From Mizuhopecten yessoensis (Eukaryota): a DNA stretch of 64,000 bases. The position numbers and the translations under genes are program-made. The DNA is taken from positions 437,513 to 501,512 of the forward strand of contig NW_018405745.1 of assembly GCF_002113885.1 (NCBI RefSeq), read 5' to 3'. Numbering within the stretch: the first letter of the stretch is position 1; every line of letters starts with the position of its first letter. A model generated the notes under the pieces. That model was given only the letters and a program-made list of their open reading frames with translations, did not search any database and was not told where the DNA came from. Positions 1 to 64,000 of the stretch are shown one piece after another.

Positions 1-198
1 GGGGGCATCCATGCCCCCCTCTCGTGCTCTCCCCCCGGCTCCGGCCTGTGCGGCCCTCGTTGGGCGGCCTGTGCGGCCCTCGTTGGGCGGCCTGTGGCCG
101 CCCGCACCGCCAGGGGCGGTGCACCTCGCTGCGCTCGGCAAACACATTTACCGGGAGCGCCCCCCCCCCCCGTTCAAAAAATCCTGTATCCGCCCCTG
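1..198. mobile_element. Right end of a GC-rich MITE/non-autonomous DNA transposon
   Basis: Abruptly GC-rich block ending AAAAATCCTGTATCCGCCCCTG, resembling the CAGGGGCGGATCCAGGATTT-type terminus common in invertebrate MITEs; internal ~23-bp tandem duplication GGCCTGTGCGGCCCTCGTTGGGC. Confidence 0.55.
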
Positions 199-2104
199 AT
201 GGTGGCCCTAAAAAGGGCCAATTATGTATAGTCTATAACAGAATAACGCAAAGAAGCTTTGTTGAATTGTTATTTAATATAAAAATTCATTAATATCTCA
301 CAAAAGATTAATGAGTCTTATAGTACACGTATAGAGACATATTGGTCAGAACAGATTTTACCAACGATCAAGCGCATGGTGTTTAACAAAATGGTTGGAA
401 AACAACAATTGCAAACCAATCAAGCTTTAAACTTCTGAAGTTCCCGATTTGTTTCAGGGTTTAGATACTGTATACAATTCAACAGACACAGTACCACGGA
501 ATTATATTAAGTCCAAGTCCGTGGATGATGTACGTAAAGGTTGAAAAATAACAATTTCGAAATAATAAATCACATCATCAAGCTTCAAACCTAACAAGTT
601 GAAAATTCCCCAAAGAATGTGTGCTAAAAAAACGGCTTTTTTACTTCTACGAATGACATATTAAATACCGAACACCGCAAGAATCGCCAAAAAAACAGGA
701 CGTGAAAACGTGATTGAGATAATTTTACTGAAACACACGGCCCTATTAAACAACCAAATGTATAATATATTAACAGAGGACATTTACGTTAATTGAAATT
801 CTGTTTTAACATTTAAACATAATTTTGGTATAGACATTTGACCTTCCTTGTCTGCATATGAAAAAAACGACGGTTATTTAAGTATTAAACTTTATTAAAG
901 TTTTTTTTTATTTTTTTTATTCATAAGTCTACAAATAAAATAAGCAATAAACACATTACGTAGATAAAGTCACACGGAAATATATAATGGATCCAGGATA
1001 GAACCACGTCCACGTTGCTATATCGTCTGCTAGCTATATAGGTTCTTCAACTAATGAACTATCTACTCGCACGTCAACTTTATCGGAAGTTTCCTTTTGT
1101 TTGCAGTATAACAAATAGCAGCTAGTTCACATTTGGTACCTTCCTTACTTAGCCCCTTTTTTCAATAAAAAATGAGAGATCTCCATATAATAAATCTAGA
1201 GTCATGACACCAGGAACGTCAATCTCCCCAATCGGATCTCCAAACCATCATTTTATTAAATCATTGAAAAATCTGAGGAGGAATTATATTCATTTATGGT
1301 TGTATCAAAGGAAGAATATCGATGGGTGTTCTTGAAACGAAATTAGCACCCGGGGCTCCCTTGAGATATTTATAGAACGCTCTGAAGTCACCAATCAGCG
1401 TCTCTGTCAGGATCCAAATCGGATCAAGGCTTGAATTTTGCAGTATCTTACGCTTCAAATGAGGTGTTTTTTTGTCAGCATATTAACATTTTATAATGAC
1501 CTTTAGCATGTATATGACAAAAAGTATTTCTATAGTGTGAATTTATTCCTATAGTCCAAAACAGCATGCATAGTCGTCGCACGCGCCATTTTTTAAAAAC
1601 GTGATAAAAAAAACAATGACATTTGAGTTTGAATTACGTTTTCTTGTGCTATTTGAACTTTAAAACTAAACATCTGTAGACAAAAATTGGTGCATGGCTA
1701 TCTATTCTAAGACTGCATCATTATTATAACTGATTTGTTGACATATTTATTCATTTAGAAGTATTTTTGCAAAAAGTGATCCGATTTGGGTACTGATCCG
1801 ATTTTTTCGTATTTCTTAACCGGAAATGAAGTATGTAAAAGTGAAAATAGGAGTTTAATGCCACCAAATATACGTATGGTTGTAGCGGTATTAACATTAT
1901 TTTAAAAGGTTAAGCATTATAAAGTAGATGGAGGGTAAGTGGTGGAGAAAGGGATGTTCCTATGCATTTCATAACTGAAGGAAAACGATCCTACTGCATG
2001 TATAACTTACAATTTAGTCATTAAAATGTTTTATCTTTATTTTCTTCACGGATTTAATCAATGTTTTAAAAGTAATTTGATAATATTGTATTATTACCCG
2101 TACA

Positions 2105-2535
2105 AATTCACAGACAGGTTATGGACATTTATTAATTGTTTCAGACTGGTTATAAACTTATATTAACTATAACAAACATATTAGGAACATTTATTAATTG
2201 TTTCAGGCTACTTATAAACTTGTATTAACTATAACAAACATATTAGAAACATTTATTTATTGTTTCAGGCTGCTTATCACAGACATAGGAACATTTTTTT
2301 CTATTTACTGTTTCAGACTGGTCATGCACCTGTATTTATTATCACAGACAGGCTATGGATCTTGAATTATATTGCTTCAGATAAAATTGTTTTAACTATC
2401 ACAGACATAAGGGAACCTACTTATGTATTTGTTATTCTATCTTCTATCAATACATCGAATTGTCATGTACGGAACATAAATCCATTGTTTCAAACTGGTT
2501 ATAAACTTGTATTTACTTGTACTATCACAGACAAG
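2105..2535. repeat. Degenerate ~61-bp tandem repeat
   Basis: Recurring ACATTTATTAATTGTTTCAG..TTATAAACTTGTATTAACTAT(A/C)ACA at ~61-bp spacing, degenerating rightwards. Confidence 0.7.
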
Positions 2536-2941
2536 AAGTAATATTTCATTATTTAATACATATATACAGATAAGTGATATTTCATCATCAGGTGCATGTT
2601 CTTTAACTGTCTTCGAGATATTGATCACTTGATATATTTTGTAGAGATACAATTGTATTTTGTGACCTAAAAGGCATTTCACACAAGCCAGATACATGGT
2701 AACAGCATGCACTTTATTACCATTCAAATATAAGATATCATGGTAAAACAGATATTTATATAATGAGAAAATAAATAAAAAAAAAGTATATGATATTATC
2801 GTACTACTAAAACATGCATTCCAAGCATTACAGGCCTAAATGTAAATGTTATGAGTAAAATAAATTGAGTCAGAAATCTGAGTACACAAAAAAAAATATA
2901 AGACAAAGATAATAAACGTGTTCCTCTAAGGAGAAAATTTT

Positions 2942-2951
2942 AACCAATCAG
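2942..2951 (+). promoter_or_regulatory. CCAAT (NF-Y) box upstream of PSMB7
   Basis: AACCAATCAG, ~45 bp upstream of the ATG. An AP-1-like TGAGTCA is at 2866-2872. Confidence 0.4.
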
Positions 2952-2993
2952 AATAGCATTAGCTATTTACACCGGTCCACTAAAATTTGCAAA

Positions 2994-5900
2994 ATGGCTG
3001 CAAGTCTAGCTGCCGAACCGCAAGTCGGAGGATTTAATTTCGAAAATCATGCCAGGTAGCTTGTTTTGGTTCGCCGTTATATATACAAATGTGATTTAAG
3101 ATATCGAGTTTTGTTTCTATGTGAAATTTTGAGTTCGTTTTCATTATAAACTCACCGAACTTAGCGTTCGGCGAGTAAATACAACGATGACAAAGCAACA
3201 ACAAACGATTTACCAATGATCCTACCAATTCTTGCTTATTATTTCGTTTCAGAAATGTTTCCTTCGAGCAAAAAGGAATGCATCCACCAAAGGCTTACAA
3301 GACAGGGACTACTATCGTCGGTTTAGTCTACAAGGTTGGGCATTCAAAATGCTATGTCATTTTACAAAATATTTCGGCCCCCCCCCCCTTCCCGACCAAG
3401 GTTGGACACTACGGCACATATGGTGAATATCCTCCATTTGGGTAACAGTTACCCGTCATTAGTAACATTTTTATTACTGACATGGGGAATAAATGAAAAG
3501 AAGAGTTCTTTTAAACACTTTGAGCTAAAAGGGCGTCATTCTTTCACACAAGAAGCTATCAATTCTGATGTGTAAATTTTGGTTAAGTTGACAAACCACA
3601 TCACTGACTTTGTTCTCTTTTGACTACAGCGAGCAATCCTAAGTCATTGGGATCATCCATTGCAAATGTGACAGGTTAGCATGAATGTTTCTGTGTTCTA
3701 TTTAAAGCTTCCCCACACACACTATAAGCAATGGAGGTAATAAAGTTTGTCAGTTTTACAATATTTTGTGTACAATTGTACCCCATTTTAGTATTTATTG
3801 GCTTTTGGTGAAAGAAAGACTCCCTTTTTCCCCTAATATTTCTTTATCTTTATGTGTTTCTATTTCACTTTATTCCCCATTTCAGTGAAAACATTGTTGT
3901 TGTAAACAGGTAGCTGTTAAAGGATTATTACCTATGTGCGCTATTGTGCCCAACCTATTTCCTGAATTCCACTGGACGTTTCCCAAAGATCAAACACATT
4001 ATTTCATTAAAACTAATCCCATTTTACTTGCATTGACTTTCCCATAAAACTGAGATAGTCTGACTTTAGACTTTCAAAACGATAAATAAACAAGTTATTT
4101 TGTAAACAAGTTGAGAATTAAAAGGTTTTGAAATTAAATGCCCCTTGAATAGTATTGTAATGTCTTACAGGAGATGTCATGAGAAATGCATGTACACAGG
4201 CATTCAAACCAGAGACCTCTGAACCTCAAATGGATGCTATACCAGTACAGGTTGCTGGCGGTCGATCCAGTCAAGTTCCACTACATTTCTTCTTCCTTTT
4301 TTTTTAAGCCTTCAACCCCAAATGAATCCCAGACATTTCAGTGCCCAGTGGTTTCAGTACTGAAAAATATGATGTATGTTGCAGTATTTTTTTGTTAAGA
4401 AAAAAAATGCTGGATTATCTTAAATAATAACGTCAGCAACACAAAGGACACAAAAAGCGAACAAAGCATAAAGAAGAAACATTAGTCCAAGTGCTAAAAT
4501 AGCATCTTGGAACAGAAGCAACATTTAAGTACCAAAACATATGTACCCCTTTAAAACCCATGTTCGAATTTCCCCTTGCCAAGCTTGGTCACAGATACCA
4601 CTGTGACAGGAAAGCAAAAATGCACTGCCAGAATTAATTGGATTTTAAGCTTAATCCTGGACCTCGGAACTCTAAAAAGACACTAACTAATTGAGCTACT
4701 TGCTTGGTGGCAATTAATCAACCCAATCAGGTCTACACAAGTACCAAACACCTGAGTGTACCAAAATGTCAGTACCTGGTTGAGATATCCCTTGACTTCT
4801 TGATATTTCTAATATTGGTGAGATTCCTGTAATATATATATGATATTTGAATGCACTTAAGTTGTCTTGCAAATTTGCTTTAGTCTTTGAGCATATAATT
4901 ACCTTTGGGAGAGTCTGACAGCTCTGGAAAGTCGGTGGTTACACAAGGTCTGTAAAAGTTATCTCTTGATGTTAAACATCATATGTTAACTGTAATATAT
5001 TTAACTTGTCTCCATACTATCTTTTACAGGATGGTATTGTATTGGGTGCTGACACCAGGGCAACAGAAGGATCTGTGGTGGCAGATAAAAACTGTGCAAA
5101 GATTCACTATATAGCTGACAATATTTAGTAAGTGAAGTAGCTAGTGTACCATTGGATAGATTGGTAGCTATATTAACTATGAGAATGTTGATGAATTCAA
5201 TTGCAGAACTGAACTACTACCAATATAATTCACATGTTTAATGTATCCCATCTCATTCTTAAAATTGTAATTGTGTAGTAAACTGGAATGTGTACTAGAA
5301 CATTCTAATGAAGTCGAAATAAAATAAAATTGCTGTTAGATGAAATTTGTGTTATCATTAGTGAGAATTGATCATAAAAAAAACAGCCAGAACAGAGCTC
5401 CCAGTATTAAATCCCAAAATTTATGTTTTGCTAAAGGCTGCATTTGACTACAGAAAAGCACCTTGGACTACAAAATCGAATTACTTGATTTTTTTGACAA
5501 AGTCTGGATTTTCCCTTTAAATAACACTTCTTATATTTTATTACCGAATCAGACTTGAATTAATCAACTTCTTTCTTTATGAAAATATTGAAAATTACAA
5601 TTAATATTAAATATTAAAATTGAAGTGAAAAAATTGCCTGTACATTGAAGGGGCTGGTCGGGGAAAAAATGTCATATTTGCTAAAATGGCATACACATGT
5701 TTAAAATACCTTCTTATGAAATATGCCGATTCAAATTTTGCTGAACTTCACTCCATAAGAGTTAAAAATATAATTATATTAAAGAAATCCTAAATCGTCA
5801 CCTGACAGTCTAAAACTCTCAATTGACCCAGATCAGTGATGTAATTTTACCGAACGCGAGTCATCAACAAGGCCAAATGTAAACATCGCGGCAAAAGAAA

Positions 5901-8900
5901 AAGATGCATGCAAAAGTCATGACAGGCATGAGGTATCGATATACCGTTATATATAACAACAACACATAGGTAGGAATACTACACTTGCATCATACATGAC
6001 CTTTGAAAACAATTATTTACTGTAGTATTGCTGTCTTTTCCGCTAGTTGAGTCCGACATGGCACATGATGGCGTGCTATTGTTGTTATCTTCACTGCCTC
6101 AATTTTGAAACAACCATGTGACATATATAAATAGATATGCGCGTAATTTACGCGGGGCTTCCCCGAGATTTCAGTGGTCAAAACTGGACATTGCAAGCAG
6201 AACTTGACCATCATATTGCCGTGGTATAACGTTTGGAAGGCCAGAGAACGCATTAAGACCCATTTATTTTGTATTTTTTTCTCCGACCAGTCCCTTTAAC
6301 ATGGACACAGGCTTTGGAAATTTAAATCATAAACAGAGAAATGGTGAATTCAATAAGATCACCATGCAAACCACAGTTATGAATAAACATGCTGTTCTCA
6401 TTACTGTAAGTTCATAAATTATTTATAGAATCAAAGTTATTTTTTTTAGCTTGTATTGAATCATTTAAGAATCACATTCGGTCTTGTGTACAGGATCTCA
6501 ACGATGTGTGCTATGTTCAACATTCATGAGTCAAAGACCCCATGTTTTGATTTTTCTTGATTGTCCTACAAAATTTGAAACATCGAAGTTTGACTATATA
6601 ATTAGTTATTTACACATTCCTATTATTGCTCATAAATAGATGGAAATATTGTTTAATTCACCATATCCATAGCAATTCTGAAGTTGTGTTATAACCATTC
6701 CAGTTGCTGTGGTGCTGGTACTGCAGCGGACACAGAGATGACCACACAAATGATCTCTTCACAGCTTGAGCTCCATCGCCTAAACACGGGGCGGATACCA
6801 CGAGTGTGTACAGCCAACAGACTCCTCAAACAGATGCTTTTCAGGTAAACACATAAATTAGTTATGTTGAACAGATCTTTGTGTAAGGATGATTGCTATG
6901 AGGTTTTGTTCAACAGGAAATTTCATATCGGATGATCTTGTTCAACAGTTAAACCTCAATACTCTTTGCCTTGGAGTTGTGCATCTTTTCCTTTAATAAC
7001 ATGTTTGTCTGTTTGAATTTGAACTGTTCATTGAAAACTTTGTACACTTGATAAGTACCTAATAAATTAAATAAAGGAAGCAATTTCTCTGCTTGGTAAT
7101 TGTTACTATTAATATTTTGAATTGTAAACACCATTCTGATGACACCAAGTATATTGAAACATGTCAAAATCTCAATAGAAATTGTCAATCACCTTCATGT
7201 GAATGTCAAGTCATCTTTGCTTTGAATTGGGATAACCTTTCTGTGCTGGACTACTGAATACTGAATTCCATAAGGAATGCATCCATAGAAGGCTACTGGA
7301 CCTTAGGAAATAAAGGGACACAGACTCATTTGCTTCGTAATAAATTAGATGGTGATGCATTTGTGATCAATTTTGTATATCAACTATTCCTTTTGGAAAT
7401 GGGCTCTATTTCTGAAAATTGAACGCAGGAGTTGGGGGTATAAGTTATGTTTTCTGTGGCTTAAATTTCTGGATGAAATTGCGTGCAATAGATTAGCTTC
7501 ATTCAAATAATCAATTGAAAGTTAGACCATTGTATGATATATTGTGTTTGTATACAGGTACCATGGCAACATCAGTGCAGCACTTGTACTGGGAGGAGTC
7601 GACTCTACTGGCCCCCACCTGTACAGTGTATGGCCCCATGGCTCTACTGATAAACTACCATATGTCACCATGGGTAGGTTGTGCACCAGTGATGGGACAT
7701 ATGATGGAAATTTAACCGAAATATGGCCGAATATATGCTTCAATTTTGTAATTAGAATCAAGACTTTTTAACATAGAATTATAACCACAATAATTAAAGG
7801 TGGATAACATGCAAGCTCTTGACTTGTACATGTACTTTAATTGGTGGGTATTAGACTGATACAGATAGCCAGTGCTAAGTCCAATACCTTTTCTTCAGGC
7901 CATTTGATGATGATGATATATCTTAAGTAAAACATACAAAAGACAAGTGTTTATTGTAAAATCCTATTTTGACACTAAATAGCAAGATACTTGGAGTATA
8001 AACTTTATGTAAGTTACAGTTTTCTGGTTATGGTACTGGTTGAATTTTATTTCTCACTACATTTGTTTTTCTATGCATCTCATCACCAGTCCATTTACAG
8101 TATGCTGTTAACACCAAATAAAGATTTGTTTGGGCTCGTTAGAAAATGTGTTAACTAGAACAAGTTTTCCTTTAACTAGGTTCAGGATCCCTGGCAGCTA
8201 TGGCAACTTTTGAGGACCGCTTCAAACCAGAAATGGAGGTAATGTAATGAAATGATATAACATTAATTAAGTAAAATGCAACAAAGGAGGATATTTGTTT
8301 TCTGTTGCGTTCATAATTTCAGAATTGGTTTATTTAGCTACAAGCCATACAAATTGTTCATTTAATACACTTCAGAAGTGATCATTTATTTATCTGTAAG
8401 CCATAACCAAATAAAAGAATTCTGTCTTTGCATATTGCAGAGTTATCTTCTCTTGGGAGTAGGTATTGATTGTTACGTCATTGGTCTGTGTGAGAAAATT
8501 ACGTCGTTTTCTCAAAAATTGATGACGTTACTCTCACAAACAAGTGACGTAACAATCAATACCTGCTCCCAGGAGAAGATAACTCTACAATACGCAAAGA
8601 CGGAATAATTAATACATGGTGATGTGGGGATAAGAAAATACCACCTATGAACCTGAGGGCAAAATATAAATATTCTACATCTATTTTTTTCATTTCAAAA
8701 TAAATATTTATTGTTCACATCTTAAATACAAAGGAATCTGGTAACAGGCAAAGCCTATGAGAGCCCTCTCCTTCTACATCTGTACATGATAAGTTATTGA
8801 TAACTGATTAATTTTCTCCCAAAATGTAGATAGGTTTGTTCAAATAGGATTGATGTGGTGTCTTTAGATCATGATACAACAACTTGCAAAATATAACATT

Positions 8901-10064
8901 TTTGGGTGTTCAACTTGAGCCATCCTTGGTGCTCCAGGGGTTATGATCACTTATGCTCTCTTCACTGGAATATGTAATGGCAAAATCAAAGGCATGAAGA
9001 TAGCAATTTGACTGGACTGGTCTCTTGGGGGGAGGGGGGGGGGATGGATATCTGACAAATTGCAAGGCTGATACCTGTTCTTTGAAGATTAGAGGAGCAA
9101 CAATCCACTTTCAAATCGGTCAATTTTACTGTTTTTTGATGAACATCCAAAGATCAGGCTAGTCTACTTGTCTCATCCACAAGGCGAGGCGCACTGAGCC
9201 TTCAATTTTATCATGACATATACCACAGGGATGTAGAGAGTGCAATTAGGCGTATAATTCCTGGAGTATTGAGGATGAGCTTAAGCCTGATGAACCAGAC
9301 CTGTAATATATATATTAATGCAGATGTTGAAGTCTTTGCTAGGGCTGTAAGAAACAACATCAGACCAGTATGTCTGTTAACGTTCCACTTGAGATTTTTT
9401 TAGAAGTGTCGTTTATTCACCAGTTTTATCCTTAGTTTGAAGTTCTGCTGTTTTAATGTGCTCTGTGTTAGTGTGATCAAGTTCAAACTGTGCTGTTCAC
9501 ATTGGTACTGCTGGTGATATTTTATCATCAGTTTGAAGTTCTGCAGTTTTAATGTGCTCTGTGTTAGTGTGATCAAGGTCAAACTGTGCTGTTCACATTG
9601 TTACTGCTGGTGATATTTTATCTGCATAATTATATAGTTGATATTATACATCCAAAATACCCCCAAGATTGATCTCATTTCACAATTGAATGGCTCTTGC
9701 TTTGACATTTAGTTATCAGGTTTTTTTTTGTGGTTGATCAGTAAGCAAAAACATGAGTACATTGTAATTGAATTCATTTAATAAAATTATAACACACCAC
9801 CAGAAAATTAAATTTTACCAAGGAAGTAATTTGAGAACATAAAACTTGAGATAAAGAATCCACAAAATGGTACCCAATCTTGTATTCAGTCATGCCATTT
9901 TTATGTGTGCAGAAAGACCAGGCCATACTGTTGGTGAGGGATGCTATTGCGGCTGGTATATTTAATGATCTTGGATCAGGAAGTAATGTGGATGTTTGTG
10001 TAATAACCAAGGGCAAGGTGGAATACATGCGTCCTTATGAAGAAGCCAACGTTAAGGGATTAAG
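2994..10064 (+). CDS. PSMB7: 20S proteasome subunit beta-2 (beta type-7), exons 1-7; terminal exon not identified
   Basis: Exons 2994-3055, 3253-3334, 5030-5127, 6704-6844, 7558-7673, 8180-8238, 9913-10064, all GT-AG with matching phases. Translation [100 protein letters not shown] closely matches beta2. Catalytic Thr1 codon at 3308-3310 after a 39-aa propeptide. Confidence 0.96.
5649..6295. mobile_element. Non-autonomous TIR transposon with TTAA-type target site (Kolobok/piggyBac-like)
   Basis: Left end AGGGGCTGGTCGGGGAAAAAA versus reverse complement of right end AGGGACTGGTCGGAGAAAAAA (two mismatches); flanked by TTGA (left) and TTAA (right). Confidence 0.7.
8419..8606. mobile_element. Foldback MITE (~70-bp inverted arms)
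   Basis: ATTCTGTCTTTGCATATTGCAGAGTTATCTTCTCTTGGGAGTAGGTATTGATTGTTACGTCA pairs with TGACGTAACAATCAATACCTGCTCCCAGGAGAAGATAACTCTACAATACGCAAAGACGGAAT. Confidence 0.8.
8921..9277. mobile_element. MITE family A copy (CATCC...GGATG TIRs)
   Basis: Termini CATCCTTGGTGCTCCAGGGGTTA / TAATTCCTGGAGTATTGAGGATG; interior AAGGCTGATACCTGT.CTTTGAAGATTA shared with the copy at 36756-37090. Confidence 0.65.
9424..9622. repeat. 96-bp tandem duplication
   Basis: TTTTATC..AGTTTGAAGTTCTGC..TGTGCTGTTCACATTG.TACTGCTGGTGATA present twice, near-identical. Confidence 0.85.
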
Positions 10065-10936
10065 GTATGACTGCATTCCCATCATACATCCATTGGAGGG
10101 TTTGTAGTGTATTCATTTAAAAACAAATTCATTTATAAATAAAAAAATCAGTAACGTTCATCAGTAATTGCAATTCATATAATTACAAGTTTTGGTTTTA
10201 GTTGTCATAATAACATCAAAAAAAGTATTAATGCTTGTAACCCTTTAATACTCGATGTGTTATTAATATGTTAATATTAATTCGACCCACAAGAGGTTTT
10301 TTGGTTTGTTAATAGTATTATGAGTAAGGAATGGGCTTTAGGTCAGTTATATGTTTAAAGTATGTTTTGATATCTTAAATGCAGAACTACATTCATTTTC
10401 TTTCAGATAAAGAAAAAAGTGACTCTTCATAGTTCATCTATTAATGGAAATGGATGGTAATGTTTGAAATTGGAATGTAATTGCTGAGCTCATTCCATGG
10501 GGCATCTGGACCAGAAAGGAAATGTGGTAGAGGACCCATTCACAAGTCAACTTTGTAGTGATTGTCACTATTGGACTTAATCTTTCATTATTTCATGGAT
10601 ATCTATTAATGTGACTCGTCACAAGAACCTGAATAATGTCCTTATCCTCTCATTCTACATATATATGGATAATTTTTTTTTTAAAATTATCACTCGAAGA
10701 ACAATTGGAAAAGTAAATACTTCGCTTATATAATAACTAGTAATTGATAGATTTTATGTGGTGAACAAGCTGGAAAAAAAAAAGAAAAATAAAAAATAAT
10801 AGGTGTATGTGATATGAAATATACAATTGGTAGTGCTAATGGTATTCAGAAGTGCTACATGTCAGTCATCAGGTATTCTTCCTGACTTGTTCAATAAAGA
10901 ACTCAATTAATTGTTTACAAAAGGATATTTGTTGGT

Positions 10937-11748
10937 TTTTAGATCACCTGCCCGAAGGGCAAGTGAGCTTATGTCATGGTCCGTCGTCCGTCAACTTTTC
11001 CTTTAAACAACTTCTTCTGAAGAACGAACAGGCCTAGAGTCTTGATATTTGCCTGAAAGCTTGATTGGTAGGAGCCTGACAAAGTTTCAGATTAAAAATG
11101 ACCTTGACCTACTTTCAAGGTCACATGGATCAAATGTGTGAAACACTTCAAACAACTTCTTCTGAAGAAATGAAAGGTATAGAATCTTCATATTTGGCTG
11201 GTGACTTTCTGGGATAGAGCCAAAAAAAGTTTGAGAATGATAATGACTGACCTACTTTCAAGATCTCGGGGGTCAAATGTGTCGAACACTTTAAACGATT
11301 TCTTCTGAAGAACTGAGAGATATATAGAATCTTCATATTTGGCTGGTGGCTTCCTGGGATTGAGCCAAACAAAGTTTGAGAATAAAAATAACCTTGACCT
11401 ACTTTCAAGGTCTCTGGTATCAAATGTGTCAAACACTTTAAATGACTTCTTCTGAAGAACTTAAAGGTATAGAATTTTCATATTTGGCTAGTTGCTTCCT
11501 GTGATAGAGCCTGACAAAGTTTAAAAATGAAAATAACCTAGATCTCCTTATAAGGTCACAGGGGTCAAATAACTTCTTAAGAAGAACCAAAAAGCATAGA
11601 ATCATATAATAATATTTGGCAGGTAGTTTTAACTGATGGAGCCAACAAAGTTCGTGAGTGAAATATTTGTAATACAGTATAATATTTAATGATAAAATTT
11701 TGCTGTGACTGCTTAGATATTCAGGTGAGCGATACAGGCCCTCTTGTT
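10937..11748 (+). mobile_element. Helentron-associated (HINE-like) element with ~148-bp internal tandem repeats
   Basis: 5' TTTTAGATCACCTG + GCCC-GAA-GGGC hairpin + GTCCGTC microsatellite; ~4.5 internal units; 3' CAGGTGAGC..GGCCCTCTTGTT. Confidence 0.8.
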
Positions 11749-14471
11749 AAAAGCTAGAAGGTTGGTTATTACATGTGCATCATATTGAGTTATCATGAAC
11801 TCAAGGAATCAGAATTGAATGGTTCAATAAAAATATTTATACAAAGTGAAGACAGCATATATTAAAAACTTGAAAAAGTAACATTTTGATGATTATTAAT
11901 TAACTTTCTTTTGTAATATTTTCATAGTTTCTTTCAACATCTTCATAATAAAGTGATGCACTGATGTAATCATTGAAATATAGCATCTATTATAAATCAG
12001 AAAAAGCCCACTTTACCATTCAACATTTTTATTACCGAAATAAAAAACAGGATTACAAAACAAACATCACAATATAACACTGAAAATTTGTTTTACTATG
12101 TTAGCTACATCTAAACATTGTACTCTCTCACTGAAAATACTGCATTGACATAGGATTTCCTTGAAAGACATCAATATATCTGTAAATACCATAACTCATT
12201 GACCTGTGTATATTTTGCTCAACATTATGACATAAAACCTAATTGTATTATACACATATACCAATATGCTACCGCATTTACAGTTACCATTGATACAGCA
12301 AGATATTATCAATGTTCTCATATGTTAGTTCTCACAAAAAAGCTACAGGTCTTGGAGTGTCCCACAAAACGTTTGAAGTGAAGACAGAATTATTTTTATG
12401 CTTGTAAAATCTGGAATGTGTATTGGATTTCATTTAGATGATGTCTAAACATATAATGTAAACATAATAATGGTTTCTGAAAAAGAAAATGAAAGATTGT
12501 CACAATTGTTCTAAAGACTTGCCCCGCTTGTTTATAAAGAGGGGTTTAATTTAACTGACTTCAGGTTCTGGTAAATATGTGCAGACGACTTTAATAGCCA
12601 CGCGTATCCATACTCTTATTCAAACCTTTACATACTCTGCAAGATTATTTTTATTTTGTTCACATCAATATGATTTTGTAACGGTTTTTGTGTACAATAT
12701 ATATCAACGTGTGTTGCACACCATACAAGTAAAGGACAAACAGAAATGCAAAATGACTTTGAAAAAATGGCAGTATTTGAATATTTTTTTCATACTGCTG
12801 TCATTGATAATGAAATTAATGAAATAATACTTAGACATATACAAAGTGTAGACTTAAGTTTTCACCATGGTATCAAATATAGGTAACTGAAAAAATTCTA
12901 ATTGATCACATTCCAAATTGTTTATTTTAAGACATTTAAATACTGATGTCAACAATAATTTTAATCCCTTTGCCATATGGCACATATTTACATATAATTT
13001 TCAGTGTTACAAAATTCTAATTAATCAGGCTATTCTGCAATTGAGCAGTGTATATTTGCATAGAAGTACACAATTGTACATGAACGATTTCTGTACAAAG
13101 TTACAATAAATAACATTAATTTTACAGCTATATTATATTATATTGTGCATTGCAAGACATTATATTTTTCTTTTAACAAAACATGTTAAAATTAATTTCA
13201 TTGTTCCATTTATTATTAGGTTACCCCACAGCTTTCAATCTCAATCATTATACAGGAGTGTGTACTGTACCAAAAGTCCCGCAATAAACACTGGGTCGGA
13301 GTATCACTTTGTGAAGTCAAATCTGTATCCTGGATACTATATTTATATTAATTAGTTTCCTGGAGGTGAATGAGGGGAGAGCATGTTCTGTTATGGCTAG
13401 GAGTATTTTAACTTTGGCCTTTATCGGAAGTATCAACATTCATCTGTCCCACATAATGCATATGAATATTTATGGATATTGCAAACGTCATCCAAAAATG
13501 ATATATGACTAAAAATAACATCAGGGCAACCATATCTTAAAGAAAGTAAATTCTCAAGACAGGGAAGCTAGTGATTGCAGATATAAGAGGACCTCAAAGT
13601 GAAAGAGAAAAAATACAATTAACAAAAAAAAAAAAAATCATTTCACATCCCTTGAGTCTGGACTGACTTCTAAAAGTATTGCAATGAGTCATTACTTGAG
13701 ACTTTAAAATGGAAATGGACCTTTAAGCGAGATTTTTTCAGAAAAAAAATCCGGCAATATTTACAACTAGATAAGTATGAACCGTAGGAAACTCAAAGGG
13801 ATCCTTTACAAACCACAGCCCCTATTATAAAATCTTGAGTGACTAGGCATCATTTATAATGATGGCATCAAACATTACACACAATTCCCAAAAAAACTAT
13901 GCAAACATAAAATAAATTCTGCTGAACACGTTGTGATATGTCACTTTAATGCACTACTTCAACTGTAATTTACCAAAAGTTGTAATACCCCAACCACCCC
14001 TAAAGAAAGAAAAATTATGTACAAAATGGCCTTCAAGAATATTAAAAGTTGATGTTCTCATATTTGGTCAATATGAACTGGATTCTATTATTCAATCTGA
14101 GTACAATAGCCTCATTATTAATTCACCATAAGAATGTTACAAGATCAGTTGAAACAATTTTGAGACTTTTAATGTACAGCTGTTATAGAATACAAACCCC
14201 TTGCACCATCATGGCGTCTAGCCAGATGAAATACAAATAGAAATGCCAGCGACTAGCAAACACTCGTCTTCATACGTACCAGTAGAATTAGTAGATGTGT
14301 CAGTAGTAGTCAAAGACTAATGGTATGACATCGACAATGGTGAGTTTTTTCATACTCCTTTGTTGTTGGGAGCAATTTATCACAAATTTTGTCGCCTTAT
14401 TTTCATTTCTTTTAGTTTTCTGAAAAATGTCATCATTTCAGTTGTCGACTACATCTATTGCACACAAATAA

Positions 14472-14604
14472 ACACCTGTACACCCACACACCAGAGAACA
14501 GGTAACAATGATCACACCTGTACACCCACACACCAGAGAACAGGTAACAATGATCACACCTGTACACCCACACCAGAGAACAGGTAACAATGATCACACC
14601 TGTA
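14472..14604. repeat. 42-bp minisatellite x3
   Basis: ACACCTGTACACCCACACACCAGAGAACAGGTAACAATGATC repeated. Confidence 0.9.
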
Positions 14605-15884
14605 TAATGATGGTGTCACCAAATACAGTGTTATTGTAAAAACAAAATTATTGAATGACTAGCAGCATTTTAAATAGCGGCAACATATTTACAGGCTTTA
14701 TACCAAGTGAAAATGTATCGAACACTAAACACCAGACATTTTTTCTCTCTTATACATGTATCATTTATCAACATATCTCTGTTTACAAAATGACTATGTC
14801 AGAAACCTTAAATCATATGGTTTAACTAGCAGAAGTTTCGAAAAATAGTTCTTGTCAATACAGTACGTTCACACAAATCAATGCAGTGCAGTTGTACTCA
14901 GTTTTATTTCAATACAATTAAAATGTGTATCCGATTACAGCAATACAAATGATTTAAATAGACACTACAAAATAAGAAATGACAGACATCATGATGACAT
15001 CTGGATATTAAAACACATACTGCATGTTTGTACCTGAGTAACTATTTCATCAACATTGGCATTTGTAATTACTTACACAGTATTTTTTCAAAACACAATT
15101 TTAAAATGACATATTTTTTCAAATAACTGGTAGTGTTGTTCCATTTTTTTTACAAAGATAATAATTACCACCATTTATACTTAATGTATACCGGTAATTT
15201 GCACACATATGTAATTTACGCAGGTACTTTTTGAGGCTGAAAATCCCCAAAAAACAAATATTTTGCGCACCATTTTTTTTTTTTAAACCCGACTTGAAAT
15301 TGAATTACTAACCAAGAATGATTTTCTATAATCAATCATGGCTTTAATTTAATATGGCAAATGCTTTCAACCGAGGTGCAGATCAGAATCTATACCCAAG
15401 AGTGGGATGACCCCCAATGGGCTGAGAGGTGGGGCCAGAGTTTAATATAGATTTTGAGACTCGATAAAATGATAAAACAATTTTGCAGTTAATTGCATTA
15501 AACATTACTACATATACACTGAAGCTACATGTGTAGGTATTAAAAACATTTCTGCATTTATTTCCCTTTCATTTTATAATCGAACACGAATCGATCGTAA
15601 ATTGTTTGAGAAATGGTGATAACGGATCATGAATGATGAAGCAATTCCCAACACTAGTTCCTGGTTGATACACCTTCATGGTTTGTGTTTAGATTCTAAA
15701 CTTTCAACAGTTCATGACCACAGATGAATCAATGACATGATTACTTTACAATTAAATGACTACATCATATGAATGTACACAAATACTGCTTTTGGGACTT
15801 GAATGGTAATGGTGACGGCAGCATAAAGAATATGTTTTGGAAACATTTGGTTCTATTTCGTCTTTGTTATACAGAGTATCGGTG

Positions 15885-17345
15885 AGCACAGTTCTACGTT
15901 GTGAACAGTTCCTACACAGATGTGATGGGGAACAGGTTGTGGGCAGTTCCCACACAGATATGGGGAACAGGTTGTGGACAGTTCCCACACAGATATGGGG
16001 AACAGATTGTGAACAGTTCCCACACAGATATGGGGAACAGATTGTGGACAGTTCCCACAGATATGGCGAACAGATTGTGGACAGTTCCCACACAGATATG
16101 GGGAACAGGTTGTGGACAGTTCCCACACAGATGTGATGGGGAACAGGTTGTGGGCAGTTCCTACACAGATATGGGGAACAGATTGTGAACAGTTCCCACA
16201 CAGACATTGGGAACAGGTTGAGCACAGTTCCGCGATATGGGGAACAGGTTGTGGACAGTTCCTACACAGATATAGGGAACGGGTTGTGGACAGTTCCCAC
16301 ACAGATATGGGGAACAGATTGTGGACAGTTCCCACACAGATATGGGGAACAGATTGTGGACAGTTCCCATACAGATATGGGGAACAGGTTGTAAACAGCT
16401 CCCATACAGGTGTGATTGGGAACAGGTTGTGGGCAGTTCCCACAGATATGGGGAACAGGTTGTGGACAGTTCCCACACAGATATGGGGAACAGATTGTGA
16501 ACAGTTCCCACACAGATATTGGGAACAGGTAGAGCACAGTTCCCACACAGATATGGGGAACAGGTTGTGAACAGCTCCCATACAGTTATGGGCAACAGGT
16601 TGTGGACAGTTCCCACACAGATATGAGGAACAGGTTGTGAACAGCTCCCATACAGATGTGATTGGGAACAGGTTGTGGGCAGTTCCCACACAGATATGGG
16701 GAACAGGTTGTAAGCACTTCCCACACAGATATGATTGGGAACAGGTTGTGGACAGTTCCCACACATGTGTGATGAGGAACAGGTAGAGCTGTTTCCAAAT
16801 AGATATTGGGGAACAGGTTGTGAACAGCTTCCATACAGATATAGGGAACAGGTTGTGGGCAGTTCCCACACAGATATGGGGAACAGGTAGAGCACATGTC
16901 CCACACAGATATGGGGAACATATTGTGGACAGTTCCCACACAGATGTGAGGAACAGGTTGTGGACAGTTCCCACAGATATGGGGAACAGATTGTGAACAG
17001 TTCCCACAGATATGGGGAACAGGTTGTGGACAGTTCCCACACATGTGTGATGAGGAACAGGTAGAGCTGTTTCCAAATAGATATTGGGGAACAGGTTGTG
17101 AACAGCTTCCATACAGATATAGGGAACAGGTTGTGGGCAGTTCCCACACAGATATGGGGAACAGGTTGTGAACAGCTCCCATACAGATGGGATTGGGAAC
17201 AGGTTGTGGGCAGTTCCCACACAGATATGGGGAACAGGTTGTAAGCACTTCCCACACAGATATGATTGGGAACAGGTTGTGGACAGTTCCCACAGATATG
17301 GGGAACAGATTGTGAACAATTCACCCAAGAAGACAGGTTATGAAT
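15885..17345. repeat. 35-bp minisatellite, ~40 copies, with higher-order duplications
   Basis: Consensus CAGTTCCCACACAGATATGGGGAACAGGTTGTGGA (33-38-bp variants); block ~16753-16888 recurs at ~17031-17166. Confidence 0.95.
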
Positions 17346-18516
17346 TGTGAAGCGTTGCACAAGAATTATTCAAAAATTTCTGACATTTTAGGGTGGCAGA
17401 AAGTCATGCACCTTATCAAAATTTCTCCTTATTACAGATATTTCTTTTCACACTGATAGCATAACAGGATATCCAACAAAAAGATATGTTTTTACAGTAG
17501 TTTATCACAACCAATAGCTATCATACATTGATTATCCAAAGCTTTCTTGAGTAAGCATGTGAAATTGGATATGAACCTATATAACAATGTAAAGGCAAGA
17601 GAAAAGTAATAGTATATTGCAGTATCTTAATATCATTTTGCCATAATAAAAACACTTAAGTTTGCAATTTTACTATAATAAACATCAGTATTAATCAAAG
17701 GATCAAATTCCATTTTCTTTTTCATGATTGCATAAAATACACATCCTGCAAGATATTTTATTTTACCGTTGAGGCTGATCACAAATGTTAAAATTTCCAA
17801 AAATATTTTTTTCTAATTTTGATTGTTTTCTCATACACAAGTGTTAAATCACTTCAAAATAGATTCTAATTTCCATTTATATATACAGAACAGGTATTTC
17901 TGTTGATGCTTTTCTACTATGTAGGTTTTATACATTTATGTAATGATTTTAACTAGAAAGTTTCAACAATGCAAATCCATATCCTAGAGCGTGTGGGACA
18001 TTATGTTCCAGGTATATTAAGTCACTAGTGTCAGGTAAAAGTAATAGTATCCTTACATTTTTCAACATAGCGCTATCATCACAATAATATTGATCCAAAA
18101 AGTTTGATGGTTTCGTTCTGATTACATGATTCCTATTTAAAGTGACAACTTGTGAGCCGAAAAAGTTCAACAGTGATTTGAAGTTAGAAAACAAATATCA
18201 TTGCACACCATATATATTAACCAATCAGATTACATGTCACATTATAATTTATTGATGTTTGAAATGCAGACAGTTTCATCAAAAGAAAATATTGATTGTG
18301 TCTATATTTCCAAATGTTTTATACATTGTAACTACATATTTGTTCTCAAATACATTTCAATAAAGATGGGACTTTATAGTGTTCAGGATTTGAAGGAAGA
18401 AATACTTTGTGCTACAAACCTATAGATACCGCAAACAGTTAATTCAAAGTGACTTGAATATATATTTACAATTTTTTTTCTGTACAAGAAATATAGCTGC
18501 CAATCCGCCTACAACG

Positions 18517-20495
18517 TTAATGATGAATATTCCTGAATATTGGTTCAACAAGATACATGCAGGTCTGCTCGGACAGCCAATAACTGGACAACACCTTGTA
18601 TTGTATATATCCGATCAGGTAACCAAACAGTACATCACTAACATGATGACGCCCAAGCATCAGTCTGGATGCAGCGACAAAAACTGACCACAGCAATATG
18701 AGTCCTGGGAATGACGAATTCACAACCAGTCTTTCAGTTAGAAGGAAGGCCACCATTGCTGCTCGTGTAGCATGGCCGGATGGAAAGGAATAGTTGTCAA
18801 CAGAAAGTGTTGCAAACATGTCCATTTTATTGTGTGCTGGTCTTGGTCGCTGAAACAGGAACTTCAGAAATGCCACTACTATCAGATCACCAAGAAGACC
18901 TGCAAGAAAAAAATGAATCCTAAATATCTATATGATATATATTAATCAGCAATTAGGAAAACTATTCAAATAACGTCAGCTTCAGGACAGTTTCAACTTG
19001 AAATCTTGCGATTGCTATTATCTGCGATATGATAAAATTTCAATTAATTCTGGCAGATAAGGTAATACAATTTATTATTCTGCAGAAGCTGCCTATCGGG
19101 CACCAACTACAAGTCCTATGCCACCTGACAAAGTACCTCCATAGTGTGTAAGTTTATGTGTGGAATATAAGGGTTTTGTTTTGTAGTAGCTGGTAGGATC
19201 ATGCTTCCAGCAGAATTTATTTTTCCTGACAATTAGAAGGCTGCAGCAAAGACACTGTAGCATCTACCTCAGACTATTTTATACTCCCTTGGTTAATGCA
19301 TATGAATTGTGTGAACAGTAACAATTTCTCTGAAAATCCAGGCTATAACATCTTAAGGGATTGAGCCCTGACCATTGTGTGAAGACCTGCAGATTGGTAA
19401 AGATTTGGCCAGGTCTATTTGGAGTTCCCAGGTTCAAATTCCGATCTGGACCCATTTTTGTTTTCCTCTCCTGTTACAGTGTAGCCCGAGTTTCCTCTGG
19501 CCCTGACACCAGACTTGTACATTTTGATAGATAGATGTCTGGTGTCCAGAGCTAGTTATATATATATTAACAGGTTTCCAGGGGTGCAGAGAGCGAAAGT
19601 GAGCATAACCCCTGGATATCGAGGATGACTGTAGGGGACTTAAAATAGCTGCTACTAATCACTAAGGTGATTCACTAGTTCTTGCTGAAATCTACTAGTC
19701 TAGCTAGCGTTAGTGTCAACCCCTGACTATGTAAAAAAAACAATGTCTCGTCATTAGAAGCTACATAATATCGCAGCTATGTGTGCACCATTTGGCATGG
19801 GATAACAAAATCTAATTAACAGTTATAAATTAACTGTTATCTTCTGGGGCGGAGACTTAGTAAAAGGAGAGTGGTGCAGAGACGTATAAAGCCATGTTTA
19901 TGTGTTATATACGTCTCTGAGTGATGTAAGAATGAGACAGGTGACCAGATTACTGGTACTAGTCCAAAATAAATGACTATCTCTTTAATAAATAATGGAG
20001 CAGATACTTTGTTGTCTACCTTCTGGTCGGTTGCTTCGTTGTAAGTAAACTTATATTGTGAAGTGATCACTGTTTGTTGATTGTGTANGGCGGGGGGGGG
20101 GGGGGGGGCAGGGGTAATGTTCAATACATATGTAATAAACTAGGTCCATACTCATGATAAAATTACACTCCCTAGTTTTGCTATTTACCTATTAATAAAT
20201 TAATTAGAACTTCGATGTGTGCTGCTTTGTGGAGAGTCAGTAGCAAGGCAACGGTTCCTAATAGCCAAGGAATTCCATGGCAAGATATTTCCAATGCCTT
20301 CATCAGAGGTCGGAGGTTTCCAACCGAGGAATCCTTGTCGGCACAAATACTGCATTTCTTCGTCAGTCTAAGGTCGACCGAGGCTATAGACTTCAAAAAA
20401 GAATCAACTGTTTTAATCAGTTTCTGGTGTTGCAAGTCCTTATTGCGACTATTAGAACCATTGGGCCTTCGTTTTTTTCTTGCAATGGATGACAT
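18517..20495 (-). CDS. PLPP6: PAP2-family polyisoprenoid diphosphate/lipid phosphate phosphatase, PLPP6/PLPP7 co-orthologue (229 aa, 2 exons)
   Basis: Exons 20495-20189 and 18899-18517 (phase-1 GT-AG intron). Contains LEISCHGIPW and the three PAP2 motifs KFLFQRPRP, YSFPSGH and SRLMLGRHHVSD. Confidence 0.92.
19482..19554. mobile_element. Short (empty) TA-flanked MITE, family B
   Basis: TAGCCCGAGTTTCCTCTGGCCCTGACACCAGAC..GTCTGGTGTCCAGAGCTA; same termini as 39453-40000. Confidence 0.6.
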
Positions 20496-21019
20496 TTTCG
20501 TTCCTCAATCGGCTAGTTCTAGCCAGGCTCAATATAATCTCACGATTTCATTGGTCGACGTCGAACTCCCGGGAAATCCCTTTCGGTGAGGAACTCTGGG
20601 TAGAACACTATATATAGAAGGCGTGCTTGTTTCCATGACTGCAATGTCTTTTTTGTTTAAATTATTTTGAAACAATGCTTATAAGCTCAAATGATATCAA
20701 TTTATATCTGTACTAAATAAAAATGCATATTGCAACAATATATTTTGAATATACTTAGTTTGGAAAGAATTTAGTTGTGAAATTTGTTTAATGGTCACGT
20801 GATTTCCATCTATGACGTCAAGGAGAGTATTTCGGGAGCGGGAGATACAATATGATAGTTTAGCGTTTGACAGCAAGCTCAAAATGTATACGAAAGAACA
20901 ATTATTGACCACATATTTTCCTGAATATGAAGAAAATTAACACAGCTTAATTTCAAGTAAGAAGAGTGCGCCAAAGAAAACTTCAAGAGACTGTCACTCG
21001 TAAGGAAAGAATATAAAAC
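20496..21019. promoter_or_regulatory. Bidirectional promoter/5'UTR region PLPP <-> FAM78
   Basis: Only 524 bp between divergent ATGs; CpG-richer than flanks. Contains ATTGG (20550), GGGAAATCCC (20571-20580), GTCACGTGAT (20794-20803) and TGACGTCA (20813-20820). Confidence 0.7.
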
Positions 21020-22832
21020 ATGTCGAAAAAAACTGAGCCGGAAAACAGCCCTTCTTGGTGTAATCAAAACGCCATAGGAGCAGATGTGGTTCCCGATATT
21101 TTATCGAAGATTAGAGTATTGAACTTGAATGCAAGAATTGAAAACCAACCAACTACAATAGATGAAAGTTCAAACGCTGTTTTGAAGTACCAGACTCCAA
21201 ATTTCCGGTAAGGCAATAGAACTTAAAACATCCACGTTTTGTCAACTTGGCACTTGACATAACTTCCTACGCATAATCATTTATTTTTCCGTCGTACATA
21301 ATAATTTGAAATTAGTATCAGTCCTTGCAATATGATCCGCACACAGGGGTGGGCCACCCCTGGCCTGCAAGGACGGTCCGTTCGTTTCTCAATGTTGGTT
21401 TTTCATTGAACTTTGAAGACCAAGAAGATAAATAAGATTCTAAACCTGAACTAACATTTTTCACAGCTGAATGTATATATTACAATTGCCACTTTTCTAA
21501 TCAATCAAAGTTGTTTTCAGAGTCTCGGCCACCATAGAGATGGCCCCAATGCCTGAAGATCATAAATGGAAGGTTGGTTGGATCCAGGCTTGTACAGACA
21601 TGATGTTTCACAATACATATGGAGATGAAGGATAGTAAGTAGTTAAGTACATGTATTATAGTTTAACTGTACATGTGCATACATGCATTTAAGTTTTAAC
21701 ACAAAAACAGTCAAAGCAGTTAATATTTTTCTGAGAACAGGAACGATCATTTTAATATGGTAATAAATGATAATTTAATGGTAAGATTAAACTCATTAAC
21801 AAAAGTACATTTTACTTCATTTATATCACTATAATAATTAAATAATTATATATCAATAATAATTGCTAAAGAAATTATCAGCACTCACTTTAATTGCAAA
21901 CCAATTTGATTTTGGGGTTAAATCTCTCCAATGTTGATAGAGATTTGATTTCATGTGCACTGAACTAGATTGTTGTTTGTTTTAACCCATATCAACATTA
22001 TATAAATTGTATACTTTGTATTAAAAAAAATAACGAGTCAATGTATATCAGTGTACAATATCATGCTAAGTACATAAAATGAGTGTCTTAAAATTATTAG
22101 GCGTTCGTGAAAAAAATCACACCACAAATTTTAAGTCTGATTTGGATACAAGCTACGATTTAAAATATTCATCAATCAGAGTTCTTCTGTGTCTTTTACA
22201 CCATGATGTGCGGTACTGTATTTTTCCTCTTTCAATCTTTCAGTACAAGTTGGGAATTTCCAGAACTGACCAGCGGACAACAAGTAATGATAAGCGACTG
22301 TGATGGTCATCACTACCCATGGTATGGATCCCGCAATGAGACTGTTGTGTTTCAGGGTCCATGCACCATGTATCAATCCGCCAATATCAGCATGAATGAC
22401 AACTTCCATCCTCACGTGACATGGCGTAATCCAGCAAACCGTGGCCAGAATGAACCAAACCTGACAAAGATTGTCCGTGATCAGTCCTTTAATGTCTGGC
22501 TTGTTGCTTGGAATATGTCGGAACAAAAAGCTTACATCCTCAAAACTGTGCGATGGAACATGCGGTTGGACATTAAAGTTGATCCAAAGAAACCATTAGG
22601 ACAAAGGGCAGAATTAGTCAGCAACCCAATCCCTAAACAGCCAGAGCTACTAACAGAGAATGTTCCTCTACCAAGATGTGCCTTGATGCCCCCTAATGCC
22701 AACAGTGCTCAAATGCTTGTTTGGAGGCCAGCAACTGGACGACCATTGTGTGTTATACCTCCTGTATGGCAGAATGATGTTCCAGTCGAAGAACAAGTGC
22801 GAAAATATGATAGCAAACTCTGCAGACTTTAA
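21020..22832 (+). CDS. FAM78: FAM78 family protein (FAM78A/B co-orthologue, 296 aa, 3 exons)
   Basis: Exons 21020-21207, 21521-21634, 22244-22832, phases consistent. Family motifs TTIDESSNAVLKYQTPNFR, WKVGWIQAC, SWEFPEL, ISDCDGHHYPWYG, SMNDNFHPHVTW, RDQSFNVWLVA, PPNANSAQMLVWRP. Confidence 0.92.
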
Positions 22833-23220
22833 AGATTACATATTTACATTTCTTGAGGTCTGGATACCAATAGAGTTTATATGATGTAGTTTTACACTTT
22901 ATTTTATATGTATATATTGACTTTTGAAGGAAACTATAATATATATTTTTAATGCTTTTTGTAATTAATGGTAAGTAATTTATAAATTATATTTTTACAA
23001 TCAAGGTTCTTTAATACTATCAGCAATCATGCAAGTCTTTTTCTGATTCTGTGATAAATAATTGTGACACCCAATAAATCATATTTAAATTTGAGGTACA
23101 AATTTTGAAATTTTACAACATTCAATTTTTTTAATTTATTGCTATTCAGTCAATTTTATTTTAATTTAAGTTAAGAACTATTCTCAAATCTGAAAAAGGT
23201 AATACACTGCATATTTATTG

Positions 23221-23260
23221 AATAAATATTCAGAAAATCACATCAATGTTGTGTTGTTAT
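23221..23260 (+). terminator. Candidate polyadenylation signal of FAM78
   Basis: AATAAA at 23221 followed ~20 nt later by GT-rich GTTGTGTTGTT; an alternative AATAAA is at 23073. Confidence 0.4.
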
Positions 23261-24049
23261 TAGCTTATGATTGATATACTCTTGTGTATGTTTATCAATG
23301 TAGGGACATATTCTTCAGCACAAGATTAGATGTCAGTGTTAAACTGCTTAAATACCTGTCAATGACATTTTGAAAACAGCAGGATCATGGTCTTATGATC
23401 TTTGCTGTAGGAACTAAAACAAATCTGTGACTGCATATGAACCATTGGCATTCATAACGGCAGGGGATCACATGTCCTCCCTTTGCTAGATGTTGTTATT
23501 CTGATATGTTTACAATTGTATGTAATTCATAAGTGATAATGTATATCAGTTACAATATATTTTGATTGCTGCACAACTTTAAAACACGAATGCTAGTAAC
23601 TTCACTTGTGTCCTAGGAGAATTCCTCTCTGACTTTTGACTTGCAGATTACTCTTGTTGGTTAAATATTTAATTATTAAATCAGCATTTGCCCATAAAGT
23701 GGTTAAGTTTTTGTCGGGACAATTAGCCCTTTCATTTCAATCCTGTTTCCTTTAAATGTTGAAGAGTTTACCAATATTTTACATGGTTGTGCATGTGTAT
23801 GAGGTATATCAATATCATTATAATTTATATACATTGTCTTGCCTTTGAGTAGTAGGACAATTGCAAACTGTTCTGGAATACCACGGTTGCCTTTTTATGC
23901 AGCAAATTTCTGTACAGCTTGGTAGGAAAGAATATGACACTACCTGGACAACTGAGGATCTGATTCTCTTGTAGCTTGTTAGGATTTCCCACTATTATAT
24001 ATATAACAATGGCGATATGGCTGGATTGCTACAGTATATCACATATGAT

Positions 24050-24430
24050 AGGCATCCTTTAAGATACAAAAGCCATGCAAGTTAAGTTGATATACAACAA
24101 GTAGTAGTTTAGTAACTGACCTTAACCATTCTTTTTAACCTGGTCACTGAAGTTGAAAATGTAGGTCAGAAGCAGCATCTGAAGCATCAAATGTGATGAG
24201 CATCCTTAGATACATAAGCCATGCAAGTTTAGTTGATGTACAACATGTAGTTACTTAGTAACTGACCTTAACCAACCTTCTTAACCTGGTCAGTCAAGTG
24301 GAAAATGAAGTTCAGAAGCAGCATCTGAAGCATCCCATGTGATAAGTATCCTTGGATACATAAGCCATGCAAATTTAGTTGATGTGCAACAAATAGTTAC
24401 TTAGAAACTGACCTTAACCAATTTTCTTAA
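24050..24430. repeat. ~147-bp tandem repeat x~2.6 (HINE-type satellite remnant)
   Basis: AAGCCATGCAAGTT.AGTTGAT.TACAAC..GTAGTT.CTTAGTAACTGACCTTAACC three times. Confidence 0.75.
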
Positions 24431-24552
24431 CCATAGTGCAGGTGGGGCCTGCCCTTAACCAATTTTCTTATGATTTGTTACCCTTTGTTGGCAATTTTAA
24501 ATTTATCTTGACAAGTAATTTTAATTTCCATCCAATTTCGTATGTAATATTG

Positions 24553-25644
24553 TTAGCTTACCTGGCACGAAGTGCCTAGTGAGCTTATGCTGTGGCGCGG
24601 CGACCTGAGTCCGTCCGGCTGTCCGTCTGGCTTCAATATTTTACTTTAAACGACTTCTTCTTAATAACCGAAAGGCCTAGGGTAATGATATTTGGCCAAA
24701 AGCAAGCTGAGATGAAGGGCTACAAAGTTTGTTCAAATGAATGACCTTCACCCATATTCAAGGTCACAGGGGTCAAATATGTTAAAAACTTTAAACAACT
24801 TCTTGTCAATAACCAAAATGCCCAGGGTAATGATATTTGGCCAGTAGCATGTTTAGATAAAGTGCTACCAAGTGTGTTCAAATAAATGACCGTCATCCAT
24901 ATTCAAGGTCACAGGGGTCAAATATGTTAAAAACTTTAAATAACTTCTTCTGAATAACCAAAATGCCCAGGGTAATGATATTTGGCCAGTAGCATGCTTA
25001 GATAAAGGGCTACAAAAAGTTTGTTCAAATAAATGACCTTCACCCATATTCAAGGTCACAGGGGTCAAATATGTTAAATTTTTTAAACAACTTCTTCTGA
25101 ATAACCAAAATGCACAGGGTGATGATATTTGGCCAGCAGCATGCTGAGATGAAGGGCTACAAAGTTTGTTCAAATAAATGACCTTCACCCATGTTCAAGG
25201 TCACAGGTGTCAAATATGTTAAAAACTTTTAACAACTTCTTCTGAATAACCAAAATGCCCAGGGTGATGATATTTAGTCAGTAGCATATCAAGGGCTACC
25301 AAGTTTGTTTAAATGGATGACTTTGAATCATATCAAGGTCACAAGGAGCAAATATGTTTAAAATCTTTAAACAACCTCTTCTGAATAACCATGGGTCCCA
25401 GGATGTTGATACTTTGCAAGTTGCATCCTGAGATGAAAGGCTATAAAATGTGTTCAACATAATGACTTTGTTCGACTTTCAATCACAGGGATGAAATGTT
25501 AAAAAAAAAATAACAGGTTCTTTTGAATAAATTTAAATCATAAATACCGATATTTTGCCTGTAGCTTTATTTTAGATCACCTTTAAGGTTACAAGTGTGA
25601 GATTTATACCAGGTGAGCAATGCAGGCCCATTGGGCCTCTTGTT
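24553..25644 (+). mobile_element. HINE-like element with ~6 internal ~147-bp repeats
   Basis: 5' TTAGCTTACCTGGCAC-GAA-GTGCC, GTCC microsatellite, tandem units (GATATTTGGCCAGTAGCATG..TTCAAGGTCACAGGGGTCAAATATG), 3' CAGGTGAGC..AGGCCCATTGGGCCTCTTGTT. Confidence 0.85.
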
Positions 25645-28600
25645 TTAATTTTGTTTTAATGAGTAAATGCCCTTTACACGGACCGCAATGTCCATATTTT
25701 GTACCATAGTCTTTGAAGCTACAGGGACCAGTTTTATTTTTAAAGTTTGTCTTTGTGAAACAGATATAGTTTTCACAAAATTATTTTCACATAGTAGACC
25801 CTAACAACTACCATCATGTGCACCCAATGTTTTTTTTATTAGTTTTACCATAAAATACAAGGACAAACTTACTATGAAATTAGTTGCCGAAGTCCAAGTA
25901 AACAATTATTGGAAAATGGCCAAAATGATCCCTTTCACTCTACTTTTTGAAATCATTGACCAAATAAATGCTGTGAAACAAAATAGCTTGCCGTTACCAT
26001 CTATACAATCAAATAATCAAACTCTAGTAAACAAAATGCAAGGAATCATGTCTATGCATTGTGGTGAATGTGGTACATGGGTCTGCTCTGCTATGAAGTC
26101 ATTTAATACACAAACTTCTACAAACTTGAAAGTTCAATGTTTATCAAATTAAACAAATGAGACAGTTTTGCATTTTTGTACACATGAAGGAACAAACAAA
26201 ATGTAAGACTGATCTGTTGTCTGAAGATTAGAGCATGTGCATCTTCAAGGAGATGAAATGAAATGAAATCTGGAAAACAAGGTAGAGTCCATTCCTTATT
26301 TCCATGTTTTTTTTAATTGTTGCTAAATTAAGGAGTTTATTACAACAGTTGATGTCACATGTGGTCAATAAAAATGATAACAGGTTTGATAACATTTCAA
26401 AAGGTGACTTTATTTTCTATATATCTTTTGAATAGCAAACATCAGCTTAACATGCATGTCTTGACAATGCAACATTTCTCATTCAAAAATCACTTGGTTC
26501 TCTCTCTATCTCTCTCTCTGTCTGTCTCTTTCAATACATATAGACAATACCAGGGAAACACTGGAAGATTTAACAAACAATACAGCACACAAGGAATAAT
26601 TAGTCAACATGGGTTCAGAATAAAAACATCTTTTTTTAATTGTAACACTTGATGTAGATAATATTAATTGCTACCCCATGATGTATCAGTTTCTACATGT
26701 ATTTGACCTTGTAAAAAGAATTCTTGATGTTGCAGTATATACATAGCCCAATCTACATGAGTCTTGATGTAGCAGTATCTTAGGGAATTCTGATGGAACA
26801 GGATCTATATGAACCCGAACCTAAGGAAACACTGATGTAGCAGTATCTACCGGTATATACCCTAACCTTTGACATTGGTACTTTCATTTTTAAAATTTTA
26901 GCACTAAATGCGATGTCAAACACTTCTATTATACCAGACAAGTTTCTGTTTTTGTAAACTGTAATTCAATATTTCAAAGGATTTTATAGAATTATTTTAA
27001 CAACGACAACAAGTACATGTAGTCTAAATACTTTAGAGGATTTAACAATACTAACAATCAACTAACAAGTGTACTCAGTGTATCTAAGATTAAACATAGA
27101 TAGTAAGATACTGGGTTTTAGTGTAAGAGTTTGTGTCATCTTATTTAATCGTAGGGGAGACAACACAATACATTATGTACAAATTGCACAATAGTGGGTC
27201 ATGGGACAATCTATCTAAATTAATTTCAAACCTCAAAATGGAATTCATAACAATAAAATATAAGATAGTAGCACTCCTATAATGTACAATTAAGTGTCCA
27301 CATCAAGCAAAGGATGAACTCACTAAAACACCTGACAGTGAAATACACCTTTTATAATCATACACATTTTTTTTTTTTAAATAAATGTATTGTTTTCATC
27401 AATGTTTATGTACACATTTTATACAATGTATAAGTATCTTTAACATACAGTTAAAAAGTGATCATTCTATTCAAACAGTTGAAAGGACTTAATGCCTGAA
27501 TAATTTCAACCTATATCAAGATCTAAACCCAAGTGACAATTACAATTTATTGCACTTTTTTTGTCAACTCATACATTTCTAGGTTAAACAGTAGACTTGT
27601 CACTTATGGAGCCAAAGCTAAGATACACTAAATAGAACACTGTACACTAACTAGTGAGGCACTAAATGAGAAAGCAACTGTTGGTTCAAATGTCTAAGCA
27701 AGTTTACCATCCAACCTTATTGTAATGAAAACCTACTTTATAATATGATTAAGCACTCACTTACCAGGTAGTGACTGCATTTACAAGTATCATATGTTCA
27801 GTGTTAAATCTATCTATAAAATGCATAGATAAAGTGATTTTACATTTGGTGGTAGGTAAAATGTAGAGCTTTCCAATCAAAATGAAAACTGCTACGAGTA
27901 TAAGGTGAACACTGAAATACTGATAGGTATGTTTACAGTATTGCTGGGACCACATAACAATCTGATTGACCTTTTAAATGTGCCAGGTTAAATCGCAAAA
28001 CATTTCGAAATAAATACTGAATTAATACTTGTTTTGTTTTGTAATAACGAGGTCCAACTGCAAAATGAGTGTCCATCACAATCCCAAAACATTAAAATAG
28101 ATCAAAGTAGAAGGTTCAGTTTAAATACATGTGGAAGTAGTTTAGTACTGTACCTGATAACAAACATCAGATCAAAATTAAAAACACATCAAAACCCCAG
28201 GAGTCTGATCTACACAGAAATTCCTCCAGGGAACCATTGTTACTCAATTAAAATAAAATAATCCTGAATATAAAAATCAACTTCCTGGCAAACGCAAACT
28301 GTATGCTGAACATGTTTAAATGGAGTGCATTGCAGGTGTAGTGTGGTTGGGAAGAAAAGGATGGTTTAATGAGAAAATATTATCACACCTGTACATTATT
28401 TACAACAGTAACATCATTAAGACATAAAACATCAAGAAGAAAATATAAATTAATAAATTTAGATATTCAATTATTAACCTTTTATTTACACAAAAAATAT
28501 GTTATTCTTCTAGTTTGAATGGACGGAATAATTCTGTGTTAAGAATTATTAAGTTTTTAGAGTTAACTTACAGTACTATTATGTACATGTAGGAAAACTA

Positions 28601-30351
28601 AAGATGCAGTTCAAATTTTGCATAAACAACACATTCTAGTAAAGACACATTTTTTTTCTCCAGAAATACTCTCAACACCTTCACATCTTAAAATATTCCA
28701 GCATAGAAAAACAGTTCTTTAAATCCTTTCAACATCTTTGTAACTCAAAATATTCCAGCATAGACAAATTTCATTTAAAACTGTCTTCAACATATCACAA
28801 CACATTCCAACACAGACACATTTCTTTTTCTTCTTCAAAATATTCATAACAACACGTGCACATTCCTGCATAAACACTTTTCTTTAAATTATTTTCTCAT
28901 TTCTCATCTTCATAACATGATGATCAGTAACTTCAATCAAGGTACATAATAATATTTCTCCCTGACAAAATCATAAATGTTAAACATGATTTAATTTGAA
29001 CAGATCTGCTTGTACAAACAAAAATTAACTATGTAGGATGAACTTAAGGGTTGTCCAGATAATACAATGCCTTACTATTCATTAATTATCTATGGACCAA
29101 GTGTCAGTCAGTTTCTCTGACTTCTATTTTTAAAACATCACAGCTAATCTAGTGAATCAATAATATATATTAATAACAGTGTTGGTTTCACACGAGCCAG
29201 CAAATCAGCTAGATTAAAATGCTTAAGTAAAACAAAAATCTGCAATAATTAACAAATAATAATGCTGAAAATCACAATAATCATAAATGCTAAACTACTT
29301 CAGTAAATAGAAACTTCTGGATATTATCTTAAACCAAAAAAGAGGATTTTGGATCTATTGGCTGTTTTTATTTGTTATCCGAGTAAATGGATGCAATTTT
29401 CTTTTTCCAACCCTAGGAGTTTTACAACAACAATGTTTGGTACTTGTAGAGGGGAATGTAAGTGCATTTTTCAATTTTGGTTAAAATTGATCTAGAGCTT
29501 CATACCGAATTGGATTCAAAAAATGTCAAACATATACAATACATATATATTAGCCTATAGCAGCTATTCAAATGCCCCACATGAGTCTCACACCTCTGCT
29601 TTAGGTAGGGCAGGGATGGGGGACAAAGTCTAAGCCCCCAGTTATACAACACCAATTTCCTGGTTTCGGAATGCTTCATACAAACTTTAATAGGTGCCCT
29701 GCCTCTCAGTCCACAGCAGGCCTACATTTCATTTAGTCCAGTGGTTCTAACCTAATAGTCTTTTAAAGTTGAAATTGATGATGAATGCTGTAAACTAAAA
29801 TGACTCTCACAAGTTATAGGGAACTGTTGTTGAGTGATCTGATATAACAGAAAAAGTCAATAATGAACACCAGATGCTTCTGTTTTCTATTCCAGACACT
29901 AACCATAAGGACAGCATTGTTTAAGTATTTTCATGGTCCCATAATTCCATGATGTAAAACATACTGAAATACTGGTATACAACTTCAGAATCTATTTGAG
30001 GCCATGCCTTCATATTTCTAAAGCAGATCTTTCCAAGTCTGAGGACAAATGAAATGAATAAATTATAACACTTCTTACAGATCTAATAAACAGCAGAAAA
30101 CATAGTATAGTGATCTGGAATGCTAACAAAGCCCTCATTTTTTTTTTATTAACCACCATAAAAAAAAAATGAAAGACAAGAAAAAATGTATAACTCTAAC
30201 AACTGATAATCCTTAGTCTGTGAATGACCTCCCTATACACAATCCATGAGGGTTAGATAACAACAGCAGGTCTACAGTATTATGCAAACATTTGATGCTT
30301 AGCAAATAAAACTATAACATAGTGCCAAACAAACTTATGATGGATTTCAGT

Positions 30352-30456
30352 CTACTTAATCAAAACATCTGATAGAACCGGACTAATGATACTTTTCTAC
30401 TCAATCAAAACATCTGATAGAACCAGACTAATGATACATTTCTGCTCAATTAAAAC
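30352..30456. repeat. 45-bp tandem repeat x~2.3
   Basis: TCTACT.AATCAAAACATCTGATAGAACC.GACTAATGATAC repeated. Confidence 0.7.
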
Positions 30457-31772
30457 AGATCAACAGAACTGAGCTTAACACATTGATGACAGAATCTACA
30501 ACATCACACAATTAACAATACCAGTTAATTAACTGAGGAACTATAATTGATTAGTTAACCTACAAATTACTTCATGTGTAGATCTACTGTACTCCTGTAC
30601 TGGACCAACTCAAATGTATTGAGTATTCTATGCATACTGATCAGTTTTACTTTTGACACACCAGTTAATTCTGCATTAAATATACTGATTATCTAATTTC
30701 AAAAGTTTACTTGCAAAATATTAAATGTGATTCTAGGAAAGTTTTATTACTTCATAAATGGCCTTATTAGCCTGGTTTGAATTTTTCATAAATAGGCATC
30801 ACAAAATGTTTAATCTCTTATAAAACTATCTATAACCTTTCATATCATATTTGTGTTTATTGTATCATTTCAATAATGTTTGATGGGAGTTTTGACACAT
30901 GATTTTATGAATGAACAAACACATATATAACAAAACCGAATCCACTTTGTCAATAAAGTAGATACTTATGTGGAATGTAGCGAGTTCAGACACGTGCTGA
31001 TATTAAAGTTACTTCCCTTGAACCTGTACAGAGAAGTGATAACTATACAATGATCTGATACGATGGATATCAAACATGCATACAATATCACTGTGTATTT
31101 ACTTTCAGTTTTTCGTGGCTGCAGCAGAAAATTACAAAAGAAAGTGATGTTTCATGTTATACTGGTGCTTTAGTTCCAGAAGAATGGATCTTAAATACTA
31201 ACTCCATTTATTATATAGTTCCACAAGGCCTTAAGTTTTAGATTGATCAAATGGAATCATTTTATTTAGCTACAAAAATGTATAAAGATTTCCAAATTTA
31301 AAATGTAAAGTTTCTAATTTTAAAGGATGAAAAATCCCATTTATTCCCAAGGCCTGAATTTCTTGAATAACCTGTACAGTTAAATAAAAAAATTGAATAA
31401 ACAAACCCAGAGAGATTTCATAATCTTGCCTTCTACTATTTCTCTGATCAAAACATTTCTCCAATTCATGCATTAAGATTGAGACCCGTGACTATTCAAC
31501 ATCAGCTTTCAACATAGTGTTCAGCTACGGGTTACGTGGTAATACAATTTTCACACTTCCGACAATGGCTAAGGAACATGAATTTGTCAATCATGTAGAT
31601 TGTTCACTAAAATTAACAACCGTTTAGAAGGACACATGATGCACATGTCAAATGGAAAGCGATAAATGTGATCGTTTCAAATGAGCAATATTGATCAAAT
31701 AAAAATGTAATACTGTTCCTTTGAATTTAATATGGTTTTGAATATGAGACGGATCATTTCTGGTGATGTATT

Positions 31773-34700
31773 TTACACAACTTGTTCCTGTTGTGGTTGC
31801 TGTGTTGGTTGCTGGGGTATCTCTTGTTGTTGTAACTGTGGTTGTTGGGCAACCATGGCTGGATGCTGTTGGAACTGTGTCTGGTTTGGAGGCTGCTGGA
31901 GGTGGGGGTGATGTGGATGCTGGGCCTGTGGCATGGTGGGTGTGGCCTGACTGTGGCGTTGGTGCATCTGCTGAGCCACTTCATTTACATAGGTAATGTC
32001 GGGCCGCTGTTCTGGCTTTGGGTTGATACAAATGGCAATCAGGTTCCTTAGCTAAAATAATAAAGGAAGTTTTATAAAACCTTCACTTCCCAGGGAACAC
32101 TTGGGCCAGTATATAATATGTCTGTGTCAATTTGTTGTTATACCTGTGAAGCCTAGCTTTCTAATAATGATTCACACAGGGCATGGGTATTTTTCTCTAA
32201 TTCCAACTACCAGAATAACCATGAAAATGCGTTTGGACTGGCTACCATTTTGAAAATATCAATTTTAGCATACTCTGTATTTGCAAACAGAGTTTGCAAA
32301 GAAAAAATAATCTCATCTTTCCAACGTGCACGGTTAATAATTTTAATTTTATCACGTTGGCTTTTACGCATTGCGGCATCGGTGTTTTTTTCGAATTCGT
32401 GATGTCACGCTGTTGTTGAGCCAATGTGATGTCACGTCACATGAAATGGAGTGTAAGATAGAAATTTTCTATACCCTTTTCTTACCATGCACAGCGCTAT
32501 CTTGCACACACGGAAATGAGAGAATATAATATACTTACCTCAAGCATGTTCAGTACATGGCCACAATAAATGTACAAATTAACTATTATATGTTCATCCG
32601 ATACAAACTTCCAAATAACAACTTGCTTGATTGTAGTGAAAATGTATGTTACAGTGAATACCAGTGTCTAATGGGATGCTGTAACATGAGGCATCAATCT
32701 CGAACAAATACTTGTTTATATCTACTTTGTGCAAAAGAAAGAAAAAAGAAAATCATAAAAAATCCTCCACTGAAAGAAATATAACAACCAATACAACACG
32801 AATCATCTATACTCACATCTTCTGAGTACCAATCGGCTGGCAAAGGTGGGTAATCACACTGGTCAATCTTTTTACAAAGAGAGTACAAGTTCATCTTGTC
32901 TCCATAGAAAGGGGACTGCAAAGCTGCCATCTAGTGAAGACACATTTTTAAGGTTGAGTTAAGCTAGACTTTTAAACATTTAGAGTACATTCGCGTATCC
33001 GGTTGAAACGGTTGAACCTGTAAAGAAAACGACAGGCACAGATCTGGACCAAGGCTGACCTCAGGAAAATTTTGAACGGGTAGATTGAGGCGTCCAGATG
33101 TACCTGACTGAAACTAAAATGCTGACTATTGCCAGTTTGCGTTATTTCTTTCTAAAACAATTCAACTTACATGTAGTTTTTAAGATACGTTATGTAATTC
33201 AGTGGACAGATGAAAGATGGTCATACTATTCTTGATACACTGTTTTTTATTCTCCGAAACTGTGCATTTATAGCTCTGCTTATAGAACGGTCCAAGTGCG
33301 TTCGTTTATCGTGGTTAATTTCTTAGCCACACGTACCGTTGACAGATTTAATAGCCGACAAGAGACTGAGTTGGCCTCCAATACTAACTGGGACCCTTAT
33401 TTTGTAAAATTATAGAATACTTAACCACTGCACAATTTTTATGACCGTAACATTTTTAAAAAAGCTATTTAAGTCTGAACCATTTTGAAAGTAGGTCAAG
33501 GTCAAAGATTTGAGATGACTTTGTAAGTACTTTACCTCAATTATCAACTGTTAGTACATTTGTAATTGCTTTTATTGGTTCAGATGGTAGTGGCAGGGGA
33601 TCAAAGAATCAAACCCTGGCCAACTTGGTAAGGTAAGAGTGCTATCCACGGCACAATCAGACCAACCAAATGCTGACCTTCAATCCCTGCCAATCCTCAT
33701 TACATCTTTTTAATCTCAACACAATACATAAGAAAAGAATATGCAATAACTCGTTCACTCACTTTAACTTGGAATAAGGTGAACCTGAAGTTTTAAGTTC
33801 TATTTGAACAAGTACACTGATTTATTTGATCCGTCAAATAATACTTACCTCATATAACAGACATCCTAAGGACCACATGTCTGACTTGAAGTTATAACCT
33901 GTCTCATGGATCCTTTCCGGAGACATATAATATGGGGTCCCAACTAGTAGCAAAAAAAAGAGTAAGTACAAATGTAGTATAGCGTCCCATAAAGTGATAA
34001 ATCTAATACAAGTGGTATATGGTTCCAACACAGGGGTTGGTTACAAATCTAATACAAGTAGTATAGGGTTCCAAAACAGGGGTTGGCTACAAATCTAATA
34101 CAAGTAGTATATAATTAGGGTTCCAACACAGGGGTTGGTTACAAATCTAATACAAGAAGTATAGGGTTCCAACACAAGGGTTGGTTATAAGTCTAATACA
34201 AGAAGTATAGGGTTCCAACACAGGGGTTGGTTACAAATCTAATACAAGTAGTATAGGGTTCCAACCCCTGTGTTGGAACCCTATACTACTTGTATTAGAT
34301 TTGTAACCAACTCCTGTGTTGGTTACAAATCTAATACAAGTAGTATAGGGTCCCAACACAGGGGTTGGTTACAAATCTAATACAAGTAGTATAGGGTCCC
34401 AACACAGGGGTTGGTTACAAATCTAATACAAGAAGTATAGGGTTCCAACACAGGGGTTGGTTACAAACCTAATACAAGTAGTATAGGGTTCCAACACATG
34501 GGTCCCTTACAAATCTAATACAAGTAGTATAGGGTTCCAACACATGGGTCCCTTACAAATCTAATACAAGTAGTATAGGGTTCCAACACATGGGTTGGTA
34601 ACAAATCTAATACAAGTAGTATATGGTTCCAACACAGGAGTTGGTTACAAATCTAATACAAGTAGTATAGGGTTCCAACACAGGGGTTGGTTACAAATCT

Positions 34701-37700
34701 AATATAAGTAGTAAAGGGTTCCAACACAGGGGTTGGTTACAAATCTAATATAAGCAGTATAGGGTTCCAACACAGGGGTTGGTTATAAATCTAATACAAG
34801 TAGTATAGGGTTCCAACCCATGGGTCCGTTACAAATCTAATACAAGTAGTATAGGGTTCTAACACAGGGGTTGGTTATAAATCTAATACAAGTAGGATAG
34901 GGTTCCAACACATGGGTCCCTTACAAATCTAATACAAGTAGTATAGGCTTCTAACACAGGGGTTGGTTATAAATCTAATACAAGTAGGATAGGGTTCCAA
35001 CACATGGGTCCCTTACAAATCTAATACAAGTAGTATAGGGTTCTAACACAGGGGTTGGTTATAAATCTAATACAAGTAGTATAGGGTTCCAACACATGGG
35101 TCCCTTACAAATCTAATACAAGTAGTATAGGGTTCCAACACAGGGGTTGTTTACAAATCTAATACAAGTAGTATAGGGTTCCGACACAGGGGTTGGTTAC
35201 AAATCTAATACAAGTAGTATAGGGTTCCAAACAAATCTAATACACATATGCTATATATACTCATATGGGTCACATTTGTAACAAACCTCTGTGGTTTCAA
35301 ATAGTGATAAAATGCATGTTGTAAGGGGTAATAGAAACAAGAGGCCCAATGGGCCTGCATTGCTCACCTGGTATTAATCTCACAGTTGTAATCTTAAAAT
35401 TGGACTTAAATACAGCTACAGGCAGAATATCAGTGTTTGATTCATTAGAACCTATTAAAAGATTTAAACATATGATGCCTGTGACCTGGAATGTCGAACA
35501 AGAACATTAGGTTGAAAGTGGGTCAAGGTCATTCATTTGAACAAACTTGGTCATCCTTCATCCTAGCATGCTTTAGGCCCAATATCAGTACCCTGGGCCT
35601 TTTGGTTATTGAGAAGAAGTTGTTTGAAGATTTTAAGACATTTGACCCCTGTGACCTTGAAAGTGGGTCAAGGTTATTCATTTGAACAAACATGGTAGTC
35701 CTTCATCCTAGCATGCTACAGGTCCAATATCAGTACCCTGGGCCTTTTGGTGATTGAAAATAAGTCGTTTAAAGATTTTACGACATTTGACCCCTGTGAC
35801 CTTGAAAGTGGGTCAAGGTTATTCATTTGAACAAACTTGGTAGTCTTTCATCCCAGCATGCTACAGGCCTAATTTCAGTATCCTGGGCCTTTTGGTTATT
35901 GAGATGTCGTTTNGGGGGGGGGAGATCAATGTCCAGATCGTTACAGAACCAATACATATATATGAGGAAGGTGGAGAAATGGAAATTGGAGTGAGTTGGG
36001 AGGGGGGAGGGGGGGCACATGTAGTATGACATGGGGACAGTAGGGGTCCAAATTACCAACAGAAACAACAAAGTATTGTACTAATCAACAAAATAACCAC
36101 ATAATTTAGGCTCATGCAACTTACCTAGGGAATGAGCAGCTGTGGTCTTTGAGCTGAAGAAACGACCTAATCCAAGGTCCCCAAGTTTTACTCTGCCCTG
36201 TGCTGTAATAAATACATTGGCTGGTTTTATGTCTGAAAAGGAATTTTTGAAAAATATTAATCAAAGTTTGAAAATAATGAAAGGAATATGAAATAGCAGA
36301 AAAATTGCTATCGCATCCATTTTTTGAAGTTCAAGTGCCATCACATTTTAACAAGTGTCATGGTTTATTCAATGTTGATTAAAATATTTCAATACTTTCA
36401 CCCATATCACCTGGAATATGAGCCCAGGCAATGTACCAGTATTTTAACAAAACTGAGAGCCCTTCATCATTCTGGCAAAGCTAGTATTTTTTTCAAAACC
36501 TGTTGTCTTTAAGGCAAGTGCTTTTCAAAAATTGTTCAAAAATGCTCATATATATTCATATACACATATACTTCATGGAAATATCCTTTATAATATCGAT
36601 AGTGTTTTTTTCTAATGAAATAAAGCTATTCTAACTGTCAACAGCATTTGTAATATTTCAGCTAGACATGAATACAGTAATACATTGTGTAGTCCGATTT
36701 TCATTGGTCAATAATATTATAAAGCTAACAGACCAATTTTCACCTGCCCAGGGCCCATCCTAGATACTCCAGGGGTTACGCTCACATTCGCTCTCTGTAC
36801 CTGTCATAGCAAAATTGAAAGCATGTAACTAGGTATTTGATTGGTCTCAGGTGAAAAAACCTGACCAATCGCTAAGGCTGATACCTGTCCTTTGAAGATT
36901 ACAGGAAGCAACACCCGATCTCAAAGCCAGTCAATCTTACCGAAAGATTCTTTTGATGTACATCAAAGGATCAAATTAGTCTTCTCGTTTCATCCACAAG
37001 GTGATGCTCATGGAGCCTTCGACTTTGCTATGATATATTCCAGGGGTGCAGAGAGCAAAAGTGAGTGTAACATCTGGAGTATCAAGGATGGCCTTGGCCA
37101 GGCCGGTGATTTTCTTATCGGATGTTACTCATTAATTCAGACTAGCCCTATTCCATTATTTTTACTTTAATGATTTATATTCCTTTTTCGTAAGCCGGTC
37201 ATAAACAAGGAACCATTTAAGTCCCATTAGGAATTTCACTAGCTTCAGACTAACAGGCTACAATTTGGGAGACCTGCAATGTCCATCTACCATGAAAGAT
37301 GGTTAATATGAATATTATGAAGTTGAGAGTTGGAAATCCTGTTTCTGACACAGCTGTCCCTACCTCTGTGCATGATTCGTCTGGAGTGCATGTGTTCCAG
37401 AGCTCCACATATCTGTATAAAATATTTCCATATCGTTTTCTCTGGTATCAATCTGTTCTGTTTTTTAAAATGCTGAAAAATACAGATTGTAGATTCATAA
37501 ACATTGTATGCAATACTTACCAGGTATTATTTGTAAATTGATATGTACAATCAACAATATTAATTCATGATTGACAAGTCTGTTATATAATTGCAGAATA
37601 AAGAATATTTCAACTACCTTGTACATGTAAATGGACATTAAATGTTTCACATTCTTTCAGGAAAAAGGGCCAAAACTCAGAAAATTGTTTACATTTCTAT

Positions 37701-38966
37701 TTAGTGAATCAGTTGGGATACAATCTTGCATGTACCCGTATGAAAACTTGTAGATAGAAACAAGTTTTTTCATACTAATCACACAATATACTGATCATGA
37801 TGACCTACCTTAATCATACGAGACAGATCCCCTGCATCTGCCAACTCTAGTACAATATTAAGCTCGTTATTTTCTATGAAAGACGACAGGTATTTTATCA
37901 CATTTGGATGGTTCAATTGCTGAAAAAGAAGTAAATGATATTAATCAAACATAAATAATAAACTAGGAAAACTGCAATGGTAAATCGTCAGTATACTATT
38001 ATTCTAAAAAACAATTTGACATATAAAAGCACTATTATCATACTTATAAGTTTATTCTGTCACTCAAATAAAACAAAGTGAGTGTTTATCATATCGCAGG
38101 TCTCGCAGTGTAGAGACACCAAAGCTATCTCAAATCAAAGCAGATTCAATTTTCAAATAATAGAAGAAAATGGTTACTACTATTTTGTTCCACACTATAA
38201 ATTATATATGCATGATTGTATTAAACATATACTATATACAAAAGAACGACATAGATATATGTATTATGACAAGTAAAATACTTACTTTCAGGAGGTCAAT
38301 CTCTTTTATACAATCTTGTCTTGCTTTTGCATCCATCATTTCAAATATCTGAAACAGAGAAAATGAACTATCATTTTTTTAGTGTATATGTGTGAAATTG
38401 TTTCAGTATATTTGTACATGCACTATATCTTTTAATCTAAATACTTGCTGAAATATCCCTCAAGATTAATAACTTGTTTTAGAAATATGACAGTTTACCT
38501 GAACCCCAAAAGTGGGACCAGGATGCCTGGTATACAGATTATTACCAATGTGTACATGTACACCACTTCTGAGGATAGATATCACTGGTAACACATCCAT
38601 ATGACTACGATAGAGCGAACTTGCATTTTGAGCAAGCACTAAATTAAATTCACAATGTGAGAAAAGATTCATCACTTCACATTTCGGCCCTATATTCAAT
38701 CTGATGATGTCATAAGAAAAACAAATTAGGCCTACCCTTTTGTACTTTTGACAAATGGATATATTAATATTGGGTGGGAGACCTACCTGAACTTTTTTCA
38801 AAGCTACAACGCTTCCATCAACCTTACATCGTGCTCTGTAAACCTCAGAAAATTGACCCTTGCCAATTTTTTTTTCAATCTCAAAGTTCCCTAGAGTGCC
38901 ATATACGCTGTCTCTCTGGTACACTGTGGCCTGTTGGAGGGTTTCGTCCTGATCCATAGGCTCCAT
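31773..38966 (-). CDS. NEK7: NIMA-related Ser/Thr kinase NEK6/NEK7 co-orthologue (352 aa, 8 coding exons)
   Basis: Coding exons 38966-38787, 38348-38286, 37919-37809, 37472-37364, 36232-36125, 33943-33849, 32930-32817, 32051-31773. Motifs [94 protein letters not shown]. An in-frame TAG lies just upstream of the ATG. Confidence 0.96.
33968..35243. repeat. 46-bp minisatellite (~27 copies) in NEK intron, one unit inverted
   Basis: Consensus ACAAATCTAATACAAGTAGTATAGGGTTCCAACACAGGGGTTGGTT; reverse-oriented unit at ~34266-34322. Confidence 0.95.
35336..35912 (-). mobile_element. HINE-like element (same family as 24553), truncated by the N at 35913
   Basis: AACAAGAGGCCCAATGGGCCTGCATTGCTCACCTGG is the reverse complement of the family 3' end; ~147-bp units follow. 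Confidence 0.85.
36756..37090. mobile_element. MITE family A copy (~45-bp TIRs)
   Basis: CATCCTAGATACTCCAGGGGTTACGCTCACATTCGCTCTCTGTACC versus GGTGCAGAGAGCAAAAGTGAGTGTAACATCTGGAGTATCAAGGATG. Confidence 0.75.
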
Positions 38967-39452
38967 GGCCTATATCCACCTGCTCAATGCAATCAGAAGA
39001 GATAAAATTAGTTCTAAGACATTGCTTCGAGAATGTTTTGATAATCTCCATCAAAATGGGGATTCACTTAAAAGAAAAAGTGCCAAACTGTGAATAGTGT
39101 TTCCCACAAGAATGATTAGTATGGGGCTGCACCATGCCCTTTTCCTTGACGCCATGCATATGACAAAAAAAATATCTGATGCACATTGGATGATTCAGTA
39201 TTTCCTGATGACTGTTTCCAATTTCATCCTCAGGTTCGTACAATTTCTGCTTGCCCGACACCCATATGGCAAACCATTGCTCATGCATGCAGGACTACCC
39301 GATTTCAGCCTGATTCCTGCATGGGGCTACCAGATTTTCTGCTTTGTTTCACGGTTTTCCAAAAGGAATATTCTTATTTTATAATCTGTCTTTCAAATGA
39401 TGTTGTGATAAGGTATCATTTGACAAGTCCAAATTTAAAGGACCGGTTAGGT

Positions 39453-40000
39453 TAGCCCGAGTTTTCTCTGGCCTTAACACCAGACTTACACTTTTTGACA
39501 TATATATAGATGCCAGAACAACATGACCTACATGTATATGAAAACGTGGAATTATCCAACACGGTTTGGTATCGGGGAGTGACTTATCAACAAAAAGATG
39601 CGGTCGGGAAATCTTTTAAACAAGAATAATATATTCCGTTTTCAGTCACTCACTGGATCACTACGGTTTGTTGATTAGTCACCCCATGACCTACAAAAAT
39701 GGTATTCGCTCAGGTGGGACATTTTGAACGATTGAAAATCGGGGAATCTACTGACGGAATTTAGCAGCTGTTGGTGATAAAAAGAGTTGATTTGGATCAA
39801 TAAATAATCCATTTATCGATATAATGTGAGGGATGTGTTGTGTCATAGTTTATTTTTGTTATCAGCACCTCGATCATAACTATCCGATACCAAACGGTGG
39901 CGGAGAATTCCACGTTTTCATATAGGTCAGTGCGCTCTGGCCCAACACCAGATATCTATATGTCATAAAGTCTGGTGTTAGGGCCAAAAGAATTGGGCTA
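39453..40000. mobile_element. Nested TIR elements: family-B shell containing a ~430-bp inner TIR element (39512-39941)
   Basis: Outer TAGCCCGAGTTTTCTCTGGCCTTAACACCAGACTT / AAGTCTGGTGTTAGGGCCAAAAGAATTGGGCTA. Inner ATATGAAAACGTGGAATT..CGGTTTGGTATCGG / CCGATACCAAACGG..AATTCCACGTTTTCATAT. Confidence 0.75.
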
Positions 40001-40528
40001 CAGTTAGGTTTGGTGATACACTAGTCAATCCTTGCTGAAATCTACAAATTTAATTCTTAGACTAGCTAGTGTTGAACCCTGTCATTATTATAACTATTTT
40101 AGTAGCACTCCACTAAATATCTATTAATATTTAATTCATATAAATAATGTAGGTATTCAATGGATCATTCTATGCCGGTCTCAATTTGATAATCACAACA
40201 TTGGGGTCACCGGGTGCTTTCCTTATCAGCTGGGAAGTAGTTTGACCACAAGGACCTGTGTGGAATGATTTTTTAACCGAATCCCAAAAACTCAAGACAC
40301 GTTGGGAGGGCTATTTTGCCGTGAATGTAAATGTTATTATCTAAATAGCACTCCAACATTTTACATACAATTTTTCTGCTAATCGATCTCAACAAAACCC
40401 TTGTTTTGACACTGACATTGCAGTTTTGTTGCTGCCGATTGAACTCTTCTGTCTCGCATGCGTTTTTTATAATATTTGTTTCATTTCCAGTTATTGACTT
40501 ATTGTTCTGGATCTAAAGTCTACCATAC

Positions 40529-40800
40529 CTGTGAACTGGACGGAATAAAGGTGTTTTTGTTGTATATCGATAGTCCTTTCCCGAAATATGTACAGCAATA
40601 ACAGGTGCGCATGTACAAGTTTTCCTGACAACCCCACTCGTAATAAGTCGGCAAATTCCGTATCTAGATTTGAATAAGAGTACCGGAATCATCCGATTGA
40701 TTTGTTTGTTAACGGGAAATGCCGACGGTTCCCGATTGCTGACTACCTATTCAGAACTTTTCTAGACTTTTCCATAGTGTAAGTCACGATGTTCGGTAGC
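40529..40800 (-). other. Probable non-coding first (5'UTR) exon of NEK6/7
   Basis: The ATG exon has an acceptor (exon starts at 38979, 13 nt before the ATG), so an upstream exon is needed. A minus-strand donor AG|GTATGG lies at 40529/40528 at the edge of a CpG-richer region. The upper boundary is a guess. Confidence 0.5.
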
Positions 40801-41144
40801 TTTCGTGTTTCGTCAAATTTTGGATGTGTGCGTAAGCAAACACATTCGTATTAGCCATTTTAGCGTCAACGATATATTATCTTTTAATAAAGAATAGCCG
40901 AAGGTATCACACTTAACGTTAAATATAAACATAATTTTAATTATAATAAAAAAAATGTACTTTCATTTTCAGATGTCCGCCAAAAATATCAACATCGGGG
41001 TCGGTAGAACGTTTACATGAATGTAGCGTATAGTCTGTTTACTATGCGTGTCATTCATCCAGAGGAAAAAAATAATCGGTCCGAGTTCTCTGGCTTCTTC
41101 CTCGCTTCACAAATTTATTGAAGACCATTTGGGAAGATTTCAAG
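40800..41144. promoter_or_regulatory. Probable bidirectional promoter NEK6/7 <-> NUP214
   Basis: Divergent genes; CpG-richer segment between the putative NEK 5'UTR exon and the NUP214 ATG. Confidence 0.55.
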
Positions 41145-44100
41145 ATGTCAGAAGAGGACGGCGTACCTCCAGAAAGAGATGTAAAGGTATACATCTTTTG
41201 TAATATTCAAATGAAACAAATGATGATTCAAATGCCAAAACTGCGCATTTGGCACCACAGTAGTGACTATGTACTGATAATAATTATAAATTTATTCGGT
41301 AAAAGCATGATATAAGTACAAATATCACATATGATCACAGATTTCAATTGCATAATAATCACAGATTTATCCCAGTATTTAGATTATCACATCAAGGTTA
41401 ATATCACATGTTTTGGAGCACAATAAATACAATGTATCTGCATGATGACTAAGCTTTTACAAAGGATATCCCATGAAAGCTGGATGGCAGCTTATTTCCA
41501 ATGGGATCCTCTAGTAAAGATTTTAATTACTTAGACAACAAAAGGTCCTAAGAATTTGACTATATAATATATTATATAAGATTGTATAATTTTCGTAATA
41601 ATATGAATAGAATAAGTTGTACTAATTGCAATAAATAATCAAGGTTTNAACCCCCCCCCCCCCCCCCCCTGAGTAATATGACCATGTTAACATGCCTTTT
41701 TGTCATAACATTACGCCGGGAGCAGTCTTAATTGACAGGAAAATATTTTTTCTTTAAATTGATGTATGATGTACCATATATCATGAAGTATAATATTTGG
41801 TAGACATCATGAAACATAAAAAAAAATGTTTGAATTTCAGTTGGTTGGACACTGTACATGTGCTGTCCCCGGATAACACAATAAGTCCCTAGTGGCTATA
41901 GCCAAACACACAGCATGTACACTATTTAATGCCAGTGCAGTGTTTCTACGATATATATTTTTTTCTTGTATGAAGGTTCATGCACTTATTATCATGTCAG
42001 AGAAAATGTCTGTCTCTATTTAGATTTCCGATTGTGAAATGTCTTAGAATTAGAAGGAAATTGAGAAATGTTTTTTAAATTAGAATCACAGTTATGGTTT
42101 AAGAACATCAAAACTGTTTAAAATCTCTAATGAGTTGTAAAATCATATTTCAAAGCACTTGCCCAGGGCAAGTTGACCTTACAAATCCACTTGCCCAAAG
42201 ACAATTTCTACTTGCCTCATACAAATTAAAATGCATATATTAGAGATAAAAGACAGATTTTTTTCTGAATAGTAATACAAAATCCTAGTAACTGCCATAT
42301 TACCTGAATTACAGCAAAGGATTTATTCATGTGTATTTTTTTTTTTTTTTTTTAATTATTTTGCTAAAGCCTCATTTGTTTTTGTAATTCTTGAAATCCT
42401 GGTCACGATCAGTTATATATAAACTTTATCTATTTTAAAACAATTATGAAACATGTTATTCCAACTAATATTAGTGCACTGGGGGGTCTTAATTTGTGAG
42501 GAAACAGGAGTACCCGGAGAAAGCCAATGTGTCCGGGCAGGTAATCCCGTACCTTTAAAGTTTTCACGTCAGATTGGGGAATCAAACCCCGGCCGCCTTG
42601 GTGAAAGACAAGTGCGCTATCCACTGCACAACCCGAATCCGACAAATCTGTTAGTCACGCCTTTGCAACTTCCTGTTAATAAACAGATTCATTTTCAGAC
42701 CAAAAGGATGTCCACATTTGTTAACTAGTGCTTACAATCATACAATTAGTGAATAGTCCCTTCTTTATCCCTAGCTGGAGTTTCAGTTATTTCGTCAGTC
42801 TTAAAGTTTGAAAAATCGTCTGCATAGATGGAGAGACTGATAGTATTTACCCCCCCCCAAAAAATTTTTCCCCCCAAAATGAAAAATAAAGTCACGGATC
42901 AAAAAAGTAAAAACCTTTTAATTATTTCTTCTCAGTAACCATAAGGCCTAGAATGATGATATTTTGCCACTAGCATGCTGGCATGCAGTGCTATATATTA
43001 TTTTTCTTCTGAATAGTCATGAGGTTAGTATACGTAGCATGCTTTAGATATAGAGTGATTTAAAGCAAAAAAATAATCTTGAGTTTCTGTAATGGTCACA
43101 GGGTTCAAAAGTGTTAAAAACCTTTGAAGAAATTCTTCTGAATAACCAATAAGCCTAGTGTAATGATATGTGGCCATTAGCATGTTTGTTTGCAGTATTT
43201 CTTTCAATAAGAATATCTTGTCATGAATGCTTAAATATCCAGGTGAGCAATACTGGCCATCTGGACCTCTTGTTTAGGTCCAGGGTGAGCCTTGACTCAG
43301 AGAGAGTGAGGAGCCAATGTTAGCCAGTAAGAATGAAGTGTGTGTGAGTATTTTCAGGAAGTTAGAGCACATGTACTTGCCTCGTCTGTCAATACACACA
43401 TACTATAATATTATGGGTGTATTAACAGACATGTGCATGTGGTTATAAGAGTGAGAGAAAGGAGAGAATAAAAGTAAATGTCGGATTAATTACTTCACAT
43501 TTATCATGATGAGAAATTTATTATTACTGATTTCCACTTGAGTGTGTATATGAACATGGGAAAAACATAGATATGTTTGTGGAGTAACAAGAGATCTCAG
43601 AGTCGGGGCTGAGTGTTTGATTGACTAAATGTATGTGTTACACGATGTCATGGTTGGATAAATAAAGTCATGTGTTCTATTTTATAATTAATTTTTAAAG
43701 AGTTTAACTAATTTGAATTTAAGTTTACCTTGTTTAATCAACAGCAAGTGACTATAGAGGGTTTGTCTCTCAGTATATTTAAATATATCAAATTGTCTAA
43801 TATATCAAGAAAACAACACCTGTAGTATTCAAGAAAATTCTGTAACGTCGGACATCTTACTGAAAAACAGGGTATCTAGATTCAATTATTATAATTGTTG
43901 TGTTTATTCATTTGTGTAGAATCCATAGAAACAATGTCATTTGTTTTAAACCGAAGAAGCTTTTTTATCCAGTGTTTAAACTTTAAAAATGGGGGAAATA
44001 GTTGTGTAAATGAGCAGGTAAAATAGTGGTAAACACAACTTTTTATAGTTTTTCTTCTATTCAAATCAAAACTGGACACTGCTGATACTAACAAATAAAC

Positions 44101-47100
44101 TGTTTAAATTGTTTCAATATGAGTGCATTTAGGGTAATTTTTCTCTGAAAGAGGTTTAAAATATCATCATAATGATTGAAAGGAACTGACTCATAATTTA
44201 ATAGTAATATATTGACGCAACATTTTGGTTGTTAGATTATTTGAAGTTTTTGATGAAATTTTACTGAAGCAGGGGAAATAATTACCATAATTGTAGAGGC
44301 GAATTGATGCATTATCAGTTATAAATTGGCTTCTCTGGTTAATGTTTTAAACACCTGAACAATGAATATCTGCTTTGTGTTTTAGGATTTTAAATTCCAG
44401 CAGTTATGCAGATTTAGAATAAGTGACAGTCCATCAGATCTACCAAAACACAAGTCAAGATTGCTGGCATCATCATCACGATATGGGCTCGTCTTTGTTG
44501 GGTATGACACAGGTATGTTAAATACATGTACATGTAACTATAAATATATGTAACTATAAACTACCAGGTCAAAATGGCGGATATTACATGGGACGATTTT
44601 TCGTGAGATCAAAATATTTGAAATAAAAAGCATGAAAAATGGAAGGCTATTTTTCGTGAATCTCACGCTAAAATCGTAAGATATGGCATGTATGCATGGT
44701 CCTGACAAAGTATTGTTATTTTTTGGGTGGATCAGAAATCCAATATGGCCGCCAAGGCCTCCATTTTGTAAGCAAAATTTCAAACTTAAAGTCAAGTTCT
44801 GCTGGGCCGATTGAACTGAAACTTTGTAGGAATGATCGACTCATGGTCCTGACAAAGTGTTGTTATTTTTCGGGTCAATCAGAAATCCAATATAGCCGCC
44901 GATGCTGCCATTTTGAAAAACTATTTCAAACTTAAAGTCAAGTTCTAATGGGCCGATTAAAGTGAAACTTTGTAGGAATGATCGACTCATGGTCCTGACA
45001 AAGTGTTGTTATTTTTCAGGTCGATCAGAAATACAATTATTTGGTTGCCATGGCCACTATTTTGAAAATAACTCTTTCAAACTTAAAAACAAGTTCTAAT
45101 AGGCCGATCTAACTGAAACTCGGTCTAGGAATGATCAGCTCATGGTCCTGACCAACTTAAGTTAACGTTATACTTAACTATTTTTTACTCAAATTGGTAC
45201 ATATTTCAACAACAAAAATAAATACTGTAGGACTCAGGTGACCGTTAAGGCCCATGGGCCTCTTGTTTGAAAAACTTATGTGCCCAACATTATTGTACAA
45301 TGTATACAGTTATAATCTAATATTCTCCTTACATTCAATACAAACATACTGAAATAATAAAGAAACTTGATGGTTATTGATTTTGCAGAAAGTATCTTTA
45401 CTATTATAGAATTATCAGAAGCTCTACTGAATGCATATTGGGGATGCTGATTTTGACATGTATTTTACGCTTCATTGTTATTGATAACATTTGCACTGCG
45501 AGTGGGGGATATCGATGACAGTGTCTTGTTCATGGACTGCAGTCAGTGATTAATTTTGATGCCTTTGCATTTTACATTGTTCAGGTTTTAAGGTCATTAA
45601 GCCTGCAGAACTCAGTAAGATTGACCAAGCCAATGCTAGAGACCGGATGACAGTTATTATTGACAATTTCCCGTTGGTTGCTGATATAACAATTCAAGGA
45701 TTTGTGTCATTCATTTCCCTCAATGCTGACGAATTGAGCTTGGCTGTGGTAGTTACCAGAGATGATCTTGTGCAGGCCTATTTATATGATGTCAGAGCTT
45801 TTGCTGACAAGGTAATTCCTGGATATATACAAACATTTTTTCAAAGCATTTGAAATATTTTCTAACCTTTACATGAGTGATAAAGAAGGATTGGGGCATT
45901 CATAGGAAAAATTGGACGTTTGAATTTTGCAATGGTAGGACTTTACGCTGCAATAGCCAATTCAAATTGGAATTTTGCCAAAAAAACAGAAATTGGTAAC
46001 TTAGGGCTCCTCTAGATCAAAGCAGTGAAAATTATACTGGAGAGGACTAAACAATGTCAATTTCTTATCCTAATGATAACTAGTTTAGAAGAAATTGGAG
46101 AAACACCTTTCCCCTGAACTTTGAAAGGTCAAAACACGTGTCAAATAGACATGTATTTTCCAACCTAAAAGTCAAAGCTTGTTTTTAGGACTGAAAAAAA
46201 CATACTCTGTAGCTTTATAGGGTCTTATGAAAGCTGTGCTCAGTAACTATAATCGCTTTATTTTCACCCGTAGACGACACCTGTCCAGTGCTTTATGACG
46301 GTTCGGCTGACCAATGGTGGGGCTACCAGATTTGAGGATCTTGCTTGGAATCCTGTCCAGCCAAGCACTCTTGTAACTGTACAGACTGATGGTGGTATTA
46401 GTCTGTACGATATTTCTGACAAACTCACTATCGTGGCAACCATAAAAGCATCATCGGCCAACTGTGGTATGTTACTATGTTCCCTACATGTTTGATATAT
46501 ATCTATAAATTTTAACACATGTGATAAAGATCAATGCAGATCATTGTAGGTATGCCCCTGCTTCATAAGTGTTTGCCTTCTGTCCATATGTCCATCTGTC
46601 GACATTTCCTCTTGGTTGTAGACTTTGTGTAAAGCTCCATTCCTCTGATACTATGCTGTCATCAAATTGTATATTCAGTTACATATATGGGGCAAAGAAG
46701 TAATTCCAACAGTGTGGACAAGTTTAGCCTAAACTTGTCCCCACTGTTGGAATTACGTCTTTGCCCCATATAATATTTGAAGTAATTTGTATCCTACGGA
46801 CATACCTCCATTAGGATCCAGTGTTATATGGGATTATACCGTCAATATTACTTCTTTGACCCATTCAATTACATATACATAAGAGTACTACACCTTAATG
46901 AGAAATATAGGTCACTGTGACCATGCATATGGTTAGAAGTTTTTATTATCTCCATTTCCATCACAGTTGGAGCAGGACATATGCAATATTTACAAACATT
47001 TCTAGTTTTCACAATGAGATTGTCACAATTTACATTAAATTTTCTTATTTTATCTGAATGTGTGAGAAACAAATATTGACCGTCACGAAACAAAAACATT

Positions 47101-50100
47101 TTCATGCTGACATACAGACTTTTATGTTTTGTGTATTTATGTTAAAATAAGATCCAAACTAAAACCATGTTTTTGACACAAGTATTCAAAGTATACTCAT
47201 GCCTATAGTGTGTTGGAGTCCACGGGGAAAGCAGCTAGTTGTTGGTACGACAGACGGAAAACTGGTACAATATGATCAGGAGCTGAAGAAGAAACGGGAA
47301 TGGGTATGTCCCGATATACTGACTAGGGGCAACTACAAAGGTTAGTTTGAGGTTGGAAATTAAATATCTGTCATGTTTTCACTTCCTGTATAATCCGAAA
47401 ACTTCCACATATATGTTATTGCAAATTGCCCATATAACTAAACCAAAAAATTTGGGATGATAAATATTGTTATACACAAATTTTCATTTTGTAAGACATC
47501 AATCTTCAGACTTTTATTTCAACTGATATAGAAACATTGTACTGTGACTAAGGCCTGCCTAGAAGGTCAAATCATGGCAGCAACCAGGCTAAAGAAGAAT
47601 GTACGTGTGCAAATTACATTGTTTTAAGAGGGCTCTGTGGTATGAAGTATTCTTCTGAAATCGAGAATATTCTTTATAACATAGATGTGGACATATTGGG
47701 TGATTTTTATTCCTATGAAGTGTTTACTACATGTAGTATAAAATATATACCCTGTATTGATATCCATTCAGTATAACTGTAGGCCTGCTACATTAGCCTG
47801 TTAGAATGGATATCAATAGCACTGACCTTTATTACTCAGTGCTTTCAACCATACCTTCTTATCTCCTATAACTCTTAAGTTAATATACACATATTTTATG
47901 TACACTGTAAAACATTGGCATGCTTCATATATAGAATATGTTTGTGGCTCATTGCATCATTACTTTCCTCGTCCTTGAATGGATCAATTCTCTATACACT
48001 GACAATCATCATATGACCCAAGCTTTTGAAAAGATGTAAAATATTAAACCATCATGGATGGATCTTTGACATTCCCGGGGTTACGGTTTCTTACATACTC
48101 TGCGACCCTGTCAGGCTCTGTGCGCCCCCACCTGTGGATGATACACATACACTAGTTTGATATTTTGATGTACATTAAAAGAATTTGGCAGCACTATAAT
48201 GGTCAAATTGACTGGCTTTGAAATCTGATATCACTCTACTGTTATCTTCAAAAGCTATGTATTAGCCTTGCAATTGGTCAGTATTTTTCACCTGAAACCA
48301 ATCAAATAACTAACCGCGTGCCTTTGATTTTGTCATGACATACTGTTAACATACTTATTTACTAGTGCACTCAAGTTTTAGCACTTTATCAAATTTTAAC
48401 AGATTAGTGCAATGATGAATTGGCGCGACCAAAAATATGCAATAAAGAACAATATATACGAACTTCCATTAATGCATTCATCATTTAGCACAAAATTTAA
48501 AGCAGGATAAGCACTAAAATAAGACTGCCGATAAAATATATGTGCTTACTGTTACAATATTTCAGGGGTGCAGAGACAGTTAGTAAACCTACCTGGTGGA
48601 ATTTCCAAAATGCCATGGGTGCTGTAGTAAACATAGATATACCTGTATATACATCCCTTTTAAATCTATTGTATTGCAGTTGTTGGTGTTATTTGGCTGT
48701 CCACATTTGAGTTTCTGACAGCCTATATCCCTGACAGTGCTGAGCCAAGTGACCAGCCTGACATTGTCCTTATCAGAGGATCTGTAAGCATCACAGTCAT
48801 ATTTATCACTTGAAATTATTTGTAGAAGCAAATTACTTTTAAAAGTATAAACTCATGAAATTAAACAAAAAACATGTAGAACACTTTTTTTATCCTATTG
48901 ATTATCCTTGTAGAATTTTCTGTCAAATATATTACGTGCCTGCCTTGTAACTTGCAGAAAGACGGGCCCATCCGCTACCAGAATTTTGAGGACCCTTGCT
49001 TTGGAAATGGGGAAGAGCGAGAGAGGAGGCTTTTGTTTCAAGTTCTATCAAAATGGTGAGTGTGAAATTTGTTAGATATACTGTTTATAGCTATATTAGT
49101 GGATCTTAGATCTGTAAAACACGCAAGAAAGGAAATTAGATTTCATGCCCCCATCCACAGAGGAAATTAAGTATAGTGTACTTGCCTTTTCCTTCAGGTC
49201 AATCTGTCAGTCTGTACATCCGTCTATACAACATCTTAGTTAGACATTGGGCTTGACTCCATTCCTCTGATAAACCTAATCCCACTTTTATCAAGTGTTC
49301 ATCAGTCGAATATGCTCAAGCTACCTCTCTTGTTTAGTGACCATCTTCCTTATGCGACCATTTTGATATCCTCCCGACACATTTCTTTATAATTTAACTG
49401 TAATTAGCGACCATCTTCCTTATGCAATGAACATTTTTCTATCCTAAAGAGAAGATACTCTCAATTCATTGACCATATTTACAACGACTGGAAACCAAGC
49501 CTAGTGGAGGTGCAGTAAATTTACGAAATCCTATCAAAGTTATCTCCCCTTAACTGAGAATGTGCTGTGGTTCAGTGTGTTTCTTCATAAAGTCTGCAAT
49601 ATGGATCCTTATTAAAAAAATACTTGCTCAAAAAGTGAGTTGCTGTCACTGTAAACAAAAGCTTTGAATCCCTGATTCTGCGCCAGTACAATAGGAAGAT
49701 GGTGAGCATGAAAGCTCTGACATTGGAGGAGAGAATCATAGTACTTTGAATTCTTTGTTGGTCTGTTCCTGTTGAATGAAACAATCAGTAATCATGTATT
49801 ACTGTGGTAAGCTTTGAAGTACACACAAACGCTTAAAAGTGTTGGAATGTTTTTGCCAACTGATCAATGAACTACATCATTTCAAGTTTTAAGGATGATC
49901 ATGAATAAACTGGGTGTTTTTGTTCCAGGGACATGCTACTTGCCTGTTCAAGTAATGCTTGTGAAATATCTGTTATTGGGAAACACCAGAGTGAAAAAGT
50001 GAGTATAAGTCATCTCTACAGTTACCAATGTATGATCACATTGCCTACGTATTTATATCAGCTGAGAATGTCAGGGCCCAAATTCTGATAAATACTATGA

Positions 50101-53100
50101 CATGATTTTAATGTTGGATAACACTGACCCTCCCCAGCTGTTCTAGTCAATTGAAAAACATGCACAATATTTACACCTATTTGTATTAAATGCTGAATTA
50201 TGATTAGTAATTTTTTTTATTCTTTTTATTAGATTAAAATGTTAAAAAATTGGTTTATATATCAGTGTTAAATTGTTCTCACTAGTTCATATAAATGCCA
50301 ACTTGTATTTATCTAGAACTGACTAACGAAATGTGAAGCACTAGCACGTTTTATGGTAATTGTAATTTTCAGTTGGCATTCATGTTGCCAGTGAACATCA
50401 ACTGAAAGCAGATCAAAGCCTAAAGAGCGAGAATCTATTTATAGACCATACACGAAATTCCTCTATACAACTCCACAAACCTGAAGCCTAGCATTTAGAA
50501 ACTTTCAATGTGCAGTATATAGGTCAATGTACAGTGTATAGGTCAATGTACAGTGTATAGGTCAATGTACAGTGTTTAGGTCAATGTACAGTGTTTAGGT
50601 CTATGTGCATTGTATAGGTCAATGGACAGTGGATAGGTCAGGTTTGCAGATTTCTTTTTCAAAATTGCCTTTATTCTTGTACACCATTGGCAGAGGTTTT
50701 TTGAACCTGGTTAGTATGGTAACCTGTGCAATATTTTTGTTAAATTTTGTCCAAGGTGTCAGAATTCTGTACAAACTAGTCTTCATCCCTGCTCACTTTA
50801 TTATTCATTTCTGTATATGTTGGAACTTTGTGTTCCAAATTGATCCCAGTGAGATATGCTTTTCAGAGGTTTCTTTGTATTAAATTATGAATATTCCTAT
50901 TAAAATCATGCAAAAATATTGAGTGACTTCTTACCATAAAAATGATTTAAAGAGAAAATTGAGATTTGCTGCTAGACTTGCGAGTTTGTAATGATTGATA
51001 CTGTTTTGTCACCAGGGTGACTGGGAACGTTGGAACCTTGATGATTCAGCTCGGGCCGAGCTTCCTTTGACAGACAACCATTTTGACACTTTCCCAATGG
51101 GTGTTGCGATTGACTACTCCTCTCAGCATCCTATACTACTAGGTCAGTGGGCTGTTATTTGTTTCCATGACAATGATGAAGCAATTAAGATATTTGCTGT
51201 CAAGATATCAATTAAGTAACCTATTCTTTGAATGCAAGTTAAAAGCAGTGGAAATCTTTGTGTTTCTATATTTTGTCAACGATAAAATATCTCGACATAG
51301 AATGCCATATCCTGGTGAATATTGCTATTTTATTTTTGTCACCACTGGAAATGAAGGAAGATCCATAAGTAGTGTCCTCTAGCTGCTTGTAATAAAATGT
51401 TTAGACTGTTAAACTGGTACTTACCTCATGATACCAAGAACATATTTACATCACCCAAAGAAGTTACAAGGTGCATGTATATAAAGTAATAAGGTCACTA
51501 TGTCATCTCAAGGTCAAAGGTCAATAAAAAATCACCAAAACCTTGTCTGGGCCTTATAAATATGCAACATCCTGTAAAAAAACCGGTAAAATTTAACTAG
51601 TTCTTCATTGCATTATCTGGTTGGTTTACATATCATGTTTCCATCACCACAATTTTTGAGAAGTTCCCCTAGTCAAATGAAACAATAAAATGTGGCCTGT
51701 GTGGAGATGTTAGCTTCTCAGTTAAGTATAACATGCAGTGTCTTACATAAAGTAATGAGCTTCTTCTTGCTTCTACTGTAATTAGGTGAGGGAAGTCACC
51801 CTCCGTCCCCCATCCTTCTCCTACTGTCCACAGACGGGGTACTAGTACCATACTACATGATGAACACCTACAGTGGGGCAGCCATCCTTACAGAGCCTCC
51901 CAAACCACTCACCACGGCCGGGATGAGACAACCCAGAGGTGAGGAACAATTTGAATCAAAGACACATATAAATTTGTATCTACTGCTGTAGAGATTTAAG
52001 TTCATATTAACAGCAATCTTTTTTTTTTTTTTTTTTAAAGTATAAGTAATGATGGTGGCAATAGTAACAAAGATTTAGACAGCGTGTGAGTATTTGTGTA
52101 AAATTAAATGCAGATTTTCGTCACATTTGTCTTTTAAATGAAAATACACTAAATGAAGTTTGGAGCACTTTAAAGGCTTGGATGATCTTAAAATAACAAT
52201 GTATAATGGTTTCACTCAGTTTGATGTATTTTTAACTTACAGTTATTTTTGTATGACAGGAGAGTTAGAGACTGATGCTGCTAGAGCTCCTATCAGTTCT
52301 AATACTGGCAGTGGAGCTACCACTGGACTGGCCAGTACTGGCACTGGGCTATCTACAGGAGTAGCCACAGGGCTAACTACAGGGCCAAGCTTCCAGTTTG
52401 TGAACCCAAATGCGACAGCTACCACTAAGGCTGCTGTTTCATCCTTTGGAATTCCCAAAACCACAGCCCCATCACTTTTTGGCAGTGGCCCCCCAGCCTC
52501 ATTTGGACCTGGTACGTCTTTTGGAGGATTAACCACAACAAAAGCTACTCCGGCAAGCACAAATACAACATCCACAGTGGCTTCTGCAGCTCCATTCAGT
52601 TTTTCACAAGGCACCCCAACATCAACATCTAAGGCTGCTACCTTCAGCTTCAGTGAGTCCCTGTCCAAGAACGATGCGTCTTCAGGGTTCAACTTTGGGG
52701 GTAGCTCTACCCCAAGTGGAGGGTCTTCAGCTTTCAGTTTTAAGACATCATCTTCCAGTGGCGCCACATCAGTGTTTGGTGTACCTAGTACAACTAGTGA
52801 TAACAAATCAAACGGCATATTTGGAGCAGCACCAAGCACTGCTGGTACTACCCCCACTGCTCCTGCCCCGACATCCACTTTTGGATTTAGTGTTAATTCA
52901 ACAAAACCGACAGTCAGTTTTACTACATCAAGCGTGTCATCACCCTCAGCTTCCAAGACTAGTGGGTCAAGCTTTGCCAATGTTGCACCCGGTACTCAAG
53001 GTCCTGTGATCCCCCCAGGTGTACAGTTGTCAGGAGGAACACGCCCTGAGAGACCAGAACAGACTCGTCCACCTGCAGCACAAGCATTCCCCGGGATAGG

Positions 53101-56100
53101 ACAGACTCAGCATGCACAACCCCAACAGCAACATGCATTTAAAGGCTTTGTAACATCGGCTCAGAGCTCAACACCAACTGTAACACCTCAGTCAGCCTTA
53201 GGGTTTAAAGGGTTCATCAACCCTCAAATGTCACAGCCCACCACCCCAACACGTAAGAGCTCAGTTTCTGTATGTCTTTACTCTAGAGCATCAGACATCT
53301 GTTGGCTATCTGTTTGGTTAAAGCTGGTTACAGAGTGCACAAACATATGACACGTTGATATTGTTACAAAGTAAATCATTATATAAATAACATGTATAGT
53401 TAAAAAGTAGGGTGAGCATGTATATATCATTACAGGTAAGATGTGCACACTAAAAAGTCAAAAATAAACAGCAGCTTATTTCCCTAGTATATAGTCAAGG
53501 TATCTTAGCTTGTAGGCTTATTTTCATACATTTGAAAATGTTAATCATCAAGGAGTTATTTTCACAGAACCCTGAGATAGCATACCATAACGTGTTTGAT
53601 CACTTACATAAATACCCGGTACATTATTATTATATGCCGCTAAACGTCATTCTATAAAACCTGTTACTGGTTGATATCATCAGTTAAACAAAGGGAATCT
53701 TTTGATTGGTTCTTTATGTACAAAAAGCACCAATCCCAGCTGTTTTAACATTGAGCAGAGGTGTAGGGCTTCATTAGGTTGTTTACTGTACACATCAGAA
53801 AGAGGTATAAGGGGGATGTGTTGAGTGTACTTTTTACATTGGACCACTAGGCTATGAGAATTTCAAAACTTCTTAATAAAGACTCTTTCTGGTTTTCCAG
53901 ACAAAACATCAGGCTTTATACAAATTATATCATGAAATTTCATTCAGATATGCTCAGAATATATATTTGAAGAGGAAAATAAGCATCCCGTGCACATAGT
54001 GCTTGACATTTTACAAGTGATCTGTGTGATTTGTATTATTTTATATATCGTTTAAAATGTAACAGAGGTGTTGATAGGCACCTAATAATGTCTTCAAATG
54101 CCTGGTACATGGAATAAAAACTAGTGATTTATTACTTTAGTAAATGGGTTTTCTGGATTTCTTAAATTAATGACAGCTTATTTAGCTATTGTGGTTTAGT
54201 TTTAGAGATACAATCTTATTTTCAAGGTTTTAGGATATGTAATTGAATATATTTCAAATTATTCTGTGTTTTCTTCCCCAACAGACACAAAGTTTTTACT
54301 TTCATTTTAACTTGCAGCTATGCCAAACCTGACTGGACAGGCAGCAGGTGTGGGCCAGCCTGCATCATCTCAGTTTAAAGGTAAGGCTCCAGCTGTTTCT
54401 GTTTCTAAGGCACCTGTTCCGACAGCTTCAGTACCATTCACACCTCCTTCCGGTAATCGTCTACCAACTGCCCCTGTCCAGCCAATTGGAAGAGTTCAAG
54501 AGAGCAGACTAGGTACTGTAATACTTTTACTATGTTTCAGAAACAGATAAAATTAATTCTCTAACTGATGTGAAGATAACAAAATGTATCGAAAACTTAT
54601 CCTCCACCTTTATATAGTTAATTATCATCTGCATTGGAACTATATTGAAATCAAATGATTGCAAAATGAAGATGAACAAAATTAAACATTTTCTCAGTCA
54701 TGCTTATTATATATAAATTATAATACTCAGTACTCTGTCATGTCATTCCCAGCCCCTGTACAAGCAGTTGAGACCCCCAGATCAGGTGATTCAGAAGACA
54801 CTTTCACAAAGGGCATCATGGAGGAGGTATGTTTGATAATAGTTATATATTGACAATAATTTGATGTATTTGAATGCATAACTCCTGGTGTTCTTTGGAT
54901 AAAAACTAGGTGATCTAAAACGATGACCAAAGAAGAAAAGCAAAACTGGACACTAGTGGTTATTATAAACAAAAGAAGATTACTTTCAGATGTCATGATT
55001 CATAGATGGTAGATATACAGATAGTAAATATAGACATATGGTAGTTGTAGCTAGATAGTAGTTATAGAAAGGTAATAGTCATAGACAGGTGGTAGTTATA
55101 GATTGGTGGTAGATAAAGACAGGTAATTATAAATAAGTGTTAGTTATGGATGGGTGGTATTTATAGGTAGTAGTTATAGACAGGAGGTAGTCATGGATGG
55201 GCGGTAGTTATGGATGGATGGGTGGTAGTTATAGACAGGTGGTAGTTATGGATGGGTGGTAGTTATAGACAGGTGGTAGTTATAGACAGGAGGTAGTCAT
55301 GGATGGGCGGTAGTTATGGATGGATGGGTGGTAGTTATAGCCAGGTGGTAGATAAAGACAGGTGATAGTTATAGATAAGTGCTAGTTATAGATGGGTGGT
55401 ATTTATAGGTAGTAGTTATAGACCGGTGGTAGTTATGGATGGGTGGTAGTTATGGATGGATGGGTGGTAGTTATAGACAGGTGGTAGTTATGGATGGGTG
55501 GTAGTTATAGACAGGTGGTAGATAAAGACAGGTGCTAGTTATAGACAAGTGATAGTGGCATCCATCATCCGTTTGTCTGTCAACAATTTCTCCAGTGGAC
55601 TGGCCCAATCCTAAGATCTCATTTGCCATACTGCTTTCATTAAGAATCTTAAATATGCAGGTGAGCGATTGACTACTGATATATTTTATTGACCACTCAG
55701 TTGGCTCACTTTGAGGAGGAGATGTCAGAGTTTCGGGCCCAAACCTGTAATGGCGGAGTCCTGGTGGGCAGTCGATCGGAGATGCACCAGCTTAGAGGAA
55801 AGGTGGAAGAGTTAACCAACTTTTCATCAGAGATCATAACAACAACGAAGGTAAATTCACCGTCAATCTAGGCCTCACAAAGGCCTAGAGTTTAGTTAGC
55901 AGTTTTATTCATAGGAGTCATTAGTTCGTTTTACTAAGTGATTAGTCCCAGTGAAACTATAGGTTAGCACCCTGTTTGTCAGTCGGTCCATATTTACCAT
56001 AATTATTGAATTTGAATGAAAACTTGGGGATAGAGGTATCAGACAGTGTCACTTTCCACTCTCATTCTGTACATCAAGAGGGCTGTAGTGAGTGAGTGGT

Positions 56101-59100
56101 TAAGGCGTCTGACTGTCTACAATCACGAGCCCTCCACCACTGGGTCATGGGTTCAAGTTGTAAAAACATGTTTAATAATTGTTGTAAATATATAAAGTTT
56201 TTTTCTTAACTATTTTTTTGTCAATTGATTGTACTTTTGAAATTTGCTTGATAAAGAAACAATTGATGTGGTAGTATTAAACCTGCTTTTGTTACTTTTC
56301 TAAGGACCAGACTAAGGAGGTTGATGAGCAGAAGTCACTGTGTCTGGATTTATTTGCCATGGTGGAGGAGTGCCGTTTACGAGAGAGTCGGAATACTGAC
56401 AACAAGTACATGCATCTATTAAAAGCACGGGCCTTGGACCCTGCCAGTCTGGACCACCTCCGGCAGCTACAGCAGCAGTACCAGGTGCTTGACCAGGGCC
56501 TCAGAGACGTGGACGCCATCTTAGATCAACAGTGGAAAGAACATCAGAATAGGGACAGAAACAGAAACAAGTATGACCCGATATATATAATGTGCAGATT
56601 TAAATTATTGGTTTCAAATGTTAGCCATATATTTTTGTGGATAAGGTACCAAGACCTTACAGATTACATGTCTTACGGTTATTTTCATAAGTTTTTGACT
56701 TATTGATGTTTTACTGCTTACCCACATTGCTGACAGTATAAATAAAATATCATAAATGTAATTAGTCTTGAGATCTTGAGTCTGCACATAGCTTTCTGGG
56801 TTTGTCATGTGTTTCATTGTCATTTCAATTCTCTTTGTCAGGATCAAGGCGCCGACAACAGATGTGATGTATCGCGTCCTGAAGAGTAACAGCTCTCTGA
56901 TACGCAACCAAAAGTCTAACCTCAACAACTTGGAAAAGAAATTGAAGGAGCTTAAACTCTACAATAAAACTTCAGCATGGCAACACTCCAATTCTTCAAA
57001 TAATGAATCAAGGTATGTAATGAAATTTTAAATTAGTAAATCTGTTTGATTTATGAACATAAGGTTGGATACTGGTAAAACACATACAATATGAAATCAG
57101 TACAGGCATTTATAGAGTGTTTATGTATAATTTGCCAAAGCCTATTGTGGTTAAGTAAATTCTATTTATTGAAATTCATTTGAGGTATATACAATGAATC
57201 TTAACTTTGGAATACAATCAAATCCCCTATCATGACTACAGGTTCATCCTTGCTGTACCAAGCAACCTTACATGTAAGGTGATCCAGATTCTACAGGTTT
57301 CACCTGGATTTTGTAAACTTGACCAGCATACATGTTATTACTCTACACTTAGTGTGTAGTCACTGTAGTGTGTATTTGGTTAGCTTCTGCCATGGTGATT
57401 CTTCCGTTGTCATCTGTCCTCTGTCAACATTTGCATTAGCAACATCGACTCTTGAGCAGAATTTTACCACAATCTGATGACAGCATCATCAACCCATGGG
57501 GTTCAATGTTATATACAAAAAGGGGCTCGCCCAACTGGAATCTAATCAGTGTTGGTATCAAAAGCTATTAAATTAGCAGGTTTGCTTAAAATGACCTCTC
57601 CCCAACTTACTGTGCAGATTTCTTTGAAACCGAGTAATCCTTAGCTCATGTTGATCTTGAGTCAATTTGATTGATTTGCTATAAACTTCGTTTCATTAAG
57701 AGATTTCAAAGAGTTTATAGTTGTAGCATCCTTAGCCCATTAAGATAAAAAATTACTAGTATACAAATACAGTCAAACTTTGGTGATTCTCACTTTGCTG
57801 GACCATCAGGAAATATTGGAAACATTGAGACTTTTTGGCCCCACCCCTAAGCCCGGGGGGTCAGCCCCAACATTTGTACAATTTTGAATCCCTGCCTTCC
57901 ATGAATGCTTCCGACCAAATATGATTAGTATCCATGGCATAGTTCTACAAAAGTAGTCGTTTATAGCAATATAGCCGAATTGCCCCCTTTTGGCCCCGCG
58001 CCCCCCCCCCCAAAATATGATTGTTAATTGATGGAATGCATTTAATTTGAAATCTATATATACAAAATTATGTTTCATGTATATATACACTAGTATAGTT
58101 AGCAAGCAAGTTTAGGTGTTAAAATGACCCAGGTATATTTGGATATTCAAACAGGTACTGGTAATTGTTTTACCTCAATTTATTTGTTGTCATTAGTTGC
58201 AATTCAATTTGACACATCAAGTTTTGAATATTTGAAGTTTGATTTATGGCAGTTTGACTGTATGGGGGGTGACCCTCCTTAAGAGCTGAAAGAAGAAATA
58301 AGAGATTACATCAAACTGACCAGCATTTTCCTTATACAATGCTGGTCATGGCACATTACAATTTTCTTAGGTTGACAGATATGAGTAAAACCATTTGTTT
58401 TTCAAATATTTGAGAAATGAAGAAAACAAATTTTTGTTACCAGGGGTAAGTGGAAGTAATTTCAAATATTATATATGTTTCATAAACCTTAAAAACATTC
58501 TCCTATCTTCTTTCTTAACAGAGATTTAGAGTTGTCTACCCTGGCAGATAGTCTGTTGGATGTGGATGATACTCCAAAGCCTAGCCTCTCCTCCACACAG
58601 ATCAGCAATAAAGCTCCAAGTCCGGAGAAACAAGCACGCCTTCGTGACCACCTAGCTAGACGTGCAGTACCCAGAATTAAGTCCACCAGGCCAGGTAGGA
58701 ACAAAAGTAGAAAATATCTACAATGCATCATAGCATTTTCTATGAACTCAATGTAATTGCATACTGTATCAGAATTATATTTGAGATTTTAGTTATAAGA
58801 GAGAGTTGACATGTATGACATGATATTACAATTTAATAACATTAGAATTATGTTCGGAAACTTTGGAATTTTTCTGATTCATAGGTGAAACCAAAACCTT
58901 ACATGTGGCAAAGTTTTTGGAAAATGGTATGTTAATTTGTTGCTTCCAGAGAATTTGTCAATGTCCCGTATAGCTGCTGTAGACCGACGGAGGTATGACC
59001 CAGAAGAGACTGTTGTGGCTCATGCACCGGAGCAAAACTTCCAAAAACATATAGGTATGTGTGTAGCCATTAACAGGGGCTGCTGTTGCATATACTGGTT

Positions 59101-62100
59101 GGAATGATCCAGGTGTCATGAAATTATTCTGTAGATACATAAACAAGCTTTTGGGCTGGAAGAGAGCAGACGTTAACATGTGTGAATCAACCTGATATCG
59201 ATTCAGCATTGAAACAGTTGAAACAGCTGTGGACAGAGATTTACTCATTTTGAGAAGAAGTAGGAGATTAAAAGATATCTTCCTTTTAGATCAGACAGAC
59301 GCAAATTTCAATGGAAATGTTCCGATATAGTAATTAGTTTAAATTTTACATGTTTTGTTTGGAATTATACAGCAACATGCTTTTCCCGTTCAAAGTTATT
59401 CACCTCGTGTGACTTTCTTTATGAAATTTTGACCTTAGAATAAAGGTTGTCATGGTGTTTCAGCTGAGAGAGGGTCCAAACATTATGGCACTTCGTTCAG
59501 ACAACCAACCGGAAATAAAATGTCTTCTGGTGGCATGAATACAGCGGGAAACGTTGGTGGTCAGATGTTTATGCCAAGTGGTCAGATGTCAGCCCTGTCC
59601 ACCATACAAGGCAAACTTCCCATGACTATAACTGGACAGTCTGGAACAAGGGATGTGAGCAGGCATAATATGGTAATTATGCTCTATTGTCAAAACAGGT
59701 TAACAGTGTTACTAAGTCAAAATGTGGTAAAGTAATGTTTTATAGACAAAACATGGTAAAAAATGTACCTTTTCCAGTCAAATTATGGAAACAATTCCTT
59801 CTTATGTGCATGATTATAAATTAAAGATTTTATATGAAATACCCTAAGGCCTTGTAGCTTAAATACTCTTAATAATCTTTTGTTGTCAAAATATGATCGA
59901 TAATGTTCTGTAAAGCAGTCAAAACATGGTTACAAAGTGATAGATTTCTTTTTATCAAAATATGATAAATAATTTTCCTGAGGTCTACATTCAGAAAAAT
60001 ATGCCTCCCAACTGAACTATGTTTCCCCTAAACAATAAGTGCAACAACTAAAACATTGAATAACTAACCCATCCACATACACACAACTGGATTAACTTGC
60101 ATTATTGACTATTTACTTTGACATTTTTTACTATCTTAATGGTGTTTATTTGTAGCCCCCTTTGAGTGGTAACAACAACCTTCCATCCAAGTACACATTC
60201 AGTGCTCCTTCAGCTGTCCCAGGTATGTATAACTCAACCATATTTGTGATGTAACAACACTTTTCATTGGTTAATAATATTGTGTTATTAGCTGACCACC
60301 AGGTCCGAAGGACCAAGGTGAGCTTATGCCATACTGTGGCGTCCGTCGTCTTTACGTCAACAATTTCTTCAAACGACTTCTACTTCTTCTTAACCACTGA
60401 TTGGAATTTAAATAAATTTGACTGGAAACATCCCTAGGTAGTGGAGATTCAAAATTGTACAAATGGTGGGTCAGACCCCCAAGGGGGCTGAGGGTCGAGG
60501 CCAAAAGGGGGCAATTCGGCTATATTGCTATAAACGACTTCTTCTGTACAATTATGCCATTGATACCAATCATATTTGGTCGAAAGCATTCATAGGAGGC
60601 AGGGATTCAAAAATGCACAAATGGTGGGGCTGACCCGCTGAGCTAAGGGGTGGGGCCAAAAAAAATATATTACTTGGAAATGGTTGAGATCCCCACCATA
60701 TAACCATACAATTGCTGAGTATAAAGAGAAGAATGCACATTTGCTTCCAGGATGGCCCTATTAAACCATTATCAATATTATCTAAAATAATCGCTGGTCA
60801 AGTGGCGCAGTGGATTGCACACTTGCCTTTCACCAAGGCGGCCGGGGTTCTATTCCCTGATTGGACGTAAAAGGTATGGGGTCAATCGCCCGACCACGTG
60901 GGATTCTCCGGGTACTCTGGTTTCCTTCCACATGAAGATCCCCCAGGCGCTAACAGTCAGGACAACAAGAGTGATTAATATAAGTTGAACTAACTTGTTT
61001 CATAATGGTTGTTACATAAATGAAGTTTAAATTCATATTTACATTTGATATGATTTGTTTGATAATTGTTGTAAAATGATTAAAGTTGATTTATATTATG
61101 ATCTGAAATTCACTGATTTTACCTTAAAAACATGGATTATAGAATATTTCATTTAATATTACTAAAGAAATATTTTTTTCATTAAAAATCTTCCTGTAAG
61201 AGATTATAAGACAGAAGGTTGTAGTATAATTGTCTTGCTGCCACAAAGTAGTGGAAGCAGACTAAGGTGGTGCTTTTCTGGCGACAGCGGCGTTAACATT
61301 AAGTTTTTGCGTTTAAGTTAGTTTCACTGAAAGCCTAAGTGCTAGACCAACCAAACTTGGACCACAGATGCATCTTAGGTAGTACATCTCAACCCATGCA
61401 TTGAATGATGGATGTGGCCTACCTTTTATGGTCCATTGACTTTGTCAGCATCTCCATCAACATTAAGTTTTTGCGTTTAAGTTAGTTTATCTGATATGTA
61501 CATTGATGGTCAAAGCAGGGCACAGGCAAGACATATCAATCTTAATGGCTTGTTTAGTTTGTGTTGCCTTTTACTAAAGTCGTACAAAGGACCACTTGTC
61601 TATGTTAAAGGGGGACTGAAGAACCTAGGCCACATAGTTGTGGAAGACATAACACCACCCTCATCCACAGGATATGAAGAAGAAGATGAGGAAGACGATG
61701 AAGAGGATGAAGAGGATGACACATATGATGATGACGATGATGATGATTATGAGGAAGAGGAAGATGAGAATGGTATTGGATTTGGATCCCAATATACCAT
61801 GACAGAACAAGCCAATGAGAACATTCTTGTTAAAGGTGAATATTTAAACAGCGGTAATATCAGATAACCTATGTAACATTTTGGAACAGAGGAGACAATA
61901 TTACTTCTTTGAAAGTCTGGAGGTTTCTATACTTTAGCTTGAAAGAGGAATATTTCTTTTGGTTTGGGGTTATTACATGCAGGTGACAAGTAAAGGTCAA
62001 GGATGCTATAAATAGACTAACATCAGGAATCTGAACAAATGTTATTTTTCAGCACTATAGTTGGTCACATGCTCCCAACCAGGGGCTTATTCAGGAAACA

Positions 62101-63923
62101 TATTTTGGTTACACAGTGTTGACTTTGGCTGTGCTTGGTAGGGCAAACATTTGACCTATGGTTTTAGTAGAGAGATGATAGATAATGAATAATGTTGAAC
62201 ACATGCAAGAAGAAACTTGGAAAAGAACAAATAAATCAAAAGTCTTAAACTATAATTAGGGCCCCGTATCGGAGATACGGGTGCCCTATAGTAATCACTC
62301 TAGTAGTCAGTCTGTCTGTCCACAAATTTTGTTTCTGGCTGATAACTTTGGTATTTATTGACCGATGTACATGAAACTTGGTCAATATGTTCAGTTCACA
62401 AAAATACACATTGAGGTAAAAGTCAAGGTCAAAGGTTAAGGTCATTAGGTTCAAAGGTCAAGGTCAAATTTTACATCTTTTCACTGATGAACATTTTATT
62501 ATGACATTATGAAGCAAAGTTGGTCGGAATTAAAGAATAAATCAACTGTTAGCCCAGCAAATATGGAGGTGGAAGGAAGCAAGTCTCACATCATAGTACT
62601 GTAAAATGTATATTTTGCTTCCTTGCGCTTTTTTTTAAAAGTCTAAATGTCAAACGTCAAGCTCAGCTATATGGGCAGATTGCTTCTTGATGATTATGTG
62701 GGATATATTGCCACAAGGCGGGGCCCTTACTGACCTGTCAGTGTTCTAGTTGAATTAAGATGCCTTTTTTATTTTCCAGGCCATAGCACTTCACTGCCTA
62801 AGGCTGTTGGATTTAATATTGCTCAGACATCTGGAAATGTAAACAAAAACTTGTTTGGATCTGCTGTCACCAATAAATCTGTGTCAGGTACTGTAGCTAC
62901 TACAGTGAGTCCAATGGTGGCAACATTTGGTGGAAAACCAGGAGAATTCAGCTTCAGCAGTGGAACACAGTCCCAGACCTCCTTCACCTTTGGTGGCAAT
63001 GCTGGTGGGTCTGCATTTGCATTTGGTGGAACCTCTAAACCAGAAACTGGAGTTAAAACACCAGGTGTAGCATCAGCCAGTACCACCAAGTCTGACCAAT
63101 CAGCTTTCTCCGTGTCTGCCACAAAACGTCCAGCAGTAGCTAAGGACACGGGTTTCAACTTCGGAGGGCAAATGGCTAAAAACACAGACAGGCCAAGTGA
63201 GGAAGTATCAACTATCAGTCCCCTGTTATTGGAAGGTAGGTATCAAAACATGCAGGCCACACCTGTATAACCAGGTGAGCCACAGCCTCTTTGATATTTG
63301 ATATTTTTAACCCCCCTACCCCCTCCACTTAGCAGAAGGGTATATAATAATCGCTTGAACAGTGCATGCATGTATGTGTGTATCCATCCTCCATCCTTAC
63401 TGAGAAGCTAGTGTACAAGACAACTCACAAGTCCTTCCAAAAGAAATCATAGGTTGGTTTAAGTTCAAACCTAATACAATTTTGGTGATAACGGTAAAAG
63501 TTTAAGGGGTCAAAGGTTACACTTTACAACATTTGAAGTAAAAAGGTTCTATAGCAGATATCTCCTGAACTTATCCACAGATTAGTTTATATGGTACAGT
63601 ATGGTCACATTAATTTCTTTCCTCTGGTAAGATTATTGTGGTCAAGATTAAAGAGTCACACCTGTCCACTAATCATGTGGGAGGGATTCTCTTTTGTTTT
63701 AATTTCTTGCCTTTATTTAAAGGAAAAGGGATCATTATCAATAGTGGTTTTGAAATAGTTACATTTAACATTCTTTAACATTGTTTGAATGCTTTGTCAG
63801 CCCTGTCTGAGGAGGAAGTTCCCAGAGTACCAACGAGTGGTACAGCAGCTGCAGGGTTTTCATTCACTAATCCTGTACCACAATCAAAACCTGATGTCTC
63901 GGCCGCAGGAACTCTCAAACAAG
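41145..63923 (+). CDS. NUP214: Nuclear pore complex protein Nup214 (5' part, 23 exons; continues beyond window)
   Basis: Exons 41145-41186, 44386-44512, 45585-45811, 46274-46466, 47209-47340, 48680-48783, 48958-49055, 49929-49998, 51016-51142, 51786-51938, 52260-53252, 54318-54512, 54753-54826, 55701-55850, 56305-56570, 56842-57012, 58522-58694, 58950-59054, 59464-59672, 60156-60222, ~61590-61835 (acceptor ambiguous), 62780-63235, 63801-63923; phases consistent. Beta-propeller motifs PERDVK/DFKF, VCWSPRGKQLVVG, WNLDDSARAELP, LLLSTDGVL, then an FG-rich region, a coiled coil (GIMEELAHFEEEM..) and further FG repeats. Confidence 0.93.
42420..42635 (-). mobile_element. tRNA-derived SINE with V-domain-like core
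   Basis: Reverse complement of the 60793 element: tRNA-like head (CAGTGGATAGCGCAC..GGTTTGATTCCC) and TCTCCGGGTACTCCTGTTTCCTC core. Confidence 0.75.
42915..43275 (+). mobile_element. 5'-truncated HINE-like element
   Basis: Degenerate internal units plus 3' CAGGTGAGCAATACTGGCCATCTGGACCTCTTGTTT. Confidence 0.7.
44695..45268 (+). mobile_element. HINE-like element with a different ~147-bp internal repeat
   Basis: CATGGTCCTGAC at ~44695, 44842, 44987, 45141; 3' CAGGTGACC..AGGCCCATGGGCCTCTTGTT. Confidence 0.75.
46684..46772. repeat. Near-perfect palindrome (~43-bp arms, 3-nt loop), probably MITE-derived
   Basis: TATATGGGGCAAAGAAGTAATTCCAACAGTGTGGACAAGTTTA-GCC-TAAACTTGTCCCCACTGTTGGAATTACGTCTTTGCCCCATATA, 2 mismatches. 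Confidence 0.85.
48061..48612. mobile_element. Degenerate MITE family A copy (reverse interior, with insertion)
   Basis: Termini resemble family A (..TCCCGGGGTTACG.. / CAGGGGTGCAGAGA..); interior TGTGGATG and ATCTTCAAAAG in reverse orientation. Confidence 0.45.
50512..50640. repeat. 19-bp minisatellite x~6
   Basis: GGTCAATGTACAGTGTATA repeated. Confidence 0.9.
55005..55556. repeat. ~17-bp degenerate minisatellite
   Basis: GTAGTTATAGACAGGTG / GTAGTTATGGATGGGTG units. Confidence 0.9.
56080..56160 (+). mobile_element. Truncated tRNA-like SINE head
   Basis: A-box-like GTGAGTGAGTGGTTAAGGCG and B-box-like GGGTTCAAGT, without a full cloverleaf. Confidence 0.45.
57836..58012 (-). mobile_element. 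Fragment of HINE internal repeat (inverse of 60480-60660)
   Basis: TTGGCCCCACCCCT..CAGCCCC..ATTTGTACAATTTTGAATCCCTGCC..ATAGCAATATAGCCGAATTGCCCCCTTTTGGCC is the reverse complement of sequence at 60500-60660. Confidence 0.75.
60288..60660 (+). mobile_element. HINE-like element 5' part
   Basis: TTAGCTGACC..GGTCC-GAA-GGACC hairpin, GTGAGCTTATGCC, GTCCGTCGTC, then two internal units. Confidence 0.75.
60793..61025 (+). mobile_element. tRNA-derived SINE with V-domain-like core
   Basis: A box TGGCGCAGTGG, B box GGTTCTATTCCC, core TCTCCGGGTACTCTGGTTTCCTTCCAC; second copy at 42420-42635. Confidence 0.78.
62256..62751 (+). mobile_element. HINE-like element, separate family
   Basis: Sub-terminal inverted repeats AGGGCCCCG / CGGGGCCCT, 5' hairpin CCGTATC..GATACGG, GTCT microsatellite, 3' hairpin ACTGAC-CT-GTCAGT, ending CTAGTT. 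Confidence 0.72.
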
Positions 63924-64000
63924 GTCAGTTATAGTTCAAGGTTTGATACACTATAATTTGCAGATTTCTAGAATGGTAATTGGAACAAATCTTTCAAATA

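What the first reader, a model, noticed from the sequence alone, without database searches (positions are those of the whole stretch)
2994..63923. Five-gene block PSMB7-PLPP6/7-FAM78-NEK6/7-NUP214 joins two human 9q33-34 gene neighbourhoods
Seen: order PSMB7(+), PLPP(-), FAM78(+), NEK(-), NUP214(+) with no other gene recognised between them. Recalled knowledge: in human, NEK6 and PSMB7 are tail-to-tail neighbours on 9q33.3, and NUP214-FAM78A-PLPP7 are consecutive on 9q34.13. Paralogues NEK7 and FAM78B are on 1q; both regions belong to the MHC-paralogous set. Inference: all five genes were tightly linked in the protostome-deuterostome ancestor, and the vertebrate lineage later split the block in two. 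Such retention suggests shared cis-regulation.
Basis: partly seen in the sequence, partly recalled or inferred. Interest (0 to 1): 0.75.

Follow-up and report, generated by a model that had tools for sequence, protein, structure and literature searches.

The report
Scallop five-gene block, partly ancient
The link to NEK is so far seen only in molluscs, and the link to PSMB7 only in this scallop.

Summary
The window is Mizuhopecten yessoensis scaffold C2418:437513-501512. It carries PSMB7(+), a PLPP6/7-type PAP2 phosphatase(-), FAM78(+), NEK6/7(-) and NUP214(+). One exon of each gene was tested and each is single copy. No other domain, Rfam RNA or tRNA was found between the genes. The 494-aa "ORF" at 15.9-17.3 kb is a 35-bp minisatellite. 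Each of the three N's lies in an intron between consecutive exons of one gene, so the N's are not misjoins.

The block consists of two head-to-head pairs plus PSMB7. The pairs are PLPP|FAM78 (524 bp between ATGs) and NEK|NUP214 (2.2 kb), each around a CpG-rich island.
- PLPP|FAM78 is head-to-head in two scallops, two limpets, a chiton, an annelid and amphioxus, and the two genes are neighbours in mammals.
- The limpet Patella has <-NEK NUP214-> <-FAM78 PLPP->, which is the human 9q34.13 order plus NEK.
- The scallop order differs from that by inversion of one pair.
- In amphioxus and Saccoglossus, NUP214's head-to-head partner is VAMP4, not NEK.

NUP214-FAM78-PLPP is therefore ancestral. NEK|NUP214 is mollusc-only so far. 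PSMB7 adjacency is seen only here. Any split predates vertebrates. This is a new example of a known kind, conserved microsynteny.

The parts
2994..10080 (+). PSMB7 (proteasome beta2-type subunit). Coding exons lie at about 2994-3056, 3260-3330, 5040-5125, 6693-6845, 7550-7672, 8176-8238 and 9895-10080. The last C-terminal exon was not located.
   Evidence: Translations were read. Pfam Proteasome hits. Best PDB match is beta type-7. The exon tested is single copy. The mature N-terminal Thr motif (TTIVG) is visible in exon 2.
15898..17322 (.). 35-bp minisatellite of about 40 copies. It creates stop-free frames up to 494 aa on both strands and is not a gene.
   Evidence: Tandem Repeats Finder. 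The long ORF gives only sub-threshold Pfam noise.
18517..20495 (-). PLPP6/7-type PAP2 lipid phosphatase with two coding exons: exon 1 at about 20190-20495 and exon 2 at 18517 to about 18900. All three PAP2 catalytic motifs are intact. The N at 20088 lies in its intron.
   Evidence: Pfam PAP2 at E 1e-20. The annotated product P0283 is 'phospholipid phosphatase 6-like' on a contig of 534,495 bases, the same length as C2418. Exon 2 is single copy. Motifs were read.
20496..21019 (.). Divergent intergenic region shared by PLPP and FAM78, a putative bidirectional promoter. It is 524 bp between the two ATGs.
   Evidence: CpG o/e is 1.08 against 0.39 for the window. One continuous 75.6% blastn block, 20182-21227, aligns to Ylistrum while the neighbouring introns do not align. 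In six other species the gap between called gene ends is 0.5-1.1 kb.
21020..22832 (+). FAM78 (pro-orthologue of FAM78A/B) with three coding exons: 21020-21208, 21516-21632 and 22245-22832.
   Evidence: tblastn with P0001, P0004, P0011 and P0027. Homologues are named FAM78A/B across Bilateria. The exon tested is single copy.
31773..38966 (-). NEK6/7 kinase with eight coding exons, at about 38787-38966, 38270-38350, 37800-37920, 37360-37470, 36140-36240, 33850-33950, 32817-32930 and 31773-32051. The N at 35913 lies in the intron between exons 5 and 6.
   Evidence: Translations were read. Pkinase hits. All PDB hits below E 1e-6 contain NEK7 sequence. Exon 1 is single copy. Exons 5-8 are collinear in Ylistrum.
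38967..41144 (.). Divergent intergenic region between the NEK and NUP214 start codons (2,178 bp), a putative shared promoter region.
   Evidence: CpG o/e is 0.86 overall and 1.44-1.49 at 40501-41250. The same head-to-head pairing occurs in Patella, 9.5 kb apart.
41145..64000 (+). NUP214. Exon 1 is at about 41145-41186. Propeller exons lie between 44386 and 51988. There is an FG-rich exon at 52157-53347, coiled-coil exons at 55680-57028 and further FG exons. The gene runs off the window and continues to about C2418:506,150. The N at 41648 lies in intron 1.
   Evidence: PDB matches to the NUP214 N-terminal domain and to residues 765-845 of human NUP214. Pfam Beta-prop_NUP159_NUP214. 83% identical to Pecten maximus Nup214-like. 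FG exons continue in L012. The exon tested is single copy.

Best explanation
The window is a gene-dense stretch of the Yesso scallop genome holding five conserved single-copy genes. It is best read as two divergently transcribed gene pairs plus one convergent neighbour. The pairs are PLPP6/7|FAM78 and NEK6/7|NUP214; the neighbour is PSMB7.

Each pair surrounds a short intergenic region that is not CpG-depleted. That region probably acts as a shared, unmethylated, bidirectional promoter, so a breakpoint inside it would damage both genes. This is inferred and was not shown here. The pairs therefore behave as units, while the tail-to-tail spacers between units (8-9 kb, CpG-poor, repeat-rich) are free to break.

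The parts of the block differ in age.
- PLPP|FAM78 is bilaterian-wide.
- NUP214-> <-FAM78 PLPP-> occurs in the limpet Patella and, by recalled strand orientation, in mammals. It is also seen loosely in an acorn worm, so it goes back to the protostome-deuterostome ancestor.
- NEK|NUP214 is shared by a bivalve and a gastropod, so it goes back at least to their common ancestor.
- The scallop order (<-PLPP FAM78-> <-NEK NUP214->) is derived from the limpet/human-like order by inversion of one pair.
- PSMB7 next to PLPP is documented only in this scallop.

PSMB7 and NEK are adjacent in human and two genes apart here. This makes it likely that all five genes lay in one chromosomal neighbourhood in the bilaterian ancestor. 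A tight five-gene block is not shown, and any separation happened before vertebrates arose.
For: - Gene identities and copy number.
- Pair geometry and CpG: ATG-to-ATG distances of 524 bp and 2,178 bp. CpG o/e is 1.08 and 0.86 (peak 1.49) in the divergent regions, against 0.39 window-wide and 0.23-0.29 in the convergent spacers.
- Promoter-region conservation between scallop genera where introns do not align.
- PLPP(-)|FAM78(+) with 0.5-1.1 kb between called genes in Ylistrum, Lottia (11), Owenia (12), Liolophura (14), Branchiostoma belcheri in two assemblies (30) and Patella (62). Orthology of the PAP2 neighbour was checked by tblastn of both scallop exons.
- Patella locus L023: NEK exon 1 at 537-367(-), 63% identical to the scallop exon, E 9e-21. 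Then NUP214(+) at 10001-38891, FAM78(-) at 41388-43815 and PLPP(+) at 44427-46990.
- Saccoglossus scaffold GL010821.1: NUP214(+) at 112,568-150,544 and FAM78(-) at 184,977-189,031, convergent and 34 kb apart.
- Mammalian neighbourhoods from the literature, and co-downregulation of Fam78a and Ppapdc3 in mouse muscle (PMC9731977).
- General precedent: conserved head-to-head pairs, Irimia et al. 2012.
Against: - No expression, transcription-start or methylation data were obtained for this locus.
- NEK|NUP214 are 9.5 kb apart in Patella, which is loose for a shared promoter.
- PLPP was not found within 10 kb of FAM78 in Saccoglossus or Bugula.
- Lottia, a limpet like Patella, has a GH10 gene rather than NUP214 within 10 kb downstream of FAM78.
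- Only 10 kb of flank could be seen per locus. Genes lying 10-100 kb away, including NEK and PSMB7 in deuterostomes, would have been missed.
- The inversion scenario rests on two mollusc arrangements and on human gene orientations recalled from memory.
Confidence: 0.7

Rival explanations
1. All five genes formed one tight block in the protostome-deuterostome ancestor, held together by shared cis-regulation, and the vertebrate lineage split it into the 9q33.3 and 9q34.13 neighbourhoods.
For: - The two human clusters are interleaved in the scallop: PSMB7 [PLPP FAM78] NEK NUP214. Neither cluster can have arrived as a unit.
- The chance of five named genes being consecutive is about 4e-11.
- Four of the five are also contiguous in a gastropod.
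- FAM78 and NUP214 share a chromosome or scaffold in Mytilus, Pinctada, Haliotis, Tubulanus, Antedon, Acanthaster, amphioxus and Saccoglossus.
Against: - Amphioxus and Saccoglossus have VAMP4, not NEK, head-to-head with NUP214. No NEK or PSMB7 exon lies within 10 kb of FAM78 or NUP214 in any deuterostome locus. A split, if there was one, is therefore not vertebrate-specific.
- Beyond the PLPP|FAM78 pair the neighbours differ in Lottia, Owenia, the chiton and amphioxus.
- In Owenia, FAM78 and NUP214 are on contigs of different length (40.8 and 37.5 Mb).
- Order and orientation between the pairs differ between scallop and limpet, which argues against block-wide regulatory constraint.
Confidence: 0.2
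2. Secondary assembly in molluscs. Only NUP214-FAM78-PLPP is ancestral. NEK, and in scallops PSMB7, were brought next to it by rearrangements within the chromosome in the molluscan lineage. The resemblance to the human NEK6-PSMB7 pair reflects only shared membership of one ancestral chromosome.
For: - NEK|NUP214 was seen only in molluscs (this window).
- Two deuterostome invertebrates share a different NUP214 partner, VAMP4.
- PSMB7 next to PLPP was seen in one species only.
Against: - It needs two independent coincidences: NEK landing beside NUP214, and PSMB7 landing two genes from NEK although the two are immediate neighbours in human. That is about 0.005 for the latter alone under random order.
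- No outgroup polarises VAMP4|NUP214 against NEK|NUP214. The deuterostome state could equally be the derived one.
Confidence: 0.25
3. Assembly artefact. The block is created by misjoins at the N positions of a short-read scaffold.
For: The assembly is fragmented (82,659 contigs) and the window holds three N's.
Against: - Each N is a single base inside an intron, flanked by consecutive exons of one gene in the right order and strand.
- An independent assembly of another scallop genus shows the same PLPP(-) FAM78(+) NEK(-) order, with collinear non-coding matches.
- Patella shows NEK next to NUP214 independently.
Confidence: 0.02

Closest known systems
Conserved ancient microsyntenic pairs (Irimia et al. 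2012, Genome Res 22:2356, PMC3514665), coregulation class with divergent 5'-5' orientation
   Same: The genes in each pair are unrelated. They are kept adjacent and head-to-head across phyla with a very short intergenic distance. This holds for PLPP|FAM78 in at least seven sampled invertebrate species and, as neighbours, in mammals. There is also a hint of co-regulation in mouse.
   Different: Whether this pair is among the roughly 600 listed pairs could not be checked, because the supplement is not held. None of the gene names appears in the main text. No developmental regulator is involved, so this is not a GRB/bystander case.
Human 9q34.13 neighbourhood AIF1L-NUP214-FAM78A-PLPP7
   Same: Patella has the same three genes in the same order. 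Their relative orientation matches the human one as recalled from memory, which was not checked here. Amphioxus has an AIF-1 gene near NUP214. The PLPP|FAM78 pair is the same as in the scallop.
   Different: In the scallop NEK6/7 lies between FAM78 and NUP214, and NUP214 is inverted relative to FAM78. Neither AIF-1 nor a synaptobrevin gene is on the 534-kb scaffold.
Human 9q33.3 pair NEK6-PSMB7
   Same: Both orthologues lie in the same 36 kb of scallop DNA. They are convergently oriented, as recalled for human.
   Different: They are not adjacent in the scallop, because the PLPP|FAM78 pair lies between them. Adjacency could not be examined in any other invertebrate.
Bilaterian ancestral linkage groups and the conserved scallop karyotype (macrosynteny)
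   Same: Orthologues of one human chromosome arm lie on one scaffold or chromosome in many invertebrates.
   Different: Macrosynteny predicts a shared chromosome, not adjacency. The contiguity seen here goes beyond that prediction.

Membership tests
PSMB7 / proteasome beta2 subunit | Proteasome (Ntn-hydrolase) domain, and closest to beta2-type rather than other beta subunits | tested here: met
   Pfam PF00227 on exons. The PDB top hits are all 'beta type-7' (E 1.6e-16). Yeast Pup1 scores 1.7e-12 and beta type-10 scores 7.5e-7.
PSMB7 / proteasome beta2 subunit | Catalytic N-terminal threonine exposed after propeptide cleavage (G|TT motif) | tested here: met
   Exon 2 translation contains the ...KTG-TTIVG... 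junction. This was read directly and not assayed.
NEK6/NEK7 kinases | Kinase domain with the short NEK6/7-type N-terminal extension, closest to NEK6/7 among kinases | tested here: met
   Exon 1: every PDB hit at E < 1e-6 contains NEK7 sequence, with a best E of 1.6e-13. Pkinase on exons. Exon 1 is single copy in the genome.
NUP214 / Nup159 nucleoporins | N-terminal Nup159/214 beta-propeller, central coiled coil and FG-repeat tail | tested here: met
   Pfam PF16755. NUP214 N-terminal domain at residues 192-234. Residues 765-845 of human NUP214, E 3e-10. FG-rich exons at 52157-53347, 62734-63267 and in L012.
FAM78 | Full-length similarity to proteins named FAM78A/B; one pro-orthologue in invertebrates | tested here: met
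   E 1e-127 to Ylistrum FAM78B-like. A profile search reaches vertebrate FAM78A/B, amphioxus, hemichordates and echinoderms. The exon tested is unique in the genome. No Pfam family exists for it.
PLPP6/PLPP7 (PAP2 lipid phosphatases) | PAP2 domain; closest named relatives are PLPP6/7; catalytic motifs KxxxxxxRP, PSGH and SRxxxxxHxxxD | tested here: met
   PAP2 at E 1e-20. Named relatives are PLPP6 or presqualene diphosphate phosphatase. All three motifs are present in exon 2. Full-length vertebrate PLPP7 (about 271 aa) and PLPP6 (about 295 aa) fall outside the search's length window; only short or partial vertebrate PLPP6 entries appeared. The PLPP6-versus-PLPP7 assignment therefore rests on synteny with FAM78.
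Conserved ancient microsyntenic pair (coregulated, divergent) | Adjacency of the same two unrelated genes in distant phyla | tested here: met
   PLPP|FAM78 in Bivalvia, Gastropoda, Polyplacophora, Annelida and Cephalochordata, and in mammals by literature. Absent within 10 kb in Bugula and Saccoglossus.
Conserved ancient microsyntenic pair (coregulated, divergent) | Conserved 5'-5' orientation and short intergenic distance | tested here: met
   The pair is head-to-head in every positive species. The gaps between called genes are 492, 856, 679, 1057, 657/640 and 611 bp, and 524 bp between the ATGs here.
Conserved ancient microsyntenic pair (coregulated, divergent) | Correlated expression of the two genes | not testable with these tools
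The only evidence is a literature hint: Fam78a and Ppapdc3 fall together in exercised mouse muscle (PMC9731977).
   Contiguity of all five was seen only in this scallop, and of four in Patella. The deuterostome loci show NUP214 with VAMP4 and FAM78 with PLPP, with no NEK or PSMB7 within 10 kb. The view is limited to 10 kb flanks.

The most novel reading that the evidence does not exclude
The bilaterian ancestor carried one compact neighbourhood built from divergent-promoter gene pairs: PSMB7-> <-NEK6/7 NUP214-> <-FAM78 PLPP->, with VAMP4 and AIF1 close by. On this reading the limpet arrangement is the two human neighbourhoods (9q33.3 and 9q34.13) still fused. The human 1q genes VAMP4, FAM78B and NEK7 would be the sister copy left by genome duplication, and the scallop would be one inversion away from the ancestral order. 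This would give a gene-by-gene reconstruction of a piece of the pre-duplication chordate chromosome.
Probability: 0.3. Interest if true: 0.5.

Novelty: new member of a known kind. Interest (0 to 1): 0.4.

Why it matters
Conserved microsynteny of unrelated genes is one of the few handles on ancient cis-regulatory constraint. This locus offers a clean test case. The PLPP|FAM78 pair has stayed head-to-head, less than about 1 kb apart, in molluscs, an annelid and amphioxus, and the two genes remain neighbours in mammals. FAM78 itself has no assigned Pfam domain. The locus also shows, in one place, which junctions are constrained (the divergent promoters) and which are not (the convergent spacers, where scallop and limpet differ by an inversion). 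Finally, it supplies a concrete and cheaply testable hypothesis about how the human 9q33-q34 and 1q paralogous regions derive from one ancestral neighbourhood. It is not a new kind of biology. Hundreds of such pairs are known, and the strongest form of the claim remains unproven.

Tried and rejected
- The large ORFs at 15.8-17.4 kb (up to 494 aa) looked like a sixth gene. They are frames through a 35-bp minisatellite.
- The ten longest spacer ORFs have no Pfam hit. Rfam and tRNA scans are empty.
- Misjoin at the N's is rejected on exon order and on the independent scallop and limpet assemblies.
- The protein-atlas look-ups of two flanking exons (a Ser-rich exon upstream and the Tudor-domain exon) gave nothing usable.
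- The supplements of Irimia 2012 and Simakov 2013 are not held. Four full-text searches that combined these gene names with synteny terms, or with each other's names, found no paper describing the block. A fifth search returned only unrelated papers.
- Acanthaster FAM78 was not on record. Antedon NUP214 is flanked only by retroelement ORFs.
- The amphioxus FAM78 and NUP214 loci come from different assemblies and do not overlap, so their distance is unknown.
- AIF-1 and synaptobrevin genes are not on the scallop scaffold.
Because of this and the length window of the word search, full-length NEK6/7 and PSMB7 orthologues could not be retrieved as anchors.
- No contig taken for human was fetched. 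Human gene order comes from cited papers and from memory, and is marked as such. The 2090-aa hit P0170, possibly human NUP214, was left alone.
- The N's were not filled.

Full report
**What the window is.** The window is G000:C2418:437513-501512 of a 988-Mb assembly in 82,659 contigs. The annotated PLPP product of this scaffold is 'phospholipid phosphatase 6-like [Mizuhopecten yessoensis]'. It sits on a contig of 534,495 bases, which is exactly the length of C2418. The organism is therefore the Yesso scallop. The window has 36% G+C, is strongly CpG-depleted (o/e 0.39) and contains three single-base N's at 20088, 35913 and 41648.

**Checking the observation.** I read stop-to-stop translations on both strands and tested exons separately by reference.

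- **PSMB7(+)** starts at 2994, the finding's first base. Seven coding exons were located up to about 10080, and the last C-terminal exon was not found. Exons hit Pfam Proteasome. The exon at 9898-10080 matches 'Proteasome subunit beta type-7' best (E 1.6e-16), ahead of yeast Pup1 and of beta type-10.
- **PLPP(-)** has two exons (18517 to about 18900, and about 20190 to 20495). It scores PAP2 at E 1e-20, all three PAP2 catalytic motifs are intact, and its named relatives are PLPP6 or presqualene diphosphate phosphatase.
- **FAM78(+)** has three exons defined by tblastn (21020-21208, 21516-21632, 22245-22829). It is 94% identical to a Ylistrum protein named FAM78B-like. A profile search reaches vertebrate FAM78A and FAM78B.
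- **NEK(-)** has eight coding exons from 38966 down to 31776. Every PDB hit for exon 1 below E 1e-6 contains NEK7 sequence: nine NEK7 entries and one PKR-NEK7 fusion.
- **NUP214(+)** starts at 41145. It matches the NUP214 N-terminal propeller, residues 765-845 of human NUP214 (E 3e-10) and Pfam Beta-prop_NUP159_NUP214. It carries FG-rich exons and continues about 4.6 kb past the window.
- **Copy number.** One exon of each gene was searched against the whole genome, and each is unique there. Each gene is thus the only candidate orthologue.

**Is anything else between the genes?** The striking ORF cluster at 15.8-17.4 kb (up to 494 aa, both strands) is a 35-bp minisatellite of about 40 copies. 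The ten longest spacer ORFs have no Pfam hit. There is no Rfam family and no tRNA. Within the reach of these tools the five genes are consecutive.

**Misjoin at the N's.** Each N lies in an intron: the PLPP intron, the NEK intron between exons 5 and 6, and NUP214 intron 1. In each case the exons on either side are consecutive exons of one conserved protein, in the right order and strand, which a misjoin would not produce. An independent assembly of another scallop genus, Ylistrum balloti, also has PLPP(-) FAM78(+) NEK(-), with collinear coding and non-coding matches.

**Anatomy.** The block is two divergent pairs plus PSMB7.

- PLPP and FAM78 start 524 bp apart; NEK and NUP214 start 2,178 bp apart.
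- These two intergenic regions, together with the 5' end of PSMB7, are the places in the window where CpG is not depleted. CpG o/e is 1.08 for PLPP|FAM78 and 0.86 for NEK|NUP214 (peak 1.49 at 40501-41000).
- The tail-to-tail spacers PSMB7-PLPP and FAM78-NEK are 8-9 kb long, CpG-poor (o/e 0.29 and 0.23) and full of tandem repeats.
- Between Mizuhopecten and Ylistrum, one unbroken 75.6% alignment covers PLPP exon 1, the whole spacer and FAM78 exon 1 (20182-21227). The adjoining introns do not align.

I infer, but have not shown, that each pair shares an unmethylated bidirectional promoter region.

**Comparative evidence.** I anchored on FAM78 and NUP214 orthologues and read the called genes within 10 kb on each side. 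The identity of neighbours was checked by tblastn with the scallop exons.

- **PLPP(-)|FAM78(+)** is head-to-head, with 0.5-1.1 kb between called genes, in Ylistrum, Lottia, the chiton Liolophura, the annelid Owenia, two assemblies of Branchiostoma belcheri, and Patella. Cattle list NUP214, FAM78A and PLPP7 consecutively (PMC12171144). The pair was not seen within 10 kb in Bugula or Saccoglossus.
- **Patella caerulea** is the key locus. NEK exon 1 (63% identical to the scallop exon, E 9e-21) lies on the minus strand 9.5 kb upstream of NUP214(+). NUP214 is followed by FAM78(-) and PLPP(+). The locus tags of FAM78 and NUP214 are consecutive. That is <-NEK NUP214-> <-FAM78 PLPP->, which is the mammalian NUP214-FAM78A-PLPP7 order plus NEK. 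Human strand orientations are from my memory. The scallop order <-PLPP FAM78-> <-NEK NUP214-> differs by inversion of one pair.
- **Saccoglossus** has NUP214(+) and FAM78(-) convergent on one scaffold, 34 kb apart.
- **Amphioxus and Saccoglossus** both have a synaptobrevin gene head-to-head with NUP214. Its best PDB match is VAMP4. Amphioxus also has an AIF-1 gene next to it, recalling AIF1L-NUP214 in mammals.
- **No NEK or PSMB7 exon** lies in any deuterostome locus examined.
- **Antedon** shows only retroelement ORFs beside NUP214.
- **Other neighbours.** Beyond the PLPP|FAM78 pair the neighbours differ in Lottia (GH10), Owenia (Tim17, peroxiredoxin) and amphioxus.
- **Shared chromosomes.** In Owenia the contig lengths differ.

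**Reading.**

- NUP214-FAM78-PLPP is shared by a gastropod and mammals, and loosely by a hemichordate, so it is ancestral for Bilateria.
- PLPP|FAM78 is the constrained core.
- NEK|NUP214 is shared by a bivalve and a gastropod, so it is at least as old as their common ancestor. Deuterostome invertebrates share a different partner for NUP214, and no outgroup was available to say which state is older.
- FAM78-NEK adjacency is scallop-specific, and PSMB7-PLPP adjacency was documented only here.
- One argument remains for an ancestral five-gene neighbourhood. PSMB7 and NEK are neighbours in human (PMC12056214) and lie two genes apart in the scallop. This is improbable by chance, about 0.005 under random order on one chromosome.
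- That argues for proximity, not for a tight block. If there was a separation, it predates vertebrates.
- Block-wide cis-regulation is not needed. The between-pair junctions are the ones that vary.

**Flanks.** Upstream on the scaffold lie a Tudor-domain gene(-), an NmrA-like gene(+) and a RasGEF exon(+). The RasGEF exon might belong to RAPGEF1, a 9q34.13 gene in human from memory, but I could not establish that. Downstream, after the end of NUP214, a TDP-43 N-terminal exon(-) lies near the scaffold end. AIF-1 and synaptobrevin genes are elsewhere in the genome.

**Novelty.** Four full-text searches that combined these gene names with synteny terms, or with each other's names, found no paper describing the block. 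A fifth search returned only unrelated papers. The supplementary pair lists of the two systematic surveys are not held, so prior listing of PLPP7-FAM78A cannot be excluded. The phenomenon itself, conserved divergent gene pairs, is well described (PMC3514665). I rate this a new member of a known kind, of moderate interest.

**Limits.**

- Only 10 kb of flank was visible per locus.
- The budgets for locus and homologue look-ups are spent.
- There are no expression data.
- Human gene orientations and the chromosome 1 paralogue positions are recalled, not tested.
- No human contig was fetched, and the N's were left as they are.

Noticed in passing
window 15898-17322: A 35-bp minisatellite of about 40 copies (81% matches). 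It keeps several frames open on both strands and produces spurious ORFs of up to 494 aa.
   Followed up: yes
window 33999-35230: A 46-bp minisatellite (26.7 copies) in the NEK intron directly 5' of exon 6 in transcript direction. Its unit resembles the sequence abutting that exon. I confirmed only the repeat.
   Followed up: partly
window 11001-11570, 24643-25466 and 35512-35902: Copies of a 145-bp tandem-repeat family, probably one scallop satellite or SINE-like element. The copies lie in spacers and introns. Two further 146-bp arrays at 24038-24432 and 44695-45152 have consensus units that look different from this family and from each other.
   Followed up: no
window 251-1750, with L016:387-1457(-) and L011:8422-9370(-): A Tudor-domain gene on the minus strand lies upstream of PSMB7 (Pfam TUDOR, E 5e-6). 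A region that is not CpG-depleted lies at window 251-1750. It may be that gene's promoter, which would make Tudor|PSMB7 a third divergent pair. The gene's identity was not resolved.
   Followed up: partly
L009:2156-2434(+), L020:6651-7586(+), L015:2536-3111(+): Between about 20 and 80 kb upstream of the window lie a RasGEF-domain exon, a long Ser/Pro-rich exon and an NmrA-like gene. The RasGEF gene could be RAPGEF1, which lies near PLPP7 in human (from memory). That would extend the collinearity, but it is unproven.
   Followed up: partly
L024:6072-8879(-) and L026:4788-9317(-): A VAMP4-like synaptobrevin gene is head-to-head with NUP214 in both Branchiostoma belcheri and Saccoglossus kowalevskii. 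This is a candidate deuterostome-wide divergent pair. Human VAMP4 lies on 1q (from memory), in the region paralogous to 9q34.
   Followed up: partly
L024:1-2538(+): Amphioxus has an AIF-1 family gene two genes upstream of NUP214, echoing the mammalian AIF1L-NUP214 neighbourhood.
   Followed up: no
window 18520-18927(-): The scallop PLPP keeps all three PAP2 catalytic motifs, as PLPP6 does, while sitting next to FAM78 in the position PLPP7 has in mammals.
   Followed up: partly
window 26353-26628, 26984-27558 and 28328-28579: Collinear blocks 65-71% identical between Mizuhopecten and Ylistrum lie in the FAM78-NEK spacer. They could be long 3' UTRs or conserved non-coding elements.
   Followed up: no
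L018:2112-2546(-): An exon encoding a TDP-43 N-terminal domain (Pfam E 3e-6) lies about 30 kb beyond the window, close to the scaffold end.
   Followed up: no
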